Below, in pieces: positions 1 through 64,000 of a stretch of DNA of 64,000 bases; position 1 is the first letter of the stretch; every line of letters starts with the position of its first letter. The notes beneath the pieces were generated by a model. It did not search any database, was not told the DNA's origin, and worked only from the letters and a program-made list of their open reading frames with translations. A program made the position numbers and the translations under genes. Origin of the DNA: an uncultured Phycisphaerales bacterium (GTDB taxonomy: Bacteria > Planctomycetota > Phycisphaerae > Tepidisphaerales > Tepidisphaeraceae); contig CAWJPJ010000008.1 in NCBI GenBank assembly GCA_963844715.1, positions 864,001-928,000 of the forward strand, in the 5' to 3' direction.

Positions 1-30
1 TCGTTTCTCCGTTCGGCTGCTGATTGAAGA

Positions 31-326
31 CTATTTGTCCGCGCCCGCATCGACACATCGCTGTCGCGCGATCCATGTATGCGCTTCGTCCGCCGCTTTG
101 GCCAGAAGCAAAAGATCATCGGCGCCGAAACTGGCGCTTTCTTTCCATGCGTTTTCGCCGTCCTTGTAAGAACGACTGAATGTAACGCAATAAAGTGGCC
201 GGCTGGTGTTGCCGTTGTCCACGATGTTGCGCAGATCGCGGCACGGACCGAGCCATAACGGATGGTCTGAACCGGACGATTCGTCTTCTTCTCAGTTTTG
301 CTCGCATTGTTCGTTGATTGCGCCAT
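31..326 (-). CDS. Small conserved ICE-associated hypothetical protein, possibly nucleic-acid binding (frameshift near 232)
   Basis: GGAGG RBS before ATG 326; joined reading RPVQTIRYGSVRAAIWRN...VTFSRSYKDG..WKESASFGADDL resembles a common planctomycete small-protein family. Confidence 0.55.
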
Positions 327-354
327 ATCACACCTCCAGGTTGAGCGGGTTCAT

Positions 355-648
355 TCAGGTCATTGCGGCCGCAAGGGAATCCAGTTCTTCCGCCGTTCCA
401 CATACAATCCGCTCGCAGACGGGCACGAACTCGGCCACGCCGAATTGTTTGAGGAATCCGATCCGCGGCTGCCGCGCCAAACCCCGCTCTGTCGCAATGC
501 GCACGGCCTCGTCGTATGTCGGCAACGCCGGCGCGATCGCGTCGTGCGGCCGGATATCCGCCAGGTCCGTGAGGATCGTGACGACTTGAATCGTGGTCGG
601 TGACGATTGCCGCTTGAATACGGCAAATGTTGCGGTGGCGGCGATCAT
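355..648 (-). CDS. Hypothetical protein
   Basis: GGAG RBS before ATG 648; forms the 3' part of ORF 355..948. Confidence 0.4.
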   Translation of the reverse strand: MIAATATFAVFKRQSSPTTIQVVTILTDLADIRPHDAIAPALPTYDEAVRIATERGLARQPRIGFLKQFGVAEFVPVCERIVCGTAEELDSLAAAMT

Positions 649-927
649 GGTTGCTCCTTTGGCGCCGGCGCCGGTGAAGGCGCAGGGCTGTCGGGGAGCG
701 CGGGATCGCGCCTTAAGGCCGTACTTGGCGACTTGGAACTCCCGGTCGCCGTCCATGAAACGGCGGGCCATTTCACGGATTAGATCGGATTCTGACACGT
801 CCGCGCCATAAGCCTGCTTGTAAAAAGCCTTATAGCGTTCCAGGTCTTGCGCCAGCTCGTTATTGATTTCTACGGTCAACTTCACGCGAGTTGTCTGGTG
901 GAACGGACGCAATGCAATCTCAGGCAT
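645..927 (-). CDS. DUF2274-like small protein downstream of trbI
   Basis: VKLTVEI..EL..DL..Y...Y.QAYG....DLI.EM.RRFM.GDREF pattern and position after trbI as in Tn4371-type ICEs; apparent fusion to the next ORF is probably an indel. Confidence 0.65.
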
Positions 928-944
928 GGATATCTCCGTCAACG

Positions 945-2266
945 TCAAGGGACATACGGTTCCAGAATCATGTCTTTGTTCACGAGGACGCGCAGCGGCC
1001 AGCCCTGCCGGATGGTAATCGTCGGCTGCACGTCGAGTTCGCGGTCAATCACTTTCTCGCCGATCCGGTCGACTTGTTGAGCCACGGTATCGCCAACCAC
1101 GTCTTGGCCATTGTTGCCGCTGCTGCTATTGGGATCGCGAGCCAGGTTACCGCCATAGGCGAGGGCCGTGGTCAGTGCCGTTGCTTCCGCCAGCTTGTCG
1201 AGGTGGTAATCGACCTTATCCTGTAGCCCGGCTTGTCCGGCTTCATCCGTCCCCGGCATTCCGTCCAGCACAATCGAGTTGCCGTTCGGATAAATCAGCC
1301 GTTGCCAGACAACCAGCGCTCGGTTTTGGCCGTTTGTGACAAGGCTCTGATATTTGCCAAGCAACTTCGAGCCTTGCGGAATCAAGAGGTAATTGCCAGT
1401 GACGGTATCGTAGACGTTCTCCGTCACCTGGCCGATCACTTCACCGGGCAGATCGGTGTTGATTGCGGTCAGAGCGCTCCAGGGATGACGCTGCCGGCTT
1501 TCAATTCATACTTGGAGATCGGATTGAGGAGCGGCTTGGACAGGTAAGGCTCGACCGCCGCCCCTTGAGTCAAAAACGCTTCCTTCTCCTGCTGATGGTT
1601 TTGGATGCTTCCCCCGGATGGGCCACCGTCGGGTCCACCGACATTCTGATCACCACCACCAGCGCCCATCGCGCCTGCGTCCATCGCATTTCGATTGGCA
1701 CCCGGGCCGAGCATCACTACCGTCGGCATCGTCGCTGGACCCGATGTAATTCCCGTAGATGTTGTTGATGACGACGTTGACTTGGCCCCACCGAACAGCA
1801 GCGGCGAATCGAGGGCCGCTTGTTGCTCCTTTTGCTGTTGTTCCAGCATCTTTCGCCGTTGTTCGGCGAGCTCGCGCATTGCCTGGGCGAGAGCCTGATC
1901 CTGGGCGGATGGTCCCGCTGGACGAGTTGCTGGCGCCGGTAGTCCACTCAAGCCGTCATAACCAGTGCCAAGGCGATTCACATCGAATGAATAGTCCTGT
2001 GGCAGGTCTTTCACCGATTCAATCGGCCCCGACGGACGAATCGCGTTTTCGTCGGCGGGTCCGTCCTTACGCGGCGCACTATGATCGCCGAAGCCGAGCA
2101 TCAGGACGACCAGACCGAGCGAGGCGCCGAAAACTCCGGCCAGCAACAACGCTCGGCGGCTGATCCGAGTCACAGGCAGCGGCGTACCGCGAACGTCGAT
2201 CCGCTCCTCGCCATTGCCGGTTGGTTGTGCCGTCTGTCCCAGGTTGGAAGTATTATTTGGCAGCAT
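945..2266 (-). CDS. trbI: TrbI/VirB10 conjugation protein (frameshift near 1465)
   Basis: YELKAGSVIPGAL, GQVTENVYDTVTG..LLIPQGSKL.G.Y, G.AGL.D.VD.H, V.PTITIR.G motifs. Confidence 0.92.
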
Positions 2267-2270
2267 TGCC

Positions 2271-3288
2271 TCATCTCCTCTTCAGTCTTTAGCATCGGCG
2301 CGAACAATCGCCACGATCGTCTGCGGGGCTTGGCCGAGGCGCAATTCCGCCTTGTCGAACAGACGATCCACGATGTACCAGTCGCCTCTTGACCCGGTAG
2401 TTCACGAGCTGCGCGTCGCCATTGCGTCCCATGACGAACAGCGGCGGCGCTTCGGTCACCGTGACTTTCGGCGGGAATTGGATGTAAGTCTTTTGCCCGT
2501 CATCGAAAGCCCGCAGCGGACACCAGGGCGGTGTCGCCGAATGCTTTTGCCGCAGGATCAGGTAATTGAAGTTGGCCTTGGACAGATCCAAGCCCGTCGC
2601 AACCGTTGCTTGCGCCGCCGCCTGCTGCGCCGCGACTTGATTGCGGATCATCACGGCATCCCCAAAGGGATAGTTCCAGGCGATCATGGTGTGGTAAACG
2701 CCCGTATCAATGCTGGTCAGATCCAGTGTGTAGATTCGCTGGTCGGTGGTGATGAGCAGATTCGTTTGCAATCCCGCCTTACGCGGCTTGACGAGCAACA
2801 ACGTCTGCGCCGTCTCGCCCGAACCGGATTGCACGCTATCGACGAGCCACCGCACCGTATCACCCGCCGCGGCGGTGATGAGCTTTTCACCGGGGCACAG
2901 CGCGATGGTGGTGACGTATCCCGGCGAAGTGATGGCCGTATAGACAACGCCCGGCGCGTAGTCGTAATACTGAATGGCATTCAGGAAGCCATCGGTTGTC
3001 GGTTGAGTCGTCGCGCCCGCATTCGCCGCGGCGATTGCCGCAGCGCCAGTTTGGACCGCCGGCGCGTTATTGCCCGAACCGATGGGGCGAAGTTGCGGAC
3101 TCGCCACCGGCACTTTGACCTCGACGATCCTTGGAACGGTCGCAAAGTCATCGGGCAATCAGCGCCGCCGGTCTCAGCCGTGGGTCCGGCATCACCGGCA
3201 CCGTCGGCGTTTCGCAGTATTCGCAGCCGCCAAGGACAAATGTGGCGATGACGAAGCCGCAAAGTAATAAGCCTCTTCGATAATTCAT
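2271..3288 (-). CDS. trbG: TrbG/VirB9 conjugation protein (frameshifted)
   Basis: NAIQYYDYAPG, AGDTVRW, LLVKP, TNLLITTD.R.Y, P.RAFDDGQKTYIQFP, LVNYRV; N-terminal LGGC lipobox. Confidence 0.9.
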
Positions 3289-4075
3289 TGCATGCCTCCG
3301 TTGTCAGGATTGTTTGGATTGGGAGCCGACGGGATTGGGCGGCAGTGCGCAGACTATCGTCGCGCATGACCGCTCCCGAAAACTCTCTGCTCCACGTGAA
3401 ATTCGTGATGTAGACGCCAATGGGGTTCTTGAAGGAATCCGACTCATCCCGTGGGGGCATCAACTTGACCTGAAAGAGCCCCGTGTATTCCTCGCGCGAT
3501 CGGCGGAGGCCATTGGCATAGGTCGTCTCGACCCAGCGCACCTGAAAGGTGTCGTTGGCTTTTTGAAGGATGCTGCTGATTTCGACGGTACGGGCCGTCG
3601 CTCCCTCGCCAGGCAAGCTCTTCATGCCGGCGTCGGATGCGGCGTATTCGTTCATCGCGTTGACCGCTTGGCCGGCGAGGAATTGGTATGCCTTGGTCCA
3701 CTGCTGGCGCATCACGACGGGATCGAGCGGACGCTCGCGCACCATCCGCACGACTTCGCCAACGAAGTAGCCCACCTGCGCCGTCGCCGGCTGATACGGC
3801 GCGCTGGCCAGCGTGATCCGACCCGGCATCCCGGCCTTATCCACTTCAACGACGTAGGTGGCGACTTGCTTCTTGACGCCCAGGACGACGGCGCCGCTCG
3901 TCGAGATCAACGCGATGGCCATCGACGCGAACGCGATGTAGCGCCAGTTGCGGGCCTGCACGCGCACCGATCCGATCCGTTCATCCCACGCCGCGGCGGC
4001 GCGAGCGTAGGGGTTGTGACTGTCGCCCGATCCACCGTTCTTGCCGTAACTCGTTGTCATGTTGGGAAAACTCAT
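3285..4075 (-). CDS. trbF: TrbF/VirB8 conjugation protein
   Basis: PY.RA...WDERIGS.RVQARNWR, YVVEVD, FQVRW.E, KNPIGVYI..F.WSRE; 3' end approximate. Confidence 0.9.
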
Positions 4076-5246
4076 GTTGGAGTCCCTCCTGTGTTGGTTG
4101 GACCGCTCGTTCCATTTGGCGAGCTTGACCCTGGCACGCGGCTGGCCGTATTGGCGGCTGTCGTGCTGCCCGCTTGCGGCGGCAGTTGAGCCCGACACAA
4201 CCGATGCGGCGGTTGCTCCCGTCTTATTGCCCGCGCTGCCACTGCCGCCGGTGATCTTTCGGACAACAGCCGTTCCCGCCGACGCGACCAGCATGGCGCC
4301 TTTCGTCGGCACGGCCGCCGCCATCTTCACGGCCATGACGGCGGCGCGGGATCGACCGGCGGCACGTGGTTGTGTTGATCGCCGCTGCGGTCGTATTGAT
4401 CGCTGTGCCGACGCCCAGGCTCGGGCCGCCGATAATCATGTCAGTGGCCAGCCGCGAGGCGACCAGCGAAAGCGCCATGAGAAGCAGCGCCGCCAGCGCG
4501 ATGCAAAAAGCCTGATAGGTCGTGACGGTCTGGCCTGCCGGCACTTTGAGCGATTGGAAGATGTTGTTGCCGACTCCAAGGACGAGCGTCAGCACCATCA
4601 GGCGCACCCCGGACCCGACCACCCAACCCAAAGGGCGCTCGGCGATGAATGCCGTTTTGGACAGGACCGCGAACGGCACCAGCACGAACGCGGCGAGGCT
4701 GCCGAACTTAAACGTCAGCACCGCGACGACGACCTGAATGGTGATGACACAGAACGCCGCGACGATCGCGGCGACGGCAAGGAAGAGGAATATGATCTCG
4801 ACAATGTTCTTGAAGAACGCCACCGGCCCAGTCAGCCGCGCGATCTGGTCCATAAGCGGCTGCGCCGTCGTGTACCCGAGATATGCGATGTTCCCCGGCT
4901 GCGACGTGTAGTAGCTCGCGCCGTCGAATCCACCGGCCTTGAGGCCGAGATTCATGAAGGACGATGCGAGCTTGTCCGTCAGCGACTGCCAGTTCTGGAT
5001 GATCCAGGCAAAGAAGCCGATGTAGACGATTTTCCTCGCAAAATGGGCAATGACATGGTCATCGCTCAGCGCCCACAGCGCCGCCGACCACATGATGCTC
5101 AGGATGATGAGGACATTGAGAACCCAGGTGACATCGCCCTTGATAAGCCCAAAGCCGCTGTTGATCGCGTTGATGTACTGGTTGGCCACATCGTTGATGA
5201 GATCGGGGCCACCGTTGCCAAAATCAACTGCCAGAATCGCCGTCAT
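4072..5246 (-). CDS. trbL: TrbL/VirB6 conjugation protein (frameshift in low-complexity tail)
   Basis: Multi-TM protein with YI.AI.SGFGL, KI.YIGFFA.II.NW, FK...LA.FVLVPF....KTAF.AER.LG.VV. Confidence 0.88.
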
Positions 5247-5282
5247 GGAATCACCTGACCTTTCCTCGCTGTCCATCCGTGG

Positions 5283-6018
5283 TTACTGACCTGCCAAGGG
5301 AAAAGCATTCGACATGGAGCTGGTTGGCTGCTGAGGATTCGCCCAATCACCGCGAACTGCCTGTTGCTGCTGCAACGCATACGCTTGTTCGGCCTGATCC
5401 TGCGCATTGCGCTCCACTTCGGCGCGGGCATCGGTGATTTCCTGCGCCTGCAATGCTTGAAGCTGCGCCACCAGCGTCGCCACTTCTTCATTGCCCGCCT
5501 GCATGGCGGAGGTGGCGCCGGACGCCGAATTGGAATGTTCGACGTAGGATTGAATGCGCTGCGCGGTCGGTTGCAGGTTCAGATACGTCTGGTTCTGGAC
5601 GGTGCGGTTTTCGATCAGGACGTTTCTCTCTTCCTGATCCCAGCCGTTTTGCATCGACTGGTAAGCTGGCATCCGTCATGTTGGCGTAATTGCTCGGATC
5701 GGATGGATATTGGCTATTCAGCGTGCTGCCGGGATCGGTGGACGAATAGGTTGTGCCGGCTTGGCCGAACACCTGCTGCCAGATATTCATGCTTTGCAGA
5801 ATTCCGGGTAGCTGGGTGAAGTTCCAGCTTTTCAGCATGGCCACTTCGTTAGTGACCTCTTGGTAGAGCTGGTCAACCATTTGCACATCGTCCGCCACCT
5901 GGATCACCGCTTCGGCAAAGTTCGTCGGATCGAAAACGATGTCCGCGAATGCGGCCGTGGGCACAAGCAGCGCCGCCGTTGCAGCGACAATGAGAAACCG
6001 TTTCTTTGAGCGTGTCAT
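5283..6018 (-). CDS. trbJ: TrbJ/VirB5-like protein, copy 1 (frameshift near 5670)
   Basis: Signal peptide followed by IVFDPTNFA; S.SA.G..SA.QA.N motif; Gln-rich helices. Confidence 0.8.
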
Positions 6019-6066
6019 GGCAAACCTCCTATTTCGCAAAATTCCTTCGAGTGGTTTGTTCGCAAT

Positions 6067-6851
6067 TCAGTTCTGAAACGGATCAACGACCGTCTCTGTC
6101 GGCGGCGCCGGGTTATCCCAACCAGTGCGAACCCGCTGCCGTTCAGCCTCCGCGATACGACGATTCCGATTGCTGTTGGGCCAATTTTCGGTTTTGAGCC
6201 GCGAGCGCGGCGATCTTCAGAGATTGCAGCTTGGCCAGTTCACCCGAGGCCACCGCGAGCAGATCGTTGTGCGCCTGGACCGCCGACGTTTCGCCGGATG
6301 CCGAGTTCGACGCATCGACGATGTCCTGTACCTGCTGGGTCGTCGTATCCATGTCCTGATAGACCTGATTCTGCAATTGCCGGTTCTCCACCAGCGATTG
6401 GCGCTGGTTATCCGTCCACGTCGATTGATCCGACTGGTACTGCGCCCAGGTGGCGTTGCTCATGTCCGCCGGATAGCGCGTGTCGAGTTGGCTGGCCGGA
6501 TTCGGCGTGCTGTAGAGGCTGGATTCCAATTGCCCTTCCACGCCGGAGACGATTCCGGCAATGTTCGGCACGTCGCTCAGGTTGAGATGCTCCAATTCCT
6601 TGACTTGGTTCTCCACCTGCTGAACCACCGCGTCGATCTGCTCGCCAAGGTCCACCACCTTCAGGACATTTTCGACCAGATTGACCGGGTCTAAGACAAT
6701 GTCGAACAAGAAGGCGTTGGCTCGCTGCGCCGGGAGAAACACCAGCGCCGCACCGGTGGCAAGGAACACGGCCGCCAGAAGCCTAGCTCGCCGCGGCGGA
6801 TGCTTCGGAACCAGCCGATTCGCCGTCGAATTCAAGGGATGAGTTGGTCAT
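6067..6851 (-). CDS. trbJ: TrbJ/VirB5-like protein, copy 2 (frameshifted)
   Basis: Signal peptide followed by IVLDPVNL; SNSASGETSAVQAHN; C-terminus VRTGWDNP parallels VRGDWANP of copy 1. Confidence 0.78.
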
Positions 6852-9301
6852 GATCTTTCCTTTCAGTGTTGAAGGTCTCCAGGCGCTCGGCCCAATGCCC
6901 GAGGCCCCGTTCGTTCAGGTACGCACGCGCGAATTGCTCGCGATCGTGCTCTTTCAGCACATTGGTGATCCGCGCTTGATCCTGCGGTGAACCGGCGGCG
7001 CAGAAGGCCAGCGCCAATTCACCCAGGCCAAGCTCAAAGAGCCGGTTGCCTTCCCGACTCTGGTAGTAGTAATCGCGCTTGGGAATCGACTGCTGGAGGA
7101 TTTGCAATTGCCGCTCGTTCAGCCCAAACGATTCATAGACTTTGCGCGTCCGCTCCTCCAGCGCGTTGCCATTGGGCAGGAAGATGCGCGTGGGGCAGTT
7201 TTCGATGATCGCCGGCGCAATGGCGCTGTCCGCAATGTCCGATAGACTCTGCGTGGCGAAGATGACCGCCACATTCTTCTTGCGAAGAACCTTGAGCCAT
7301 TCACGGATCTTGGCGGCAAAGAGCGATTCGGTCAGGTACAGCCACGCTTCATCCAGAATCATCAGCGTCGGCGAGCCGTCGAATCGCTTCTCCAACCGGC
7401 GGAACAGATAGGTCAGCACCGGCAGCAGCGCCTGCGCGAGTGCATCAGGTGTTCCATCTCGAACGCCTGCCAGCGGGCACCGCGTTCCACGTCACCGTCG
7501 CCCAGAGTGTCCTGATTGGCATCCAGCAGCCGCCCATGCGGACCGTCAAGCGTGTAACTCCGCATCGCTTGTCGAACATGGGCATCTTGAACCAGGCCGA
7601 GGAGCGTGCTGAGCGTGCGCTGCACGCGCGGCATCGAAGCCAGGTTGGACAGCGCGGCCCAAAGCTCCTGTTTGGTCGCCGGGGTGATTTCTGCTTTTTC
7701 GCGGTGCAGCAGGTCCGCGATCCAATCCTGCGCCCAGGCCAATTCCGATTCGTCCTCGATTCCGGCGAGCGGCTGGAAGCAAATCTCTTCACCTTCGCCG
7801 CCCAGGTCGTAAGAAGTCGCCGCCCATCGCCAGCGTCATTGCCCGGCAGCTTGCGCCCTTGTCGAAGATGTAAACACGGGCATCGGGATAGCGCAGCCAT
7901 TGGCAGGCCAGGAGATTCAGAAGCGTTGACTTGCCCGCGCCGGTGGGGCCGGCAATGATCGTGTGGCCGACATCGCCTTGATGCAGAGACAATCGGAATG
8001 GCGTCGATCCCTTTGTCCGGGTTACAAGCAGTGGCGGTCCGTTCAGGTGTGAACAACGTGCCGGTCCGGACCAAACCGCGCTCAGCGGGACCAGATCGCA
8101 GACATTCAGAGACGACACGAGTGGCCGGCGCACATCGGCGTAGGCATGACCCGGCAGACTTCCCATCCAGGCTTGAACTGCATTGAAATCCTCGATTTCA
8201 GTGACGAGGCCCACGCCATCCACGACTTGTTGAACCGCCCGTGCTTTTTCCGTCGCGGTTTGCTCATCCTCATCCCAAACCGTGATCGTCAGCGTGAAAT
8301 CCCCGAACGAGCAGTGATCGCCGCCAAGCTCCTGCAAGGCATCATCCACATCTTCGGATTTGTTCAAGCTGTCGGAATCCTCCAGCTTGGATTCCTGTTT
8401 GGTGATGGCTTCTTTGAGCAGGGTCACCATCCCCTTGCGTTTGGCGAACCACTGGCGGCGAAGCTTGTTCAGTTGCCGCGTGGCGTCGGTCTTATCCATC
8501 GGGAGGTAACGCCCGATCCAGCGGTACTCGATCGGCAATTCGTTCAGGCGGTCCAGCAGGCAAGGAAGCGTGCGATTGACATACGCGCGGACCGAAACCG
8601 TCTTGAGGAAAAGGCGACCGAGCCGGGGCGACAATCCGCCGGCCAGAGGTCGGTCGGTAATCATTTCGTCGAGATAGAACGGAACGTCCGGCACGGCCAC
8701 GTTCAGCCGCCGATCCGAGATGCACGAATGCAGGTAGGTCAGCGTTTCGCCATCGTCCAATGGATGGACTTCGGGCATGAACGACGCCATCAGATTCACA
8801 ATCTGATCCACCTGCCCGAGGAAATGATCGAAATGGGCGCGATAAGAAACCCGCCCATCTACTTTGTTGTTAGGTCGGTCGATGAAAAAGTCGCCCAGCC
8901 GCGTCATACCTTCGGCCGGCGGCAGATACGTGAAGGTGATGAAGCACTGGCTTTCGAAATGGATCGCATCGGCCGTGAACGAATCCCGGCGTTCTTGATC
9001 GACTCAGCGCCGCAACCGGATTCGGAAAGTCGCTCGCCGGGTAAACCTGTGCCAAACGTCTTGCTGCCTCGACATGCACGCACCAATGAGAACCGAGGCG
9101 ACGGAGCACATTGTTCATCCGGGCGCGTGCGGCCACGAGTTCGTAAGGGGTTGAGCTATCCAGGTCGGGACCACGAAACGCGATGGTTTTCTGCAAGCTG
9201 CCGTCTTTGTTGAGCATCACGCCGGGCGCGATGAGCGTCGCCCAGGGCAGATGGTCAGCAAGACGCTGCGGATGTTTGCGATATTCGCCAAGGTTCCACA
9301 T
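6832..9301 (-). CDS. trbE: TrbE/VirB4 ATPase (several frameshifts)
   Basis: LADHLPWA, NKDGSLQKT..FRGPDLDS, Walker A GPTGAGKS, FDKG.S, ILDEAW, WLKVLRKKNV.V.FATQS. Confidence 0.93.
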
Positions 9302-9316
9302 GAATGTCTCTCCGAT

Positions 9317-9586
9317 TCAGGAATCCAGATGCGTCGGCTGGCGGACGTGACGCCGGAAGATGTCAAACCAGTGCGGGTCACGCTTGCTCATCAGCACCGC
9401 CGTCATGTGCAGAGCCGCACCCGCCGGAAATCCAAGCCACCACAGGTGCAAGCCCATTCCGATGACTAAGGCGACCGTTCCATTGAGGATCGCGAACGTC
9501 CGCGGCGCACCGCCCATGAGGATCGGCTGGGTCAGTGCCACATGGAGCGGCACTTCGTAACCTTCGATTTCTTCAGGGCGCGTCAT
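9317..9586 (-). CDS. trbD: TrbD/VirB3
   Basis: GYEVPLH.ALTQPILMGGAPR..AILNGT, KRDP.WFD. Confidence 0.9.
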   Translation of the reverse strand: MTRPEEIEGYEVPLHVALTQPILMGGAPRTFAILNGTVALVIGMGLHLWWLGFPAGAALHMTAVLMSKRDPHWFDIFRRHVRQPTHLDS

Positions 9587-9624
9587 GGTTGCACCAACTT
9601 TCCGCAGAGCGGCCATACCGTTGC

Positions 9625-9972
9625 CTACCAGCCGGCGCCGCCGTCGAAGCCGAAGAACGTCACGCCGAAGCTGGTGGCCGTGACCGCGATGGACACGCCC
9701 AGCAGCAGGCCGAGGATGCGCCGCAGCCCACCGCCTTCGCTGAACGCGAAACCAAATCCGATGACAACGATGGCCAGGATGCACAGCGCCTTTGCCACCG
9801 GGCCGGTGAAGCTGGCCAGCACTTGGTTCAATGGACCTTCCCACGGGAGAGGCTGACCGCCATTGGCTGCCGCAGCTAAACTGGCACGAGGAATGCTCAG
9901 AAGTGTCAGCACACCCGCGATAGCAGGCGCGACAATCGAGCGTCGATAACGAACGAGGGATCGACTGTTCAT
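9625..9972 (-). CDS. trbC: TrbC/VirB2 pilin
   Basis: LPWEGPL.Q...SFTGPVAK, two TM helices, first gene of the operon. Confidence 0.9.
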   Translation of the reverse strand: MNSRSLVRYRRSIVAPAIAGVLTLLSIPRASLAAAANGGQPLPWEGPLNQVLASFTGPVAKALCILAIVVIGFGFAFSEGGGLRRILGLLLGVSIAVTATSFGVTFFGFDGGAGW

Positions 9973-10034
9973 GATTTGACTCCTTGTTGGCCCACAACTC
10001 GTCGGATCACTTGATCCATAACGATGTCATGGTT

Positions 10035-10075
10035 GGTATGGTCAATACCGTACACTTGCCTAACGAGGAAGTCAA
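10035..10075 (-). promoter_or_regulatory. Sigma70-like trbC promoter (TTGACT-N17-TACGGT) overlapped by a GGTAT-N5-ATACC palindrome
   Basis: -35 at 10070-10075, -10 at 10047-10052; same arrangement conserved at 60102-60143. Confidence 0.7.
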
Positions 10076-10308
10076 GAAAAAAAGTTCGCAGTTTGTTTGG
10101 GTTGGCCTGGATCGTGCGGACTACGTTCGGGCGGGAGAGGCGTTTGACGGCGGAATCAAAAGGGATTGGCCGGAGCGTAGCCGCACCTAAGTGCGTGCCA
10201 ATGCCCCAATTTCGGCATGAAATCTAGTCGCACAACTTTGATTCGTTGGGGGAGGTGGTGGGAGTCAATCCCGCAAATGCCTCACTGCGGTTTGCGGGGC
10301 GAGGGTGT

Positions 10309-10560
10309 CTATTCTTCGTCCCGCGCTCCGGAACCGATACGCTCGCGATGCTTGTGCGCCATTGCCGCGCGTTCGTCTCGGCTCGCATCCAGCCAATGCA
10401 GGATCAATGCCTCAATCACTCGCTTGGGGTTCGCCAGGTGCGTTGCACAGTCGTCTTCAAATGCCTCAAATAGCTTGGTGTCGAAGCGGTAGGTCCGCTG
10501 GACCGTCTTAGGCTTGAGCTCCTGCTTCGACGCACTGCGGTTTGATCGGGCGTTGGCCAT
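10309..10560 (-). CDS. Small ribbon-helix-helix-like regulator of the ICE
   Basis: Beta-strand VQRTYRFD followed by helices; near-identical homolog at 59559-59810 in the same position before trbC. Confidence 0.7.
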   Translation of the reverse strand: MANARSNRSASKQELKPKTVQRTYRFDTKLFEAFEDDCATHLANPKRVIEALILHWLDASRDERAAMAHKHRERIGSGARDEE

Positions 10561-10753
10561 AACGAGGTATTTTAGGTGAAATGCGATGGTATGCAAGATA
10601 CCAAATGGTAAATGTGAAGTTATTTGGTAAACATGGTCCCCTCGGGGGGTAGGGTTGAAAAGTACCGGACTGGTTCACGAGTAGTGGCATGGAGCAAAAT
10701 TCGCTGTACAATGTGCATGTAAATGCCGATAACTACAGACGGATGGTACAACC

Positions 10754-11393
10754 ATGCGAACGTCCACGCTTACTAAAACCCATAACGGCAGCAGCGCAGA
10801 GCGGCAGATTGTGAAGCTGGTCCGACGCAAGGGCCTGCTCCGCGCCCGCGACCTGCGGCCGCTTGCCATTCCCCGACGGCACCTGACCCGACTGGTCGCG
10901 GAGGGCGTGCTGCTACGGTCCGGTCGTGGAATTTACGCACTCGCGGATGCCGCGGCCAGCGAGCATCGGTCGCTGGCCGAAGTCTGTGCGCAGGGTTCCG
11001 GCAGGAGTCGTCTGTCTCCTGTCGGCGCTTCGCTTTCACAGCCTAACGACGCAAAACCCGTGGGAAGTATGGCTGGCGATCACTCCGGCAAGTCGAAAGC
11101 CGCGTATCGACCATCCGCCGCTTCGCATCGCTCGATTCTCTGGACCGGCGTTTCGTGAAGGCGTGGACCACCATCGCATCGAGGGGGTGGAGGTCAAAGT
11201 TTATTCGCCTGCCAAGACCGTCGCTGACTGCTTCAAGTATCGCAACAAAATCGGCATCGAAATCGCCATTGAAGCACTCCGCGATGCCTGGGGCAAACGC
11301 GCGGCGACCGCCGATCAGCTTTGGCAGTATGCAAAAGTTTGTCGAGTCACCAACGTCATGCGGCCCTACCTCGAAACTATCGCCCACACCTGA
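10754..11393 (+). CDS. abiEi: AbiEi-family type IV antitoxin (frameshift near 10990)
   Basis: wHTH L.RLV..G.L.R.GRGIY; GVVCLLSAL.FH.LTT..P; YSPAKTVADCFKYRNKIG. Confidence 0.85.
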
Positions 11394-11415
11394 ACTCGCG
11401 AGACTAACGACCGGC

Positions 11416-12355
11416 ATGAAGAATCCCCCTCATAACATCGCCGCTTCCGTTCGCCAGCGTCTTTTGAACCTCTCGAAAGCGTCGGGCGTGGATTACAACC
11501 AATTGCTGATCCGTTACGCCATCGAACGGCTGCTGTACCGTTTGAGTCGTTCCCGTCATCGCGAGAACTTCGTGCTCAAGGGGGCGATGCTCTTCGTGAT
11601 TTGGGAGGGATCGCCGCATCGGCCGACTCAGGACGTGGACCTGTTGGGATTTGGCGACCGTTCGCCCGATCGCATCGCTGGCGTGTTTCGGGAACTCTGC
11701 GAAACAGCCGTCGAAGACGACGGGATCATCTTTGCCGCAAAAACCGTGGAAGCCGAGGAAATCCGCACGACCGACGAGTATGGCGGGGTCCGAGTGCGTT
11801 TCACGGCATCGCTTGGCGGCGCGGTCATCCGTGTCCAGGCGGATGTGGGATTTGGTGACGCCATTACGCCGGCTTCGCCGGAATCGAACTATCCGACGTT
11901 GTTGCCAAATCAGCCGGCGCCGCACTTGCGCGTCTATCCACGCGAAACTGTCGTTGCTGAAAAACTGGAGGCTATCGCCAAGCTCGGGATGCTCAACACG
12001 CGGTTCAAGGATTATTACGACTTGCGATATTTGGCGGAGCGTTTCGAGTTTGATGGTGCGATGCTGATCGAAGCAATCACGGCAACGTTCGAGCGACGCG
12101 GCACGCCGCTGCCGATCCGCGCTTCCAGTCGGCTTGAGCGCGGCTTTCGTAACTGACGCAGTGAAGCAGACGCAATGGGCTGCTTTTCGTCGACGCCAGC
12201 CGGCACAGAAGCTACCGGACCTGCCCGATGTGGTTGCGGCAATCAACCGCTTCGTTGAGCCTGCGTTGCTGGCCGCCGGCGAACGATCCTCGTTCGCGCG
12301 CAAATGGAATGTCGCGCGCGGTTGGTCGGTGAGCGGTGCGTCAACCGCGTCGTAA
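11416..12355 (+). CDS. abiEii: AbiEii/AbiGii nucleotidyltransferase toxin (frameshift near 12130)
   Basis: ASVRQRLLN, FVLKGAML, RPT.DVDL, DVGFGD, AEKLEA, TRFKDYYD. Confidence 0.87.
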
Positions 12356-13757
12356 AATAAAGCATTACACTAGCGTGCCGTTCCGACAGACGATGGGAAC
12401 GCCACCCCCGTCCCGGAGCGGAATCGTCATGCGGACAAAGGCCAATTGGTATGGAGAGGGGATCCCGATGCACCGGGATCGCCGCGCCGAAAAAATAGAT
12501 TGACAATGTCTCTAAATTGGCCAAATTGACCCGCAAAACACTTAAGCTAGGTGCCAGATGAAAGCGCAAAGGAAACTCGCAGATGGAATAGCGCAGTTAA
12601 GGCTCGCTGCTCGATGCTTACACGCTGGCGATGAAAGTGGTGGAAACATCGCCAAAAAGTTTCAGCAATTGGGGGTCAAAGACACGGCCGAAAATCGCAT
12701 CGCTTATCGGGGCGCGATGTTTACCACCCCCGGTTACGGTAAGGTGATCGGCGGCACAATCCTCTTCGACGAGACTTTTCGACAAACCTATGAGGGCCGC
12801 TCCGTTACTGATATCTTAAAACGCCAGGACGTCGTCATCGGCGTCAAAGTGGACTCTGGTTTGCAGTCCTTTGGTGGTTCAAAGATCGAACAGGTCGGAA
12901 AGAATGAGTTGAGTGCGCTCCCAAAGCGTATGGAAGAGTACGCCACGAAGGAAGTTCAATTCACCAAATTTAGGGTTGTCGCGAATATCGGGCGCGAGAA
13001 TGGGAAAACTCTTCCCAGTGATGAATGTCTGACAGCTAACGCCGCATTGTTAGCAGAGTACGCTGAAATCTGCCACCGCGTCGACATCGTGCCAATTGTC
13101 GAGCCTGAAGTACCGATGGAGGGTTCGCATTCTTTGGAGGACTGCCGTCAAGCGACTGTGCGTTTTCTGAAGGCGACTTTCGCCGCTTTGAGGAAAAGGC
13201 AGATTGTTCTACCGGGAGTTATTCTAAAGACCAGTATGGTCCTTCCTGGCACCGAAGGACCGAAGGCCAACGAGGCTGACTGCATTAGAGAAACGATGTC
13301 GACTCTGGCAACGACCGTGCCGCCGGATATCGGCGCAGTGGTATTTCTATCAGGTGGCCAAGCAACTGAAGATGCGATGAGACGATTGGAAGGGATGCGC
13401 AACGCCGCCGCACAGACCGGTTTAGCCTTCACCGTGAGTTCGTCCTTCAGCCGCGCCCTGCAGGGCCCCGCCTTAGAAGAATTCGGCGCTGCGGTCCGAG
13501 ACCATGGGAACGCCGCCGAAATCAAGAGGCGGACGCAATCAAAATTCGCAGAAACTCTGAAACTTAATGGAATGGCACTAAATAATTCAGTTAGGCATTG
13601 AGGGGATTCGAATTCAAAGGGCTCATTCCCGTGGTCCAAGACCACCGAAGCCAACAAAAGCTAGACAATCGTATGCCGCCGACTTGATGACGAAGTTCGT
13701 CGCTTCTCGAATCGTCCTCAGGATTCGATGGTGTGTGACCGGTGCGTCAATCGCGTC
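12329..13757. repeat. 23-bp imperfect direct repeat (12329-12351 and 13735-13757) flanking the aldolase gene
   Basis: GTGAGCGGTGCGTCAACCGCGTC vs GTGACCGGTGCGTCAATCGCGTC, 21/23 identical. Confidence 0.75.
12558..13601 (+). CDS. Class I fructose-bisphosphate aldolase (divergent)
   Basis: GDES, ILFDET, G.KVD.G, F.K.R, PIVEPEV, ILK.SMV (Schiff-base Lys), FLSGGQ, S.SRALQ. Confidence 0.88.
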   Translation: MKAQRKLADGIAQLRLAARCLHAGDESGGNIAKKFQQLGVKDTAENRIAYRGAMFTTPGYGKVIGGTILFDETFRQTYEGRSVTDILKRQDVVIGVKVDSGLQSFGGSKIEQVGKNELSALPKRMEEYATKEVQFTKFRVVANIGRENGKTLPSDECLTANAALLAEYAEICHRVDIVPIVEPEVPMEGSHSLEDCRQATVRFLKATFAALRKRQIVLPGVILKTSMVLPGTEGPKANEADCIRETMSTLATTVPPDIGAVVFLSGGQATEDAMRRLEGMRNAAAQTGLAFTVSSSFSRALQGPALEEFGAAVRDHGNAAEIKRRTQSKFAETLKLNGMALNNSVRH

Positions 13758-14178
13758 CCACCCCAAGTAAGGCCGTTAGCGCAATGAATCCGTCGCAGAT
13801 TATGGATTTCAATAGGGATCGTCGGATCCGTCTGAATTGCTTAGTGTTGGGAATAGACATCCCGCCAGCCAGGATCAAAGGCGCCGTCGAGGCCGTTTGA
13901 GCGTGCGCAATGTCGCTAGACTCCGCGGCCGCAAAAAACTCTTGTTGTATGGTCAGGTTATCCACCAAATTGTGCACCACGATCGACCTTTTTCCGTAAG
14001 CACTTGCGCCAATCGGAGAAAAAGCAGGCCAAAATCTTTCGAAAATATGGGGGTTTGGCTTGATTCGGGGTATCGTAGCGCCTCACGGAACCTCGCGCTT
14101 CCTTCGAGATCGGGCGTTTCGGCCTCCGATTGAATCGGATTGCCGCAACAAATGGCCCCTTTTAGACAGGAGTTTGCC

Positions 14179-15474
14179 ATGAGCGAGATTAATACAATGC
14201 AACCAGCCGCCGAGCAGGCGGCTCACAAGAATACGCTTCGCCCAATCCATCTGAGTGTTCCGGAACAGCCGGCTGACAAGACCGCCATCCGTCCGTTTCG
14301 CGTGACTTTTCCAGAAGCGGAACTCACCGAATTGCGCAGGCGCATCAACGCGACAAGGTGGCCCGACCGTGAAACGGTCACGGATCAATCGGAAGGCCCC
14401 CAACTCGCGACCCTGCAGAAACTCGCGCGCTATTGGGAGAAAGAGTACGACTGGCGCAAGGTCGAGGCCAGACTGAACGCCCTGCCGAATTTCATTACCG
14501 AGATCGACGGTCTCGACATTCACTTCATTCACGTTCGTTCGAAACATAAGAACGCGTTGCCCCTCATCGTCACGCACGGATGGCCCGGCTCGATCATCGA
14601 GCAGATGAAGATCATCGATCCACTGACCAATCCCACGGCTCACGGCGCGAGCGCATCGGACGCTTTCGATTTGGTCATTCCGTCGCTCCCGGGCTACGGG
14701 TTTTCAGGCAAACCGACCACGACCGGCTGGGATCCCGTCCACATTGCTCGTGCCTGGGTGGTGCTGATGAAGCGCCTCGGGTACACGAAATTCGTGGCGC
14801 AAGGCGGCGATTGGGGCGCGATTATCACGGACGTGATGGGCACACAGGGGCATCCGGAACTGCTTGGCATTCACTCCAATATGCCAGGCATCTTTTCACC
14901 CGAAATTGACAAGGCTGCCCGCGAGGGCGCTCCGACGCCGGCGGATCTCTCCGCTGACGAGAGACTCGCGTACGAGCGGGTGGCTTCGGTATATGCGAAG
15001 GGCATCGGTTACGGATATCAGATGGGGTTGCGCCCACAGGCCCTGTACGGGATCGCAGATTCTCCCGTCGGCATAGCCGGTTATTTTCTTGATCACGACG
15101 CGCGTAGCTTGGCAATGATCTCTCGTGCGTTTGACGGGCAGCCCGAAGGCCTTACACGAGATGATGTCCTGGACAACGTCACGCTTACCTGGTTGACGAA
15201 CAGCTTCGTTTCCGGGGCGCGCCTCTATTGGGAAGACTTCGCTTCACAAGTTTCGTTCTTCGGTGTCAAAGGCGTCTCCATCCCGGTTGCCGTGAGCGTC
15301 TTTCCCGACGAACTCTATCCAGCTCCACGGAGTTGGACCGAGAAGGCGTATCCCAAACTGATCCATTACAACCGGTTACCAAAGGGCGGACACTTCGCCG
15401 CTTGGGAGCAACCGCAACTTTTTTCAGAGGAAGTTCGCGCGGGCTTCAGATCGCTGCGGGAGGGTTCGTCATAG
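14179..15474 (+). CDS. Epoxide hydrolase (EHN + alpha/beta hydrolase)
   Basis: IRPF, HGWPGS, QGGDWG nucleophile, GGHFAAWEQP. Confidence 0.92.
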   Translation: MSEINTMQPAAEQAAHKNTLRPIHLSVPEQPADKTAIRPFRVTFPEAELTELRRRINATRWPDRETVTDQSEGPQLATLQKLARYWEKEYDWRKVEARLNALPNFITEIDGLDIHFIHVRSKHKNALPLIVTHGWPGSIIEQMKIIDPLTNPTAHGASASDAFDLVIPSLPGYGFSGKPTTTGWDPVHIARAWVVLMKRLGYTKFVAQGGDWGAIITDVMGTQGHPELLGIHSNMPGIFSPEIDKAAREGAPTPADLSADERLAYERVASVYAKGIGYGYQMGLRPQALYGIADSPVGIAGYFLDHDARSLAMISRAFDGQPEGLTRDDVLDNVTLTWLTNSFVSGARLYWEDFASQVSFFGVKGVSIPVAVSVFPDELYPAPRSWTEKAYPKLIHYNRLPKGGHFAAWEQPQLFSEEVRAGFRSLREGSS

Positions 15475-15625
15475 GAGCGACTTGGAATTGAACTTCGGCC
15501 GGTACCTCCCTGCGCTCGGGCGGACGGACGACCATGACACGGGTACGCAGCCCGGCTGATTCTCGCCCTCGGCGTTGCCTTTTGGCGCAACGTGGAATCA
15601 CTGTCCAGGGATTTTGAAGGTCAAC

Positions 15626-16834
15626 ATGTCATCCGCTTTCCGCTTCCAGGACATCTTCGTGCGAGGGGTCCAAGACCCTTATCCTTTTTATCACTGGCTT
15701 CGCACCGAGACGCCTGTCTACTGGAACGCCGAGATCGTACCGGCCTGGTTCATCTCCCGCTACGATGATGTGGTGGCCATCACCGAGAATGATCGGCGGT
15801 TCGGCAGCCGGGGAGGGATTGAATCAGCCGTCCAACAGGAGCGGGACGGTTGTTTCTGGCACACCCAAGCCGCGGGGGTCCTCTTCACCGACGGGGCAGC
15901 CCACAGCCGAGCGCGTGGCCTGTTGGATCAGTCGTGGCCCTCCCAGCACATCGCACAGATGCGTGGCCGCATTCTGGAACTCGCAAATAGCCTCCTCGAT
16001 CGGGTCCGGGGGGCCGGGACGATGGAAATCGTAACCGAATTTGCCGAACCCCTCTCTTATACTGTCTTCAGGGAGTTCCTGGGGGCTGCCGATCTGGATT
16101 TGCCCACGCTCATTCGATGGGCCATCGCCATTCATGCCGCCTACGACCCCCTCGGAGGGCCTGAAGAAGCCGCAAGCGCCCAGCAAGTCTGCCGCGAGGT
16201 GTCGACCTACTTCCGCGACTTGATCGGCCGGCGCCGCAAGAGTCCGAGAACCGACTTCCTGAGCTGCATGGTCGCAGCCGAGCGCGGCGGCACTCCGTTC
16301 ACCGACGAAGAGATTCTCGGCAACCTGATTCAGATCATAGCCGGTCCGGACTCCCTGATGATGCTGATCAGCAACGCGGTGCTCGCCCTGCTTCGCCACC
16401 CCGACCAACTCGCCTTGCTGAAGAAGGACCCCGCGTTGATTGGGGGTGCCGTCGAGGAGTGCTTGCGGTACGACTCTCTGATCCTGGGGTTCCCACGCGT
16501 GGCGACGGAAGACGTCAACGTGCGCGGCCAGTTGATCCGCAAAGGCCAGCACGTGTTTCCTCTTTTGCGGTCCGCCAACCGCGACCCGGTCCGATTCCCG
16601 GACCCCGACCGCCTGGACATTACGCGCCAGGACCTCGGGCAGTTATCCTTTGGCCACGGCGTCCACTACTGCCTCGGCGCGCCTCTGGCTCGACTGCTGG
16701 CGCAGATCGGCATCGGTACGCTGGTGCAACGATTGTCCGGGCTCCAACTCGCCGCCGATACGCTGGAATATCGCAAGCATTTCAACTTCCGTGCCCTGCT
16801 GGCCCTGCCGATCAGTTTCCAGCCTGCGTCGTAA
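15626..16834 (+). CDS. Cytochrome P450
   Basis: DPYP.Y, EECLRYD (ExxR), ANRDP..F..PD, FGHGVHYCLG heme-Cys motif. Confidence 0.95.
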   Translation: MSSAFRFQDIFVRGVQDPYPFYHWLRTETPVYWNAEIVPAWFISRYDDVVAITENDRRFGSRGGIESAVQQERDGCFWHTQAAGVLFTDGAAHSRARGLLDQSWPSQHIAQMRGRILELANSLLDRVRGAGTMEIVTEFAEPLSYTVFREFLGAADLDLPTLIRWAIAIHAAYDPLGGPEEAASAQQVCREVSTYFRDLIGRRRKSPRTDFLSCMVAAERGGTPFTDEEILGNLIQIIAGPDSLMMLISNAVLALLRHPDQLALLKKDPALIGGAVEECLRYDSLILGFPRVATEDVNVRGQLIRKGQHVFPLLRSANRDPVRFPDPDRLDITRQDLGQLSFGHGVHYCLGAPLARLLAQIGIGTLVQRLSGLQLAADTLEYRKHFNFRALLALPISFQPAS

Positions 16835-16902
16835 TCGTTCTCGGGAGACCGACCTTCGTGCATTGAGGACAGCCATGATCGATCACATGCGACGTGACGC
16901 CA

Positions 16903-16987
16903 CATTACAACCGGCCACTTTGCGGCCTGGGAACAGCCGCAACTTCTTTCAGAAGATGTTCGTGCGGGCTTCAGATCGTTACGGTAG
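16903..16987 (+). pseudogene. Remnant of an epoxide hydrolase 3' end (diverged copy of 15364-15459)
   Basis: CATTACAACCGG...HFAAWEQPQLLSEDVRAGFRSLR-stop with an internal deletion. Confidence 0.75.
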
Positions 16988-17004
16988 GTTTCTTCACAAG
17001 AGAG

Positions 17005-17095
17005 CGGGAAAAGAACGAGCTTGCGTTCCCAGTGTTAAGCGACATCGGCAACACGCTTGCTCGCAAGTTTGGAATTGTGTTTGAGCTGGTGGTGA
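17005..17095 (+). pseudogene. Fragment of a peroxiredoxin-like (AhpC/TSA) gene
   Basis: EKNELAFPVLSDIGNTLARKFGIVFEL without the rest of the gene. Confidence 0.55.
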
Positions 17096-17129
17096 CGACC
17101 TCGAAACTAAAAAACTCATGGAAGGAAGT

Positions 17130-18676
17130 ATGAAAACATCAACCTCAACGGAAGAATACGATCTGCTCGTGCTGGGCAGCGGTGGTGGCGGCAAAGTTCT
17201 TGCCGGGGCCTTCGCACAAAAGGGACAACGCGCGGTTGTGGTCGAGCGCAAATGGGTGGGCGGTTCGTGCCCGAACATCGCGTGCCTGCCCAGCAAGAAC
17301 ATCATCCACAGCGCCAAGGTTGCTTCGTTCTTTTATCGCAGCAACGAATTCGGCATCAGCAAAGAGAATGTTCACATCAACATGGCAGCCGTGCGTGACC
17401 GCAAGCGCAAGATGGTGAGGAACGTTGTCGACATTTTTCGCGACACCTTCTACACGAAGACCGGCGCGGAACTGGTGATGGGCACAGGACGCTTCGTTGG
17501 CCCGAAAACCATCGAAGTTGCCTTGAACGACGGCGGGACACGCACATTCCGCGGCAAAACTGTAGTCATCAACACCGGCTCGCGCGCCACGATTGAGCCA
17601 ATTCCGGGATTGGCCGAGGCGAATCCGCTGACCCACATCGAGGCCCTGGAACTGGATCACATCCCCGAAACATCTCCTGGTTCTGGGCGCTGGTTATGTC
17701 GGACTCGAACTTGCCCAGGCCTTCCGCCGTTTCGGCGCCGAGGTCACGCTGATCGACCGCAACGGCCGCCTCGCCCACCACGAAGACGAAGATACCTCGC
17801 AGGGACTGGAAGAAATGTGCCGGGATGAAGGCATCACCGTCGTGACGAATGCAAAAATAACCCGCGTCGAGGGCAACTCCGGCGAGTGGATCAGGCTCCT
17901 CGGCTCGGCGCGACGGAACCGAACTTTCCCTGGAAGGCACGCACCTGCTGGTGGCCGGAGGACGTACGCCAAATACGAGCGGCATCGGCCTGGAAAAGGC
18001 GGGAGTGGAGACGACCGACGCGCGGCTATGTGAAGGTGAACGAGCGTTTGCAGACGACCGCCGAGGGTGTTTGGGCCATCGGAGATTGCGCCGGAAGCCC
18101 ACATTTCACACATATCTCATTCGATGATTTCAAGGTTGTGAGTGAAAACATGGCCGGTGGCAATCGCGTGACGACCGGCCGCCAGGTTCCGTTCTGCATG
18201 TTCACCGACCCGGAGTTGGCCCGTATCGGACTCAGCGAAACGGAGGCGAAACAGCGCGGCATCCCTTATCGCGTTGCCAAGTTGCCCATGGCTGCCGTCC
18301 TTCGCACGATGACGATTTCTGAAACGCGCGGATTTATGAAGGCGTTGATCGAGACGGAAAGCGACCGCATCCTCGGATTCACCATGTTTGGCGCCGGCGC
18401 TGGAGACGCTCATGGCAGCCGTGCAGATGGCGATGCTTGCCGGATTGCCGTACACCGCGGTACGCGACGCGGTCATCGCTCATCCCACCATGCCGGAAGG
18501 GCTTGAGATCGCTCTTTGGTAACGTCCCTCCCATCTCCGCGCATCTGCCAAACGTACGAGGTAATGCCGAAGGCTCGTCACCAGAGATACGGATTAAACA
18601 CGGCCGCTTTGGAACAAGTTGGAATAGGGCGCAGGGCAGTACCGCATTCGTCAATTTCGTAGGACGGTCATCATAG
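17130..18676 (+). CDS. Pyridine nucleotide-disulfide oxidoreductase, dihydrolipoamide dehydrogenase/mercuric reductase-like (frameshifted; 3' end uncertain)
   Basis: GSGGGG FAD motif, GGSCPNIACLPSK redox CxxxxC, WAIGDC, FTDPELARIG, HPTM.EG. Confidence 0.85.
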
Positions 18677-18704
18677 TTGATGGGCCAGTCATCAAGGAGA
18701 AATC

Positions 18705-19487
18705 ATGAAACTCACAGGCAAGAAGGCTCTCATCACCGGCGGAAACAGCGGCATCGGCCTGGCCACTGCCCGCCTTTTTGTTGCAGAAGGCGCCGAAGTC
18801 GCGATTACCGGCCGGGACCAGAAGACGCTGGATGAAGCAGTCGCCGAACTGGGACCCAACGCGCGCGGCTATCGCGCCGACGTTACCCTGGCGGACGACC
18901 GGAAGCGGCTCTTCGCGGATCTTGCCAAGGATTTCGGCAAGCTGGACATCGTCTTCGCCAATGCCGGCATCTCCGGCCAGACCCCTACCGGCTCGACCGA
19001 CGAGGCGATTTTTGAGAATGTCATTCGTACCAACCTCAATGCCGCTTTTTTTACGGTGAATTCAGCTGCCCCTTTGCTGAACGACAACGGCAGCATCATC
19101 TTTAACGGATCGGTACACAACCATCTGGGCCAGGCCGGTGTGGCCGCATATGCGGCCACGAAGGGCGGCGTTGTCTCCATGGCGCGTTCTATCGCCGCCG
19201 ATCTTGCACCGCGCAACATTCGTGTGAACGTCGTGGCGCCAGGGGCGACGAAGACTCCTATTTGGAATCGCGGGCCACGCGCTTCTATATCTGAAGATGA
19301 ATCCACCAAGCTGGCCAAAGCCATATCGTCCAGGATTCCACTGGGCCGCTGGGGTGAGCCGGAAGAGCTTGCCAAAGCCGTGCTTTTCCTTGCCTCAGAT
19401 GACTCCTCCTACATCAACGCCATCGAGCTGATGGTCGATGGAGGCGCGACGGGCGCACCGTGGGGAGCCCCCATTTTTCACGAATAA
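18705..19487 (+). CDS. Short-chain dehydrogenase/reductase
   Basis: TGGNSGIG, FANAG, YAATK, IRVNVVAPG. Confidence 0.93.
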   Translation: MKLTGKKALITGGNSGIGLATARLFVAEGAEVAITGRDQKTLDEAVAELGPNARGYRADVTLADDRKRLFADLAKDFGKLDIVFANAGISGQTPTGSTDEAIFENVIRTNLNAAFFTVNSAAPLLNDNGSIIFNGSVHNHLGQAGVAAYAATKGGVVSMARSIAADLAPRNIRVNVVAPGATKTPIWNRGPRASISEDESTKLAKAISSRIPLGRWGEPEELAKAVLFLASDDSSYINAIELMVDGGATGAPWGAPIFHE

Positions 19488-19629
19488 CCTCGGAGCCCGT
19501 TCCGTTTTCGTGCAACAACAACCTCCGCACGCCTGAAACCGGAAACGGGACAGGTTCCCCTTTCCGAAGGGCTCATTCGGCTCCTCCTGGGGATTCCAGC
19601 GAAGGCACAAGCTGCCGACCGAGTGGGTT

Positions 19630-20144
19630 ATGAAACGTCGCCTTTGTCTTCGTGACGAGCTGTTGCTTGCGGTGCTTCCAACCGTAACCGTGCTATTGGT
19701 GCTTGGATTGGTCAAAGCACTAAGCACGCAACATCTGCTTTGTGCAACCCTCGCATCGACGCGATGCTTATCTACCTGGACCCAAGGCATAAGACAAACA
19801 CAGTTCGTACGCTCGTCCTGGCACAGATGACGGCGGCACTTGTGGGATGGGCGTTGTGCTGGCTGTTTGGTCCTGGATACCTGGCGGCTGGCACGTCAAT
19901 GACGGTAACGATCCTGCTAATGATCGTGTTCGACGCCGTTCACCCGCCAGCCGCTTCCACCGCCTTGGCGTTTCCCCTTCGGCTGGGAGGGAACAATAGT
20001 CTGATGATCTTCGGCTTAGCCGTCGGAATTACCGCCGTGCTCATTTTGTTGCAGCGAGCCGCCCTCTGGTTCCTTAACAGATGCTCTGCAGCAAACAAGT
20101 CGCTATCCCGGGCGTTCGATCTCTCCCATCGTTACGCTCAGTAG
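19630..20144 (+). CDS. HPP family membrane protein (frameshift near 19760)
   Basis: LIYLDP.H..N..R.L, AVHPPAASTAL, hydrophobic. Confidence 0.8.
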
Positions 20145-20383
20145 CCGTGGCGGGGACAACGGGTTTTTGAGATCGACTATCCGCAGACACATCCGCCTCT
20201 ACTGTGAATTCTTCGTCGGGCAGTTACCCCGGAGATTGACCTGAATTCTTGCCCCATTTCTTGCCCCATACGAATTGAAAAACATGGCAAATATGCGTAC
20301 CATGGAGCATCGAGAGCAGTGGACGTAAACCGCTGCTGTCGCTGCAAATAACGGCGGCATCTGGAACTTACGGTTTTGAGCGA

Positions 20384-20433
20384 ATTACGCTCATAACCCG
20401 GAGGTCGGAGGTTCGAATCCTCCCCCCGCTACT
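20384..20433 (+). repeat. att site 1: 3' half of initiator-type tRNA-Met (CAT), not an intact tRNA
   Basis: CTCATAA anticodon loop, GGAGGTTCGAATCCTCC T-arm, CCCGCTA acceptor 3' strand; no 5' half upstream; identical 50-bp copy at 56478-56527. Confidence 0.9.
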
Positions 20434-20443
20434 GCCGATGGAT

Positions 20444-20478
20444 AAGGGACTTGCGACATCGCGAGTCCCTTTTTCTTT
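20444..20478 (+). terminator. Intrinsic terminator downstream of att core
   Basis: AAGGGACTTGCGA-CA-TCGCGAGTCCCTT hairpin followed by T-tract. Confidence 0.7.
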
Positions 20479-20495
20479 GCCTGTTTTCGGCCCGG

Positions 20496-20515
20496 TGTAC
20501 ACAAAACTGTACACA
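20496..20515 (+). repeat. Putative integrase arm-type site TGTACACAAAACTGTACACA (identical copy at 56343-56362)
   Basis: Tandem 12-bp-period repeat present just inside both island ends. Confidence 0.7.
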
Positions 20516-20590
20516 GGCTTGACAGGAAACATGGTAAGGTAAAGTGACTCGCCAGAAGGATAACTCTTGCCGCCTACGGCAAAGGGCATC

Positions 20591-21784
20591 ATGGCGAGCC
20601 TCATTCAGCGTCCCAATTCTCCGATCTATTACATCCAGTACATGGCTGGCGACCGCGCTCGCCGCGTCTCCACCGGCACAGAACTGCTTCAGGTGGCCAA
20701 GGAAAAGCTCCGGCAGTTCGAATCGGCCCAAGCGCGGGGAGCAGAACTCCCCTTGGCCTCCAAGACCCCGATAGCCGATGTAGTCGGTGCCTACGTCTCC
20801 CACATCCGATCGGTCAAAACCGCCAAATCCGCTCAGACGGACATCTATTATTTACGCGACCTGTTCGGTCCTATCTGCGACGAACTCAAAATCACCAGCC
20901 GGAAACTCACGGCCAAGAAACGCCCGAAGAAAGATGGCGACGACCGCCGCCGCAAATCTTCCGTTCTGGACGCTCGACATTTGGAACAGGTGACCACGGC
21001 CCAAATCTCGTCTTTCGTCAGCACTCAGGTCCAGAGCCGCGGGCTGGCACCCAAGACCGCCAACCGCTATCGCGAGATTCTCTCTACTCTCTTCAATTGG
21101 GCGATGACCCAGCGCGGCGTGCGTATGCCCGGCGACAAGAACCCGGCCGCAACCGTCTTACGCTATAAGGAGCAGGCGCCGGAGATCCGCTTCCTGACGC
21201 TCAAGCAAATCGACGAGCAGTTGGAATCGCTGGCTGAAAGCATCCAGATGCAGGCGATGGCGGCGGTCCTGATCTACGGCGGCTTTCGACGCGAGGAAAT
21301 TCTTTGGCTGACTCACGACGACCTTGATTTGTCGGTTAAGACGTTCGGCGTGATTCGTATTCGCGCGAAAACCGTCGAGAGCGAATCGTGGGAGCCCAAA
21401 ACGAAAAAGAACCGCGCGGTCCCTGTCAGTTCTCGGCTCCGCTTCTACTTAGATAAGTGGCAACTCAAGTCCGAGCGCAACAAATGCCCTTGGCTTTTTC
21501 CGAGTCCCCAAGGCAAGCGGTGGGACCCGGACAATTTTTCTGCCGATCTTCGCGCGGCCAATGAGAAAGTAAAATTGAGTTGGGGTTGCCTGGACTTCCG
21601 GCACACGTTCGGAAGTCAGTTGGCGATGAAGGGCGAGAGCTTGTACAAAATCAGTCAGTTGATGGGCAACTCACCCGAGATTTGTCGCCGGCATTATGCG
21701 GCGCTATTGCCTGAATCGTTGGTAAATTCGGTGGAGTTCGCGGTTCAAGCTTCTTCGACCGAAGTTTGCGCTGCCACGGCTTGA
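20591..21784 (+). CDS. Tyrosine recombinase/integrase
   Basis: GFRREE (R), PKTKK (K), DFRHTF, LMGNS, RRHY (Y); adjacent to att. Confidence 0.93.
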   Translation: MASLIQRPNSPIYYIQYMAGDRARRVSTGTELLQVAKEKLRQFESAQARGAELPLASKTPIADVVGAYVSHIRSVKTAKSAQTDIYYLRDLFGPICDELKITSRKLTAKKRPKKDGDDRRRKSSVLDARHLEQVTTAQISSFVSTQVQSRGLAPKTANRYREILSTLFNWAMTQRGVRMPGDKNPAATVLRYKEQAPEIRFLTLKQIDEQLESLAESIQMQAMAAVLIYGGFRREEILWLTHDDLDLSVKTFGVIRIRAKTVESESWEPKTKKNRAVPVSSRLRFYLDKWQLKSERNKCPWLFPSPQGKRWDPDNFSADLRAANEKVKLSWGCLDFRHTFGSQLAMKGESLYKISQLMGNSPEICRRHYAALLPESLVNSVEFAVQASSTEVCAATA

Positions 21785-21807
21785 AGATCGCTGAAATACG
21801 TGACAAG

Positions 21808-21848
21808 ACCGCTCCGGCAACTTTGCGTCGCCGGAGCGGTTTTGTTTT
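21808..21848 (+). terminator. Intrinsic terminator after integrase
   Basis: ACCGCTCCGGC-N11-GCCGGAGCGGT plus TTTGTTTT. Confidence 0.75.
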
Positions 21849-21994
21849 CTGCCGACGCTGGGGGTCCGTTCAGTCGTCAAGCCGTGCTGAAAGATGCCTC
21901 AGCCCGCAGGCGGATTCTGGCGATTGTTCTGCATGAAAAGGTGCGCAGCGAAGCGCTGGCCATCCGGCATGACGCCAACGGCAGCACGGTTCTC

Positions 21995-22495
21995 CTCTGT
22001 TGCTTTGCCTCGGCCGACACGGTGACGCAGCAGCGGACAAGTCAGATGACCGGCGAGGTCGTTGAATACCGCGCCAGCTACAGCCGACCGCAGACGGTTG
22101 TCGGCGTGGGCCGGCGCAACATCAGCCACAGCGAGCAGGTCAGGCCGCTTTTGTATCCAGGGCAAATCCGCACGCTGCCCAATGACCAGCAGTTGATATT
22201 CGTCACCGGCTTCAAGCCCTTCCGCACCCAGAAGCTACGGTATTACGAGCACGCAGCCCCGGCTCAGCGCATCATCGCGCCCCCGGATTCTTTAGATACC
22301 CTGCCGCAACTTAAGAGCGCTGCCGCCGGCAATAACGATTGGCGCGATCAGCGCCCCAAAGGATCGCCCTTGCCTCTGCCGCCGGACCTGCGGATTGGCG
22401 GAGGGGAGGATGAGATACCGGCGATGGCGCCCCAGCGCACCTCCATTGACAATCCACCAGAGGATCAGGGCAGGAGAATCGGAGGGTTTTACTGA
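21995..22495 (+). pseudogene. traG: 3' remnant of TraG/VirD4 coupling protein
   Basis: FASAD..T..R.SQM.G, RPLL.PGQIR.LP...QLIFV.G.KP....KLRYY; 5' part absent. Confidence 0.75.
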
Positions 22496-23022
22496 TGAAA
22501 ACAAAGAACAAGGTTCTGGTCTCCGGCACGATCGATCCGGAGGTTTTTGAGTCCTTAACCCGCTACTGCCAGGCGCATCCGAACCGATCCCGCTCGCAGG
22601 TGATGAGTCTGGCGCTCAGCCAATTCTTCAGCCCCGAGCAGCAGGACCAGCGCCAGCGCGTGGTGGCCCAGAACCTGGACCGCCTTTACTGGCACGTTCA
22701 CAACCACTCCAAGCGGATGAGTCAGGAGTTGCGCGTGATTCGGGAAATGCTGGCGCTGTTTGTCCGCACGTTTTACAATCACATGCCCGATGTTCCGGAA
22801 GAGCATCGTGAAGCCGCCGCGGCGGATGGCCAACTCCGCTTTGCCCACTTTCTAGAGATTTTGGCGGAACATGCCGGATCAGGGCCTTCGGCCCTGGAAC
22901 TGATGCCGGAACCTGGGATCGCGGCACCAGAGGATCCGCCCGGCGGGGATGAGCTTCCACCCGAGCTCGACGAACTTCAAATAGGCGGGAAGAAAGAGGA
23001 ATCCGATGACCGCGACAAATAA
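22495..23022 (+). CDS. CopG/RHH-like protein between traG and trbB
   Basis: RSQVM..AL..FFSP, RE.LALFVR, G..RF..F.E; synteny as in Tn4371-type ICEs. Confidence 0.7.
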   Translation: MKTKNKVLVSGTIDPEVFESLTRYCQAHPNRSRSQVMSLALSQFFSPEQQDQRQRVVAQNLDRLYWHVHNHSKRMSQELRVIREMLALFVRTFYNHMPDVPEEHREAAAADGQLRFAHFLEILAEHAGSGPSALELMPEPGIAAPEDPPGGDELPPELDELQIGGKKEESDDRDK

Positions 23023-23960
23023 TCCATCAACAGATCGATGTGGAGACATGCTCCGTGCCGCCCTGGGATCAGCCATCCTTCAAGCCTTGGATGATCCGCG
23101 CGTGGTCGAAGTGATGGCCAACGCCGATGGGCAGGTGTGGATTGACCGAGCCGGTAAGGGTCGCTTGCGCATCGGCAGTATTGAAGCTTTTCGTGCCGAA
23201 TCGGTCATTCGTCTGGTGGCCGATCACGTCGGCGAAGCCGTTGGCCGGCACCGCCCCCTGCTCAGTGGGACGCTGCCCCACACCGGCCAGCGCTTCCAGG
23301 GTCAGTTGCCGCCGATTACCCAACGGCCCGTCTTCTGCATCCGCAAGCGGGCGGAACTGATCTTCACCTTGGACGATTATGTGCGACAGGGAATCATGGC
23401 CGCAACTCAAGCCCGGACGATCCGCGACGCCGCCGAGCGGCGGGACAACATCCTTATCGCCGGAGGCACCGGATCGGGCAAAACCACTCTGGCCAATGCC
23501 GTGTTGGCCGAGCCGACATTTTCCGAGGATCGGCTGGTGCTCATCGAAGATACCCGCGAATTGCAATGCAGTTCTCCCGATCGCGTGGAACTGCTGACCA
23601 AGCCGACTGATCCGCCGGTGACGATGGACGAGCTGGTGCGCTGCACTCCGCCTCCGCCCGGATCGGATTATCGTGGGCGAAGTGCGCGGGGGCGAGGCGC
23701 TAGCGTTGCTGAAGGCATGGAACACGGGACATCCGGGTGGACTGGCAACCCTTCACGCCAACAGCGCCGAAGATGCGCTATCCCGGCTGGAAGATTTGAT
23801 CGGAGAGGTCTCGCGTCACGTTCCGCGCAGGGCCATCGCTCGCACGATCGGAATAATCGTATTCATCCGTCGCACGCACGAGGGCCGGCGCATCGAGTCC
23901 ATCAGCAAAGTCACCGGATTCGATGGAAGCGAATACCGCATCGAAGCTATTGACAGTTGA
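23006..23960 (+). CDS. trbB: TrbB/VirB11 ATPase (frameshift near 23645)
   Basis: VEVMANADG, GGTGSGKTT, LIEDTREL, GEVRG.EA, AWNTGHPGG..TLHANS. Confidence 0.9.
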
Positions 23961-24142
23961 ATAATCACCAATGAAAACTTGCCCAGCGCCGCCGCGTCCG
24001 GCGGTAATATACTTTGGTGTTCGTACCGGAGGGCGCGGTGATTCAATTATGCGTGGCTTTCCTCATCGCGGTGCGAGTGGTTGTGCTGGAACGTCTCCTT
24101 TAAGTGGTCGATGACATGGAGAACGTAAATGCCGGTAATACG

Positions 24143-24371
24143 TTACCGTTGCGCCATCCGCTTCAGGAAATCCGCGGCGACGTCTATCTTCAGTTCGGCA
24201 GGCATGAGTTCTAAAACCGACGCTTGAATCTCTTCTGGCTGCTTAGCAATCCATTTCCATGAGCCGGCTGGTCACCGCCACCTGGGTCATGCCGAATTGG
24301 TTTGAAACCTTACTGAACTGCTGGCGAGCGGTTGGCAGGACATCAATGCGCATGATCACGCGATGGGCCAT
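24143..24371 (-). CDS. Small hypothetical, possibly RHH-like (frameshift near 24255; absent from the ORF track)
   Basis: GGAG RBS; MAHRVIMRIDV...GMTQVAVTSRLME/WIAKQPEEIQASVL...DVAADFLKRMAQR. Confidence 0.55.
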
Positions 24372-24452
24372 TGATTTCTCCGATTGTTTAGCGGCTGCAT
24401 GATAGTCCCTGCGTACGCCGCGGCAAATTTCCGACTTTAAAGGGATCCTCCA

Positions 24453-25278
24453 TCATTGGATTTGCGCGGTTACCTTAAGGGAAAGCGGGGGCAATCTAGG
24501 ATCATCGGTTGTTAAGACAGCTTGGCTGTCGAATCGCCCAAACTGGTTCAGAGGTCGGACGACGACTTGAACGTCAATCGTCCCAGTAGCCGGAATAGAA
24601 CTCGGCGGATCGGGGAGGCTTGTGCAGCCGCAGGATACATTTACCCCACGGACAGAGAGCTGCTGCCCATTGGGACTGCTCAAATGGAACAGCGCCGTCC
24701 ACGATCTGCCCGGCGGGATCGTCCCTAGGTTCGCAGCCCATTCGTATTTATTGACAGGCGTAGCGACGGCATCGGGACGAATCGCGGGCCCATGCGGTAT
24801 CGACACGTAGCGCGGAAGAGGACGTGGGGCGGCGAATATCAACGCGATTGTACCTAATACGATCGCAGTACCGGCCCCAAGGAAACGCCCGTGAAGATCT
24901 GCTCCCGATTGAAGGATCAAAACCGAGACAATCAAATAATCGAGTACAAAAGTCTTAACCGGTGAGATTTCCAGCGCCGAAACACCCGCATGAGGGTAGT
25001 CCCTGATGGAATTCAACCAGGGAGATGAAAGCAAAAACCGTGAAAAGAAGGATAGCGCTCCTTCTCGCCCACATGGCTGCAGCGCCGCTGGCCAGCCATA
25101 GGACCATGAGGACTTCAGCGCTGATTTGAGCGATGCGAGGCAGAGTCTCGCTCGAAAGTCGCCACATTTGATAAGCCTTGGCGGCGGCGGCAAAAAGAAG
25201 AATGAGCGCGATGAGGCGCGGAAACAACTGACGGCGTCGTGAATCAGCTCGGATTCGTTGTGCGGCGTCAAAAAGCAT
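24453..25278 (-). CDS. MauE/DoxX-like membrane domain fused to a DUF1573-like Ig domain (frameshift near 24970)
   Basis: TM helices with SCGCFG; C-terminal NLG.I..., SCGCT, IP..G...V.V, L.TDDP. Confidence 0.7.
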
Positions 25279-25284
25279 TTTGGA

Positions 25285-25935
25285 TTATGGTTGACCGTCA
25301 GGTCCCGTGGCGGGCAGGGGACCCATGAGAACGAGTTTCTCTCTTGCCCACTGAACCCACTGTGGGCGCGTGTCAACACAGACGAGCTTGCTCAGCAGCT
25401 CTCGAATCTTTGCGTCTTTGTCCCCTCGACGGAGGCGGGCCCGAGCGGCGTTGCCGACGAACTGCGGATTGTCCGGCTCGATCTTTAGGGCCTGGTCATA
25501 ATTGTCGATGGCATCGTCAAGTTTACCGGCGGCTTCAAGGGTAAGCCCCAGATTGCTTCTAGGCTCGGGTTGATACGGCATGAGTTTGGCTGCGTACTGG
25601 AACTCCCAAGCCGCTTGATACAAGTTGCCCACGTGAAGGTAGACGGTTCCGAGATTGTTGTGCGCCGGGCCGAAGGTTACGTCGGCGTCAAGCGCTTTGA
25701 CAAGAGTCGCCTGCGCCTCACTCCACTTGTTTTGATCGATGTCGCTAACCGCCTGGGCCGTCAGCTTGCGAGCCAGATCAGTATCTTTTTGGGGACCAAC
25801 AACGGATTCGTGAGGGGCGCCGGTCGCGCATCCTGCCAGGAGGATCGCCATTACAACCATGATCAGGAATGTTGTTGATAATCGTTGCGCCATAACATGG
25901 TTCACGAAAGGGTCATATTTTCCCGCCGGTTCCAC
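25285..25935 (-). CDS. TPR lipoprotein (PilF/pilotin-like)
   Basis: LAGC lipobox; AHNNLG and PRSNLG TPR repeats; end of T2SS operon. Confidence 0.75.
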   Translation of the reverse strand: MEPAGKYDPFVNHVMAQRLSTTFLIMVVMAILLAGCATGAPHESVVGPQKDTDLARKLTAQAVSDIDQNKWSEAQATLVKALDADVTFGPAHNNLGTVYLHVGNLYQAAWEFQYAAKLMPYQPEPRSNLGLTLEAAGKLDDAIDNYDQALKIEPDNPQFVGNAARARLRRGDKDAKIRELLSKLVCVDTRPQWVQWAREKLVLMGPLPATGPDGQP

Positions 25936-26455
25936 CCGGGCTTGTCATGGGGGAATAGATCATCGATGTGACGGTGATCTCCGCGCTCCACAAATCACCG
26001 GTCACCTGCTGCGGCGGGATGGAGAGGTGAATCGCTTTGATGCGCAAACCGCCGCGGTTATCGGATAAATTGCACAAAAGTTTGACCAACTGCGGCAGGG
26101 TAACTTCGCGTAATTGTACTGTCGTAGCCTGCTCCAGGTATGGCGATTCGGCCAGGCGCGTGGGCTGGTCCGGAGCGATGGAGGCGATGTCGTCTGGATT
26201 GATTCCCACGGATTCAGCCGACAACTGGACCCGCGCGGCAAGTTCTTCAATCGCTTTTTGACTGGTGTCCGCCATCGTCGGCTGGGTGCGGAGGGAGGTA
26301 ATTTGCGCTGCCAATTTGCGGCAGATTTGGGCGTCGCGAAGAGAATCCAATGCATCGCCTCTGGCACGTTCGTATGTGGCCCAGGCGAAAAGATTCGCGC
26401 CAAGCAGAATAGCCGCGGCCAGAGATAAGACAATTTTGAATTGCCGCTGATTCAT
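25913..26455 (-). CDS. T2SS GspM-like protein
   Basis: Single N-terminal TM, coiled coil, V.L..V.L.QL..LL ferredoxin-like tail; position after GspL. Confidence 0.6.
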   Translation of the reverse strand: MNQRQFKIVLSLAAAILLGANLFAWATYERARGDALDSLRDAQICRKLAAQITSLRTQPTMADTSQKAIEELAARVQLSAESVGINPDDIASIAPDQPTRLAESPYLEQATTVQLREVTLPQLVKLLCNLSDNRGGLRIKAIHLSIPPQQVTGDLWSAEITVTSMIYSPMTSPGGTGGKI

Positions 26456-27745
26456 CGGGCGCCCTCCGAGACGGCCGCTGAGATCGTGAAATTCACGTCT
26501 TCTCCCGGCGCCTGCTCCGTATGCGGCGGATCGACCCCCAGCGCAAGGCGCCGGCGCAGGGAAGTGGCGATTTGGTCCGCCGCGGCGTGATCGAGGGTCT
26601 GGCCCTCCAGGTAAAGTTGCTGAGGCTCCAGGCGCATCTCGACAACCCGGTAGCGCAAGCCCCGCGGCAACGCGGAAAGTACGTCGCGGAGCAGCGGCAG
26701 AACGGACTGAATCGCCTGCTGAGGAACCGAAGTATCGATATGACTGGCGGCGGCTAGGCGTCTTGCTTCGCTAACCAGACGCGACGTAATCGCGGCAGGG
26801 GGCGCGGTATTGGGCATGGCAATCAAATAGACCTGAACTTGCTGATCGTGCGCCGTCGACGCAAGGCGGTCATATTGAGCAGAGCGCCAGAAGAGGAAAA
26901 TTGTCAAACACAATACGAAGAACGCCGCGCCGCACGAAGCCGCGATCAGAGGAGTACGCACTCGGACGAGCGGCGTAGCGGTCGCGAGCGCTCCTTGGCG
27001 CAACTCAATCGACGGGATGTTTTGACCGTTCAAACATTTTGAAGCCGCCAGCGCGGCCATTTCCGACGGATTCGAGCAGGAATGCAATCGAAGGGCCAGA
27101 TCGGGTGGACGCAAATGCTCGGGTAGAGCGACGCCGATCGCGCGGAATGTCGCAACGCGCCCAGTTTCATGTAATGCATCTGTCGATCCAGGGCGTCCGC
27201 TTGAGGTGGCAAACATGTCCAGTCGCGGATCACGCTATTCTTCAAACAAACAAAATCGACATGGTTCTGTTGGAATATTAAAACAGCATCGGCATCTTCG
27301 CTGGCAAGGTATTGGGCGATAAGCAGCGCCGCCGGGCAAATGCTGGTGACGCTTATTCCGCGGGATTCCAGGGAATCGACGATTGCCGCAATCTTCTTCG
27401 TCTCGACGGCAACGCCCAAACAGACCTCAGCATCCTCGACGAAATCTGCGGTTAGTTCCTCGATTGCCAAAGGCAATTGTTCTTCGAGCCGAAACCCAAG
27501 AGCCGTTTCGCGCCCCCTACGGGGAAGACCCGCAGCACTTACCTTCGCCACAGGCAGTCCTCGGGAGGCAGAGCGAGCATGACCGCTTCATCTGTGAATT
27601 CAAGTTCTCGCAATTGCGATTCAATTTCGGCAATTGGCGCGTGCTCCTGACTCACCGTGACGGTGGCCAAGGTGACGGTCTCACCATCGATCCGCGCGAC
27701 CGACCAGTGTGTTAGCCCTGGGAAGATGACAAATTCTTTTTCCAT
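26452..27745 (-). CDS. T2SS GspL-like protein (frameshifted)
   Basis: LALP, F.LEEQLP..IEEL.ADF actin-like domain; IELRQG, TM, PilN-like L.LEG periplasmic domain. Confidence 0.7.
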
Positions 27746-28236
27746 CAGTTTGCAGCGTTCTGGTTTATTGTCTCCTTCACGACGGCCAGTTCCTGCGACT
27801 GGCCGTAGTAATCAACGCGAATACTTCCCTTTTCGATGTCGGTTATGCGCACCGCGCCAGCCAAGTCTCCCACGGCTTTAAGTTGAACAGAGCCGTCGGC
27901 AAGCTGGATCATCGCCCGCGAATAGCCCGGCTCAAAGATCGTCCCGGTGAGACGGATATCCAGAGGCGGGATCGCCTGCGCCAAGGGAGCGGGCGCCGGC
28001 GGCGCATCGTGAAGAGGTCGGCGCAAATCGAACTGCGCGAGCTTCTCCAGTTCGCGCGCATCGATGGGGCTCGTCGGGTTCGCCGTCGAGCCGGTTGCCG
28101 AGTTCCGGCGCAGGGCGGATTGGTCCACCGTCATGGGGAGCGGCACACAGGCGGCCCATGCGATTAGGACCACACCCCCGGCGGTGAATGCCACAGCCGC
28201 TGACCAGAGGATGTACTTAAGCCGTCTAATCCTCAC
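27745..28236 (-). CDS. T2SS GspC-like protein
   Basis: TM, Pro-rich linker, IRLTGTI.E...SRA.I, K.VGD HR-domain pattern. Confidence 0.6.
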   Translation of the reverse strand: MRIRRLKYILWSAAVAFTAGGVVLIAWAACVPLPMTVDQSALRRNSATGSTANPTSPIDARELEKLAQFDLRRPLHDAPPAPAPLAQAIPPLDIRLTGTIFEPGYSRAMIQLADGSVQLKAVGDLAGAVRITDIEKGSIRVDYYGQSQELAVVKETINQNAAN

Positions 28237-28246
28237 AAACAACACC

Positions 28247-29120
28247 TCACCACAAAAATTGATGCAATTGCCAGGCGCCATTTTCGCATTGGCCCACGAG
28301 CAGGGACCAGTCGCTTCGCCGCGCCGTGCGGCAGTTCACCCAGAGCGAATAGCAACTGGGGTGATCCGTCAGGACCGTCATCGCCGCGCTTTGTGTCTGG
28401 TCACTCAACTGCATTTGTTTAAAACAGTTCGCCAAAGTAATTCCGGGTTGCGCCGCTGGAGTTCGACAAGCTGATGGATTTGACCCAGATTCAAGATGCC
28501 CTGGCAAACTTCCTCCAGCACATCTTCGCTGGCTCGCTGAACGTTGACCCGCCCGTCGCCCCAGCAGGTTAGGATTTCGGCCGGAGCCGCGCTTGGGAAT
28601 CATCACAAAGCTGGGCGGGCTTGGAGTTTTCAAAGACATCCCCAAAGCTACGGGGCTGGGGGGGATTATTCGCATCGGGTTGCCAGCGAAAATACACGTT
28701 TCCCGCCAGGTCCGGGCTGGCCAAAGACAGCCGGCGGATCGTAAGCTCCGCTTCTTCCTTGCCCTGCTGCCTCAGAATCGTTCCCACGTTCGCCTTGGCC
28801 GATTCGTCGGAAAAGATGAGATGAAATCTCTGGCCGCCCATGTCGATCGCCGTGCGAAGAGACGAAACGGGCTGGCCGGTTTGGACCTCCCGGGCATGGA
28901 GCAGCGCTTCCGCTTTGGGGAGAAGAGTGACCTGGCAAGAGAGGGTTCCCCAATTGCGTTGAAGGTCCGCCTCCGCTTCGCCGGCAGCCTGGGCTTTTAA
29001 GATCGATGCGCGGGAGATCGCCACCATCGCCAAGGCCGCAATCATGAGGAGAACAAGAGTCACCAGGAGGACAAATCCTTGATGATGCTGTGAACCGCGA
29101 TGATACAAACGGTTTGTCAT
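28247..29120 (-). CDS. T2SS minor pseudopilin GspK-like (frameshifted)
   Basis: GFVLLVTL prepilin site lacking E5; DESAK.NV motif. Confidence 0.72.
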
Positions 29121-29681
29121 GGCAGACACACGATCTGGTCGATTTTGGATGCCGGGTCGTCGAAATTCACCTCCAGATGTACGCGACGACAGATAATGGG
29201 GACTCTTTTCGTGGACGTTGTTGACGATTCCAAAACTACAGGGCGAATCTCGCTCACATCGATCTTTTGGACTCCAAAAGCCACCAGATTTGTCGTTGGT
29301 TGGGGCAAAATGATCTCATCCAAATACTGCTGTCGCCGAACCAGACAATGCGCACCATCCGAGCCCGTGACTGAATAGGTAACCACGCTGGGCCGATCGA
29401 TCGGCCGGAGATTCGCATCAAGCGAATGGTCCGTTTGCAGGCTGAGGGATTGCCCGACCCCGCCGGAAAAAAAGCTGGCGCCTGCCAAGTCTTTGGAAAT
29501 TACCTGTACAATCTGCCGCGCGGTCGGCGCCGATACGGCCGTTCAAAGCAGCCAGACGAGATCGATCCCGCGCAATGGATGCGAAGACCGACAGCACGCC
29601 GCACATCAGGACCACGGCAATGGCCGATGCCACGGCGAGTTCCACGAGTGTGAAACCATTTCTATTTGCTGTCGCCTTCAA
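29117..29681 (-). CDS. T2SS minor pseudopilin GspJ-like (frameshift near 29490)
   Basis: RNGFTLVEL prepilin motif. Confidence 0.7.
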
Positions 29682-30121
29682 GGAATCTCCTTGGACGCGG
29701 GTGGCGCATCCACCACCACTTCAACCTTGGTCAGCGGTTGGGGCTTTAGGGCTAGACCACGGTCTTGTGCATCGAAGATTTCCAGTCTCATGATGCGAGC
29801 ATCCAATTCCGGGCAATTCCGCACAAAAATGGTTCGCCAGAGCAAATGTGCCTCCTTTAGTTCTCCGGTAGCGGGCCTCAGCGATGGCGCTGGACCACTC
29901 CACCAACTTGAGAGCAACGCGTCGGCCGCTTCGACGGCTGCCTGTTTTCGCTCGGCGCGCGACCACTGCTCAAGGTAGCGCGCTCGGGCGACGACGAGGG
30001 AAGCAAGTACGGTTCCCAGGATCGTCATGCCCGCGACGACTTCAATGAGCGTTCGCGCTCGCCTGCGTCTCAAGGCTCGGCGGCGCCAGCGAGCTAAAAA
30101 TGGACTCCAATTGCTTCTCAT
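29678..30121 (-). CDS. T2SS minor pseudopilin GspI-like
   Basis: Degenerate prepilin motif RA-RTLIEVV followed by TM. Confidence 0.6.
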   Translation of the reverse strand: MRSNWSPFLARWRRRALRRRRARTLIEVVAGMTILGTVLASLVVARARYLEQWSRAERKQAAVEAADALLSSWWSGPAPSLRPATGELKEAHLLWRTIFVRNCPELDARIMRLEIFDAQDRGLALKPQPLTKVEVVVDAPPASKEIP

Positions 30122-30570
30122 CGTCTGTCCAGAAAACTCGGCCGGAAAGGCCGGCAACCATCATCCAGCGATCGTCATCGCCATGCGGCAGGCGAATCGC
30201 ATAAGTCTGGCTAAATCCCTGCTGCGAGTAGGCGATATCCACTTGGCCGCTGTCCACCGCGGTTCCGTCGGGTGTGCGAAGTTTCAATTCCCATGCTTCC
30301 GGCAGGCGCGCCAAAACCGTCGCGCTGTCGGTGGATTGCTGCCAGAGGATTTCATTGTGATTGAGGTCAACGATCAAATGCTGAGTCGATCCGCTTTGCC
30401 GCGCAGGCCGAGCGCACTTGGGCGTCCGCAAAGGCCAGTTCTTTGCAGAGGGCGTCGAATTGGTGTTCCCGCGCGGTGGGAATGAGCGAAAGCACGCAGG
30501 CGGCGGCGAGTAATCCCATGATTGCCAATACCGCGCTCAATTCAATCAACGTGAAACCGGATTTTCTCAT
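30042..30570 (-). CDS. T2SS minor pseudopilin GspH-like (frameshift near 30400)
   Basis: MRKSGFTLIEL..VLAIMGLL. Confidence 0.7.
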
Positions 30571-30986
30571 GGCGCCGCCTTTGCCGTATCCGGCGCCGTG
30601 TCCAGATCGTCGCTGCTGATATTGTCCGCCCCCTCCTTGCCACTGGCCCCCAGACAGAGCACTTCGTACGGACCGTTGCGGCCAGGCGCGTTGTACTGAT
30701 ACGAATGCCCCCACGGATCGTTGTGAACCTGTTCGATGTATTTCGGAGCCAGTACCGCCAGCCCCTCATCGTTTGTCGGATAACGCCCGTTTTCTGCGTA
30801 GAAAGCTGCCAAGGCGCTCTTGAACGTACTCAAATCAGTGCGGGCGCGATTCTGCTTGGCTTTATCGAGGAAATGCCGCGTGCTCAGCGTCACCGCGCCG
30901 GCCAAAAGGCCGATGATCACGATGACGATCATGATCTCGATGAAGGTGAAAGCTCTTCGACCGATTATGCGATTAGCCGAGTACAT
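30567..30986 (-). CDS. gspG: T2SS major pseudopilin GspG
   Basis: AFTFIEIMIVIVIIGLLA, GRYPT.DEGL..L, DPWG..Y.Y..PG. Confidence 0.92.
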   Translation of the reverse strand: MYSANRIIGRRAFTFIEIMIVIVIIGLLAGAVTLSTRHFLDKAKQNRARTDLSTFKSALAAFYAENGRYPTNDEGLAVLAPKYIEQVHNDPWGHSYQYNAPGRNGPYEVLCLGASGKEGADNISSDDLDTAPDTAKAAP

Positions 30987-32178
30987 CGCCGGCCTCCAAA
31001 ATAGGGAGCATGGTCGCCAGGGCGATCGTCGCGACGATAGTGGCGAGCAAAAGAATCAAGACCGGCTCCAAAACGGAAGTGAGGCGTTGCGCCGCCGCCG
31101 CCACCTGATCGTCGTAATCTCTGGCCAGTCGTCCCAGCATCTCCTCCAGCCGGCCGGATTCCTGGCCAACGGAAAAGACCTGTACGACGAGTGGCGGGAA
31201 CGCCGCGGAGGCCCGCAGAGCGGGAGCGATGTCTCGGCCGGCCGAAACTGCCGCCTCGCATCGCGCCAGCGCGTCCTGGAGTACGACATTGCGGGTGCTC
31301 TTTCGAGCGACCTGTATCGCCCGCACAAAAACCACGCCGCTTTGGAGGAGGGTTTCCATGACCACAGCGATGCGGACCACCGCCGCCTTTTGGGCCAGGG
31401 TTCCGACCAATGGAAGACGCAAGATAAGAAAATCCCATCCCCATCTGCCCCTCCGAGTTTGCAGGAGGAATGTCCACATAACGGCCGCGGCGACGGCAAT
31501 CAAACCGACCAGCCATCCCCGACTCACCAGGAAATCACTCGCGCCCTTGACGATCCGCGTGGGTAATGGCAAGGGCCGCCCCTCATCGAGGAGCGGTTGC
31601 AGGATCGAAGGGACGACGTAGGTCATTAAAAAGATGCTCACGGCGACGGCGGTCAGGAGAACGATGCAGGGATACAACAAAGCCGTGCCGAGTTTGCCAC
31701 GGAGTTGCTCGCGGCGCTCCCGGAACTTCGCCAGACGATCCAGGGCAACATCCAATGTTCCGGTGTCTTCGCCTACTTCCACGAGATTCAGGGATAGCTC
31801 ATCAAAAATCGCCGGTTGACTGGCCATGGCCGCCGCCAAACTGCTGCCAGCCGATACGCGATCGCGCACAAGCAGTATGCTCGACCGAAATGAGCCGCGG
31901 TATTGGTTGGCGATGGTTTGAAGGGCTTCGGTCAACGGCGCTCCAACTCCCAACAACGTCGAGAGTTCCCTGGCGAAGGAAGTGACTTTGTGACTTTCGC
32001 GATTGCGTCCTGCAAATCGGCGGACTTTGGCCGTGCGAACAGGGGAGAGGCGTTCAATGGTCAATCCGCGTTGGCGGAGAATGTCCCGCGCCTGCCTTGG
32101 CGTGTCGGCGGAGAGCGTACCGCTCAGATTGCCAGAAACGGTTGAGGGGTCAAAAGCTTTGTAGGCAAACACGGCCAC
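30973..32178 (-). CDS. gspF: T2SS inner membrane platform GspF
   Basis: F.Y.A, F.RELSTLL..G.PL, VGE.TG.L, LYP, GQESGRL..ML, LEP. Confidence 0.93.
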   Translation of the reverse strand: MAVFAYKAFDPSTVSGNLSGTLSADTPRQARDILRQRGLTIERLSPVRTAKVRRFAGRNRESHKVTSFARELSTLLGVGAPLTEALQTIANQYRGSFRSSILLVRDRVSAGSSLAAAMASQPAIFDELSLNLVEVGEDTGTLDVALDRLAKFRERREQLRGKLGTALLYPCIVLLTAVAVSIFLMTYVVPSILQPLLDEGRPLPLPTRIVKGASDFLVSRGWLVGLIAVAAAVMWTFLLQTRRGRWGWDFLILRLPLVGTLAQKAAVVRIAVVMETLLQSGVVFVRAIQVARKSTRNVVLQDALARCEAAVSAGRDIAPALRASAAFPPLVVQVFSVGQESGRLEEMLGRLARDYDDQVAAAAQRLTSVLEPVLILLLATIVATIALATMLPILEAGDVLG

Positions 32179-32188
32179 GTTTATTTCT

Positions 32189-33847
32189 CTAGATGTCGAG
32201 GGCCTGACTGTCAGTTGTGCGCATCGTTACGCGTTCCACTTCGTCGATCGTTGTGACGCCAGCCACAATTTTGCCGATACCATCGTCGCGGAAGCTGCGC
32301 ATGCCCGAGGATTGTGCTGCGGCTTTAAGCTCGCTCGCCGCGGCGCGATTCTGAATCTGCCGGCGAATCGATTCATCGACCATCATTAGCTCAAAAATAC
32401 CGACGCGCCCGCGATAGCCTGTATCTCGGCATTTGCCACATCCCTTGCCTCCGCGAAGCTCGACGCTTTCGTCCTCGGAGTTGAGCCAAGCTGTTTCGTC
32501 CGGTGCGGGACAATGCGACTCCGAGCAAGCGGGACAAATCCGTCGCACCAGTCGTTGGGCTAATACTCCGGCGACAGAACTTGCGACCAGATACGGTTCC
32601 ACGCCCAAATCCAATAGTCGCATGACGGCACTGGCGGCGTCATTCGTATGTAGTGTCGAAAAGACCAGGTGACCCGTCAGCGCCGATTGGATTGCCATGG
32701 AGGCCGTTTCGCGATCGCGGATCTCGCCGACCATGATGATATCCGGGTCCTGCGCAGTACGCTCCGCAGGCCGGAAGCAAAGGTCATCCCCTTCTTGTCA
32801 GTAACCTGGGTTTGGCTGATCCCTTCAAGTTGATACTCGATCGGATCTTCCAGCGTCAGCACGTTGTGCCGCCGGAAATCCATTTCCTTAAGGGCCGCGT
32901 ACAACGTCGTCGTTTTGCCTGAACCTGTCGGGCCGGTGACCAATACTAGTCCATGATCCAGCCCAATCAGTTGCCGAAAGCGCGACAGGGTTGAACCGCC
33001 CATGCCGAGTTCGCCCAACTGGTACAGGCGAGTCGCTCTTGTCCAGTAATCGGATGACCACGCGCTCACCATGACTTGTGGGAAGTGACGCAAGGCGCAG
33101 GTCAATGGCGCGATCCCCAACTTGTGCGGTCGCCCGTCCGTCCTGGGCAAGCCGCTTCTCGGCGATGTTCATGCGCCCCATCACTTTTAGGCGCCCGACT
33201 ACTTCCTCCTGAAGGTGCTTGGGAAGCTCAAAGGCGTCAAACAGTACGCCATCGAGACGAAGGCGAACGGCCAGCGTCGTCTCAGTGGGCTGGATGTGAA
33301 CATCCGATGCGCCGCTTTGGACGGCCTCAAAAAGTATCAGGTTCACAAGTTTCACGACCGGAGCGCGTCCGCCGCTGTCCAATAAATCTTCCCGGCCGGT
33401 CAGTTGCTCCAGTTCCTGAAGCACGCTGGCCCGATCCAGATGCTCGATCATTTGCCGGGCTTGCCCGCTGCGCTCTTGATAAGCCAAGTTGATTGCTGAT
33501 TGAACCGCAGGGGAGGTGCAAATATCGGCGTTACATCGCGGCCGAGAAAGCGGGCGATGATATCGATCTGTTGCCAGCAATCGACATTGCTGATCGCTAG
33601 GACAAATGATTCGTCGGGTCCGACCAGTCCCATCAGGCCATGCTGTGCGCGCGAAGGCGATCGGTATGCGGCCGACGAACTCCGCGGACGTTGGGAATTC
33701 AGAAAGGCTCTCCAGATACCGCACACCCAGTTCTGAGGCGGTAGTTTTCAGATCTGGACGCGCCAGTGGTTCCGCCGGTGCCCCCAGTTCCAAGTGAATC
33801 GGGCGATGCTTTGAGGCTTTGGAACTCAATCGTTCCACGATCGACAT
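32189..33847 (-). CDS. gspE: T2SS ATPase GspE (frameshifted)
   Basis: [61 protein letters not shown], tetra-Cys motif. Confidence 0.93.
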
Positions 33848-33858
33848 AATCGCCCCTC

Positions 33859-36186
33859 TCAGCGAATGAGCAGCGGATCGCTCTGCGGGTAATCCGGCGG
33901 CAGTCCGGCGTCACGCGTGTCCTGCTCCGAAAGGAATTTCAAATCCGCGAATTGGTCATCGCGCAGAATCGTTGGCTTGATGAACACAAAGAGCGTGGAT
34001 TTGGAATTGGTTCGATTCCGCTGCGATAGGAGATAATTCAAGATCGGAATGTCACCCAGGATCGGGACTGTCTGGCGACTGAAGCTGTCGTTGGTCGTGT
34101 TCAACCCACCGACGATGACGGTGCTCCCATCCGGGATGGTGATTTTGCTCTGTACCGAATCCGTCTCTCGTGGAGGGGGCACGCCGTTGGACGATTGGCC
34201 GGAGAAGCTATTCAGGGTGATGACGTACTCCAGTTGCAGGTGGTCGCCTTCGCTGATGTGGGGGGTGAGGGTAATGGTCGTGCCCGCCGAGGCGTATCCC
34301 GCGAAACTGGTTGTCGCCACCGTGGTGGAAGCATTCACGCTCGTGAAAGGCTGCTCGTCTACGCTGGTCAATGTGCCGGTTGCATTATCGTTCACGAGAA
34401 TCCGAGGCGACGAAAGCACCGTGGCGTGACTGTCGGTTTGTAGTGCCTGGATAACGACTTGCGCCACCTGCGACCCGATCAACGTTCCGTTGAATCCCGC
34501 CGCCGGCGTGAGGGCCAGAGCGCCCGTGGTTGGGTCGGGCGTGCTGAGGCCAAAGGAGTTGAAAGTCACAATTTTGGTTCCCCCTACACTGGCCCCACCG
34601 AGCTCAACTCCGAAGGAGCGGCTGTACGCGCTGTCAATCGTTACCAGGGTGCATTCCAAAAGCACCTGCGGTCTTCGCTTGTCGAGCGATTTGATGAGTC
34701 CCTCATACAAGCGCTGCGTCGCCGCATCGGCTTCAACGATGATCGTGTTGGTATTTGGGTCCGCCGTGATCTTGGCATTTGCCGTATGGACCCCAACCAA
34801 TGGTTGCAACGAATTGAGTGATGAGCCCCCGATACTTCCCGTGGCGGGGGAGACATTTTCTGAAAGATTCGGAGCGGACGTTACGCCTGAGGAAGGAGTT
34901 TGAAGATCATCGTGATAAGCTGGAGCGGAGCTTTGCGAGCCTGGCTGATCCAGTGGCGGGGACCCGGCTTGCGGCGGCGATGTTGGTGCCGAGTTCTGTC
35001 CACCGGCGCCCTCGCCTTCTTCTTCCTGGCCGCCCTCCAGGGCGCGAATGGTAGCCAAGACATCCGCGGCGGTTGTGTTAGTCAGTTTATAAAAACGGAT
35101 CGGACTGGCCGCCTCGGTCGCCGGCACATCCAACTGATCTATTAGCTCGACGACTTTTTGCTGAATGGCGTGAGTAGTAGTGACTATGAGCATTCCGGAA
35201 TCTTTTTCGATTGCCGACTGGTAGAGGCGTTTGATTTCGAGAGGATCGATCGTCTCTCGTACCAAGCGATCCAGGCGATCCGGAGAGAGGGAGCGGAGCG
35301 TATACACCCGGGTCTCAAGGGGCAATGGAACATCGAGGGCGGCTGCCGTCGCTTCGGCTTCGGAAACCTTGTCGGGCGGTCCAATCAAAATGAGTTGATT
35401 CGTGTGCGCGTCTTGCAAGACTTGCACCGACGAAATGACGGACTCGGAAGGTCCTGTCAAAGCTTTGTCGCGAGCGGCGAGAATCTGCTGAAGCTGAGTG
35501 CTGGCGCTGGCAACGTCCAAGTTCCGAACCGAAATGAACCGGGTTGCAACCGCTGCAGGAGGCTGGTCTATTAGCTCGATCAGCTTCGCTATCTGTTGTA
35601 CCGTGGACGCGTAGTCGCTGACGATTAGTAAGTGCTGCTCGGGCAAGGGGATGGTATTGCCGCCGCTTTGAGTGAGAAACGGCTTGACGACGCTATCGGC
35701 GCGCTGCGGATCCGCATAGCGGAGGGTGAAGATTTGCGTAACGGCGACTGCGGGCAAAATGCCCGGCGTCATCGGGCGTCTTGTCGGGGCCGCAACACTT
35801 TTTAAGTTTGCCGCCAAAGTAATTCTCTTCCAGCCCGGTTGGTCTCCGTCGACGACAACTAATCCTTTCATTTTCAAGGCGCTTTCCAACAGGCCAAGAA
35901 GCGAATCCTTAGAAATCTGAGCTGGCGCCACAATCGTGATGTGCTGAGCTACGTCTTGCTCGTCGTACAAAAAGTTAATGCCGAGACGATCACCCACATA
36001 TTGAATGAGAACTTTAAGCTCGAGGTTCGGCGGGAAATCCAGGGCAATCATCTCGGTTGGAGACTGCGCAACTGGTTGCTCCCCCCGAACTTGTTGACAG
36101 GAGAAGGCAATGGCGGTCAGCGCAAAGCAGAGGCCAAGCACATGTACTAATCGAATGCTCCCGCGCCATTCGTGTAGGCCAGCCAT
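33859..36186 (-). CDS. gspD: T2SS secretin GspD
   Basis: N domains, D..TN.II, LD..RPQVL, LSSPRILV.DN, L.ITPHI, GGL, VPILGDIPIL..L, L.VFIKPTI. Confidence 0.93.
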   Translation of the reverse strand: MAGLHEWRGSIRLVHVLGLCFALTAIAFSCQQVRGEQPVAQSPTEMIALDFPPNLELKVLIQYVGDRLGINFLYDEQDVAQHITIVAPAQISKDSLLGLLESALKMKGLVVVDGDQPGWKRITLAANLKSVAAPTRRPMTPGILPAVAVTQIFTLRYADPQRADSVVKPFLTQSGGNTIPLPEQHLLIVSDYASTVQQIAKLIELIDQPPAAVATRFISVRNLDVASASTQLQQILAARDKALTGPSESVISSVQVLQDAHTNQLILIGPPDKVSEAEATAAALDVPLPLETRVYTLRSLSPDRLDRLVRETIDPLEIKRLYQSAIEKDSGMLIVTTTHAIQQKVVELIDQLDVPATEAASPIRFYKLTNTTAADVLATIRALEGGQEEEGEGAGGQNSAPTSPPQAGSPPLDQPGSQSSAPAYHDDLQTPSSGVTSAPNLSENVSPATGSIGGSSLNSLQPLVGVHTANAKITADPNTNTIIVEADAATQRLYEGLIKSLDKRRPQVLLECTLVTIDSAYSRSFGVELGGASVGGTKIVTFNSFGLSTPDPTTGALALTPAAGFNGTLIGSQVAQVVIQALQTDSHATVLSSPRILVNDNATGTLTSVDEQPFTSVNASTTVATTSFAGYASAGTTITLTPHISEGDHLQLEYVITLNSFSGQSSNGVPPPRETDSVQSKITIPDGSTVIVGGLNTTNDSFSRQTVPILGDIPILNYLLSQRNRTNSKSTLFVFIKPTILRDDQFADLKFLSEQDTRDAGLPPDYPQSDPLLIR

Positions 36187-36601
36187 TCACATTCCTTTTT
36201 AGCTTCAACAATAAAAATGTTTGTGATCAGTTGTGTACCCACTTCGTGTCGGCCAAGTCAATCAAAATCCGGAGAGGTGATCGTGTAGCCTTCGCAGTAA
36301 GAATTGTCGTCTCAACAAAATTTTTTGTTGACTTTCTTGTTGATGCATTGGCATAGTGGCGCCACACAAGAGGGCTATACGCGCACCAGGACGCGGAGGT
36401 ATGTTCTAAAGCCCCACATGATCCAGGGAGGCTGTGATCGTTTGCATGATAAATCGGGTTAATGTGGTTGTTTAAAACAATTGAATAGTTTCCAAGAGAT
36501 TTGCTGAGGCAAGGGCGAGAGTGTTGCGCACTTGCAGTATTTGGATTTTAATTGGCAGGCAGCCGCAGGGATGTTCCGCGGCACATAAGCGAGATAATCC
36601 C

Positions 36602-38291
36602 ATGAAATTCGCAGAAAAGCGCCTCCTTCTTGTCGTTTTGCATTTGACGACGATGTCTTCGATGGCCGGACTAGCCAGCGGCCAAACGACATCGCCCTCC
36701 AACGGCCCAACGACTTTGCCCTCCGCACCAGTTCTTGCACAAATGCCCGCGAACTGGCAGCAGCTTTCTGTCACGAATCTGATGCCGGTGGTTCAGGCGT
36801 ACTATAAGGCAAACGGGCACTTGACGATCGCGCAGTGCAGTGCGCGGAGGTTGCGCAATCGGTGTGGAGTCAATATTTAAGCACTGACCAAGAATTCCAG
36901 CAGGCATGGGCCACCGATCAAGATAGTCTGACCGTGATTGTCAGTTATGTGGCCAAGGATCTTCCTCCAGCCTCGGTATCTGCGTTGGCGACCAGATTCA
37001 CCGGTATCGCCGCGAATTCGAGCGCAATTGCGCCGCTTAAATTCCGCTATGTAAAACATTTGTTTCTTGCGCTATCGAGCCTTGCGCCGACCCCTCGGTC
37101 GGACAGCAGATGGAAACCGGATGGATTGGTGCATGGTCCCAACAGCAGTCACTGTCAGCGAATAACATTGGACATATGGGACAGGCGATACTAAGCGATA
37201 CGGCACCGGAGACTGCGGCTGCCCGCAGCGCGATAGTAACGTTGGCTTGGAGTAATTTTCTGAGCAACACGACATTTGTGTTAACTGCGAAATTTTCCGA
37301 CGTCATGCGGTTAGTAGCGGTGTTTGGAAGCCAACTGAGCGCAACACAACAACAACAATTGATTGCACCAATCCTTCAAAGATGCTCCAGCTCGACGCCT
37401 GATTTAGCACTTGTGTCAATTCAGCACATGAATGCAACGGTAGTCGCCCCTCTACGATCGATTGGTGCTACGGACGTTCAACTTGCCTCTTTGATTGCAG
37501 CTTGGGCCGTTGCGCGGGACCAGAGAACCGCCTACACGGTGGATGACGGAGGGCCGGTGAGGCAAACTGTCAGTTTTAATTCATTTGGCAAGGGGTCGAC
37601 GGCTCAAGCCGCCTTTTTTGCAGCAATTGCGGCACAGGTTCAGGCTGACGGCGGAATGATTGGCCCCAATACTGCGTATCTACTTTCATTTTGCGCGACC
37701 GCAAGCAATCAGCTTCCGGCGTGGATGTCACAGTTAAATTCGCAACTCCAGGCGACCAACGTGGCTGGAGACAGCGAGGCACTATTGCTCTTGTCCCAAG
37801 CCGACGCAATTGATCCAGTGGGAAACTCGTTGGCCGTCAATGCCGCGGCTCAGCAGGCGCTGCAGCAAGCTTTGGCCAGCGCCCAGTCACCAAAGGTACA
37901 AGTCGCGTGCTGCGAAGGCCTGGTGCACAGACTGGTGATGGCGAAGAACTACACGCAGGCACAGAGTTACTTGACGTCATTGCAGGCTCAGCTGACTGAT
38001 CCGTCCGCCCTGGCGAACGTCAACACGTTGACTGCATTCGTTGCGGAGTCAGCTGCGCGTGACGCGAATCAAGCTGCGCAGCAAGCTCAATTGGCTGCCC
38101 TAGGTGCGGCGCATGGCCCGACTCTCCGCCTGCAAGGTCGGCTTGCGTACTTACAGTCGAAACTGGCCGCCGCCCAAGCGCAACAGGCTCCCTCAGCGGA
38201 AATCCAAGCATTGTCAGCTTCGATTGCTAACATCCAAGAACAACTTGCAGCGTTGCCGGTCATACCACCCACGACGAGCCCATCTCAGTGA
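36602..38291 (+). CDS. Secreted alpha-helical hypothetical protein A (frameshifted)
   Basis: Signal peptide; Ala/Gln-rich; paralogous to 39375-40975. Confidence 0.65.
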
Positions 38292-38355
38292 GGAGAAACT
38301 GCGGAAAGCGGATCAAATGCCGACAGGACATGGTCTCCATCGCGAGCAAAAGCGT

Positions 38356-39286
38356 ATGAGAAGAAAATTTCCATATTCCAACGTCGTTTTCCTAATGGCG
38401 ATTTTCGCAGTAGCGCGCTCTGTTTTGGCGGTACCATTTTTGGTGGTGGATTTCAGCGTCAATGGCTCGCGCGGAGGCTCTGCGGGAGAAACCATCGGTT
38501 GGCAATTGTGCAAATCGGACTTACAGAAAGGCAATGGTTCGCACGAAACAACGACTTTCAGTAATGACCAGATCAAGCGCGTCTTCGGTGGCAACACTCC
38601 GTTGTCGAAAAGCGTAGCGCCTACGGGTCGGTTGGCATTCGCGCTAACTTCGGTAGACCTCTCGTTCCTAAATGGGCAGCCGACGATCTTAAACGATGGC
38701 GCGAGTATTAGATTTAGCGACCGCGGATCAATGGATTCCGGTGGCAAGGTGGGAGCATTGTACCATTCTTTCATAGTCGCGACCGCTGGGTCGGCAATGA
38801 TTGATGGCCAGGACCCGGGCCTAATAGTCGCCGACGACGGTGCAAATCACCGAATGCTCATCCAAATTTCTGGCCTAAAGGCGAATAGCAGTTACGTGTT
38901 TACGTTTTATGCCTACGACGAAGCCGCGCGGCAGAGCGTTTGTGTGTTTACGAATGTGACTGGGGATCCGTTACGTCACCTCAATGCTGCGGACGCGTCC
39001 GCAAATAGAAATTACAAAGTTGGAATGCCCAATGTATCTGTCCTATTCAACCCTGGACTCGGTGAACATGACGACGGCACTCAGTATGCGCACAGATGGC
39101 CAATACGTGTGGGTTAACGGTGCCGCGCCGACGACCACGGAACAATACGCGGTTTCACTCGCAGCAAACAGCGACGCCACTGGGAAAGTAATCTTTGCAG
39201 AGACGACGGTGGTAGGGCTGTACGGCCGCTACCAACCATGTCCGGTCCTTAACAGAATTGAGATCGACGCTGGCGCAGCGAACTGA
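38356..39286 (+). CDS. Secreted beta-rich hypothetical protein (frameshift near 39030)
   Basis: Signal peptide ..SVLA; ISGLKANSSYVFTFYAYD, SDATGKVIF, VLNRIEI beta-sandwich-like pattern. Confidence 0.6.
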
Positions 39287-39374
39287 CCGAAGTTACATGC
39301 CGCCGCAGGGCGGACTCTGCGTACGAACTAGCCTCGATGCGTGAATGGCGACACGGTATGGCTGGAGGTGAAAT

Positions 39375-40975
39375 ATGCCAATTTCAAAGCATTCCCTGTC
39401 GCTGGCAGTAGTGATCTTTGGAGCGAGCGTTACGGTGCGAGCAGCCGATATCTCTTCTGCCGACGCATTACCGAAGGACTGGCAGCAGTTACCAATTTCG
39501 CAGCTTGATCGAATCGTACGTGAATTCGATTTTCAAAACCCGGGGCGGCAGAACATTGTCCGACGCGAAGAGCGCAGCAACGTTGATCGCCAACCGATAT
39601 TTTTCGGATGCTCAGACTCTAGAAGCCACCCTAGCACAAGACCGTTATGGCGCGTTGTTGCTATCGGCGGATTTGGTGCCGGATTTGCCGATCGACGTGG
39701 CATACGGACTGGGAGACATGCTTCTCGCCGCCACGGCAGACCAAAATGCCATAAAATCTGTGAGTTTTTCGGAACTCAATAGTGTATACGACACATGTAG
39801 ATTTTTGAGAAAGTCGCAAGGCGGCTTGGGGGATGTTGCTGCGTTGTGGGTGAATTCTTCGGGCCAATGGAAAACCCTAGGAACAGCGGAGCTCTTAGAC
39901 CTCGGCGAAATGATATACCTGGTCAATGATCCGAAGGTCGAAAACGCGAAAAGTCTGATTCTTGCCAAGGCGTGGAGCGAATCGCTTGGGAAAGTGTCTT
40001 TTTATGCGATCGCCGACAACACAACGTTGATCCGATCGATGAGGATATTTGGAATTCAACTCGACGCCGCCGCACGCGAGTTTGTCGTGCGGAATGCGGT
40101 CGGTCGGTTTCAAAACAACGATGAATTGCTATCGGCGATTACGACTCCACAGATGATCCACTTGGTTGCCGCTTTGCGTCGAATCGGGGCTACCGACGAC
40201 GAAACCGCGACGACGTTAGCTGGTTGGGCTCGGGCGAGGGACGCACGTCCCCTTTATAGCGTCGATGAGTTCGATCCCGCACGGAGATATGAAAGCTTCT
40301 CGGAAATGTTTGAGGGGGCAGATCGACCGGTGGATTTTGCGAAAAAAGTCAGAAGCTATTTGTTTGTTGATTCGAATATTCTGGGCCCGACATGCGCCAG
40401 AGTTCTTGGCTACGTCTCGACAACGATCGGTGATTTACCCCAATGGCGCGAAACATTGGAAGCGCGATCTTAGGTCGCCTCAGCTTGCCGGAGATGAGCG
40501 CGCGAATCTGCTCTTGGCAAAGGCCGAAGCGGACGAAATCACCAATCCAGTAAGTCTGGATTCTGACGGGAAGGAGCTGGCGCTAGCCGCGTTCTCGACG
40601 GCCCAAAGCGATCGCATGCGGTTCGCAGCAATTTATTGGCTCACCCATCGCTATACCCTGGCCGGACGTGATGCCGACGCACGAGCGTGCGTTGAAAATG
40701 CGTTTTTGGAAATTCATGATCGATCGTATTTGCATCAACTGCAAGTGCTAAACGAGCAAATGGCGACTCTATCCGACATGTTGGGCAGAGCGAGACAACA
40801 TTTGGCAGACAAAGCAAAGATACGCTTGCAAGGCGAGTTGGAATTCCTTCAAAATGAACTGGTGTCGGCAGCAAAACGATGGTCGTCCCAGTGTCGAAAT
40901 CTCGACTTTAAAAGCACAAATTCAGAATTTGCAGCAGCGTATCGTTATGCAAATGCCGTAGACGTTAAGAGCTTA
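39375..40975 (+). CDS. Secreted alpha-helical hypothetical protein B, paralog of A (frameshifted; 3' end approximate)
   Basis: GGAGG RBS, signal peptide ..VRA; shared motifs P..WQQL, W..ARD.R..Y.VD, AGD..A.LLL..A.A, RLQG.L..LQ. Confidence 0.65.
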
Positions 40976-41009
40976 GTAGGAACATTGGAACAATGTACTG
41001 GGGTTGAAT

Positions 41010-44000
41010 ATGCGCCACGCTCATGATGACTTGACTGGTTCAAATCATTCTTGCCGGCGTTCTCCGGCCATCGGTGTTGTATTGGCATGGGTCTGCTTTG
41101 TTACTGCTTCTACGGCGCCCTTCTTGCAAAGTCGCGCGATTGCAGCAGCCGGCGGCGGGCCTGAGTGGTCGCCCTGCGAGCCGGCCATTAGTTCCTATCC
41201 GCCATTCGGATGGTGGGGCCCGGGTGGTGGGAATTGTGGGAACGGGTGCTGCGTGGGGAGTGGCGGCGGGGGGGGTGGCGGGGCCGGTGGCGGCACTGCG
41301 GGGCCTTTGTCGGCGAATCCGATCAAATACTCATCTGGGCAAATAATCCTGACTCGCGATGACATTCCCAGTCCATTTGGGGGACCCTTTGGACTGTCGA
41401 TGACCTATGACAATCAAGGCACCGATAGCCCATATCGAAGTGACCCTCATTTAATCACCTACCAAGGCCCATGCGGAGCGGATTGGTATCCGAGCTCATT
41501 TCCGACGATTGCGCGCGATAGCGGTGACATTGGGCTTGACGGCTCAACCGTGTGGTACCGGCAGCATTACTGCGTCGAGGTGCACGCGAATCAGGGCGTC
41601 CTACTGATGCCAAATCCCATGCGCCGTGCAGTCGCCTTCTGGAATTTGGTTCAACATGTGGACGCCAAAGCTCGCTCTTCCGGGAGTACAGATTTCAGTC
41701 GACTGGGACGAGCCGCATTCCCAAATCGTCTACAAGGAGGTAACCCCGGAGAAAACGACAGTTTGGAAATTCAACGATTTTCAGCAACCATCAAATCCGA
41801 AGGGGACCTTCTTATCCTATTCCGATTCCACGGGGATCTCGTACTCAGTCGCGAGTTACAACTACGGGATCCCCCAGGAGCTGATCGCAAGCTATACGAG
41901 CCCCGATGGCTCGAAAACGATCTACTATTCGCTGTACTTCACCATGACCACCGATGGAACGATGCGCGTGGCGAACATTACCCTCAGTTCCTCGCCTGAC
42001 ACGAGCACGTGGACGCCGATCAGGTCGGTGAACTATTCCTATTATAAGGATGGAGATACGACCCACGGAATGCAGCAAGATTTGGAATACGCCACGATTT
42101 GCGACGGATTGAATCGTCCGATCGATACCTACTACTATCGTTATTACACGTCCGGAGCGTATTTAGGGTATGGCACCGGTCCTGGATATGTGGGCTCCAT
42201 AAAGTTTGTGTTGAATCCTCGTTCGTACGCCCGTCTCGTCGCCGCTTACCCAAGTACAAATATCGACACATTGTCGGATACCACGGTTCAGCAATACGCA
42301 GACATGTATTTCTCCTACGACAATCAAGCTCGGGTCGTACAGGAACAAGTGCAGGGAACCAGTTGTTCGTGCGGCGGTGGCAGCAGCGAGATCGGAATCT
42401 TCAACTACACCTACACGATCAACACAAACTCGGGTTATTCGGATGGATACAACACGTGGAAATATAAGACCGTCGAGACTCTTCCCGACAACGCAACCGC
42501 GAATACGCTTTACTTCAATTATCAAGGCCAACTGATGTTGAAGGTGTTTTCGTCAGGGGGCCAGAATTGGGCCACCTATAACCAATATGACAGCAACGGA
42601 AATCTGATAATGGAAGCTGAGCCCTCGGCGGTGGTAGACCCAACGAAATCCCCGTACAGCGACACATACGATGCGCACTTTGATCTGCTCGACAAGCAGA
42701 CCAGCGGTGCTTACCAGTATCTCAATCAGAATTCGGGCCTAATTCACATTTATGATTACTGCACCTCCACCACACCATCTGCGGGTCCGACGACACCGGG
42801 CACTGTGCTCGGCTATCTCGAAGATGAACAGGTGCAGCAGGGGCAGCAAGGGTCGCCCATTGAGGTTCGAAGCCAGTTGTACTTTGCGCACCCCTCGGAC
42901 TTGGCGACTGCCAACGACGGCCAAGGGCCGCCGGCCTATCCAATCGCCAGTAAAACCGAATATAACAGTGCCTCACCAAGTGGGAGCGGCGGTCAGGTGA
43001 CTACCTATTGGTACACGTGGCAAACGCTGGGCGGTTTGAATACCACTATGCCGGCCACCAGGAGCACCACGAGGCCCACAATTTCATCGGCCGAAAACGG
43101 TCCCGGCACGAGCGACATTTCAACAGAAGTCTACGATACGAATGGCTTAGTCGAATGGACCCAAGACCCCGACGGGCATCTGAATTTCCTTGCGCACGAC
43201 CTTGGAACGCGAGCCGTAGTCACGCAAATCATCGACGTAAACACCAGCAGCGGAACTCAGCCCAGCGACTATGTTGCGCCGCCGACATCGCTAGGATGGA
43301 GCACGTCCAGCGGACTGAATCTGGTTACATCAATGACTGTGGATGGTCTGGGAAGAACTACAAGCATTACGGATCCAAACGAAAACACGACGTACACAGT
43401 TTATAACGACTACCAGCAGAACGACGGAACTGTCTACGAAGTGCGCAATTATCCTGGCTGGAGCAGCGGTCAGACTACCGGGCCCGTGCGAGTCCAGAAG
43501 GAAATTCGTCCGACCAGTTATGCATCCACTTACAACAACACAGCGGTGCTTCTTGAATCTTTAACCATGGCGCCGTCAAGCCCTACCACGAGTGGCGGCA
43601 TACCTACCGGACAAGAGGGAATATCAAACGTGCAGGCGCTTTTGCGCCAAATCATGGATCAATACGCCAACAGGCCTGTTTACGCGGATCAATACTACAG
43701 TTTTGCCAGCGGCGGAAGCACGCTTTCATACAGTACGTCACCGACAATCGGCGTACAGGACACAAACTACTATCGTACTAGCTACTATTACGACGCTCTC
43801 GGCAGGCGCTATAAGAGCGTCAGCGATTCGGGCACGATAACAAATCGCGCGATTGATCCTATGGGGCGCACGACGAGCATTTGGATCGGCACCAACGACT
43901 CAGGCTGGACTGAGGCGAGTGGCAACAGCGGTTCATCAAACATGACGATGGTTTCGTCCAGCCAGTATGACGGGGGCGGCGTCGGCGACAGTACGCTCAC

Positions 44001-47000
44001 CCAAATTACAAACTATGTCGACTCGACTTCCTCCGACAATCGAGTCACTCAAAACTGGTACGATTGGCGAGATCGCCTGGTTGGGAGCAAGCTTGGCGTC
44101 GCGTCGAGCGAATCCGACGGAACTCATCGGCCGATCACGTTTAATGTACTGGACAATCTCGGTCGGATTATCGAACGCGATCGCTATGATGGAGACGGGT
44201 GGACTCCAACCGTTTCCAGTGGTGCGGTGAGCATCCCGTCGGGAGATACTGGAAATCTCCGCAGTAAAGTCGTCGTTGCCCACGATGATCAGAATAGGGT
44301 ATATCAGACAGAACAGTACAGTGTCGATCAATCGAGCGGAGCCGTTTCCTCGACGGCGCTGGTGTCAAATGTGTTCTACGACCACCGCGGGAACCTCATC
44401 GAGACGTCCAATCCAGGTGGGCTGGTTACCAAGTCGGTCTTTGACGGCGCGGGTCGCATCATCCGAGGGTATAAAACCGACGGAGGAAGCGGGTCCGGGT
44501 GGTCTAACGCATCGGTTGTCAGCGGGGACAATATTCTGGAGGAAAAGCTCAGCCAGTACGACGGGGATGGGAACGTCCTCTTGGCAACGACCGAACAGCA
44601 CTTCCACAACGACACCAATACGGGTGAGCTTGGCAATATAACAACAACGCCGCTTGCGCGCATTAGCTACGTCGCGAACTATTACGACGCAGCCAATCGT
44701 CTTATCGACAGTGCCAACATCGGTACCAACGGCGGCAGCGCTTACACATATTCATCTTCGATCCCGGCGCGATCGAACACGGTGCTTGTGACTACTTACG
44801 CCTTCAATGCCGCGGGCTGGACCTCGACGGTAACTGATCCACGCGGAATTAAGACGGCCAATGTCTACGACAACATGGGCAGGGTAACGCAGAAAGTCGA
44901 AAACTACGACGGCACCACTTCTCTGCCTCTATCGGCGTCGTCTGTGGGCACGTCCGGCAACCGCGCCACGAACTGGACGTATGACCAGCTTGGGCACGTT
45001 CTGACGATAACGGCGGTCATGCCGACGGGGACCAACAGCCAGACCACGCAGTATAACTACGACGTGACTACCACCGGCGGGAGTACGATTAATTCCAATG
45101 ACCTTCTGGCTTCGGTGCAGTACCCGGACACCAGCACCGGAAGCGCCGGTTCCGGATCTACAAATTCGCAGACCTTCACATACAACGCCCAGGGTCAGCA
45201 GCTGACCTTTACGGACCAGAACGGATCAGTACACACGTACTCCTATGACCTCCTGGGCAGAAGGACAGTGGATTCGGTCGGGACCCTTGGAAGCGGGGTG
45301 GACGGCAGTATCGTTGCCCAAACGATGAGCTACGATACCGGCGGCAGGCCGTATCAGTTGACCAGCTATTCCAATATCGACCTGGCCAGTTCCCACATCG
45401 TGAACCAGGTGGAGGACGTGTATAATGGCCTCGGTCAATTGACCAATGAATACCAGGAGCACGGCGGGGCTGTAAACACCTCTTCCAGCTTGCAGGTTAA
45501 GTATGCCTGGAACCTCATGTCCAGTGGCGCCAACAACAGCCGGCTAAACACAGTGACCTATCCAAATGGTCGGGTACTTCATTACTACTGCGGTCTTCAC
45601 GCCACTGGACAACGCGATCAGCCGGGTGGATTTGCTTTCGGATGACGATGGGTCAGGCGGGATCGGCACCGGCCTGGAGCAATACAGTTACCTGGGCTTA
45701 AACACGATTGCCGAGCGGGATCATTACGAGATTGGGGTGGGTCTTACGTATATCAGCCAGACTGGAAGCACAGGAGATGCGGGGGACCCGTACATTGGGC
45801 TGGACCGGTTCGGAAGAGTGGTGGATCAAAACTGGTGGTACAACAACGAGGGGACCACATATAGCACGGACCGGTTCCAGTACGGGTATGACCCGGGCGG
45901 AAACGCGCGTTTTCAAAAATAACACGGTCGTTTCCGCATTGAGCGAATTGTATCACCAGAACAGCTCCTCGAGCGGTGATGATGCAACCGCGTACGACAG
46001 TATCAACCGGCTGGTTGGGTTTGCGAGGGGTGCGCTGTCGGCGTCGAGTCACAACGGCGGGGTTCTGGACACGGTAGCGTCGCCGTCGACTTCTTCGAAA
46101 TGGAACTTGGACACCCTGGGAAACTGGGTGGGCGATGGTTCGTCTTCCACGAGCACGACGATCGCTGGGGTGAAACTGAATCGAGGCTACAACTGCAAAA
46201 ATGAATTAACAGCCGCCCAGAGCGCCACTCTGGCTTTCGATAATAATGGCAATACGACAGCGGATCAGAATGGCAACACCTACGTCTACGATGTCTGGAA
46301 CCGATGCGTAATCGTGAAGAACTCCGGCGGGACAACCATCGCAAGTTACAGTTACGATCCGCACGGTTGGCGAGTGGCGGAATCTCACGGGTCAACCACA
46401 ACGAATTGCTATTTCTCCAAGGACTGGCAGGTGCTGGAGGAGAGACAGGGCACGACCGTTGAGGACCAATATGTTTGGAGCCTCGCTTACGTCGATGGCC
46501 TCGTGCTAAGAGATGACCAGTTCACGGGCGGCGGTTATCGGCGGCTCTACGTTCAGCAGGACGCCAACTGGAACGTTACCGCGGTCACGGACGACAACGC
46601 GACGATGCTCGAACGGTTTGTGTACGACCCGTACGGAAATGTCACGGTGCTTAACGCTGCGGGTACGAGCGCGGTGACAGATGCGTATGATTGGATGTAC
46701 CTCCATCAAGGAGGTCGCCTTGACCCCGTGACAGGATTGTACAACTTCGACCACCGGGATTACGGTCCGGGGCTGGGCCGATGGTATGAGCAGGATCCCA
46801 TTGGCTGCATCGCCATGATGACTGCGGTTACAGATGCGTATAGGTGGCAGTACCTTCATCAGGGGGCAAGGCTGGATGCAGCGACGAACAACTACATCTT
46901 CCGGCACCGGGATGTTTTACCAATGCTCGGGAGATGGGCGGAGCAGGAGCCGTTCGGGGCGAAGTACGTTGACGGGATGAACCTTTATCTATTTGAAAGT

Positions 47001-47258
47001 AGCAATCCCGCCACGAAACTTGATCCTTTGGGGCTTTACGATATCAACGACTGCGAGCACGACTGCGACCAAGTTGCGAAAAAACTACCCCAAGGTATGC
47101 GGGCGGCGTATCTGAATGGTTGCTACAAATGCTGTGGCGAAGCCGGCACCTCGAAGGAGATGCAGGATTGTGCAAAAAAACCGCACTGCGATGGGGGTGT
47201 CGGAATTGAGCCCCCACCCGAACCCCCGGAGATGGCGGCACCCGGTGCGGCACGATGA
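41010..47258 (+). CDS. Giant RHS/YD-repeat protein with signal peptide and short Cys-rich C-terminal tip (about 3 frameshifts)
   Basis: Many YD repeats; WQVLEER, QDANWNVT, ERFVYDPYG, YLHQGGR, MNLY...NPATKLDPLGL core terminus. Confidence 0.9.
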
Positions 47259-47302
47259 ACTGACAACTCGGTACGATACTTGGCCTATTTGCAGGAGCCG
47301 AT

Positions 47303-47981
47303 ATGTCCATTGGATTCGCAGTACGCGTGAAGCCCAAGAAACGGATGGATCGCATTTTTGTAGGAATCGACCCGTTGCTGAAGAGGTGCGGCATCTGCGC
47401 ATTAGGAGCGATGGCAGCGTTTAGCGTCGCGTCCTGCTGTGGCCATCACGACCTTATCGGCGCAAACAGCGGCTCCAGAACTCAAGAACGCGATATGGCG
47501 ATGAGTCCCATTGCCCAAGCCGCAGCACAAGGCGACACGGCACGCGTCAAGAGGTTGTTGGACGAAGGGGACAAGTTGAGCGATCAAACGTTTGGCGCAA
47601 AATGACGCTGCTCTCCGCGGCGGCGAGTGGTGGCCATGTCGAAACCGTTTCTTATTTGCTTGGGTTGGGTTTAAATCCAAATATTCCGGACCGGACTGGA
47701 TCGACGGCGTTGCATTTCGCCGTGCTCGCGGACTCGCCTGAGACGGTTAATGTATTGTTGCGCACGGCGCGAATCCTAACGCGCCAAATTTGGACGGAGA
47801 TACATCGCTCCACTCCGCCGCGGTTGCGGGGAGTCTTATTGAAGCACGGATGCTTCTCGCGCACGGTGCTGACCCGCACGTAAAGGATCTGCAAGGTGAG
47901 ACTGCCGCTGATACCGCAAAGAGGGAGGGTCACCCGGAAGTGGCTGACTATATCGCACGCGCTATGGAACGTGGGGGGTAA
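47303..47981 (+). CDS. Ankyrin-repeat lipoprotein, candidate immunity protein (frameshifted)
   Basis: AGGAG RBS; VASC lipobox; TALHFAV, TSLHSAA, GADP...D..GET ankyrin repeats; directly after the RHS tip. Confidence 0.8.
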
Positions 47982-47984
47982 TCG

Positions 47985-48331
47985 ATTGGCGGCAAAGCTC
48001 GACGACGACGGACCTTTACTACTCCAATCAATGGCAAGTGTTGGAAGAGCGGCAGGGTTCAACGAGTACCGCAACCGTTTTGGACCTATACATCTCGAGC
48101 ATTGCCTACGTGGATGGGCTGGTTCTCCGTGACAGCGGCTCCGGCCTGGGTACTCGGATCTATGCGCTGCAAGATGCCGATTGGAATACGACAGGGCTGA
48201 TTGACACCAACGCCAATATGTTAGAGCGGTTTGTCTACGATCCATATGGGAAAAAGACCGTCCTCAATGCGGCTGGGACCAGCATAGTAGCGGATGCCTA
48301 CAACTGGCCGTATTTGGTGAGCGCTATCTGA
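47985..48331 (+). pseudogene. Orphan RHS core fragment
   Basis: YYSNQWQVLEERQG..AYVDGLVLRD..QDADWN..MLERFVYDPYG..TVLNAAGTS..DAY.W.YL then stop; no tip. Confidence 0.8.
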
Positions 48332-48808
48332 ACCCCATCTATTTTCTTTCGCGCAGGTCTGGAGAGACTGGCGGGATGAACCAGAACGATTCTGCGGATT
48401 TGGAATCAGATGCGAAGCCAGCCAAGGAGGATGCCTCAGGGCGCCATGACCAACCTCCCGCCCAAACGGCGCGGAATCACATTGCTCCCAGCGAGCACAG
48501 AGCCCACCGGGGAACTGCGATGATCGCATGAATTCTCTTCATATAACTTCTCTTTACGCGCGGTTAGCCAGGCGCTTCAGATGGTGCAGGATAGCTGGTC
48601 CATTCGTGGAACTTCCGCCTGCCGAACCGACCAGTTCCGTCGGCCCTGGAGCGCCGTTCACGCGGCTGCGGCATAAGAGCCGACAGCTTGAAGACTGTCG
48701 TGGAAACCAATGGAGAAATAGCAGTTACGGCATGAAAGATCAAGTAATACTTGATTTTGTCTGCCTAAACATGCAACAATACCTCAGTTTATGTCGATGG
48801 AACAAAGT

Positions 48809-49613
48809 ATGAGGCCAAGTCACTTCTTTGCCCAGCACGCTGTCTTCTCCGCGGCGGAGTTCGCCCATGCTCACAAGGGTACCGCCGTCAGCCGCGATTC
48901 CACGTTGGCGTATCACGAGAAGCATGGACATCTGCTGCGCATGCGCCGTGGGCTTTACGTCACCGTCCCACCGGGCACATCCCCACAGAAGGTCGCCGTC
49001 GATTCTTACGCCTTGACCGCCCGGCTCGCGCGCCGATGCGGTTCTCGGCTATCACACCGCACTAGCCTTCCACGGCAAGGCTTATTCGGTCCATCAGCGC
49101 TTCGAATACCTGACTGCCACCGCATCGCGCCCGTTCCGCTTCCGCGGACAGGAATTCCGGCCGGTCCAATTTCCTAAAGCACTGCGTGAGGCGGGGAAAA
49201 CACTGTGGGGCGTGAAGACCGCCGAACGCAGCGGCGTGGATCTCCGCGTCACTTCCCTGGAGCGCACATTCGTCGATGTTCTGGATCGCCCGGACCTCAG
49301 CGGCGGATGGGAGGAGGCATGGCGATCGCTGGCTTCCGTCGAATTCTTCGACCTTGACCGTGTCTTGGAATATACGGTGTTGCTCGGCAGCGCCACGATC
49401 GCCGCCAAGGTGGGACTGTTCCTTTCTCAGCACCGGGAGAAACTGACCGTCGAGGAATCCCATCTTGCAACTTTGCGAAAACGGAAGCCTCGCGCCCCGC
49501 ATTATCTGGAGCCGGCGCAACGCGGCAACGGCGACGACACGAAATTGGTCAGTGAGTGGAATTTGATCGTACCCAGGGCGATGGTCGAGCGCGCGTGGGA
49601 GCAAGTCGCATGA
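48809..49613 (+). CDS. abiEi: AbiEi-family antitoxin, second pair (frameshift near 49030)
   Basis: G.L.R.RRGLY wHTH, YHTAL.FHG, VT.LERT.VD.LDRP...GG.EE. Confidence 0.75.
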
Positions 49614-50420
49614 CCATTTCACAAAAGCGACTCATGGCCGAGGCGACCGCCACCGGCTTTCGTCCCGAGATTCTGGAGAAGGTCATCCACCTTCTGAATC
49701 TGCTGGAGAATTTCCGCGCGCATCCATTCCTCAATAATCGCTTCGCACTCAAAGGAGGAACTGCTCTCAATCTTTTCTTATTCAACGTGCCACGGCTCTC
49801 CGTTGACATCGACCTGAACTACATCGGCAGCGCGAATCGCGACATCATGCTGGAGGAGAAACCGAAGTTGGAGAAGGCTTTGACCGATGTTTTCGCGCGC
49901 GAGGGTTTCACGGTCACACGACAGCCTGCCGAACACGCTGGCGGCAAGTGGCGGCTTGGCTATCCGAGTGTCGTCACCGCCGGAGGAAATCTCGAAGTCG
50001 ATGTGAATTTCATGCTTCGAATCCCACTCTGGGCGCCAATAGTCCAGAACTCCAAAGCCGTGGGCTCTTATTCCGTGTCCGCTGGATAAACCGCATCCTA
50101 CCCCGACGGATCGCTCACGATTCACCGGCCGCTGCGCTCAACGCGCGGAGAGCACTCAGTTTTTGCGTGAGATTAGTTCCTGCGTGGAGTTGGACGCGGC
50201 TTTTCTGGAATCGAGAAGTTCGGTTGCTCGCTGTTGCACTTCGTCGAGTGTCAAATTCTCGATTGGCGAAGAGATCCACCAGTCGTTGTCGGCCACGTCG
50301 GTTGTCAGCAGGCGCGCAAAACCGGCCACTGAGGGGCGCCACCAAAACCGGCCATTTTGAAGCACAGGAGATTCGATCATTACCGTTGGTTCCCGGTTCT
50401 AACCGGGAGACGACGGCACG

Positions 50421-51953
50421 ATGGCGAATCAGCTCAAAATGGCGGAAGTTCAAGCAATTCTTTCACTTGCACGCAATGGTTGGTCCAACCGGCACATCGC
50501 CCGCCAGCTTGGCGTTCACCGCGAGACGGTTGGACGCCATCTCCGGCTGGCGGCGCGGGAAGATTCAAAACCGGCCAGCGCGCCCTCGGCTCGGAGGGCG
50601 CGCGCCACCGGGTTGGTCGGCGCCGCCAGCGCCTGGCGTGAAGTGATCGTTCAGAAGCTGGGCATGGGGCTGACCGCCCAGCGGATTTACCAGGACCTCT
50701 GCTCCGATCACGGTTATGCCGGCAGCTATTACAGTGTTCGCCGGCTGGTTGGGAAGTTGACCTCGGCGGCGCCAACGCCATTCCGGCGGATGGAGTGCGA
50801 GCCGGGCGCCGAGGCCCAGGTCGATTTTGGACGGGGCGCGCCCATCGTCGGTTCCGACGGCAAGAGGAGAAGCACCTGGGTCTTCCGCATCGTGCTGAGC
50901 CACAGCCGCAAGGGGTACGCCGAGGCGGTGCACCGTCAGACCACCGATGACTTTCTGCGTTGCCTGGAGAATGCGTTCGCGCACTTCGGCGGATTGCCGC
51001 GGACGCTGGTGATCGACAATCTTCGGGCGGCGGTGAAGCGGGCGGACTGGTTCGACCCGGAGTTGTGTCCCAAGGTCCGCTCGTTTGCCGAGCATTACGG
51101 AATCGCCATTCTGCCGACCAAGCCCTACACGCCCCGGCACAAGGGGAAGATCGAACGGGGCATCGGCTATGTGAAGGGCAACGCCCTCAAGGGACGGACC
51201 TTCAGTTCTCTGGCCGATCAGAACCAGCATCTTCAGGCCTGGGAAGCGACCGTCGCCGATACGCGCATCCATGGAACAACGCGCCGGCAGGTGAAGGAAG
51301 TGTTCCAGCAGGCGGAGCAGCCGGCGCTCTTGCCGTTGCCGGCGGCGAGATTCGATCTGTTTGCCGAAGCGTTGCGCAGCGTCAGCCGGGACGGACACGT
51401 GCAGGTCAAAGGCGCGTATTACTCGGTCCCACCGGAGTTTTTGGGCCGGCAGCTTTCGGCGCGCTGGGATGGGCGCCTGATCCGCTTGCTGGATCAGAAG
51501 ATGCACCCCGTCGCGGTGCACGTGCAGCGTCCGCCGGGGACCTTCTCCACGCTGGATGCCCATATCCTGCCGGAGAAGATCAGCGGGATCGAAAAAGGAA
51601 CGGCCTGGCTCCTGCGCCGGGTCGAATCCATCGGACCGCACGCCACGCAGTGGGCGCGGTCCATGCTCCAGAATCGCGGCATCGAGGGCGTGCGCGTGCT
51701 CCTGGGCCTTATGTCCCTGACGAACAAGCATTCCCGCCGCGTCATCGAGCAGGCCTGCCAAGTCGCCCAGGGGCATGGGGCGTATCACCTCCGTTCATTG
51801 CGCCAACTCCTCGAACAACAGAATCCGCCCGCCCTTCAGCGGAACTTCGAGTTCGTCCAAGAACATCCGATCATCCGCGACCTGGGCGACTACGGCCGAT
51901 TCGTGCGACAGGCCATTACCCAACAACCACCTTCACAGGAGTCCATTCCATGA
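50421..51953 (+). CDS. istA: IS21 transposase IstA
   Basis: HTH, PG.EAQVDF, IDNL, P.HKGKIER DDE motifs. Confidence 0.93.
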   Translation: MANQLKMAEVQAILSLARNGWSNRHIARQLGVHRETVGRHLRLAAREDSKPASAPSARRARATGLVGAASAWREVIVQKLGMGLTAQRIYQDLCSDHGYAGSYYSVRRLVGKLTSAAPTPFRRMECEPGAEAQVDFGRGAPIVGSDGKRRSTWVFRIVLSHSRKGYAEAVHRQTTDDFLRCLENAFAHFGGLPRTLVIDNLRAAVKRADWFDPELCPKVRSFAEHYGIAILPTKPYTPRHKGKIERGIGYVKGNALKGRTFSSLADQNQHLQAWEATVADTRIHGTTRRQVKEVFQQAEQPALLPLPAARFDLFAEALRSVSRDGHVQVKGAYYSVPPEFLGRQLSARWDGRLIRLLDQKMHPVAVHVQRPPGTFSTLDAHILPEKISGIEKGTAWLLRRVESIGPHATQWARSMLQNRGIEGVRVLLGLMSLTNKHSRRVIEQACQVAQGHGAYHLRSLRQLLEQQNPPALQRNFEFVQEHPIIRDLGDYGRFVRQAITQQPPSQESIP

Positions 51954-52870
51954 GACCTTCATTGTTACAGACGCTCAAACAGCTTCGGCTTTCGGGCCTG
52001 GCCCAGAGCCTTGAAGTCCGATTGAGCGAGGCGGCTGGCAATCGGCTCGATCACGCCGAGTTTTTGGAACTGATTCTCCAGGACGAACTGAACGTGCGGT
52101 CCAGCCGATTGGTGAGCCGCCGCGTCAAGGCCGCCCTGTTCGGCGAAGTCAAAAACCTCGACGAGTTCGACTTCTCCTTCAATCCCTCCATCAAACGCAA
52201 GCAGATCCACGACCTGGCCGGCTGTCAGTTCATCCGCGAAAAAGCCGACGTGCTTCTATTGGGCCCACCCGGCGTCGGCAAAACGTTCCTGGTCCAGGCC
52301 ATCGGGCATCAGGCGATCAAAGCCGGACACCTGGTTCTGTACCGCTCCATCTTCGATCTGGCCCGCGACTTCCTCGGCGACGACGAACTCGGCCAGCAGG
52401 ACAAAACGCTGAATCGTTATCTCAAACCCGACCTGCTCATCATCGACGACATGGGAATGCGACAACTTCCGCGTCGCTCCGGCGAATGCCTGCTGGAGAT
52501 CATCATGCGCCGCCATGAGAACCGCTCGACGATGATGACCAGCAACCGGCCGCTGGAAGACTGGGCCAAGCTGATCGGCGACGTCCCGGCGGCCACGGCG
52601 ATCCTCGACCGCTTCCTTCAGCACGCCACCCTCCTCAACATCACCGGCAAAAGTTATCGTTTGCGCCACGGCGGCACGGGGAGGCCGTGGAGGCGAAGCC
52701 TTCCACAAAGGCAAATTCAAAAGGACGGCGGAGTACCGCCGACGATGGAGGGTGCTCCCCTCCGGAAGACACCGTGGCAGAAAGCACGGTCTCTTCTTGT
52801 GCTGGGGCGCCCGCCGATCAGGCGTCCTGATGCGCGGCTGATAACTCAACAGAAAGTTGCATGGAACTGA
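51950..52870 (+). CDS. istB: IS21 helper ATPase IstB (3' tail may be frameshifted)
   Basis: FDFSFNP, GPPGVGKT, LLIIDD.G, TSN, AILDR..H, G.SYR. Confidence 0.92.
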   Translation: MRPSLLQTLKQLRLSGLAQSLEVRLSEAAGNRLDHAEFLELILQDELNVRSSRLVSRRVKAALFGEVKNLDEFDFSFNPSIKRKQIHDLAGCQFIREKADVLLLGPPGVGKTFLVQAIGHQAIKAGHLVLYRSIFDLARDFLGDDELGQQDKTLNRYLKPDLLIIDDMGMRQLPRRSGECLLEIIMRRHENRSTMMTSNRPLEDWAKLIGDVPAATAILDRFLQHATLLNITGKSYRLRHGGTGRPWRRSLPQRQIQKDGGVPPTMEGAPLRKTPWQKARSLLVLGRPPIRRPDARLITQQKVAWN

Positions 52871-53371
52871 ACGGATGATGTATACGAAGCGTCACAATAC
52901 TGGCCGGTTTTGAGCGCCCATTGATGGCCGGTTTTCGCGCGCCCCGCGACACGTCGGTGATGCAGGCGACGCGAGCGCCGTAATAGGTGTTGGCCGGTTC
53001 AAATACCGTGGTCGCACCGGCGGCGACGGCCTGCTTGTAGGTGGCGTCGGCGTCGTCAACACGGAGATACATCGTCGACGGCTTTGCCTTCCAAGGGGGC
53101 GGGGCTTCGTGGACCATCACCATGGAATCACCGATCAGAACTTCCGCATGAAGCAGGGAGCCATCGGGTTTTACAAGCCTGCCTTTTTCGATTGCACCAA
53201 AGGCTTTTTTCAGAAACTCAAGTAGCTGGGTACAGTTGGGAAGTTTCAGGTACGGGGTGATAGAGTGATATCCGTCGGGGATGGTTTTGGGTTTCATGGG
53301 CGGACCTGAATTGAAAGGGTATCCTTCGAGGGGAGTGTCCGCAATTGCGTCAGCGATACACCGCACCGATT

Positions 53372-54979
53372 CTACCCTGACGGAGATGGATTTCGCCGCT
53401 TCCAGTTATCCGGCAACCATTGGCTGATTTGGCTGGTCGGCGTCGTCGGCAAGTTCGCGATCAATTGTGTGAGATAGCGTTGCGGATCAACGCCGTGGCG
53501 GCGACACGTGCTGGTCATGCTGCTGAGGATCGCCGCAGTCTGGCCGCCGCGCTCGTTCGCAACGAACAAACTATTTTTGCGATTAAGCGCGATTCGCTTC
53601 ATTTCTTGTTCTGTCTGGTTGTTGTCAATCGGCACGGCGCCGTCCGTCGTGAACACCTTCAGCTCCGTCCATTGGTTCAGCAGGTATCCCACTGCCTCGG
53701 ACATCGGGTGCTTGGGCAACAATTGATCGCGCCAGGCGAAGAGCCGATCTTTCAACGATGACAGGATCGGGATCGATTCAGACTGACGCAACGCCAGTCG
53801 CACCGCCATGTCCAGGAGTTTGCCGCGATCTTCTACGGCGTACAGCCGCTTGATCCACCCCACGGCCTCGGTGGCGATCTGCGGATGCGATTTTTCCGCA
53901 TCGACGAATTTGCGTCTTCCGTGAGCCCAACATCCAGCACGGGTGATGTCATTGCCCACCACCACGCCGTCATAGCCACCGTAAGCATCCGCCAGCAGGG
54001 TTTGCCGGTAATCCTTCAGGAACGTCGCCGGGCCGTTTCGGCTCCGGCTCAGTGTGAAATTGAACACGTTGTACGGATGGTGCTCATCACCCATGTAGAC
54101 CCACATCCTGGCCTGCTTGGTCTTCCCCGGCCAAAGCATCGGCATCACCGTGTCATCGGTGCCGATCACGTGCGATTGCAGCACACGTTGAATCATCAGG
54201 TCGTACAGTGGACGCAGCAGGTCGGCCGCGTCGCCGCACCAAACGCTCTGCGTCGCGCGGTTAATCTCAAAGCCGTTGCGCGCGAAGATGTTTTGTAGCC
54301 GGTACAGCGGAAGGTAATCGCTAAATTTTGAGGTCACAACGTAGGCCAGCAGCCCCGGACCGGCCATGCCCTTGTCGATCGGCTGCGCGGGCTTGTCCGC
54401 CAGCGCAATCTGGGGATTCTCGGCGTTCTGTTCACAGTGATTGCAGGCATACTTGATTCGCACGTTCTCGATCCGCTCGAATCGGCCGGGAATGAATTCA
54501 ACCTGCCAACTCGATTCCTCGCCGATCTTCTGTCGTGTCTTCCCGCAGCACGGGCAAGGCTTGTCAGCTTCGGCCAGGTCATGCACCTTCCGGGTGACCG
54601 GCAGGTGATCGAAGGCGGCCAGATTCCGACGGCCGCGGCGAACCCGCCGAACTGTCTTGACCTCCGCATCAGGAACGTCAGCCGGCAGTTCCGCCGGATT
54701 CACCGGCCTCGCTTCCAGGTCCGTGGCGAACTCCAGCAGCAATTGGGCCACGTCGCCAAGCGTCTGGAGCCGATCGGCACGCGGACCGTAATACCACTTC
54801 TTCAGCCGCAGCAGTTCCATCTCAAGACGGAGCTTCTCGATCTCGATTTGCTGGTTGGCCCGTGACAAATCTGCGATGCGCTGGTCGCGTGTGCGAAGCT
54901 GGTCGTCGCGTTCAACCAATAGCCGTTTGAGAATCACGGGATCATCGGGCAGGCTCGCGATGGTAGAGACATCATCCAT
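53372..54979 (-). CDS. tnpC: IS66 transposase TnpC
   Basis: CPCCG zinc finger, K..D.LPLYR, DDT, DAYGGY, CWAHGRRKF, IDNN..E...K..AL.RKN. Confidence 0.95.
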   Translation of the reverse strand: MDDVSTIASLPDDPVILKRLLVERDDQLRTRDQRIADLSRANQQIEIEKLRLEMELLRLKKWYYGPRADRLQTLGDVAQLLLEFATDLEARPVNPAELPADVPDAEVKTVRRVRRGRRNLAAFDHLPVTRKVHDLAEADKPCPCCGKTRQKIGEESSWQVEFIPGRFERIENVRIKYACNHCEQNAENPQIALADKPAQPIDKGMAGPGLLAYVVTSKFSDYLPLYRLQNIFARNGFEINRATQSVWCGDAADLLRPLYDLMIQRVLQSHVIGTDDTVMPMLWPGKTKQARMWVYMGDEHHPYNVFNFTLSRSRNGPATFLKDYRQTLLADAYGGYDGVVVGNDITRAGCWAHGRRKFVDAEKSHPQIATEAVGWIKRLYAVEDRGKLLDMAVRLALRQSESIPILSSLKDRLFAWRDQLLPKHPMSEAVGYLLNQWTELKVFTTDGAVPIDNNQTEQEMKRIALNRKNSLFVANERGGQTAAILSSMTSTCRRHGVDPQRYLTQLIANLPTTPTSQISQWLPDNWKRRNPSPSG

Positions 54980-55017
54980 GACGATGCTATCAATACGCGC
55001 CCAATCAAAAATTGTTT

Positions 55018-55404
55018 TTACGCTGGAACTTTTTTCCGTGAATATCTCTTTACCCGCTTCACGCTCCGCAGATCGATGCCGTCCAGCATCATCGCCAATT
55101 CGCTGGCACGCAGTTCCACGGACCTTTTATCGCCGTCGATTCGCGGCAGCTTGAACGTGCCTTCTTCCAGGCGCTTATACCACAACGCCCAGCCGTCTCG
55201 GTCAAAGTAAAGGATTTTCAACCGATCACCATGACGGCCGCGAAAGAGAAACAGATGTCCGTCCAGAGGATTCTGCTCCGTCACCGCCCCGGCCAGTTCC
55301 GCCAGACGATCAAATCCGCAACGCATGTCCGCCGGTGCCGTCGCCAGCCAGATGCGCGTCGAGGTTGAATCGTCCAAGGATGAAAGCGTCGGCAGGCCAA
55401 TCAC
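55018..55404 (-). CDS. tnpB: IS66 accessory protein TnpB
   Basis: DMR.GFD.L, LFLFR, LKIL..D.DG..L.YKRLE.G.F. Confidence 0.93.
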   Translation of the reverse strand: MIGLPTLSSLDDSTSTRIWLATAPADMRCGFDRLAELAGAVTEQNPLDGHLFLFRGRHGDRLKILYFDRDGWALWYKRLEEGTFKLPRIDGDKRSVELRASELAMMLDGIDLRSVKRVKRYSRKKVPA

Positions 55405-55724
55405 GCGACACTCTCCAAGGCGCGGACCACCTCAACCAAAAGATCACGGTCGAACCCGCGCCGCACCAGCAGACGACGCTCGCCGCGCAGGCAAATCTCG
55501 ATCGCTTCAGACGCCGAAGTTTTCGCAGATTTCACCTCGACGAACACAGGCGCCGACGAACGATTCCGCTTCCTTGGCGAGCGCAATCGCCGTTTCCAAG
55601 CATAGAAGGCGCTGTCTTTGATCCCGCGATCGCGACAATAGGCTGCCACGGTCAGCCCGCTAAATCGCTGTCCGTCAATGATCTGGCGCCACTCTTCCGG
55701 GCTTGGGCGCTGTGCTTTGTTCAT
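55401..55724 (-). CDS. tnpA: IS66 accessory protein TnpA
   Basis: W..II....SGL.V..YC...GI....FY.W.RRL, FVEV. Confidence 0.9.
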   Translation of the reverse strand: MNKAQRPSPEEWRQIIDGQRFSGLTVAAYCRDRGIKDSAFYAWKRRLRSPRKRNRSSAPVFVEVKSAKTSASEAIEICLRGERRLLVRRGFDRDLLVEVVRALESVA

Positions 55725-56477
55725 GCCGCGTCAGTGTGCCGACAGCCAGCCCAAGAAAAAAGATGCAGTTTACATATCGCACACCTTATTCCGCCATCGG
55801 CATTCCCATTCTCGACCGGCACGAACTGGCTGCTGGCAAATTCGCCGCTCTGGTGGCCCGTCACGCCAGCCGCGATCTATTCGATGCGCATCAAATGCTC
55901 GCCACACAGACCTTCGAACCGGAGAAACTGCGGCTGGGATTTGTCCTCTATGGAGCGATGAATCGGAAAGACTGGCGCACGGTGAGCGTTACCGATGTCG
56001 CCTTTGATGAGCGAGAACTCCAGGAGCAACTCATTCCACTGCTCAGCGATTCGGCGATTCAATCACTCGGCGCAGGCGTTCAATGGGCTGTCCGGATCGT
56101 GGATGAATGCCGAACGTCGCTTGCTATTGTGTTGCCGCTCCGACCGCCGGAATTGGAATTTCTCGAACGGATCAATCAGCATGGCGAAATCCGGCCGGAC
56201 CTGCTCACCTCCGATCCCGCCATGACAGGAAAAATTTTGCAACACCCCCAGCTCCTCTGGAAGGCATTGAACGTCAACCAGCACAAGAAGACGTAGCGGC
56301 GCCTTCGTCGGGGTATTTGCCCGACGAAGACACTCATTTTCCTGTACACAAAACTGTACACACTTTTTTGAGAAACATGGCAAATAAGGGTATCATGGAG
56401 CCTCACGGCCCAGGGTTGTAAATCCCTGGGGATGTCAGAAGTTCCAGCTATCGTCAGCACTTGCGGTTTTTGAGCGG

Positions 56478-56527
56478 ATTACGCTCATAACCCGGAGGTC
56501 GGAGGTTCGAATCCTCCCCCCGCTACT
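56478..56527 (+). repeat. att site 2: 3' half of tRNA-Met (CAT)
   Basis: Identical to 20384-20433. Confidence 0.9.
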
Positions 56528-56535
56528 TCCCTTAC

Positions 56536-56580
56536 TCAGGCAGAGCCAACAACTTATGTGGCTCTGCCTGATTTTATTTT
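56536..56580 (+). terminator. Intrinsic terminator downstream of att core
   Basis: TCAGGCAGAGCCA...TGGCTCTGCCTGA plus TTTTATTTT. Confidence 0.75.
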
Positions 56581-56696
56581 AGGGGCACGTTTCGTCGCTT
56601 CCCCTAAACTTCCCCTGTGGATGTGCACTTCATGCAGAGCCGGTACTCGTTGCGGCTTTGTTTCGAGCGCGTTGGCGCTCGAGGAGGTATGCGTCC

Positions 56697-57830
56697 ATGG
56701 CCAGTCTTCTCAAACGCGGAAGCAAGTTCTATATTCGCGTGTATGTCAATGGGAAAGCGAAGGATATCGCGACCAAAACGACCAACATCAAGATCGCGGA
56801 AAAGCTGTTGCAGAAGGTGGAATACGAGAATGCCACCGGCCAGCTTGCCACGGCAACCAGAACGCCGCTGGCCAAGCTGCTTGAGGATTTCGTCGCCCAT
56901 CTCAGCGCAAACCATCGGCAAAAGTCGGTCAAGAATGATCTCTCCCGGCTGCGGATGATCTTTGGTCCGCTGACGCCAGCCTTGGAACTTGCCACCAAAA
57001 AGGACAATTTGACAGGGGAAGTTCAGGGGAAGCCGCAAGAGCCGGAAGCCGCGGAACCGCCCCGTGTGGTGGCCGAATATGCCGAACAAATCAATCCACC
57101 GCTGATCAACCGTTACCTGGATCACCGCGCGGCGGTGGTCGGCCCGAAAACTCTGAACGCCGACCGTGAAATTCTCTACCGGCTGTTCCGGTACGCCATC
57201 GAGCATCACGGCCTGGTCTATCCCGATCCACGCCTCAAGAATCCGGTGGATGGCGTTCGTCCCCGAAAGCTCCTGGCGCATGACATCCGATTTCTCAACC
57301 CTGAGCAGATTAAAGTGCAGTTGGAAGCCGTAAAGGATAAATCGGCACTGCATGCCGCCGTTGCGATTTTGATCTACGCTGGCCTTCGCCGCGAAGAGGC
57401 GTTGTGGCTCACGCGCGAGGATCTGGACCGCAAAGCGGGCTTGATTCGCATCCGGGCCAAAACGATCGACGGCCAATTTTGGCAACCGAAGACTGGGCGA
57501 AATCGCTCCGTACCGATCAGCACCGCGCTCGCTGCGGTCTTGGACAAATACAAACCATCGGCAGCCGGGCCTTGGTTGCTGCCAAGTCCCGAAGGCGTCC
57601 GATGGGACCCGGATAATTTCAGCCATAAGCTTGCTGACGAGAATGCGAAGGCAAAGCTGCCGTGGACGTGTTTGGATTTTCGGCACACGTTTGGTTCGAT
57701 GCTGGCCCAGCGCGGCATCAGCCTGTACAAAATCAGCGCGATGATGGGAAACTCGCCGGAGATTTGCCGCCGCCACTATGCGGCGCTCATCCCGGACCAG
57801 TTTGTCGGCGACGTGAATTTCGCGGCCTGA
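56697..57830 (+). CDS. Tyrosine recombinase/integrase (homolog of 20591-21784)
   Basis: GGAGGT RBS; AGLRREE, PKTGR, DFRHTF, MMGNSPEICRRHYAAL. Confidence 0.93.
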   Translation: MASLLKRGSKFYIRVYVNGKAKDIATKTTNIKIAEKLLQKVEYENATGQLATATRTPLAKLLEDFVAHLSANHRQKSVKNDLSRLRMIFGPLTPALELATKKDNLTGEVQGKPQEPEAAEPPRVVAEYAEQINPPLINRYLDHRAAVVGPKTLNADREILYRLFRYAIEHHGLVYPDPRLKNPVDGVRPRKLLAHDIRFLNPEQIKVQLEAVKDKSALHAAVAILIYAGLRREEALWLTREDLDRKAGLIRIRAKTIDGQFWQPKTGRNRSVPISTALAAVLDKYKPSAAGPWLLPSPEGVRWDPDNFSHKLADENAKAKLPWTCLDFRHTFGSMLAQRGISLYKISAMMGNSPEICRRHYAALIPDQFVGDVNFAA

Positions 57831-57882
57831 GTGCAGTGCGTCAAAGCTGAACGCGCGCACCGCGAGGACGGACCGGTTTGTG

Positions 57883-58464
57883 ATGGCGAAGGAACATCCC
57901 AATTTCCCGCGACTGCTGGAGGCGATGAAAGTCGCCGCTGGTCGCGCTCGGCCATGGGCGGGCACTATCTTTCGCTCCGCGCCGCCGAAATGGGCCACCG
58001 GCAAGGAAATGCTCACCGGCGTTGGGAGCATGAAGTCCGGCGCTCGGTTTAACGCGCCCGGTAGCTTCCCCGCCATTTACGGCAGCACGACGCCAGAACT
58101 GGCCATGATTGAATCGTTGGCCTATCAGCGCCGCGCCAATCTTCCGTTGGAGCGGGCAATGCCATTAGTGTTCAAAGCCATCTCGGTCGATGTCCAGCGG
58201 TGTGTGGACCTAACCGAAGCCGTGGTACTCGCCGATATCGGTCTGACACTCGATCAGATTCGGACCGAAACTTGGTGGCTGGCTCGGGCTCGCGGCGAGG
58301 AATCTTTGACTCAAGCGATTGGCCGGGCCGCTCACGACTACGGCATCCAGTCGCTCATGGCCGCATCAGCGCACGCCGTGGATCAGGGCCTCAACGTCAT
58401 TGTATTACCGGACCACCTCAAGCCGCCCAGCCGCGTAGCAGTGCTTCGACGCCCCACGAAATAA
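57883..58464 (+). CDS. RES domain toxin
   Basis: IFR, G....GARFN.PG....IY, A..ES, TQAIG.AA...G...L...SA, N....P. Confidence 0.85.
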   Translation: MAKEHPNFPRLLEAMKVAAGRARPWAGTIFRSAPPKWATGKEMLTGVGSMKSGARFNAPGSFPAIYGSTTPELAMIESLAYQRRANLPLERAMPLVFKAISVDVQRCVDLTEAVVLADIGLTLDQIRTETWWLARARGEESLTQAIGRAAHDYGIQSLMAASAHAVDQGLNVIVLPDHLKPPSRVAVLRRPTK

Positions 58465-58556
58465 TGGCCTCAATCGTCGATATGAATCCATACACGCACA
58501 TTTGCGTGTTACCGTGCTTGACTTTTTGCACGATATAGGCAAGGATGTCTTAAGAG

Positions 58557-58955
58557 GTGACGATCATGGCCACGGCGATAAAGCACTCTCGCGTTCATTC
58601 GAAGGTACACAAGCCGGTTTCCGGTCAGTCCGCCGGCGTCGAGGTGCGCGATTTGCGACGACGCCACGCGCTATCCCAGGGCCTTCTGGCTCGACTGCTT
58701 GACGTATCGCTGCGCACGGTCTCCGGTTTGGAATCCGGATCGGTCGTCCCGGCACAGCTTCGGCGAAACTTGGTGCAGGTGAATCGCCTCTGTGGTGCGT
58801 TGGCCGAAGCAATGGAATCCAGCTACGTCGGCCGCTGGTTGGATGAGCCAAACGAAATGCTTGCCGGCCTTAAACCGGTTGAAGCGGTCGAGCGAGGTCA
58901 GATCGACTTGGTATGGCAGGTGGTCGAGGGATTGCGTTCAGGGTCGCAGCTATAG
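58557..58955 (+). CDS. Xre/MbcA/ParS-type antitoxin (HTH + DUF2384-like)
   Basis: LSQ..LARLL.VS.RTVS..ESG HTH; WL.EPN..L.G.KP.E. Confidence 0.82.
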   Translation: MTIMATAIKHSRVHSKVHKPVSGQSAGVEVRDLRRRHALSQGLLARLLDVSLRTVSGLESGSVVPAQLRRNLVQVNRLCGALAEAMESSYVGRWLDEPNEMLAGLKPVEAVERGQIDLVWQVVEGLRSGSQL

Positions 58956-58997
58956 CGCCTGCGCCTGTCGCTCGTGTGGATAACTTCCCATCTAACG

Positions 58998-59030
58998 CGA
59001 AGACCCCGCTCGAACGCGGGGTCTTCGTTT
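58998..59030. terminator. Hairpin terminator between convergent genes
   Basis: CGAAGACCCCGC-N6-GCGGGGTCTTCG-TTT. Confidence 0.7.
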
Positions 59031-59059
59031 CCCTTACTCAGACAGAACAAAGAAATCAT

Positions 59060-59305
59060 CTATGGTTCACGGCACCTCCTTTCGTAATCTTCGATATCCT
59101 TGAGCAGGTATCGCACGATGCCGTGCTTTCCATGCCCAAGGCAAAATGCTTTCACGCCCGCGGCCTCCAGATTTCGCCGCACGGTACTTCGATCACAGGC
59201 CCACCGATCGGCAACCGCCTTCAGGGAAACGTATCTTCCGCTGACCGTCTCGCTCTTCGATTGAGGTGATTTGGCCGACTCAGGCCATGCCAATTGATTG
59301 CTCAT
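59060..59305 (-). CDS. Excisionase-like small HTH protein
   Basis: YVSLK.VA.RW..DRSTVRR, VRY...DIE.Y; near the integrase. Confidence 0.7.
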   Translation of the reverse strand: MSNQLAWPESAKSPQSKSETVSGRYVSLKAVADRWACDRSTVRRNLEAAGVKAFCLGHGKHGIVRYLLKDIEDYERRCREP

Positions 59306-59399
59306 GGGTATTTCTGCCTTCTTAGGTCACAAAGGCTGACAGCATTGATCGTCTTCGACCGCCACCCGGACCTTCGCCGCTCTCCTCACAACCGGAGTT

Positions 59400-59428
59400 A
59401 GCATATTGTTCGGTATTGTCGAAGTCAA
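59400..59428 (-). promoter_or_regulatory. Sigma70-like promoter for the xis gene (TTGACT-N17-TATGCT)
   Basis: Near-consensus hexamers with 17-nt spacer containing ATACCG. Confidence 0.65.
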
Positions 59429-59558
59429 CGGTTTATTTGACTTTATTCTTCCTGACGGGCAGTGTTCGCTTTCGCGGCGCGCATTCACTGTTAGCGACAC
59501 AGCGTTTGGCATATTTAACCCCTTGCATACCGATGCATTAAGCCATAGAATGTGCCTT

Positions 59559-59810
59559 ATGGCCACTTCTCGCCAAACCCGCGGCGCTTCCAAACCGGAA
59601 CCATCCCCCAAAACGGTGCAAAGGACTTATCGGTTTGACAACAAGACTTTTGCTGCGTTTGAAGATGACTGCGCTCAGCATTTATCTAATCCGAAGCGGG
59701 TCATAGAAGCTCTGATCCTCCACTGGTTGGACGCGAGTGCCGAAGAGCGTGCCGCAATGGCTCAAATACATCGCCAGCGGATCGGGGCTGGTTCTCAGGA
59801 CGAAGAATGA
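59559..59810 (+). CDS. Small RHH-like regulator (homolog of 10309-10560)
   Basis: PKTVQRTYRFD.K.F.AFEDDCA.HL.NPKRVIEALILHWLDAS shared. Confidence 0.72.
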   Translation: MATSRQTRGASKPEPSPKTVQRTYRFDNKTFAAFEDDCAQHLSNPKRVIEALILHWLDASAEERAAMAQIHRQRIGAGSQDEE

Positions 59811-60101
59811 GCCGCTTCGCATGAGAGTCTCGATTCGCAACGGTGTGGCCGTTCGCCTTTGGTGATGCCGCGTCCAAAGGCCCCAGTGCGGTTGATTTCT
59901 AATAGCTGGGGCGAATCCCGTCCACGGCGTTGCATTCTCAACTCTTTGTCTATCCCCCTCTACGAAATTAGCGTCTCGCCAACTACTGCATCTTGATGCG
60001 GACGTTTCGTTGCGCCCGGCGATCGCGCCACTCCACGGCGTCTCGCTGATTCGGACGCTCGAACAAATTCAAACGAACCAAACAAAATACGAACTTTATT
60101 C

Positions 60102-60143
60102 TTGACTCGGATGTTCGGCATGTGTACGGTATTGTCCATACCG
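60102..60143 (+). promoter_or_regulatory. trbC promoter (TTGACT-N17-TACGGT) with CGGTAT-N5-ATACCG palindrome
   Basis: Conserved with 10035-10075 although the flanks diverge. Confidence 0.7.
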
Positions 60144-60202
60144 ATTAAGTCATCGAATTATTCGATGCGGATCGGTAGTGCTTAATCAATAGGAGTCATG
60201 CC

Positions 60203-60544
60203 ATGAAAAGCCGAATTCTGCATCGATCCTCGCTGCTGGTGCCGACACTCGTCGGGGCAGCGATGTCCATCGCAATTCCAAACACCGCTCGCGCCGCGGC
60301 CGCCAACGGTGGCCAGCCGCTCCCGTGGGAGGGTCCATTGAACCAAGTGCTGGCCAGCTTCACGGGTCCGGTGGCTAAGGCGCTGTGCATCCTGGCCATC
60401 GTGGTCATCGGATTCGGTTTCGCCTTCAGCGAAGGCGGCGGACTCCGTCGCATCCTCGGTCTGCTGCTGGGCGTTTCGATTGCGGTCACGGCCACCAGCT
60501 TCGGCGTGACGTTCTTCGGTTTCGATGGCGGCGCTGGCTGGTAA
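60203..60544 (+). CDS. trbC: TrbC/VirB2 pilin
   Basis: Region from AAAANGG onward identical in protein to 9625-9972. Confidence 0.9.
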   Translation: MKSRILHRSSLLVPTLVGAAMSIAIPNTARAAAANGGQPLPWEGPLNQVLASFTGPVAKALCILAIVVIGFGFAFSEGGGLRRILGLLLGVSIAVTATSFGVTFFGFDGGAGW

Positions 60545-60593
60545 TGGTTCGACGAGCTCACCGCCGGTGGAAACGCTCAGCAGGAGAATGGCT

Positions 60594-60863
60594 ATGTCGC
60601 GCCCCGAAGAAATCGAAGGTTACGAAGTGCCGCTCCATGTGGCCCTGACCCAGCCGATACTCATGGGCGGCGCGCCGCGGACATTCGCCATTCTCAACGG
60701 CACCGTCGCCCTGGTGGTCGGAATGGGTTTGCACCTGTGGTGGCTTGGATTTCCAGCGGGCGCGGGTCTGCACATGGCGGCGGTGCTAATGAGCAAACGC
60801 GACCCGCACTGGTTTGACATTTTTCGGCGTCATGTCCGTCAGCCGACGCATTTGGATTCGTGA
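60594..60863 (+). CDS. trbD: TrbD/VirB3
   Basis: Near-identical to 9317-9586. Confidence 0.9.
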   Translation: MSRPEEIEGYEVPLHVALTQPILMGGAPRTFAILNGTVALVVGMGLHLWWLGFPAGAGLHMAAVLMSKRDPHWFDIFRRHVRQPTHLDS

Positions 60864-60903
60864 CCCCCCCTAATCCCCCTGACCTCCGTTGGGAGATACG
60901 TTC

Positions 60904-62026
60904 ATGTGGAACCTCGGCGAATATAGCAAACATCCGCAGCGCCTCGCTGACCATCTGCCTTGGGCAACGCTCATCGCGCCTGGCGTGATGCTCAATAAAG
61001 ATGGCAGCTTACAGAAAACCATCGCGTTTCGCGGTCCCGATCTGGACAGTTCAACGCCTTACGAACTCGTTGCGGCACGCGCCCGGATGAACAACGTGCT
61101 CCGTCGCCTCGGTTCTCACTGGTGCGTGCATGTGGAGGCGTCAAGGCGATTGGCGCATGTCCATCCGGCCAGCGACTTCCCCAATCCCGTCGCGGCAATG
61201 ATCGATCAGGAACGCCGCGATTCTTTCACGGCGGATGCCCTTCACTTTGAAAGCCAGTGTTTCATCACCTTCACCTATCTGCCGCCGGCGGAAGGTATGA
61301 CGCGGCTGGGCGATTTCTTCATCGACCGGCCCAACAACAAAGTGGATGGGCGCGTTTCTTACCGGGCCCACTTCGATCATTTCCTGGGACAGGTGGATCA
61401 GATCGTGAACCTTATGGCTTCCTTCATGCCCGAAGTCCATCCGCTGGATGATGGCGCGACACTCACCTACCTGCATTCGTGCATTTCGGATCGGCGGTTG
61501 ACGGTCGCCGTGCCGGACGTTCCGTTCTATCTGGACGAAATGATTACCGATCGGCCCTTGGCAGGCGGCCTTTCGCCGCGTCTCGGACGGCTCTTTCTCA
61601 AAACCGTCTCGGTCCGCGCTTATGTCAATCGCACGCTTCCCTGCCTGCTGGACCGCCTGAACGAACTACCGATCGAATACCGGTGGATCGGACGCTACCT
61701 GCCGATGGACAAAACCGATGCCACGCGCCAACTGAACAAACTGCGCCGCCAGTGGTTCGCCAAGCGCAAGGGGATGGTAACCCTGCTGAAAGAAGCCATC
61801 ACCAAACAGGAATCCAAGCTGGAGGATTCCGACAGCTTGAACAAGTCCGAAGATGTCGATGCCGCCCTACAGGAACTCGGCGGCGATCACTGCTCGTTCG
61901 GGGACTTCACGCTGACTATCACGGTCTGGGATGAAGATGAGCAAACCGCGACGGAAAAGGCGCGGGCGGTTCAACAAGTCGTCGATGGCGTGGGCCTCGT
62001 TACTGAGATCGAAGATTTCAACGCGG
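60904..62026 (+). pseudogene. trbE: TrbE 5' portion, truncated before the ATPase domain
   Basis: Matches region A TrbE up to EIEDFNAV, then homology stops. Confidence 0.85.
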
Positions 62027-64000
62027 TGGCGGCATCGCCAGCGGGCCTCGCTCCTCTGGCAGCGCAAGCGTTTCCCACAACGCTACCCTGCGCAATTTGG
62101 GAAGCGACGCGAAGGCGTCGGCCTCGGATAGTTTTGCAACGGCAGAAACCGGAAGCTCAGTCGCCGCGTGGGAATCGTCGATTGAGCGAAACGGGCCGTG
62201 CTGGTGCCGGCGCTCGACAATTTGTTGCGCGTGGGCTGCTTGCAATCCCTTTATCATGCGTAAGCCAAGCCGCACGGCTGGACCACCGATTCCCCAAGTC
62301 CTTTTGTCTGCCGTGGGCACAGATGCCGACGAATTGGCGGGACTCTCCAAGCTGCAATCCCAATCGCTCCGGTTCACTTCGACCGCTCGCACTTCCACGC
62401 CATGTTCTCGTGCGTCTCGCACGATCTGTGCCGGCGCATAAAATCCCATTGGCTGGCTGTTGAGCAGTGCGCAGCAGAAGGCCGCCGGGTGATACCGTTT
62501 GATCCACGCGCTGGCGTAGACAAGCAGTGCGAAAGAAGCGGCGTGGCTTTCGGGAAAGCCGTATTCGCCAAACCCCTTGATCTGGTTGAAGCAGCGCTCG
62601 GCGAAATCGCGCTCGTATCCGTTGGCCAGCATTCCATCAATCATCTTCTGCTGAAACTTTTCGATACTGCCCGCGTGCCGCCACGCGGCCATTGCGCGGC
62701 GCAATTGGTCGGCTTCTCCGGCTGTGAATCCCGCCGCGACCATCGCCATTTTCATCGCCTGCTCTTGAAAGAGTGGAACACCGAGCGTCTTGCCAAGTAC
62801 CGCCTCCAATTCGGGCTTGGGAAAACTTACCGGCTCAATCCCGTCCCGGCGGCGCAAGTAGGGATGAACCATATCGCCCTGGATCGGGCCGGGTCTGACA
62901 ATCGCGACCTCAATCACCAAGTCATAGAATTTGCTCGGGCGCAGCCGCGGGAGCATGGACATCTGCGCCCGGCTTTCGATCTGAAAGACGCCGATGGTGT
63001 CGGCGTCGCTGACCATCACGTAAACGCCGGGGTCTTCGGGCGGAATCGTGTGAAGCTCAATCGGCGGTTGTGTCGGATGGGTATCATTGATGAGCTTCAT
63101 CCCCTTGGCCAGCGCCGTCAACATCCCCAGCGCCAGCACGTCCACTTTGAGAATGCCGATGGCGTCGATGTCGTCCTTGTCCCACTCGATAACCGTGCGG
63201 TCCGCCATGCTGGCGTTTTCGATGGGGACCAACTCGCACAACGGCCCGCGCGTCATGACCATGCCGCCGACGTGCTGGCTAAGGTGACGAGGAAATCCAA
63301 GCAGTTCGCGCGTCAGCGCCACCACCAGTCGTACAGTGCGGTCGGTGGGGTCCAATCCCGCTTCTCGAACCTGTTCATCCAGCGGCGCGCCGCTGGACCA
63401 GCCCTCCAGGCGCTTGGCGAGCGCGTCCACCGCGTCAAGGCCCAATCCCATTGCCTTGCCTACGTCCCTCACTGCGGAACGACCGCGATAGCTGATGACT
63501 TCCGCCGTCATGCCCGCGCGCTCGCGGCCATATTTCTCATAGAGATATTGGATCACTTCCTCGCGGCGTTCATGCTCATAGTCAACGTCGATGTCGGGTG
63601 GCTCGTCGCGGGCGGCACTGACGAATCGCTCAAAGAGCACGTCAATCCGGTTGGGATCAACGGAGGTGACGCCCAGGCAATAGCAGACGGCGGAATTCGC
63701 GGCGGAGCCGCGCCCTGACAAAGAATCCCGCGCGAGCGGGCGAAGCGAACCAGATCGAAAACCGTGAGGAAGTACGGCTCGATCTTCAATTCTTCGATCA
63801 GCGTCAATTCATGGACGATCTGCCGGCGAACTTTTTCAGGAATGCCCTGCGGATAGCGAACGGCGGCGCCAGCCCAAGTGAGTTCCGCCAGATACGATGC
63901 CGGCGTTTTGCCAGCCGGTACGATCTCATCCGGGTATTCATAGCGCAGCTCATCAAGCGAGAACGCGCAGCGTTCGGCGATCTCGACCGTTCTTCGCAGC
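62018..64000 (-). CDS. dnaE2: Error-prone DNA polymerase DnaE2/ImuC (5' end outside window; 3' end apparently truncated; frameshift near 63715)
   Basis: [49 protein letters not shown]. Confidence 0.9.

Follow-up and report, generated by a model that had tools for sequence, protein, structure and literature searches.

By what route signal-peptide RHS toxins pass the outer membrane of diderm bacteria has hitherto been a matter of assumption, and the locus analyzed here raises the question of whether a type II secretion system (T2SS) encoded head-to-head with such a protein could be its export machine. The window, which is the whole stretch of DNA that was analyzed, comprises 64,000 nucleotides from an uncultured Phycisphaerales bacterium, and an initial annotation of it had proposed a self-contained, transferable T2SS dedicated to delivering an RHS polymorphic toxin. 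We place at roughly 65% the reading that this RHS protein is a polymorphic toxin that is exported by Sec, folds in the periplasm and is secreted by the T2SS, and it is the secretion and the killing that we infer.

The type II secretion operon

A gspDEFGHIJKCLM operon runs leftward from position 36186 of the window and faces the signal-peptide and RHS genes that start at 36602.

33859..36186, - strand: gspD secretin, 775 aa, member of an accessory Planctomycetota clade
30973..33847, - strand: gspE (three frames) and gspF, with GspE and GspF as top NCBIfam matches
28290..30986, - strand: pseudopilins gspG, H, I, J and K (end of K approximate)
25913..28281, - strand: gspC, gspL (several frames) and gspM-like gene (C and L weak matches, M from position alone)
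25285..25935, - strand: TPR lipoprotein, PilW/Tgl-like, conserved across the operon clade
24453..25278, - strand: MauE-like membrane domain plus DUF1573 Ig domain, two frames, a recurring accessory gene

The GspD protein contains the N0 domain (PF21305) and N domains (four copies of PF03958) of a secretin together with PF00263, its top NCBIfam match, TIGR02517, scores 302.5 bits, below the cut-off of 351, and its clade is patchily distributed within Planctomycetota. GspG matches TIGR01710 at 102.5 bits (cut-off 88.85), GspH and GspI have weak family matches and the N-methyl motif, and J, K and M, which match no family, are assigned from position and from conservation in related operons, where the gene order of the minor pseudopilins and of GspC, L and M is kept. 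The TPR lipoprotein is a candidate pilotin, and the MauE part of its neighbor reaches an E of only 0.063 at this locus, with clear MauE-DUF1573 fusions carried by related loci. The single ATPase of the operon has GspE as its top match, and a scan of the operon ORFs for type IVa pilus genes gave no PilT-type gene and no PilMNOP match. Profile matches, position and conservation in relatives thus bear out the operon, its TPR lipoprotein and its MauE-DUF1573 gene as initially described, but the description self-contained goes too far, given that the one prepilin peptidase gene lies outside the island (contig C5, position 35938) and that Sec and disulfide formation would have to be host-supplied. 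A promoter scan of the divergent gap returned two weak sites, compared with 0.6 expected, which carries little information.

The RHS protein and its companions

The rightward genes are as follows, and they comprise the three signal-peptide genes, the RHS gene of about 2,000 aa, the ankyrin lipoprotein and the orphan RHS piece that had been announced from the sequence.

36602..38291, + strand: protein A, signal peptide, helical repeats, conserved TPR-like C-terminal domain
38356..39286, + strand: protein B, signal peptide
39375..40900, + strand: protein C, paralogue of A (end approximate)
41010..47258, + strand: RHS protein, ~2,080 aa (2,083 codons, four frames), PF05593 and TIGR03696
46671..46885, + strand: in-frame duplication in the RHS core, 153-nt spacing
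47034..47258, + strand: C-terminal tip, 74 aa, 7 Cys, no family
47303..47960, + strand: ankyrin-repeat protein, lipobox-like N-terminus (end approximate)
47948..48331, + strand: orphan RHS core fragment, ending ahead of any tip, 62% identical to the main RHS core

Signal peptides were assigned from hydrophobicity rather than SignalP, and the best 11-residue Kyte-Doolittle windows of the N-terminal segments score 2.25 for A, 3.07 for B, 2.35 for C and 2.81 for the RHS protein. Proteins A and C, 29% identical to each other, belong to an unnamed helical family (744 sequence clusters) that is found ahead of RHS and other large exoprotein genes; fold searches with the A domain returned generic TPR/helical matches only (Foldseek none with E <0.001, best Z 10.8, Atlas <0.9), and protein B found no relative in the protein collection. 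A complex prediction that paired the A C-terminal domain with the N-terminal 475 residues of RHS, using the L091 locus, scored 0.00 and supports neither side.

The RHS protein proceeds from its signal peptide through a Cys/Gly-rich stretch, a YD shell with YD repeats (PF05593) and an RHS-associated core (TIGR03696, 73.8 bits) with its core motif to a variable tip, and the N-terminal shell of the L091 counterpart matches Rhs structures with an E of 8e-10, yet with low TM-scores. The duplication in the core is likely the scar of a tip exchange; an assembly artefact was rejected, since contigs span it. The core protease motif of this RHS opens with Glu, compared with Asp in the other 19 matched cores, so this copy may not cleave itself; the final DPxG is kept, and the upstream duplicated motif copy has Asp at the first position. 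The tip found no relatives in the protein collection and did not align with one similar-looking tip. The ankyrin lipoprotein downstream is a candidate periplasmic immunity protein.

The island and its mobility

The locus sits within a 36-kb island at tRNA-Met, the second in a tandem array of at least three islands.

20374..20436, + strand: left att repeat, 3' part of tRNA-Met
20567..21784, + strand: tyrosine integrase, intact
21800..23960, + strand: conjugation-module remnant (traG piece, DUF2811 gene, TrbB/VirB11-like ATPase)
48791..56296, + strand: AbiEi/AbiEii pair, abiEii interrupted by IS21- and IS66-type elements
56468..56530, + strand: right att repeat, followed by the integrase of the next island

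The att pair is 97% identical over 63 nt, which supports the att-bounded island as initially drawn, and the source of the copies is the 3' part of the tRNA-Met at position 804424 of contig C8. Arm-type repeats lie at the left end (20496-20515) and the right end (56343-56362), and two integrase paralogues sit after the remaining att copies. Att sites and an integrase, as in an integrative and conjugative element, are present, but complete mating-pair and relaxase genes are absent from the island, with just the traG piece and trbB-like gene inside, and the word transferable thus needs qualifying; a self-conjugating element was rejected, and trb genes are present in both flanking islands. The GC content of the two halves of the locus is unequal, at 57.7% and 53-55%. 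The frameshifts of the island genes are largely assembly errors. General decay of the island was rejected because single-base differences from other contigs coincide with many of the frame breaks and because frameshifts also affect genes that are shared with relatives (at least 25 frameshifts in 71 kb over 59 such genes).

Recurrence of the linkage

Recurrence of T2SS-RHS synteny elsewhere had been named beforehand as a check, and the linkage proved widespread and present in several gene orders. Genome loci of the GspD clade with at least 9 kb upstream contain RHS in 17/52 cases (21/80 of all), and metagenome loci with at least 5 kb of flank do so in 14/21 (17/80 of all), compared with 0/20 for control loci of other secretins. 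Class-wide, across 301 genomes, clade GspD occurs in 26 of the 46 RHS-positive genomes versus 47 of the 255 RHS-negative ones, and 15 of the 26 genomes having both, from 8 families, place them within 15 kb, counts that overstate independence because the genomes are related. The linkage outlasts rearrangement: besides the head-to-head layout, RHS lies 3' of the TPR gene (L076, L256, L306), and in eight loci the TPR gene has been relocated directly 5' of RHS. This recurrent pairing in relatives suggests an export route for RHS toxins that has not been described.

The claim that the T2SS is dedicated to RHS fared less well. RHS is missing nearby from 35/52 full-flank loci, which counts against the model, and these have as neighbors TonB receptor (8), DUF1800/DUF1501 (6), DUF4331 (1) or other genes (20); in L109, L129 and L134, whole non-RHS exoproteins of 1,800-1,950 aa adjoin both this T2SS clade and members of the A family. 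The T2SS clade is probably a cargo-coupled exporter of very large proteins, with RHS its commonest and probably oldest partner. Also against the model, cassettes of A and a signal-peptide RHS occur without a detected clade GspD in the genome (G032, G670, G180 and the 4-contig G237), and such solo cassettes would fit a quite improbable alternative in which the two halves only share islands, with lysis, vesicles or a housekeeping T2SS releasing the RHS protein and other substrates passing through the linked T2SS. All 41 relatives searched carry other secretins as well, and the GC difference between the halves and the mid-shell tree, in which this RHS shell clusters with LEPR-type shells, point in the same direction. 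What argues for export through the linked T2SS instead is that divergent adjacency, co-directional layouts and the sharing of TPR and MauE genes are seen again in different families and classes, and that RHS linkage is found on the early branches of the secretin clade. Distances for GspD and for RHS are also correlated (rho of 0.52 across 23 pairs), though host kinship can produce such a correlation.

Cargo, tips and delivery

A hydrophobic N-terminal window, the second check named beforehand, is present in 24 of the 27 linked RHS proteins with a closed 5' end, which are signal-peptide-like by this measure, compared with 5/17 unlinked ones, of which 7/17 bear a LEPR-XLL-like motif instead. Cys content is 5.1% in tips versus 0.37% in shells, and in L039 and L103 the shell is divided between two genes that both encode a signal peptide, which points to assembly in the periplasm. 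For the most part the 20 linked tips show no kinship to one another, and phospholipase A2, DUF6973 and HINT-borne types are represented among them; toxicity is assumed, because 14 of the 20, the tip of this locus included, match no informative family. Downstream genes have a hydrophobic start in 12 of 15 readable cases (judged by eye), and orphan arrays reach about seven modules, so that the variable tips, downstream candidate immunity gene and orphan modules of an RHS polymorphic toxin are all found.

The largely unnamed, Cys-rich tips could also belong to a non-toxin RHS, either exported by the T2SS or standing beside its pilus as an adhesin, a recognition protein or a periplasmic filament regulator like Bdellovibrio Bd0109, a signal-peptide RHS tied to pilus genes in the available part of PMC3818213. 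The same module serves exoproteins that are not toxic-looking, and many A-linked cargos have, by eye, a Cys right after the cleavage site, suggesting a possible lipid anchor. Nevertheless, the orphan arrays, the exchange scar in the core, downstream genes specific to their tips and the occurrence of phospholipase A2 and HINT-borne tips suit polymorphic toxins, and the operon is without a PilT-type gene, all of which makes this reading unlikely and favors a toxin.

Size is a further consideration for export of an intact toxin. The RHS cargo is estimated at about 220 kDa, larger than the T2SS substrate SslE (165 kDa in the consulted portion of PMC8881592), and this is a point against T2SS export. 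The shell could instead be a periplasmic safe-folding capsule, with the released tip or A, B and C as the true substrates, and the tips are indeed small and disulfide-rich, the RhsA cocoon measures 86 x 65 A, with longer shells here, against the secretin gate, and RHS cores self-cleave (RhsA and self-cleavage as given in excerpts of PMC8765631). Such partial export is improbable, in that the intact exoproteins of L109, L129 and L134 adjoin the same machinery and known systems, according to the same excerpts, keep the cleaved tip within the shell until delivery.

Delivery by T6SS or Tc was rejected: PAAR, VgrG and TssC (PF05488, PF05954, PF05943) were not found in the host genome, which is 85% complete, and no Tc family (TcA/TcB partners) appeared among the scanned island ORFs, in line with the absence of PAAR, VgrG and Tc genes in the initial annotation. 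Three of the four single-contig genomes having the link contain no T6SS markers, and G226 encodes a T6SS about 30 kb from its linked locus, which counts against the model. A WapA-type wall-binding domain gave no match, and the host encodes secretins.

A model for export

In the favored model, Sec would carry the RHS protein across the inner membrane, as its signal peptide suggests, and the YD shell and disulfide-rich ends would fold in the periplasm, presumably aided by helical A and C and by MauE-DUF1573. GspE and the pseudopilus could then drive the protein out via the neighboring GspD secretin, delivery through the linked T2SS being an inference from this arrangement. The swappable tip would most likely target the envelope of neighboring cells, and the adjacent lipoprotein may shield the producer in the periplasm. 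The system would travel on islands and would depend on host Sec, on the prepilin peptidase and, here, on a helper element for transfer. A broader proposal, to which we give somewhat less than even odds, is that the Planctomycetota T2SS clade as a whole originated as a weapon against other bacteria, exporting periplasm-assembled RHS cocoons of 200-300 kDa loaded with disulfide-rich, envelope-active tips by means of TPR-like periplasmic adaptors of a new family, and that other giant exoproteins came to use it afterwards.

If this broader proposal is true, the T2SS joins the dedicated delivery routes for polymorphic toxins and the known size of its cargo rises. If the export model is true, the T2SS gains a role in bacterial competition, Phycisphaerae without a T6SS acquire a competition system, and the folded-protein size limit of a secretin is probed. 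The locus family identifies a candidate machine, a set of partner proteins and, in Fontivita pretiosa (L091), a carrier in culture, so the export question can be tested with one deletion. Further gains are the unnamed periplasmic family and numerous Cys-rich domains without annotation that are candidate toxins.

Comparison with known systems

Searches of open-access papers on RHS, T2SS and planctomycetes gave no description of the T2SS-RHS linkage; PMC11266412 does not mention secretion, Rhs or toxin, and PMC6668835 does not mention planctomycetes. The comparisons below refer to the parts of each source that were available. The T6SS Rhs effectors RhsA, Tse5 and Tse15 (PMC8765631) share the YD cocoon, the PxxxxDPxG core, tip/immunity pairs and orphan modules, whereas here a signal peptide replaces PAAR, VgrG and sheath genes, shells are longer, tips are disulfide-rich and downstream proteins are mostly exported. 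WapA of Gram-positive bacteria (PMC12704120) is likewise a Sec-exported YD-repeat toxin with DUF6531, a core motif, a variable tip and cognate upstream helper genes, but it belongs to single-membrane hosts that rely on wall-binding domains or a sortase, in contrast to the outer membrane and secretin-based T2SS here. Txc-CbpE of Pseudomonas PA7 (PMC8623646) and E. coli SslE (PMC8881592) also combine an extra T2SS with a substrate that is specific, large or linked, though these substrates are chitin-binding or mucin-active proteins and not polymorphic toxins with immunity genes, and those parts mention no A-like partner. Omnitrophota giant genes beside T2SS-like loci (10.1101/2023.11.21.568195) and Bd0109 (PMC3818213) resemble this system in that exported proteins, large or of RHS type, are encoded beside type IV filament machinery, without, in the text available, tip/immunity polymorphism alongside a full gsp operon, and Bd0109 is tied to pilus control.

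The closest precedent is the 'T2SS/Sec-dependent' class of Zhang et al. 2012 (PMC3482391), whose available text calls this signal-peptide route the commonest for polymorphic toxins and gives no neighborhood signature, so that the premise of the initial annotation, that diderm RHS toxins are mainly T6SS or Tc cargo, was too narrow. Those toxins share the signal peptide, RHS repeats, variable tip and ankyrin immunity, and Imm-ank is recorded there for planctomycetes. However, that class is defined by the signal peptide alone, as a default pathway, whereas here the gsp operon clade and its accessory families provide a signature.

The window locus and its recurrence in Planctomycetota

The window locus comprises two sets of genes that run in opposite directions.

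Leftward operon: gspD, gspE, gspF, gspG, gspH, gspI, gspJ, gspK, gspC, gspL, gspM, a TPR lipoprotein gene and a MauE-DUF1573 gene
Rightward set: A, B and C (signal-peptide proteins), an RHS gene (2,083 codons), an ankyrin lipoprotein gene and an orphan core piece

Family matches in the operon are firm for gspD to gspG and weak for gspC, gspL, gspH and gspI, and gspJ, gspK and gspM were assigned from position. The combination of gsp operon, RHS and accessory genes reported in the initial annotation is real and extends beyond the window: judged from sequence, it is a module, found repeatedly in Planctomycetota, in which an accessory T2SS clade is coupled to putative signal-peptide RHS polymorphic toxins. 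Across sets that overlap partly, include some near-duplicates and contain related, non-independent genomes, RHS genes occur in 21 of 80 genome loci of the clade, in 17 of 80 metagenome loci (14 of the 21 that have 5 kb or more upstream) and in none of 20 loci of other secretins from the same class. The 52 genome loci with at least 9 kb upstream carry RHS (17), a TonB receptor (8), DUF1800/DUF1501 (6), DUF4331 (1) or none of these (20). Among 301 class genomes, the RHS family is found in 46 (counting the unpublished genome G004, one RHS-positive, GspD-negative row on which nothing else depends), the clade's GspD in 73 and both in 26 (odds ratio 5.8); in 15 of these 26, from 8 families, the two lie no more than 15 kb apart on one contig. 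The T2SS-RHS synteny on which the initial annotation depends recurs in genomes as well as in metagenomes.

The RHS gene stands head-to-head with gspD, follows the TPR gene of the operon, or comes right behind a TPR gene relocated to the RHS side (L147, L152, L156, L158, L163, L178, L179 and L181). MauE helps disulfide-rich proteins; MauE-DUF1573 is the leading gene of the gsp operon in some cases and in another lies on the RHS side. On the single contig of genome G619, one T2SS is flanked by a pair of A-RHS arrays, which hold about seven and three orphan modules. The clade is not confined to RHS, and A-RHS cassettes lacking the clade's GspD are found in G032, G670, G180 and G237.

The secretin clade

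Relatives of the window GspD (E 1e-60 or better) are present in 25 of 401 phylum genomes and in the 73 of 301 class genomes counted above; the class sampled is Phycisphaerae by named records, with further clade members in Pirellulaceae. In a quick maximum-likelihood analysis of 82 secretin domains, the clade separates from six housekeeping secretins with an SH-aLRT of 100. The earliest three groups within it, 11 rows in all, are entirely RHS-linked, and the TonB- and DUF1800-linked groups are nested. RHS is the likely first partner of the clade, with the root set by a long outgroup branch.

Several other neighbors and related features were observed. A TonB-dependent receptor adjoins a well-supported branch (L053, L111-L113, L116, L122, L124-L126; DUF3450 confirmed in L053). 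Pairs of DUF1800 (often with CHRD) and DUF1501 adjoin the clade T2SS in three separate branches (L061/L062, L063, L141, L142, L149, L165-L169, L300, L308), a hint that they may be T2SS cargo. A 2,000-aa protein with a LEPR-XLL-like motif is head-to-head with the clade's gspD (L236:2-6190). Open frames of 4,000-5,000 aa encode giant secretins with many repeated N domains (G032:C1, G027:C1, G034:C3, G036:C2, G039:C13), and in another class of the phylum a signal-peptide RHS gene converges with a more distant T2SS operon (L316, G281:C30).

The island and its frameshifts

The locus occupies a 36-kb island between two att repeats, the second unit of a tandem array at tRNA-Met in which every unit opens with a related integrase; neither RHS nor window-type GspD was found in two same-genus genomes (90 and 95% complete drafts). 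The island had been called self-contained and transferable: it does bring its own gsp operon, att repeats and integrase, but the prepilin peptidase gene of the home genome (G000) lies outside it, and its transfer would need trb genes from the neighboring islands. Those islands (window 1-20373 and 56531-64000) hold trb conjugation genes as inverted copies, 88-90% identical (8177-9876 and 60293-62027), as well as AbiE pairs, RES-type pairs and metabolic cargo. Elsewhere in this genome, 24 tRNA genes are packed tightly in about 3.5 kb (G000:C6:952626-956065).

Elsewhere in the assembly, 71 kb of genes common to relatives contain 25 or more frameshifts, spread over 20 of 59 genes. Contigs from four soil runs of one study, from which the assembly itself may derive, show single-base differences at breaks in five genes: gspE, A, C, RHS and the ankyrin gene. 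The frameshifts are largely assembly errors; because these contigs leave part of the breaks uncovered, a few true lesions are possible. The same contigs span an in-frame duplication within the RHS core, which would be the type of scar that tip exchange leaves.

The A/C partner family

A C-terminal domain, roughly 200 residues long, is common to the paralogues A and C and to 744 clusters at 50% identity; in the members tested it has no match in Pfam or NCBIfam, and its predicted fold, a TPR-like solenoid that includes a long helical hairpin, is a confident one (pLDDT 90). Of 301 class genomes, 21 encode the domain, and 17 of these 21 also have the clade's GspD. The gene for the domain immediately precedes RHS or a different signal-peptide exoprotein, including a 1,949-aa FG-GAP/PKD protein (L134). 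The family is a candidate chaperone or adaptor. A-family genes also precede signal-peptide proteins of 600-1,000 aa without a Pfam match, some with an N-x-D-D-D motif (L218, L220, L224, L227), possibly another cargo class. A second unnamed helical family of about 270-290 aa, missing from the window, recurs between gspD and RHS (L136:8896-9693, L099, L102, L103, L172, L222, L241, L281).

Proposed export route of the RHS proteins

T2SSs are mainly known for exporting enzymes and virulence factors, and the RHS proteins are predicted, with good support from genomics, to leave through the linked T2SS. A hydrophobicity rule supports the signal peptide expected on RHS: among linked RHS whose 5' end is closed, 24 of 27 carry a signal-like N-terminal segment (two more linked rows are open-ended), versus 5 of 17 unlinked. 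A LEPR-XLL-like motif opens seven of the unlinked RHS; four were tested against NF012209 and one passed, and the secretin clade is present elsewhere in two of the seven genomes. The same shell family also occurs fused behind LEPR-XLL-like N-termini (L021, L024, L025, L184-L187), and therefore export modules have been swapped on shells.

Cysteine makes up 5.1% of ten linked tips versus 0.37% of six shells, and in two loci (L039:5330-13754 of G030, and L103:86-8895) the shell is divided at the same junction into two signal-peptide genes; together these suggest that the proteins fold and assemble in the periplasm, which the cited account gives as a requirement if the T2SS is to export folded substrates (PMC6882859). 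The two shell halves of L103 are separated by a helical accessory gene. Many A-family-led cargos have, by eye, a Cys directly after an A-x-A cleavage site (L123, L174, L175, L177, L182, L218, L220, L223, L224, L227, L241, L246, L272, L282, L285), which may be an odd lipobox or form an N-terminal disulfide; the window RHS and L091 lack it.

The reported absence of PAAR and VgrG was upheld by a search of the home genome (85% complete), which also found no TssC; neither VgrG nor TssC was found in G619, G030 or G192. Genome G226 has both, with T6SS genes at a distance of about 30 kb from a T2SS-RHS locus (G226:C1:908804-947273). The RHS cargo exceeds in size the T2SS substrate SslE, given as 165 kDa (PMC8881592), and a shell longer than the RhsA cocoon, described as 86 x 65 Å (PMC8765631), would have to pass the secretin gate.

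Putative toxin character

Twenty linked tips were compared with Pfam: three exceed the cut-off (phospholipase A2, DUF6973, HINT), three match weakly and 14 have no useful match. At 18 downstream positions, judged by eye, 12 genes start with a hydrophobic or lipoprotein-like segment, three look cytoplasmic and three are unclear; the data fit tips that would act mostly on the envelope, with no need to enter the target cytoplasm. The window tip is unique, with no relative found. At a core position where the 19 other matched cores carry Asp, the window RHS has Glu.

Relation to known systems

Parts of the T2SS-RHS module are already known; what is new is the undescribed dedicated pairing and the new partner family. 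No description of gsp-RHS linkage was found in searches of the open-access literature. In the passages of Zhang et al. (2012; PMC3482391) that treat them, signal-peptide toxins, RHS included, are placed under 'T2SS/Sec' by default, without signature genes. As these systems are presented in the cited accounts, WapA (PMC12704120) is the single-membrane counterpart, and Txc-CbpE (PMC8623646) is a substrate-specific extra T2SS.
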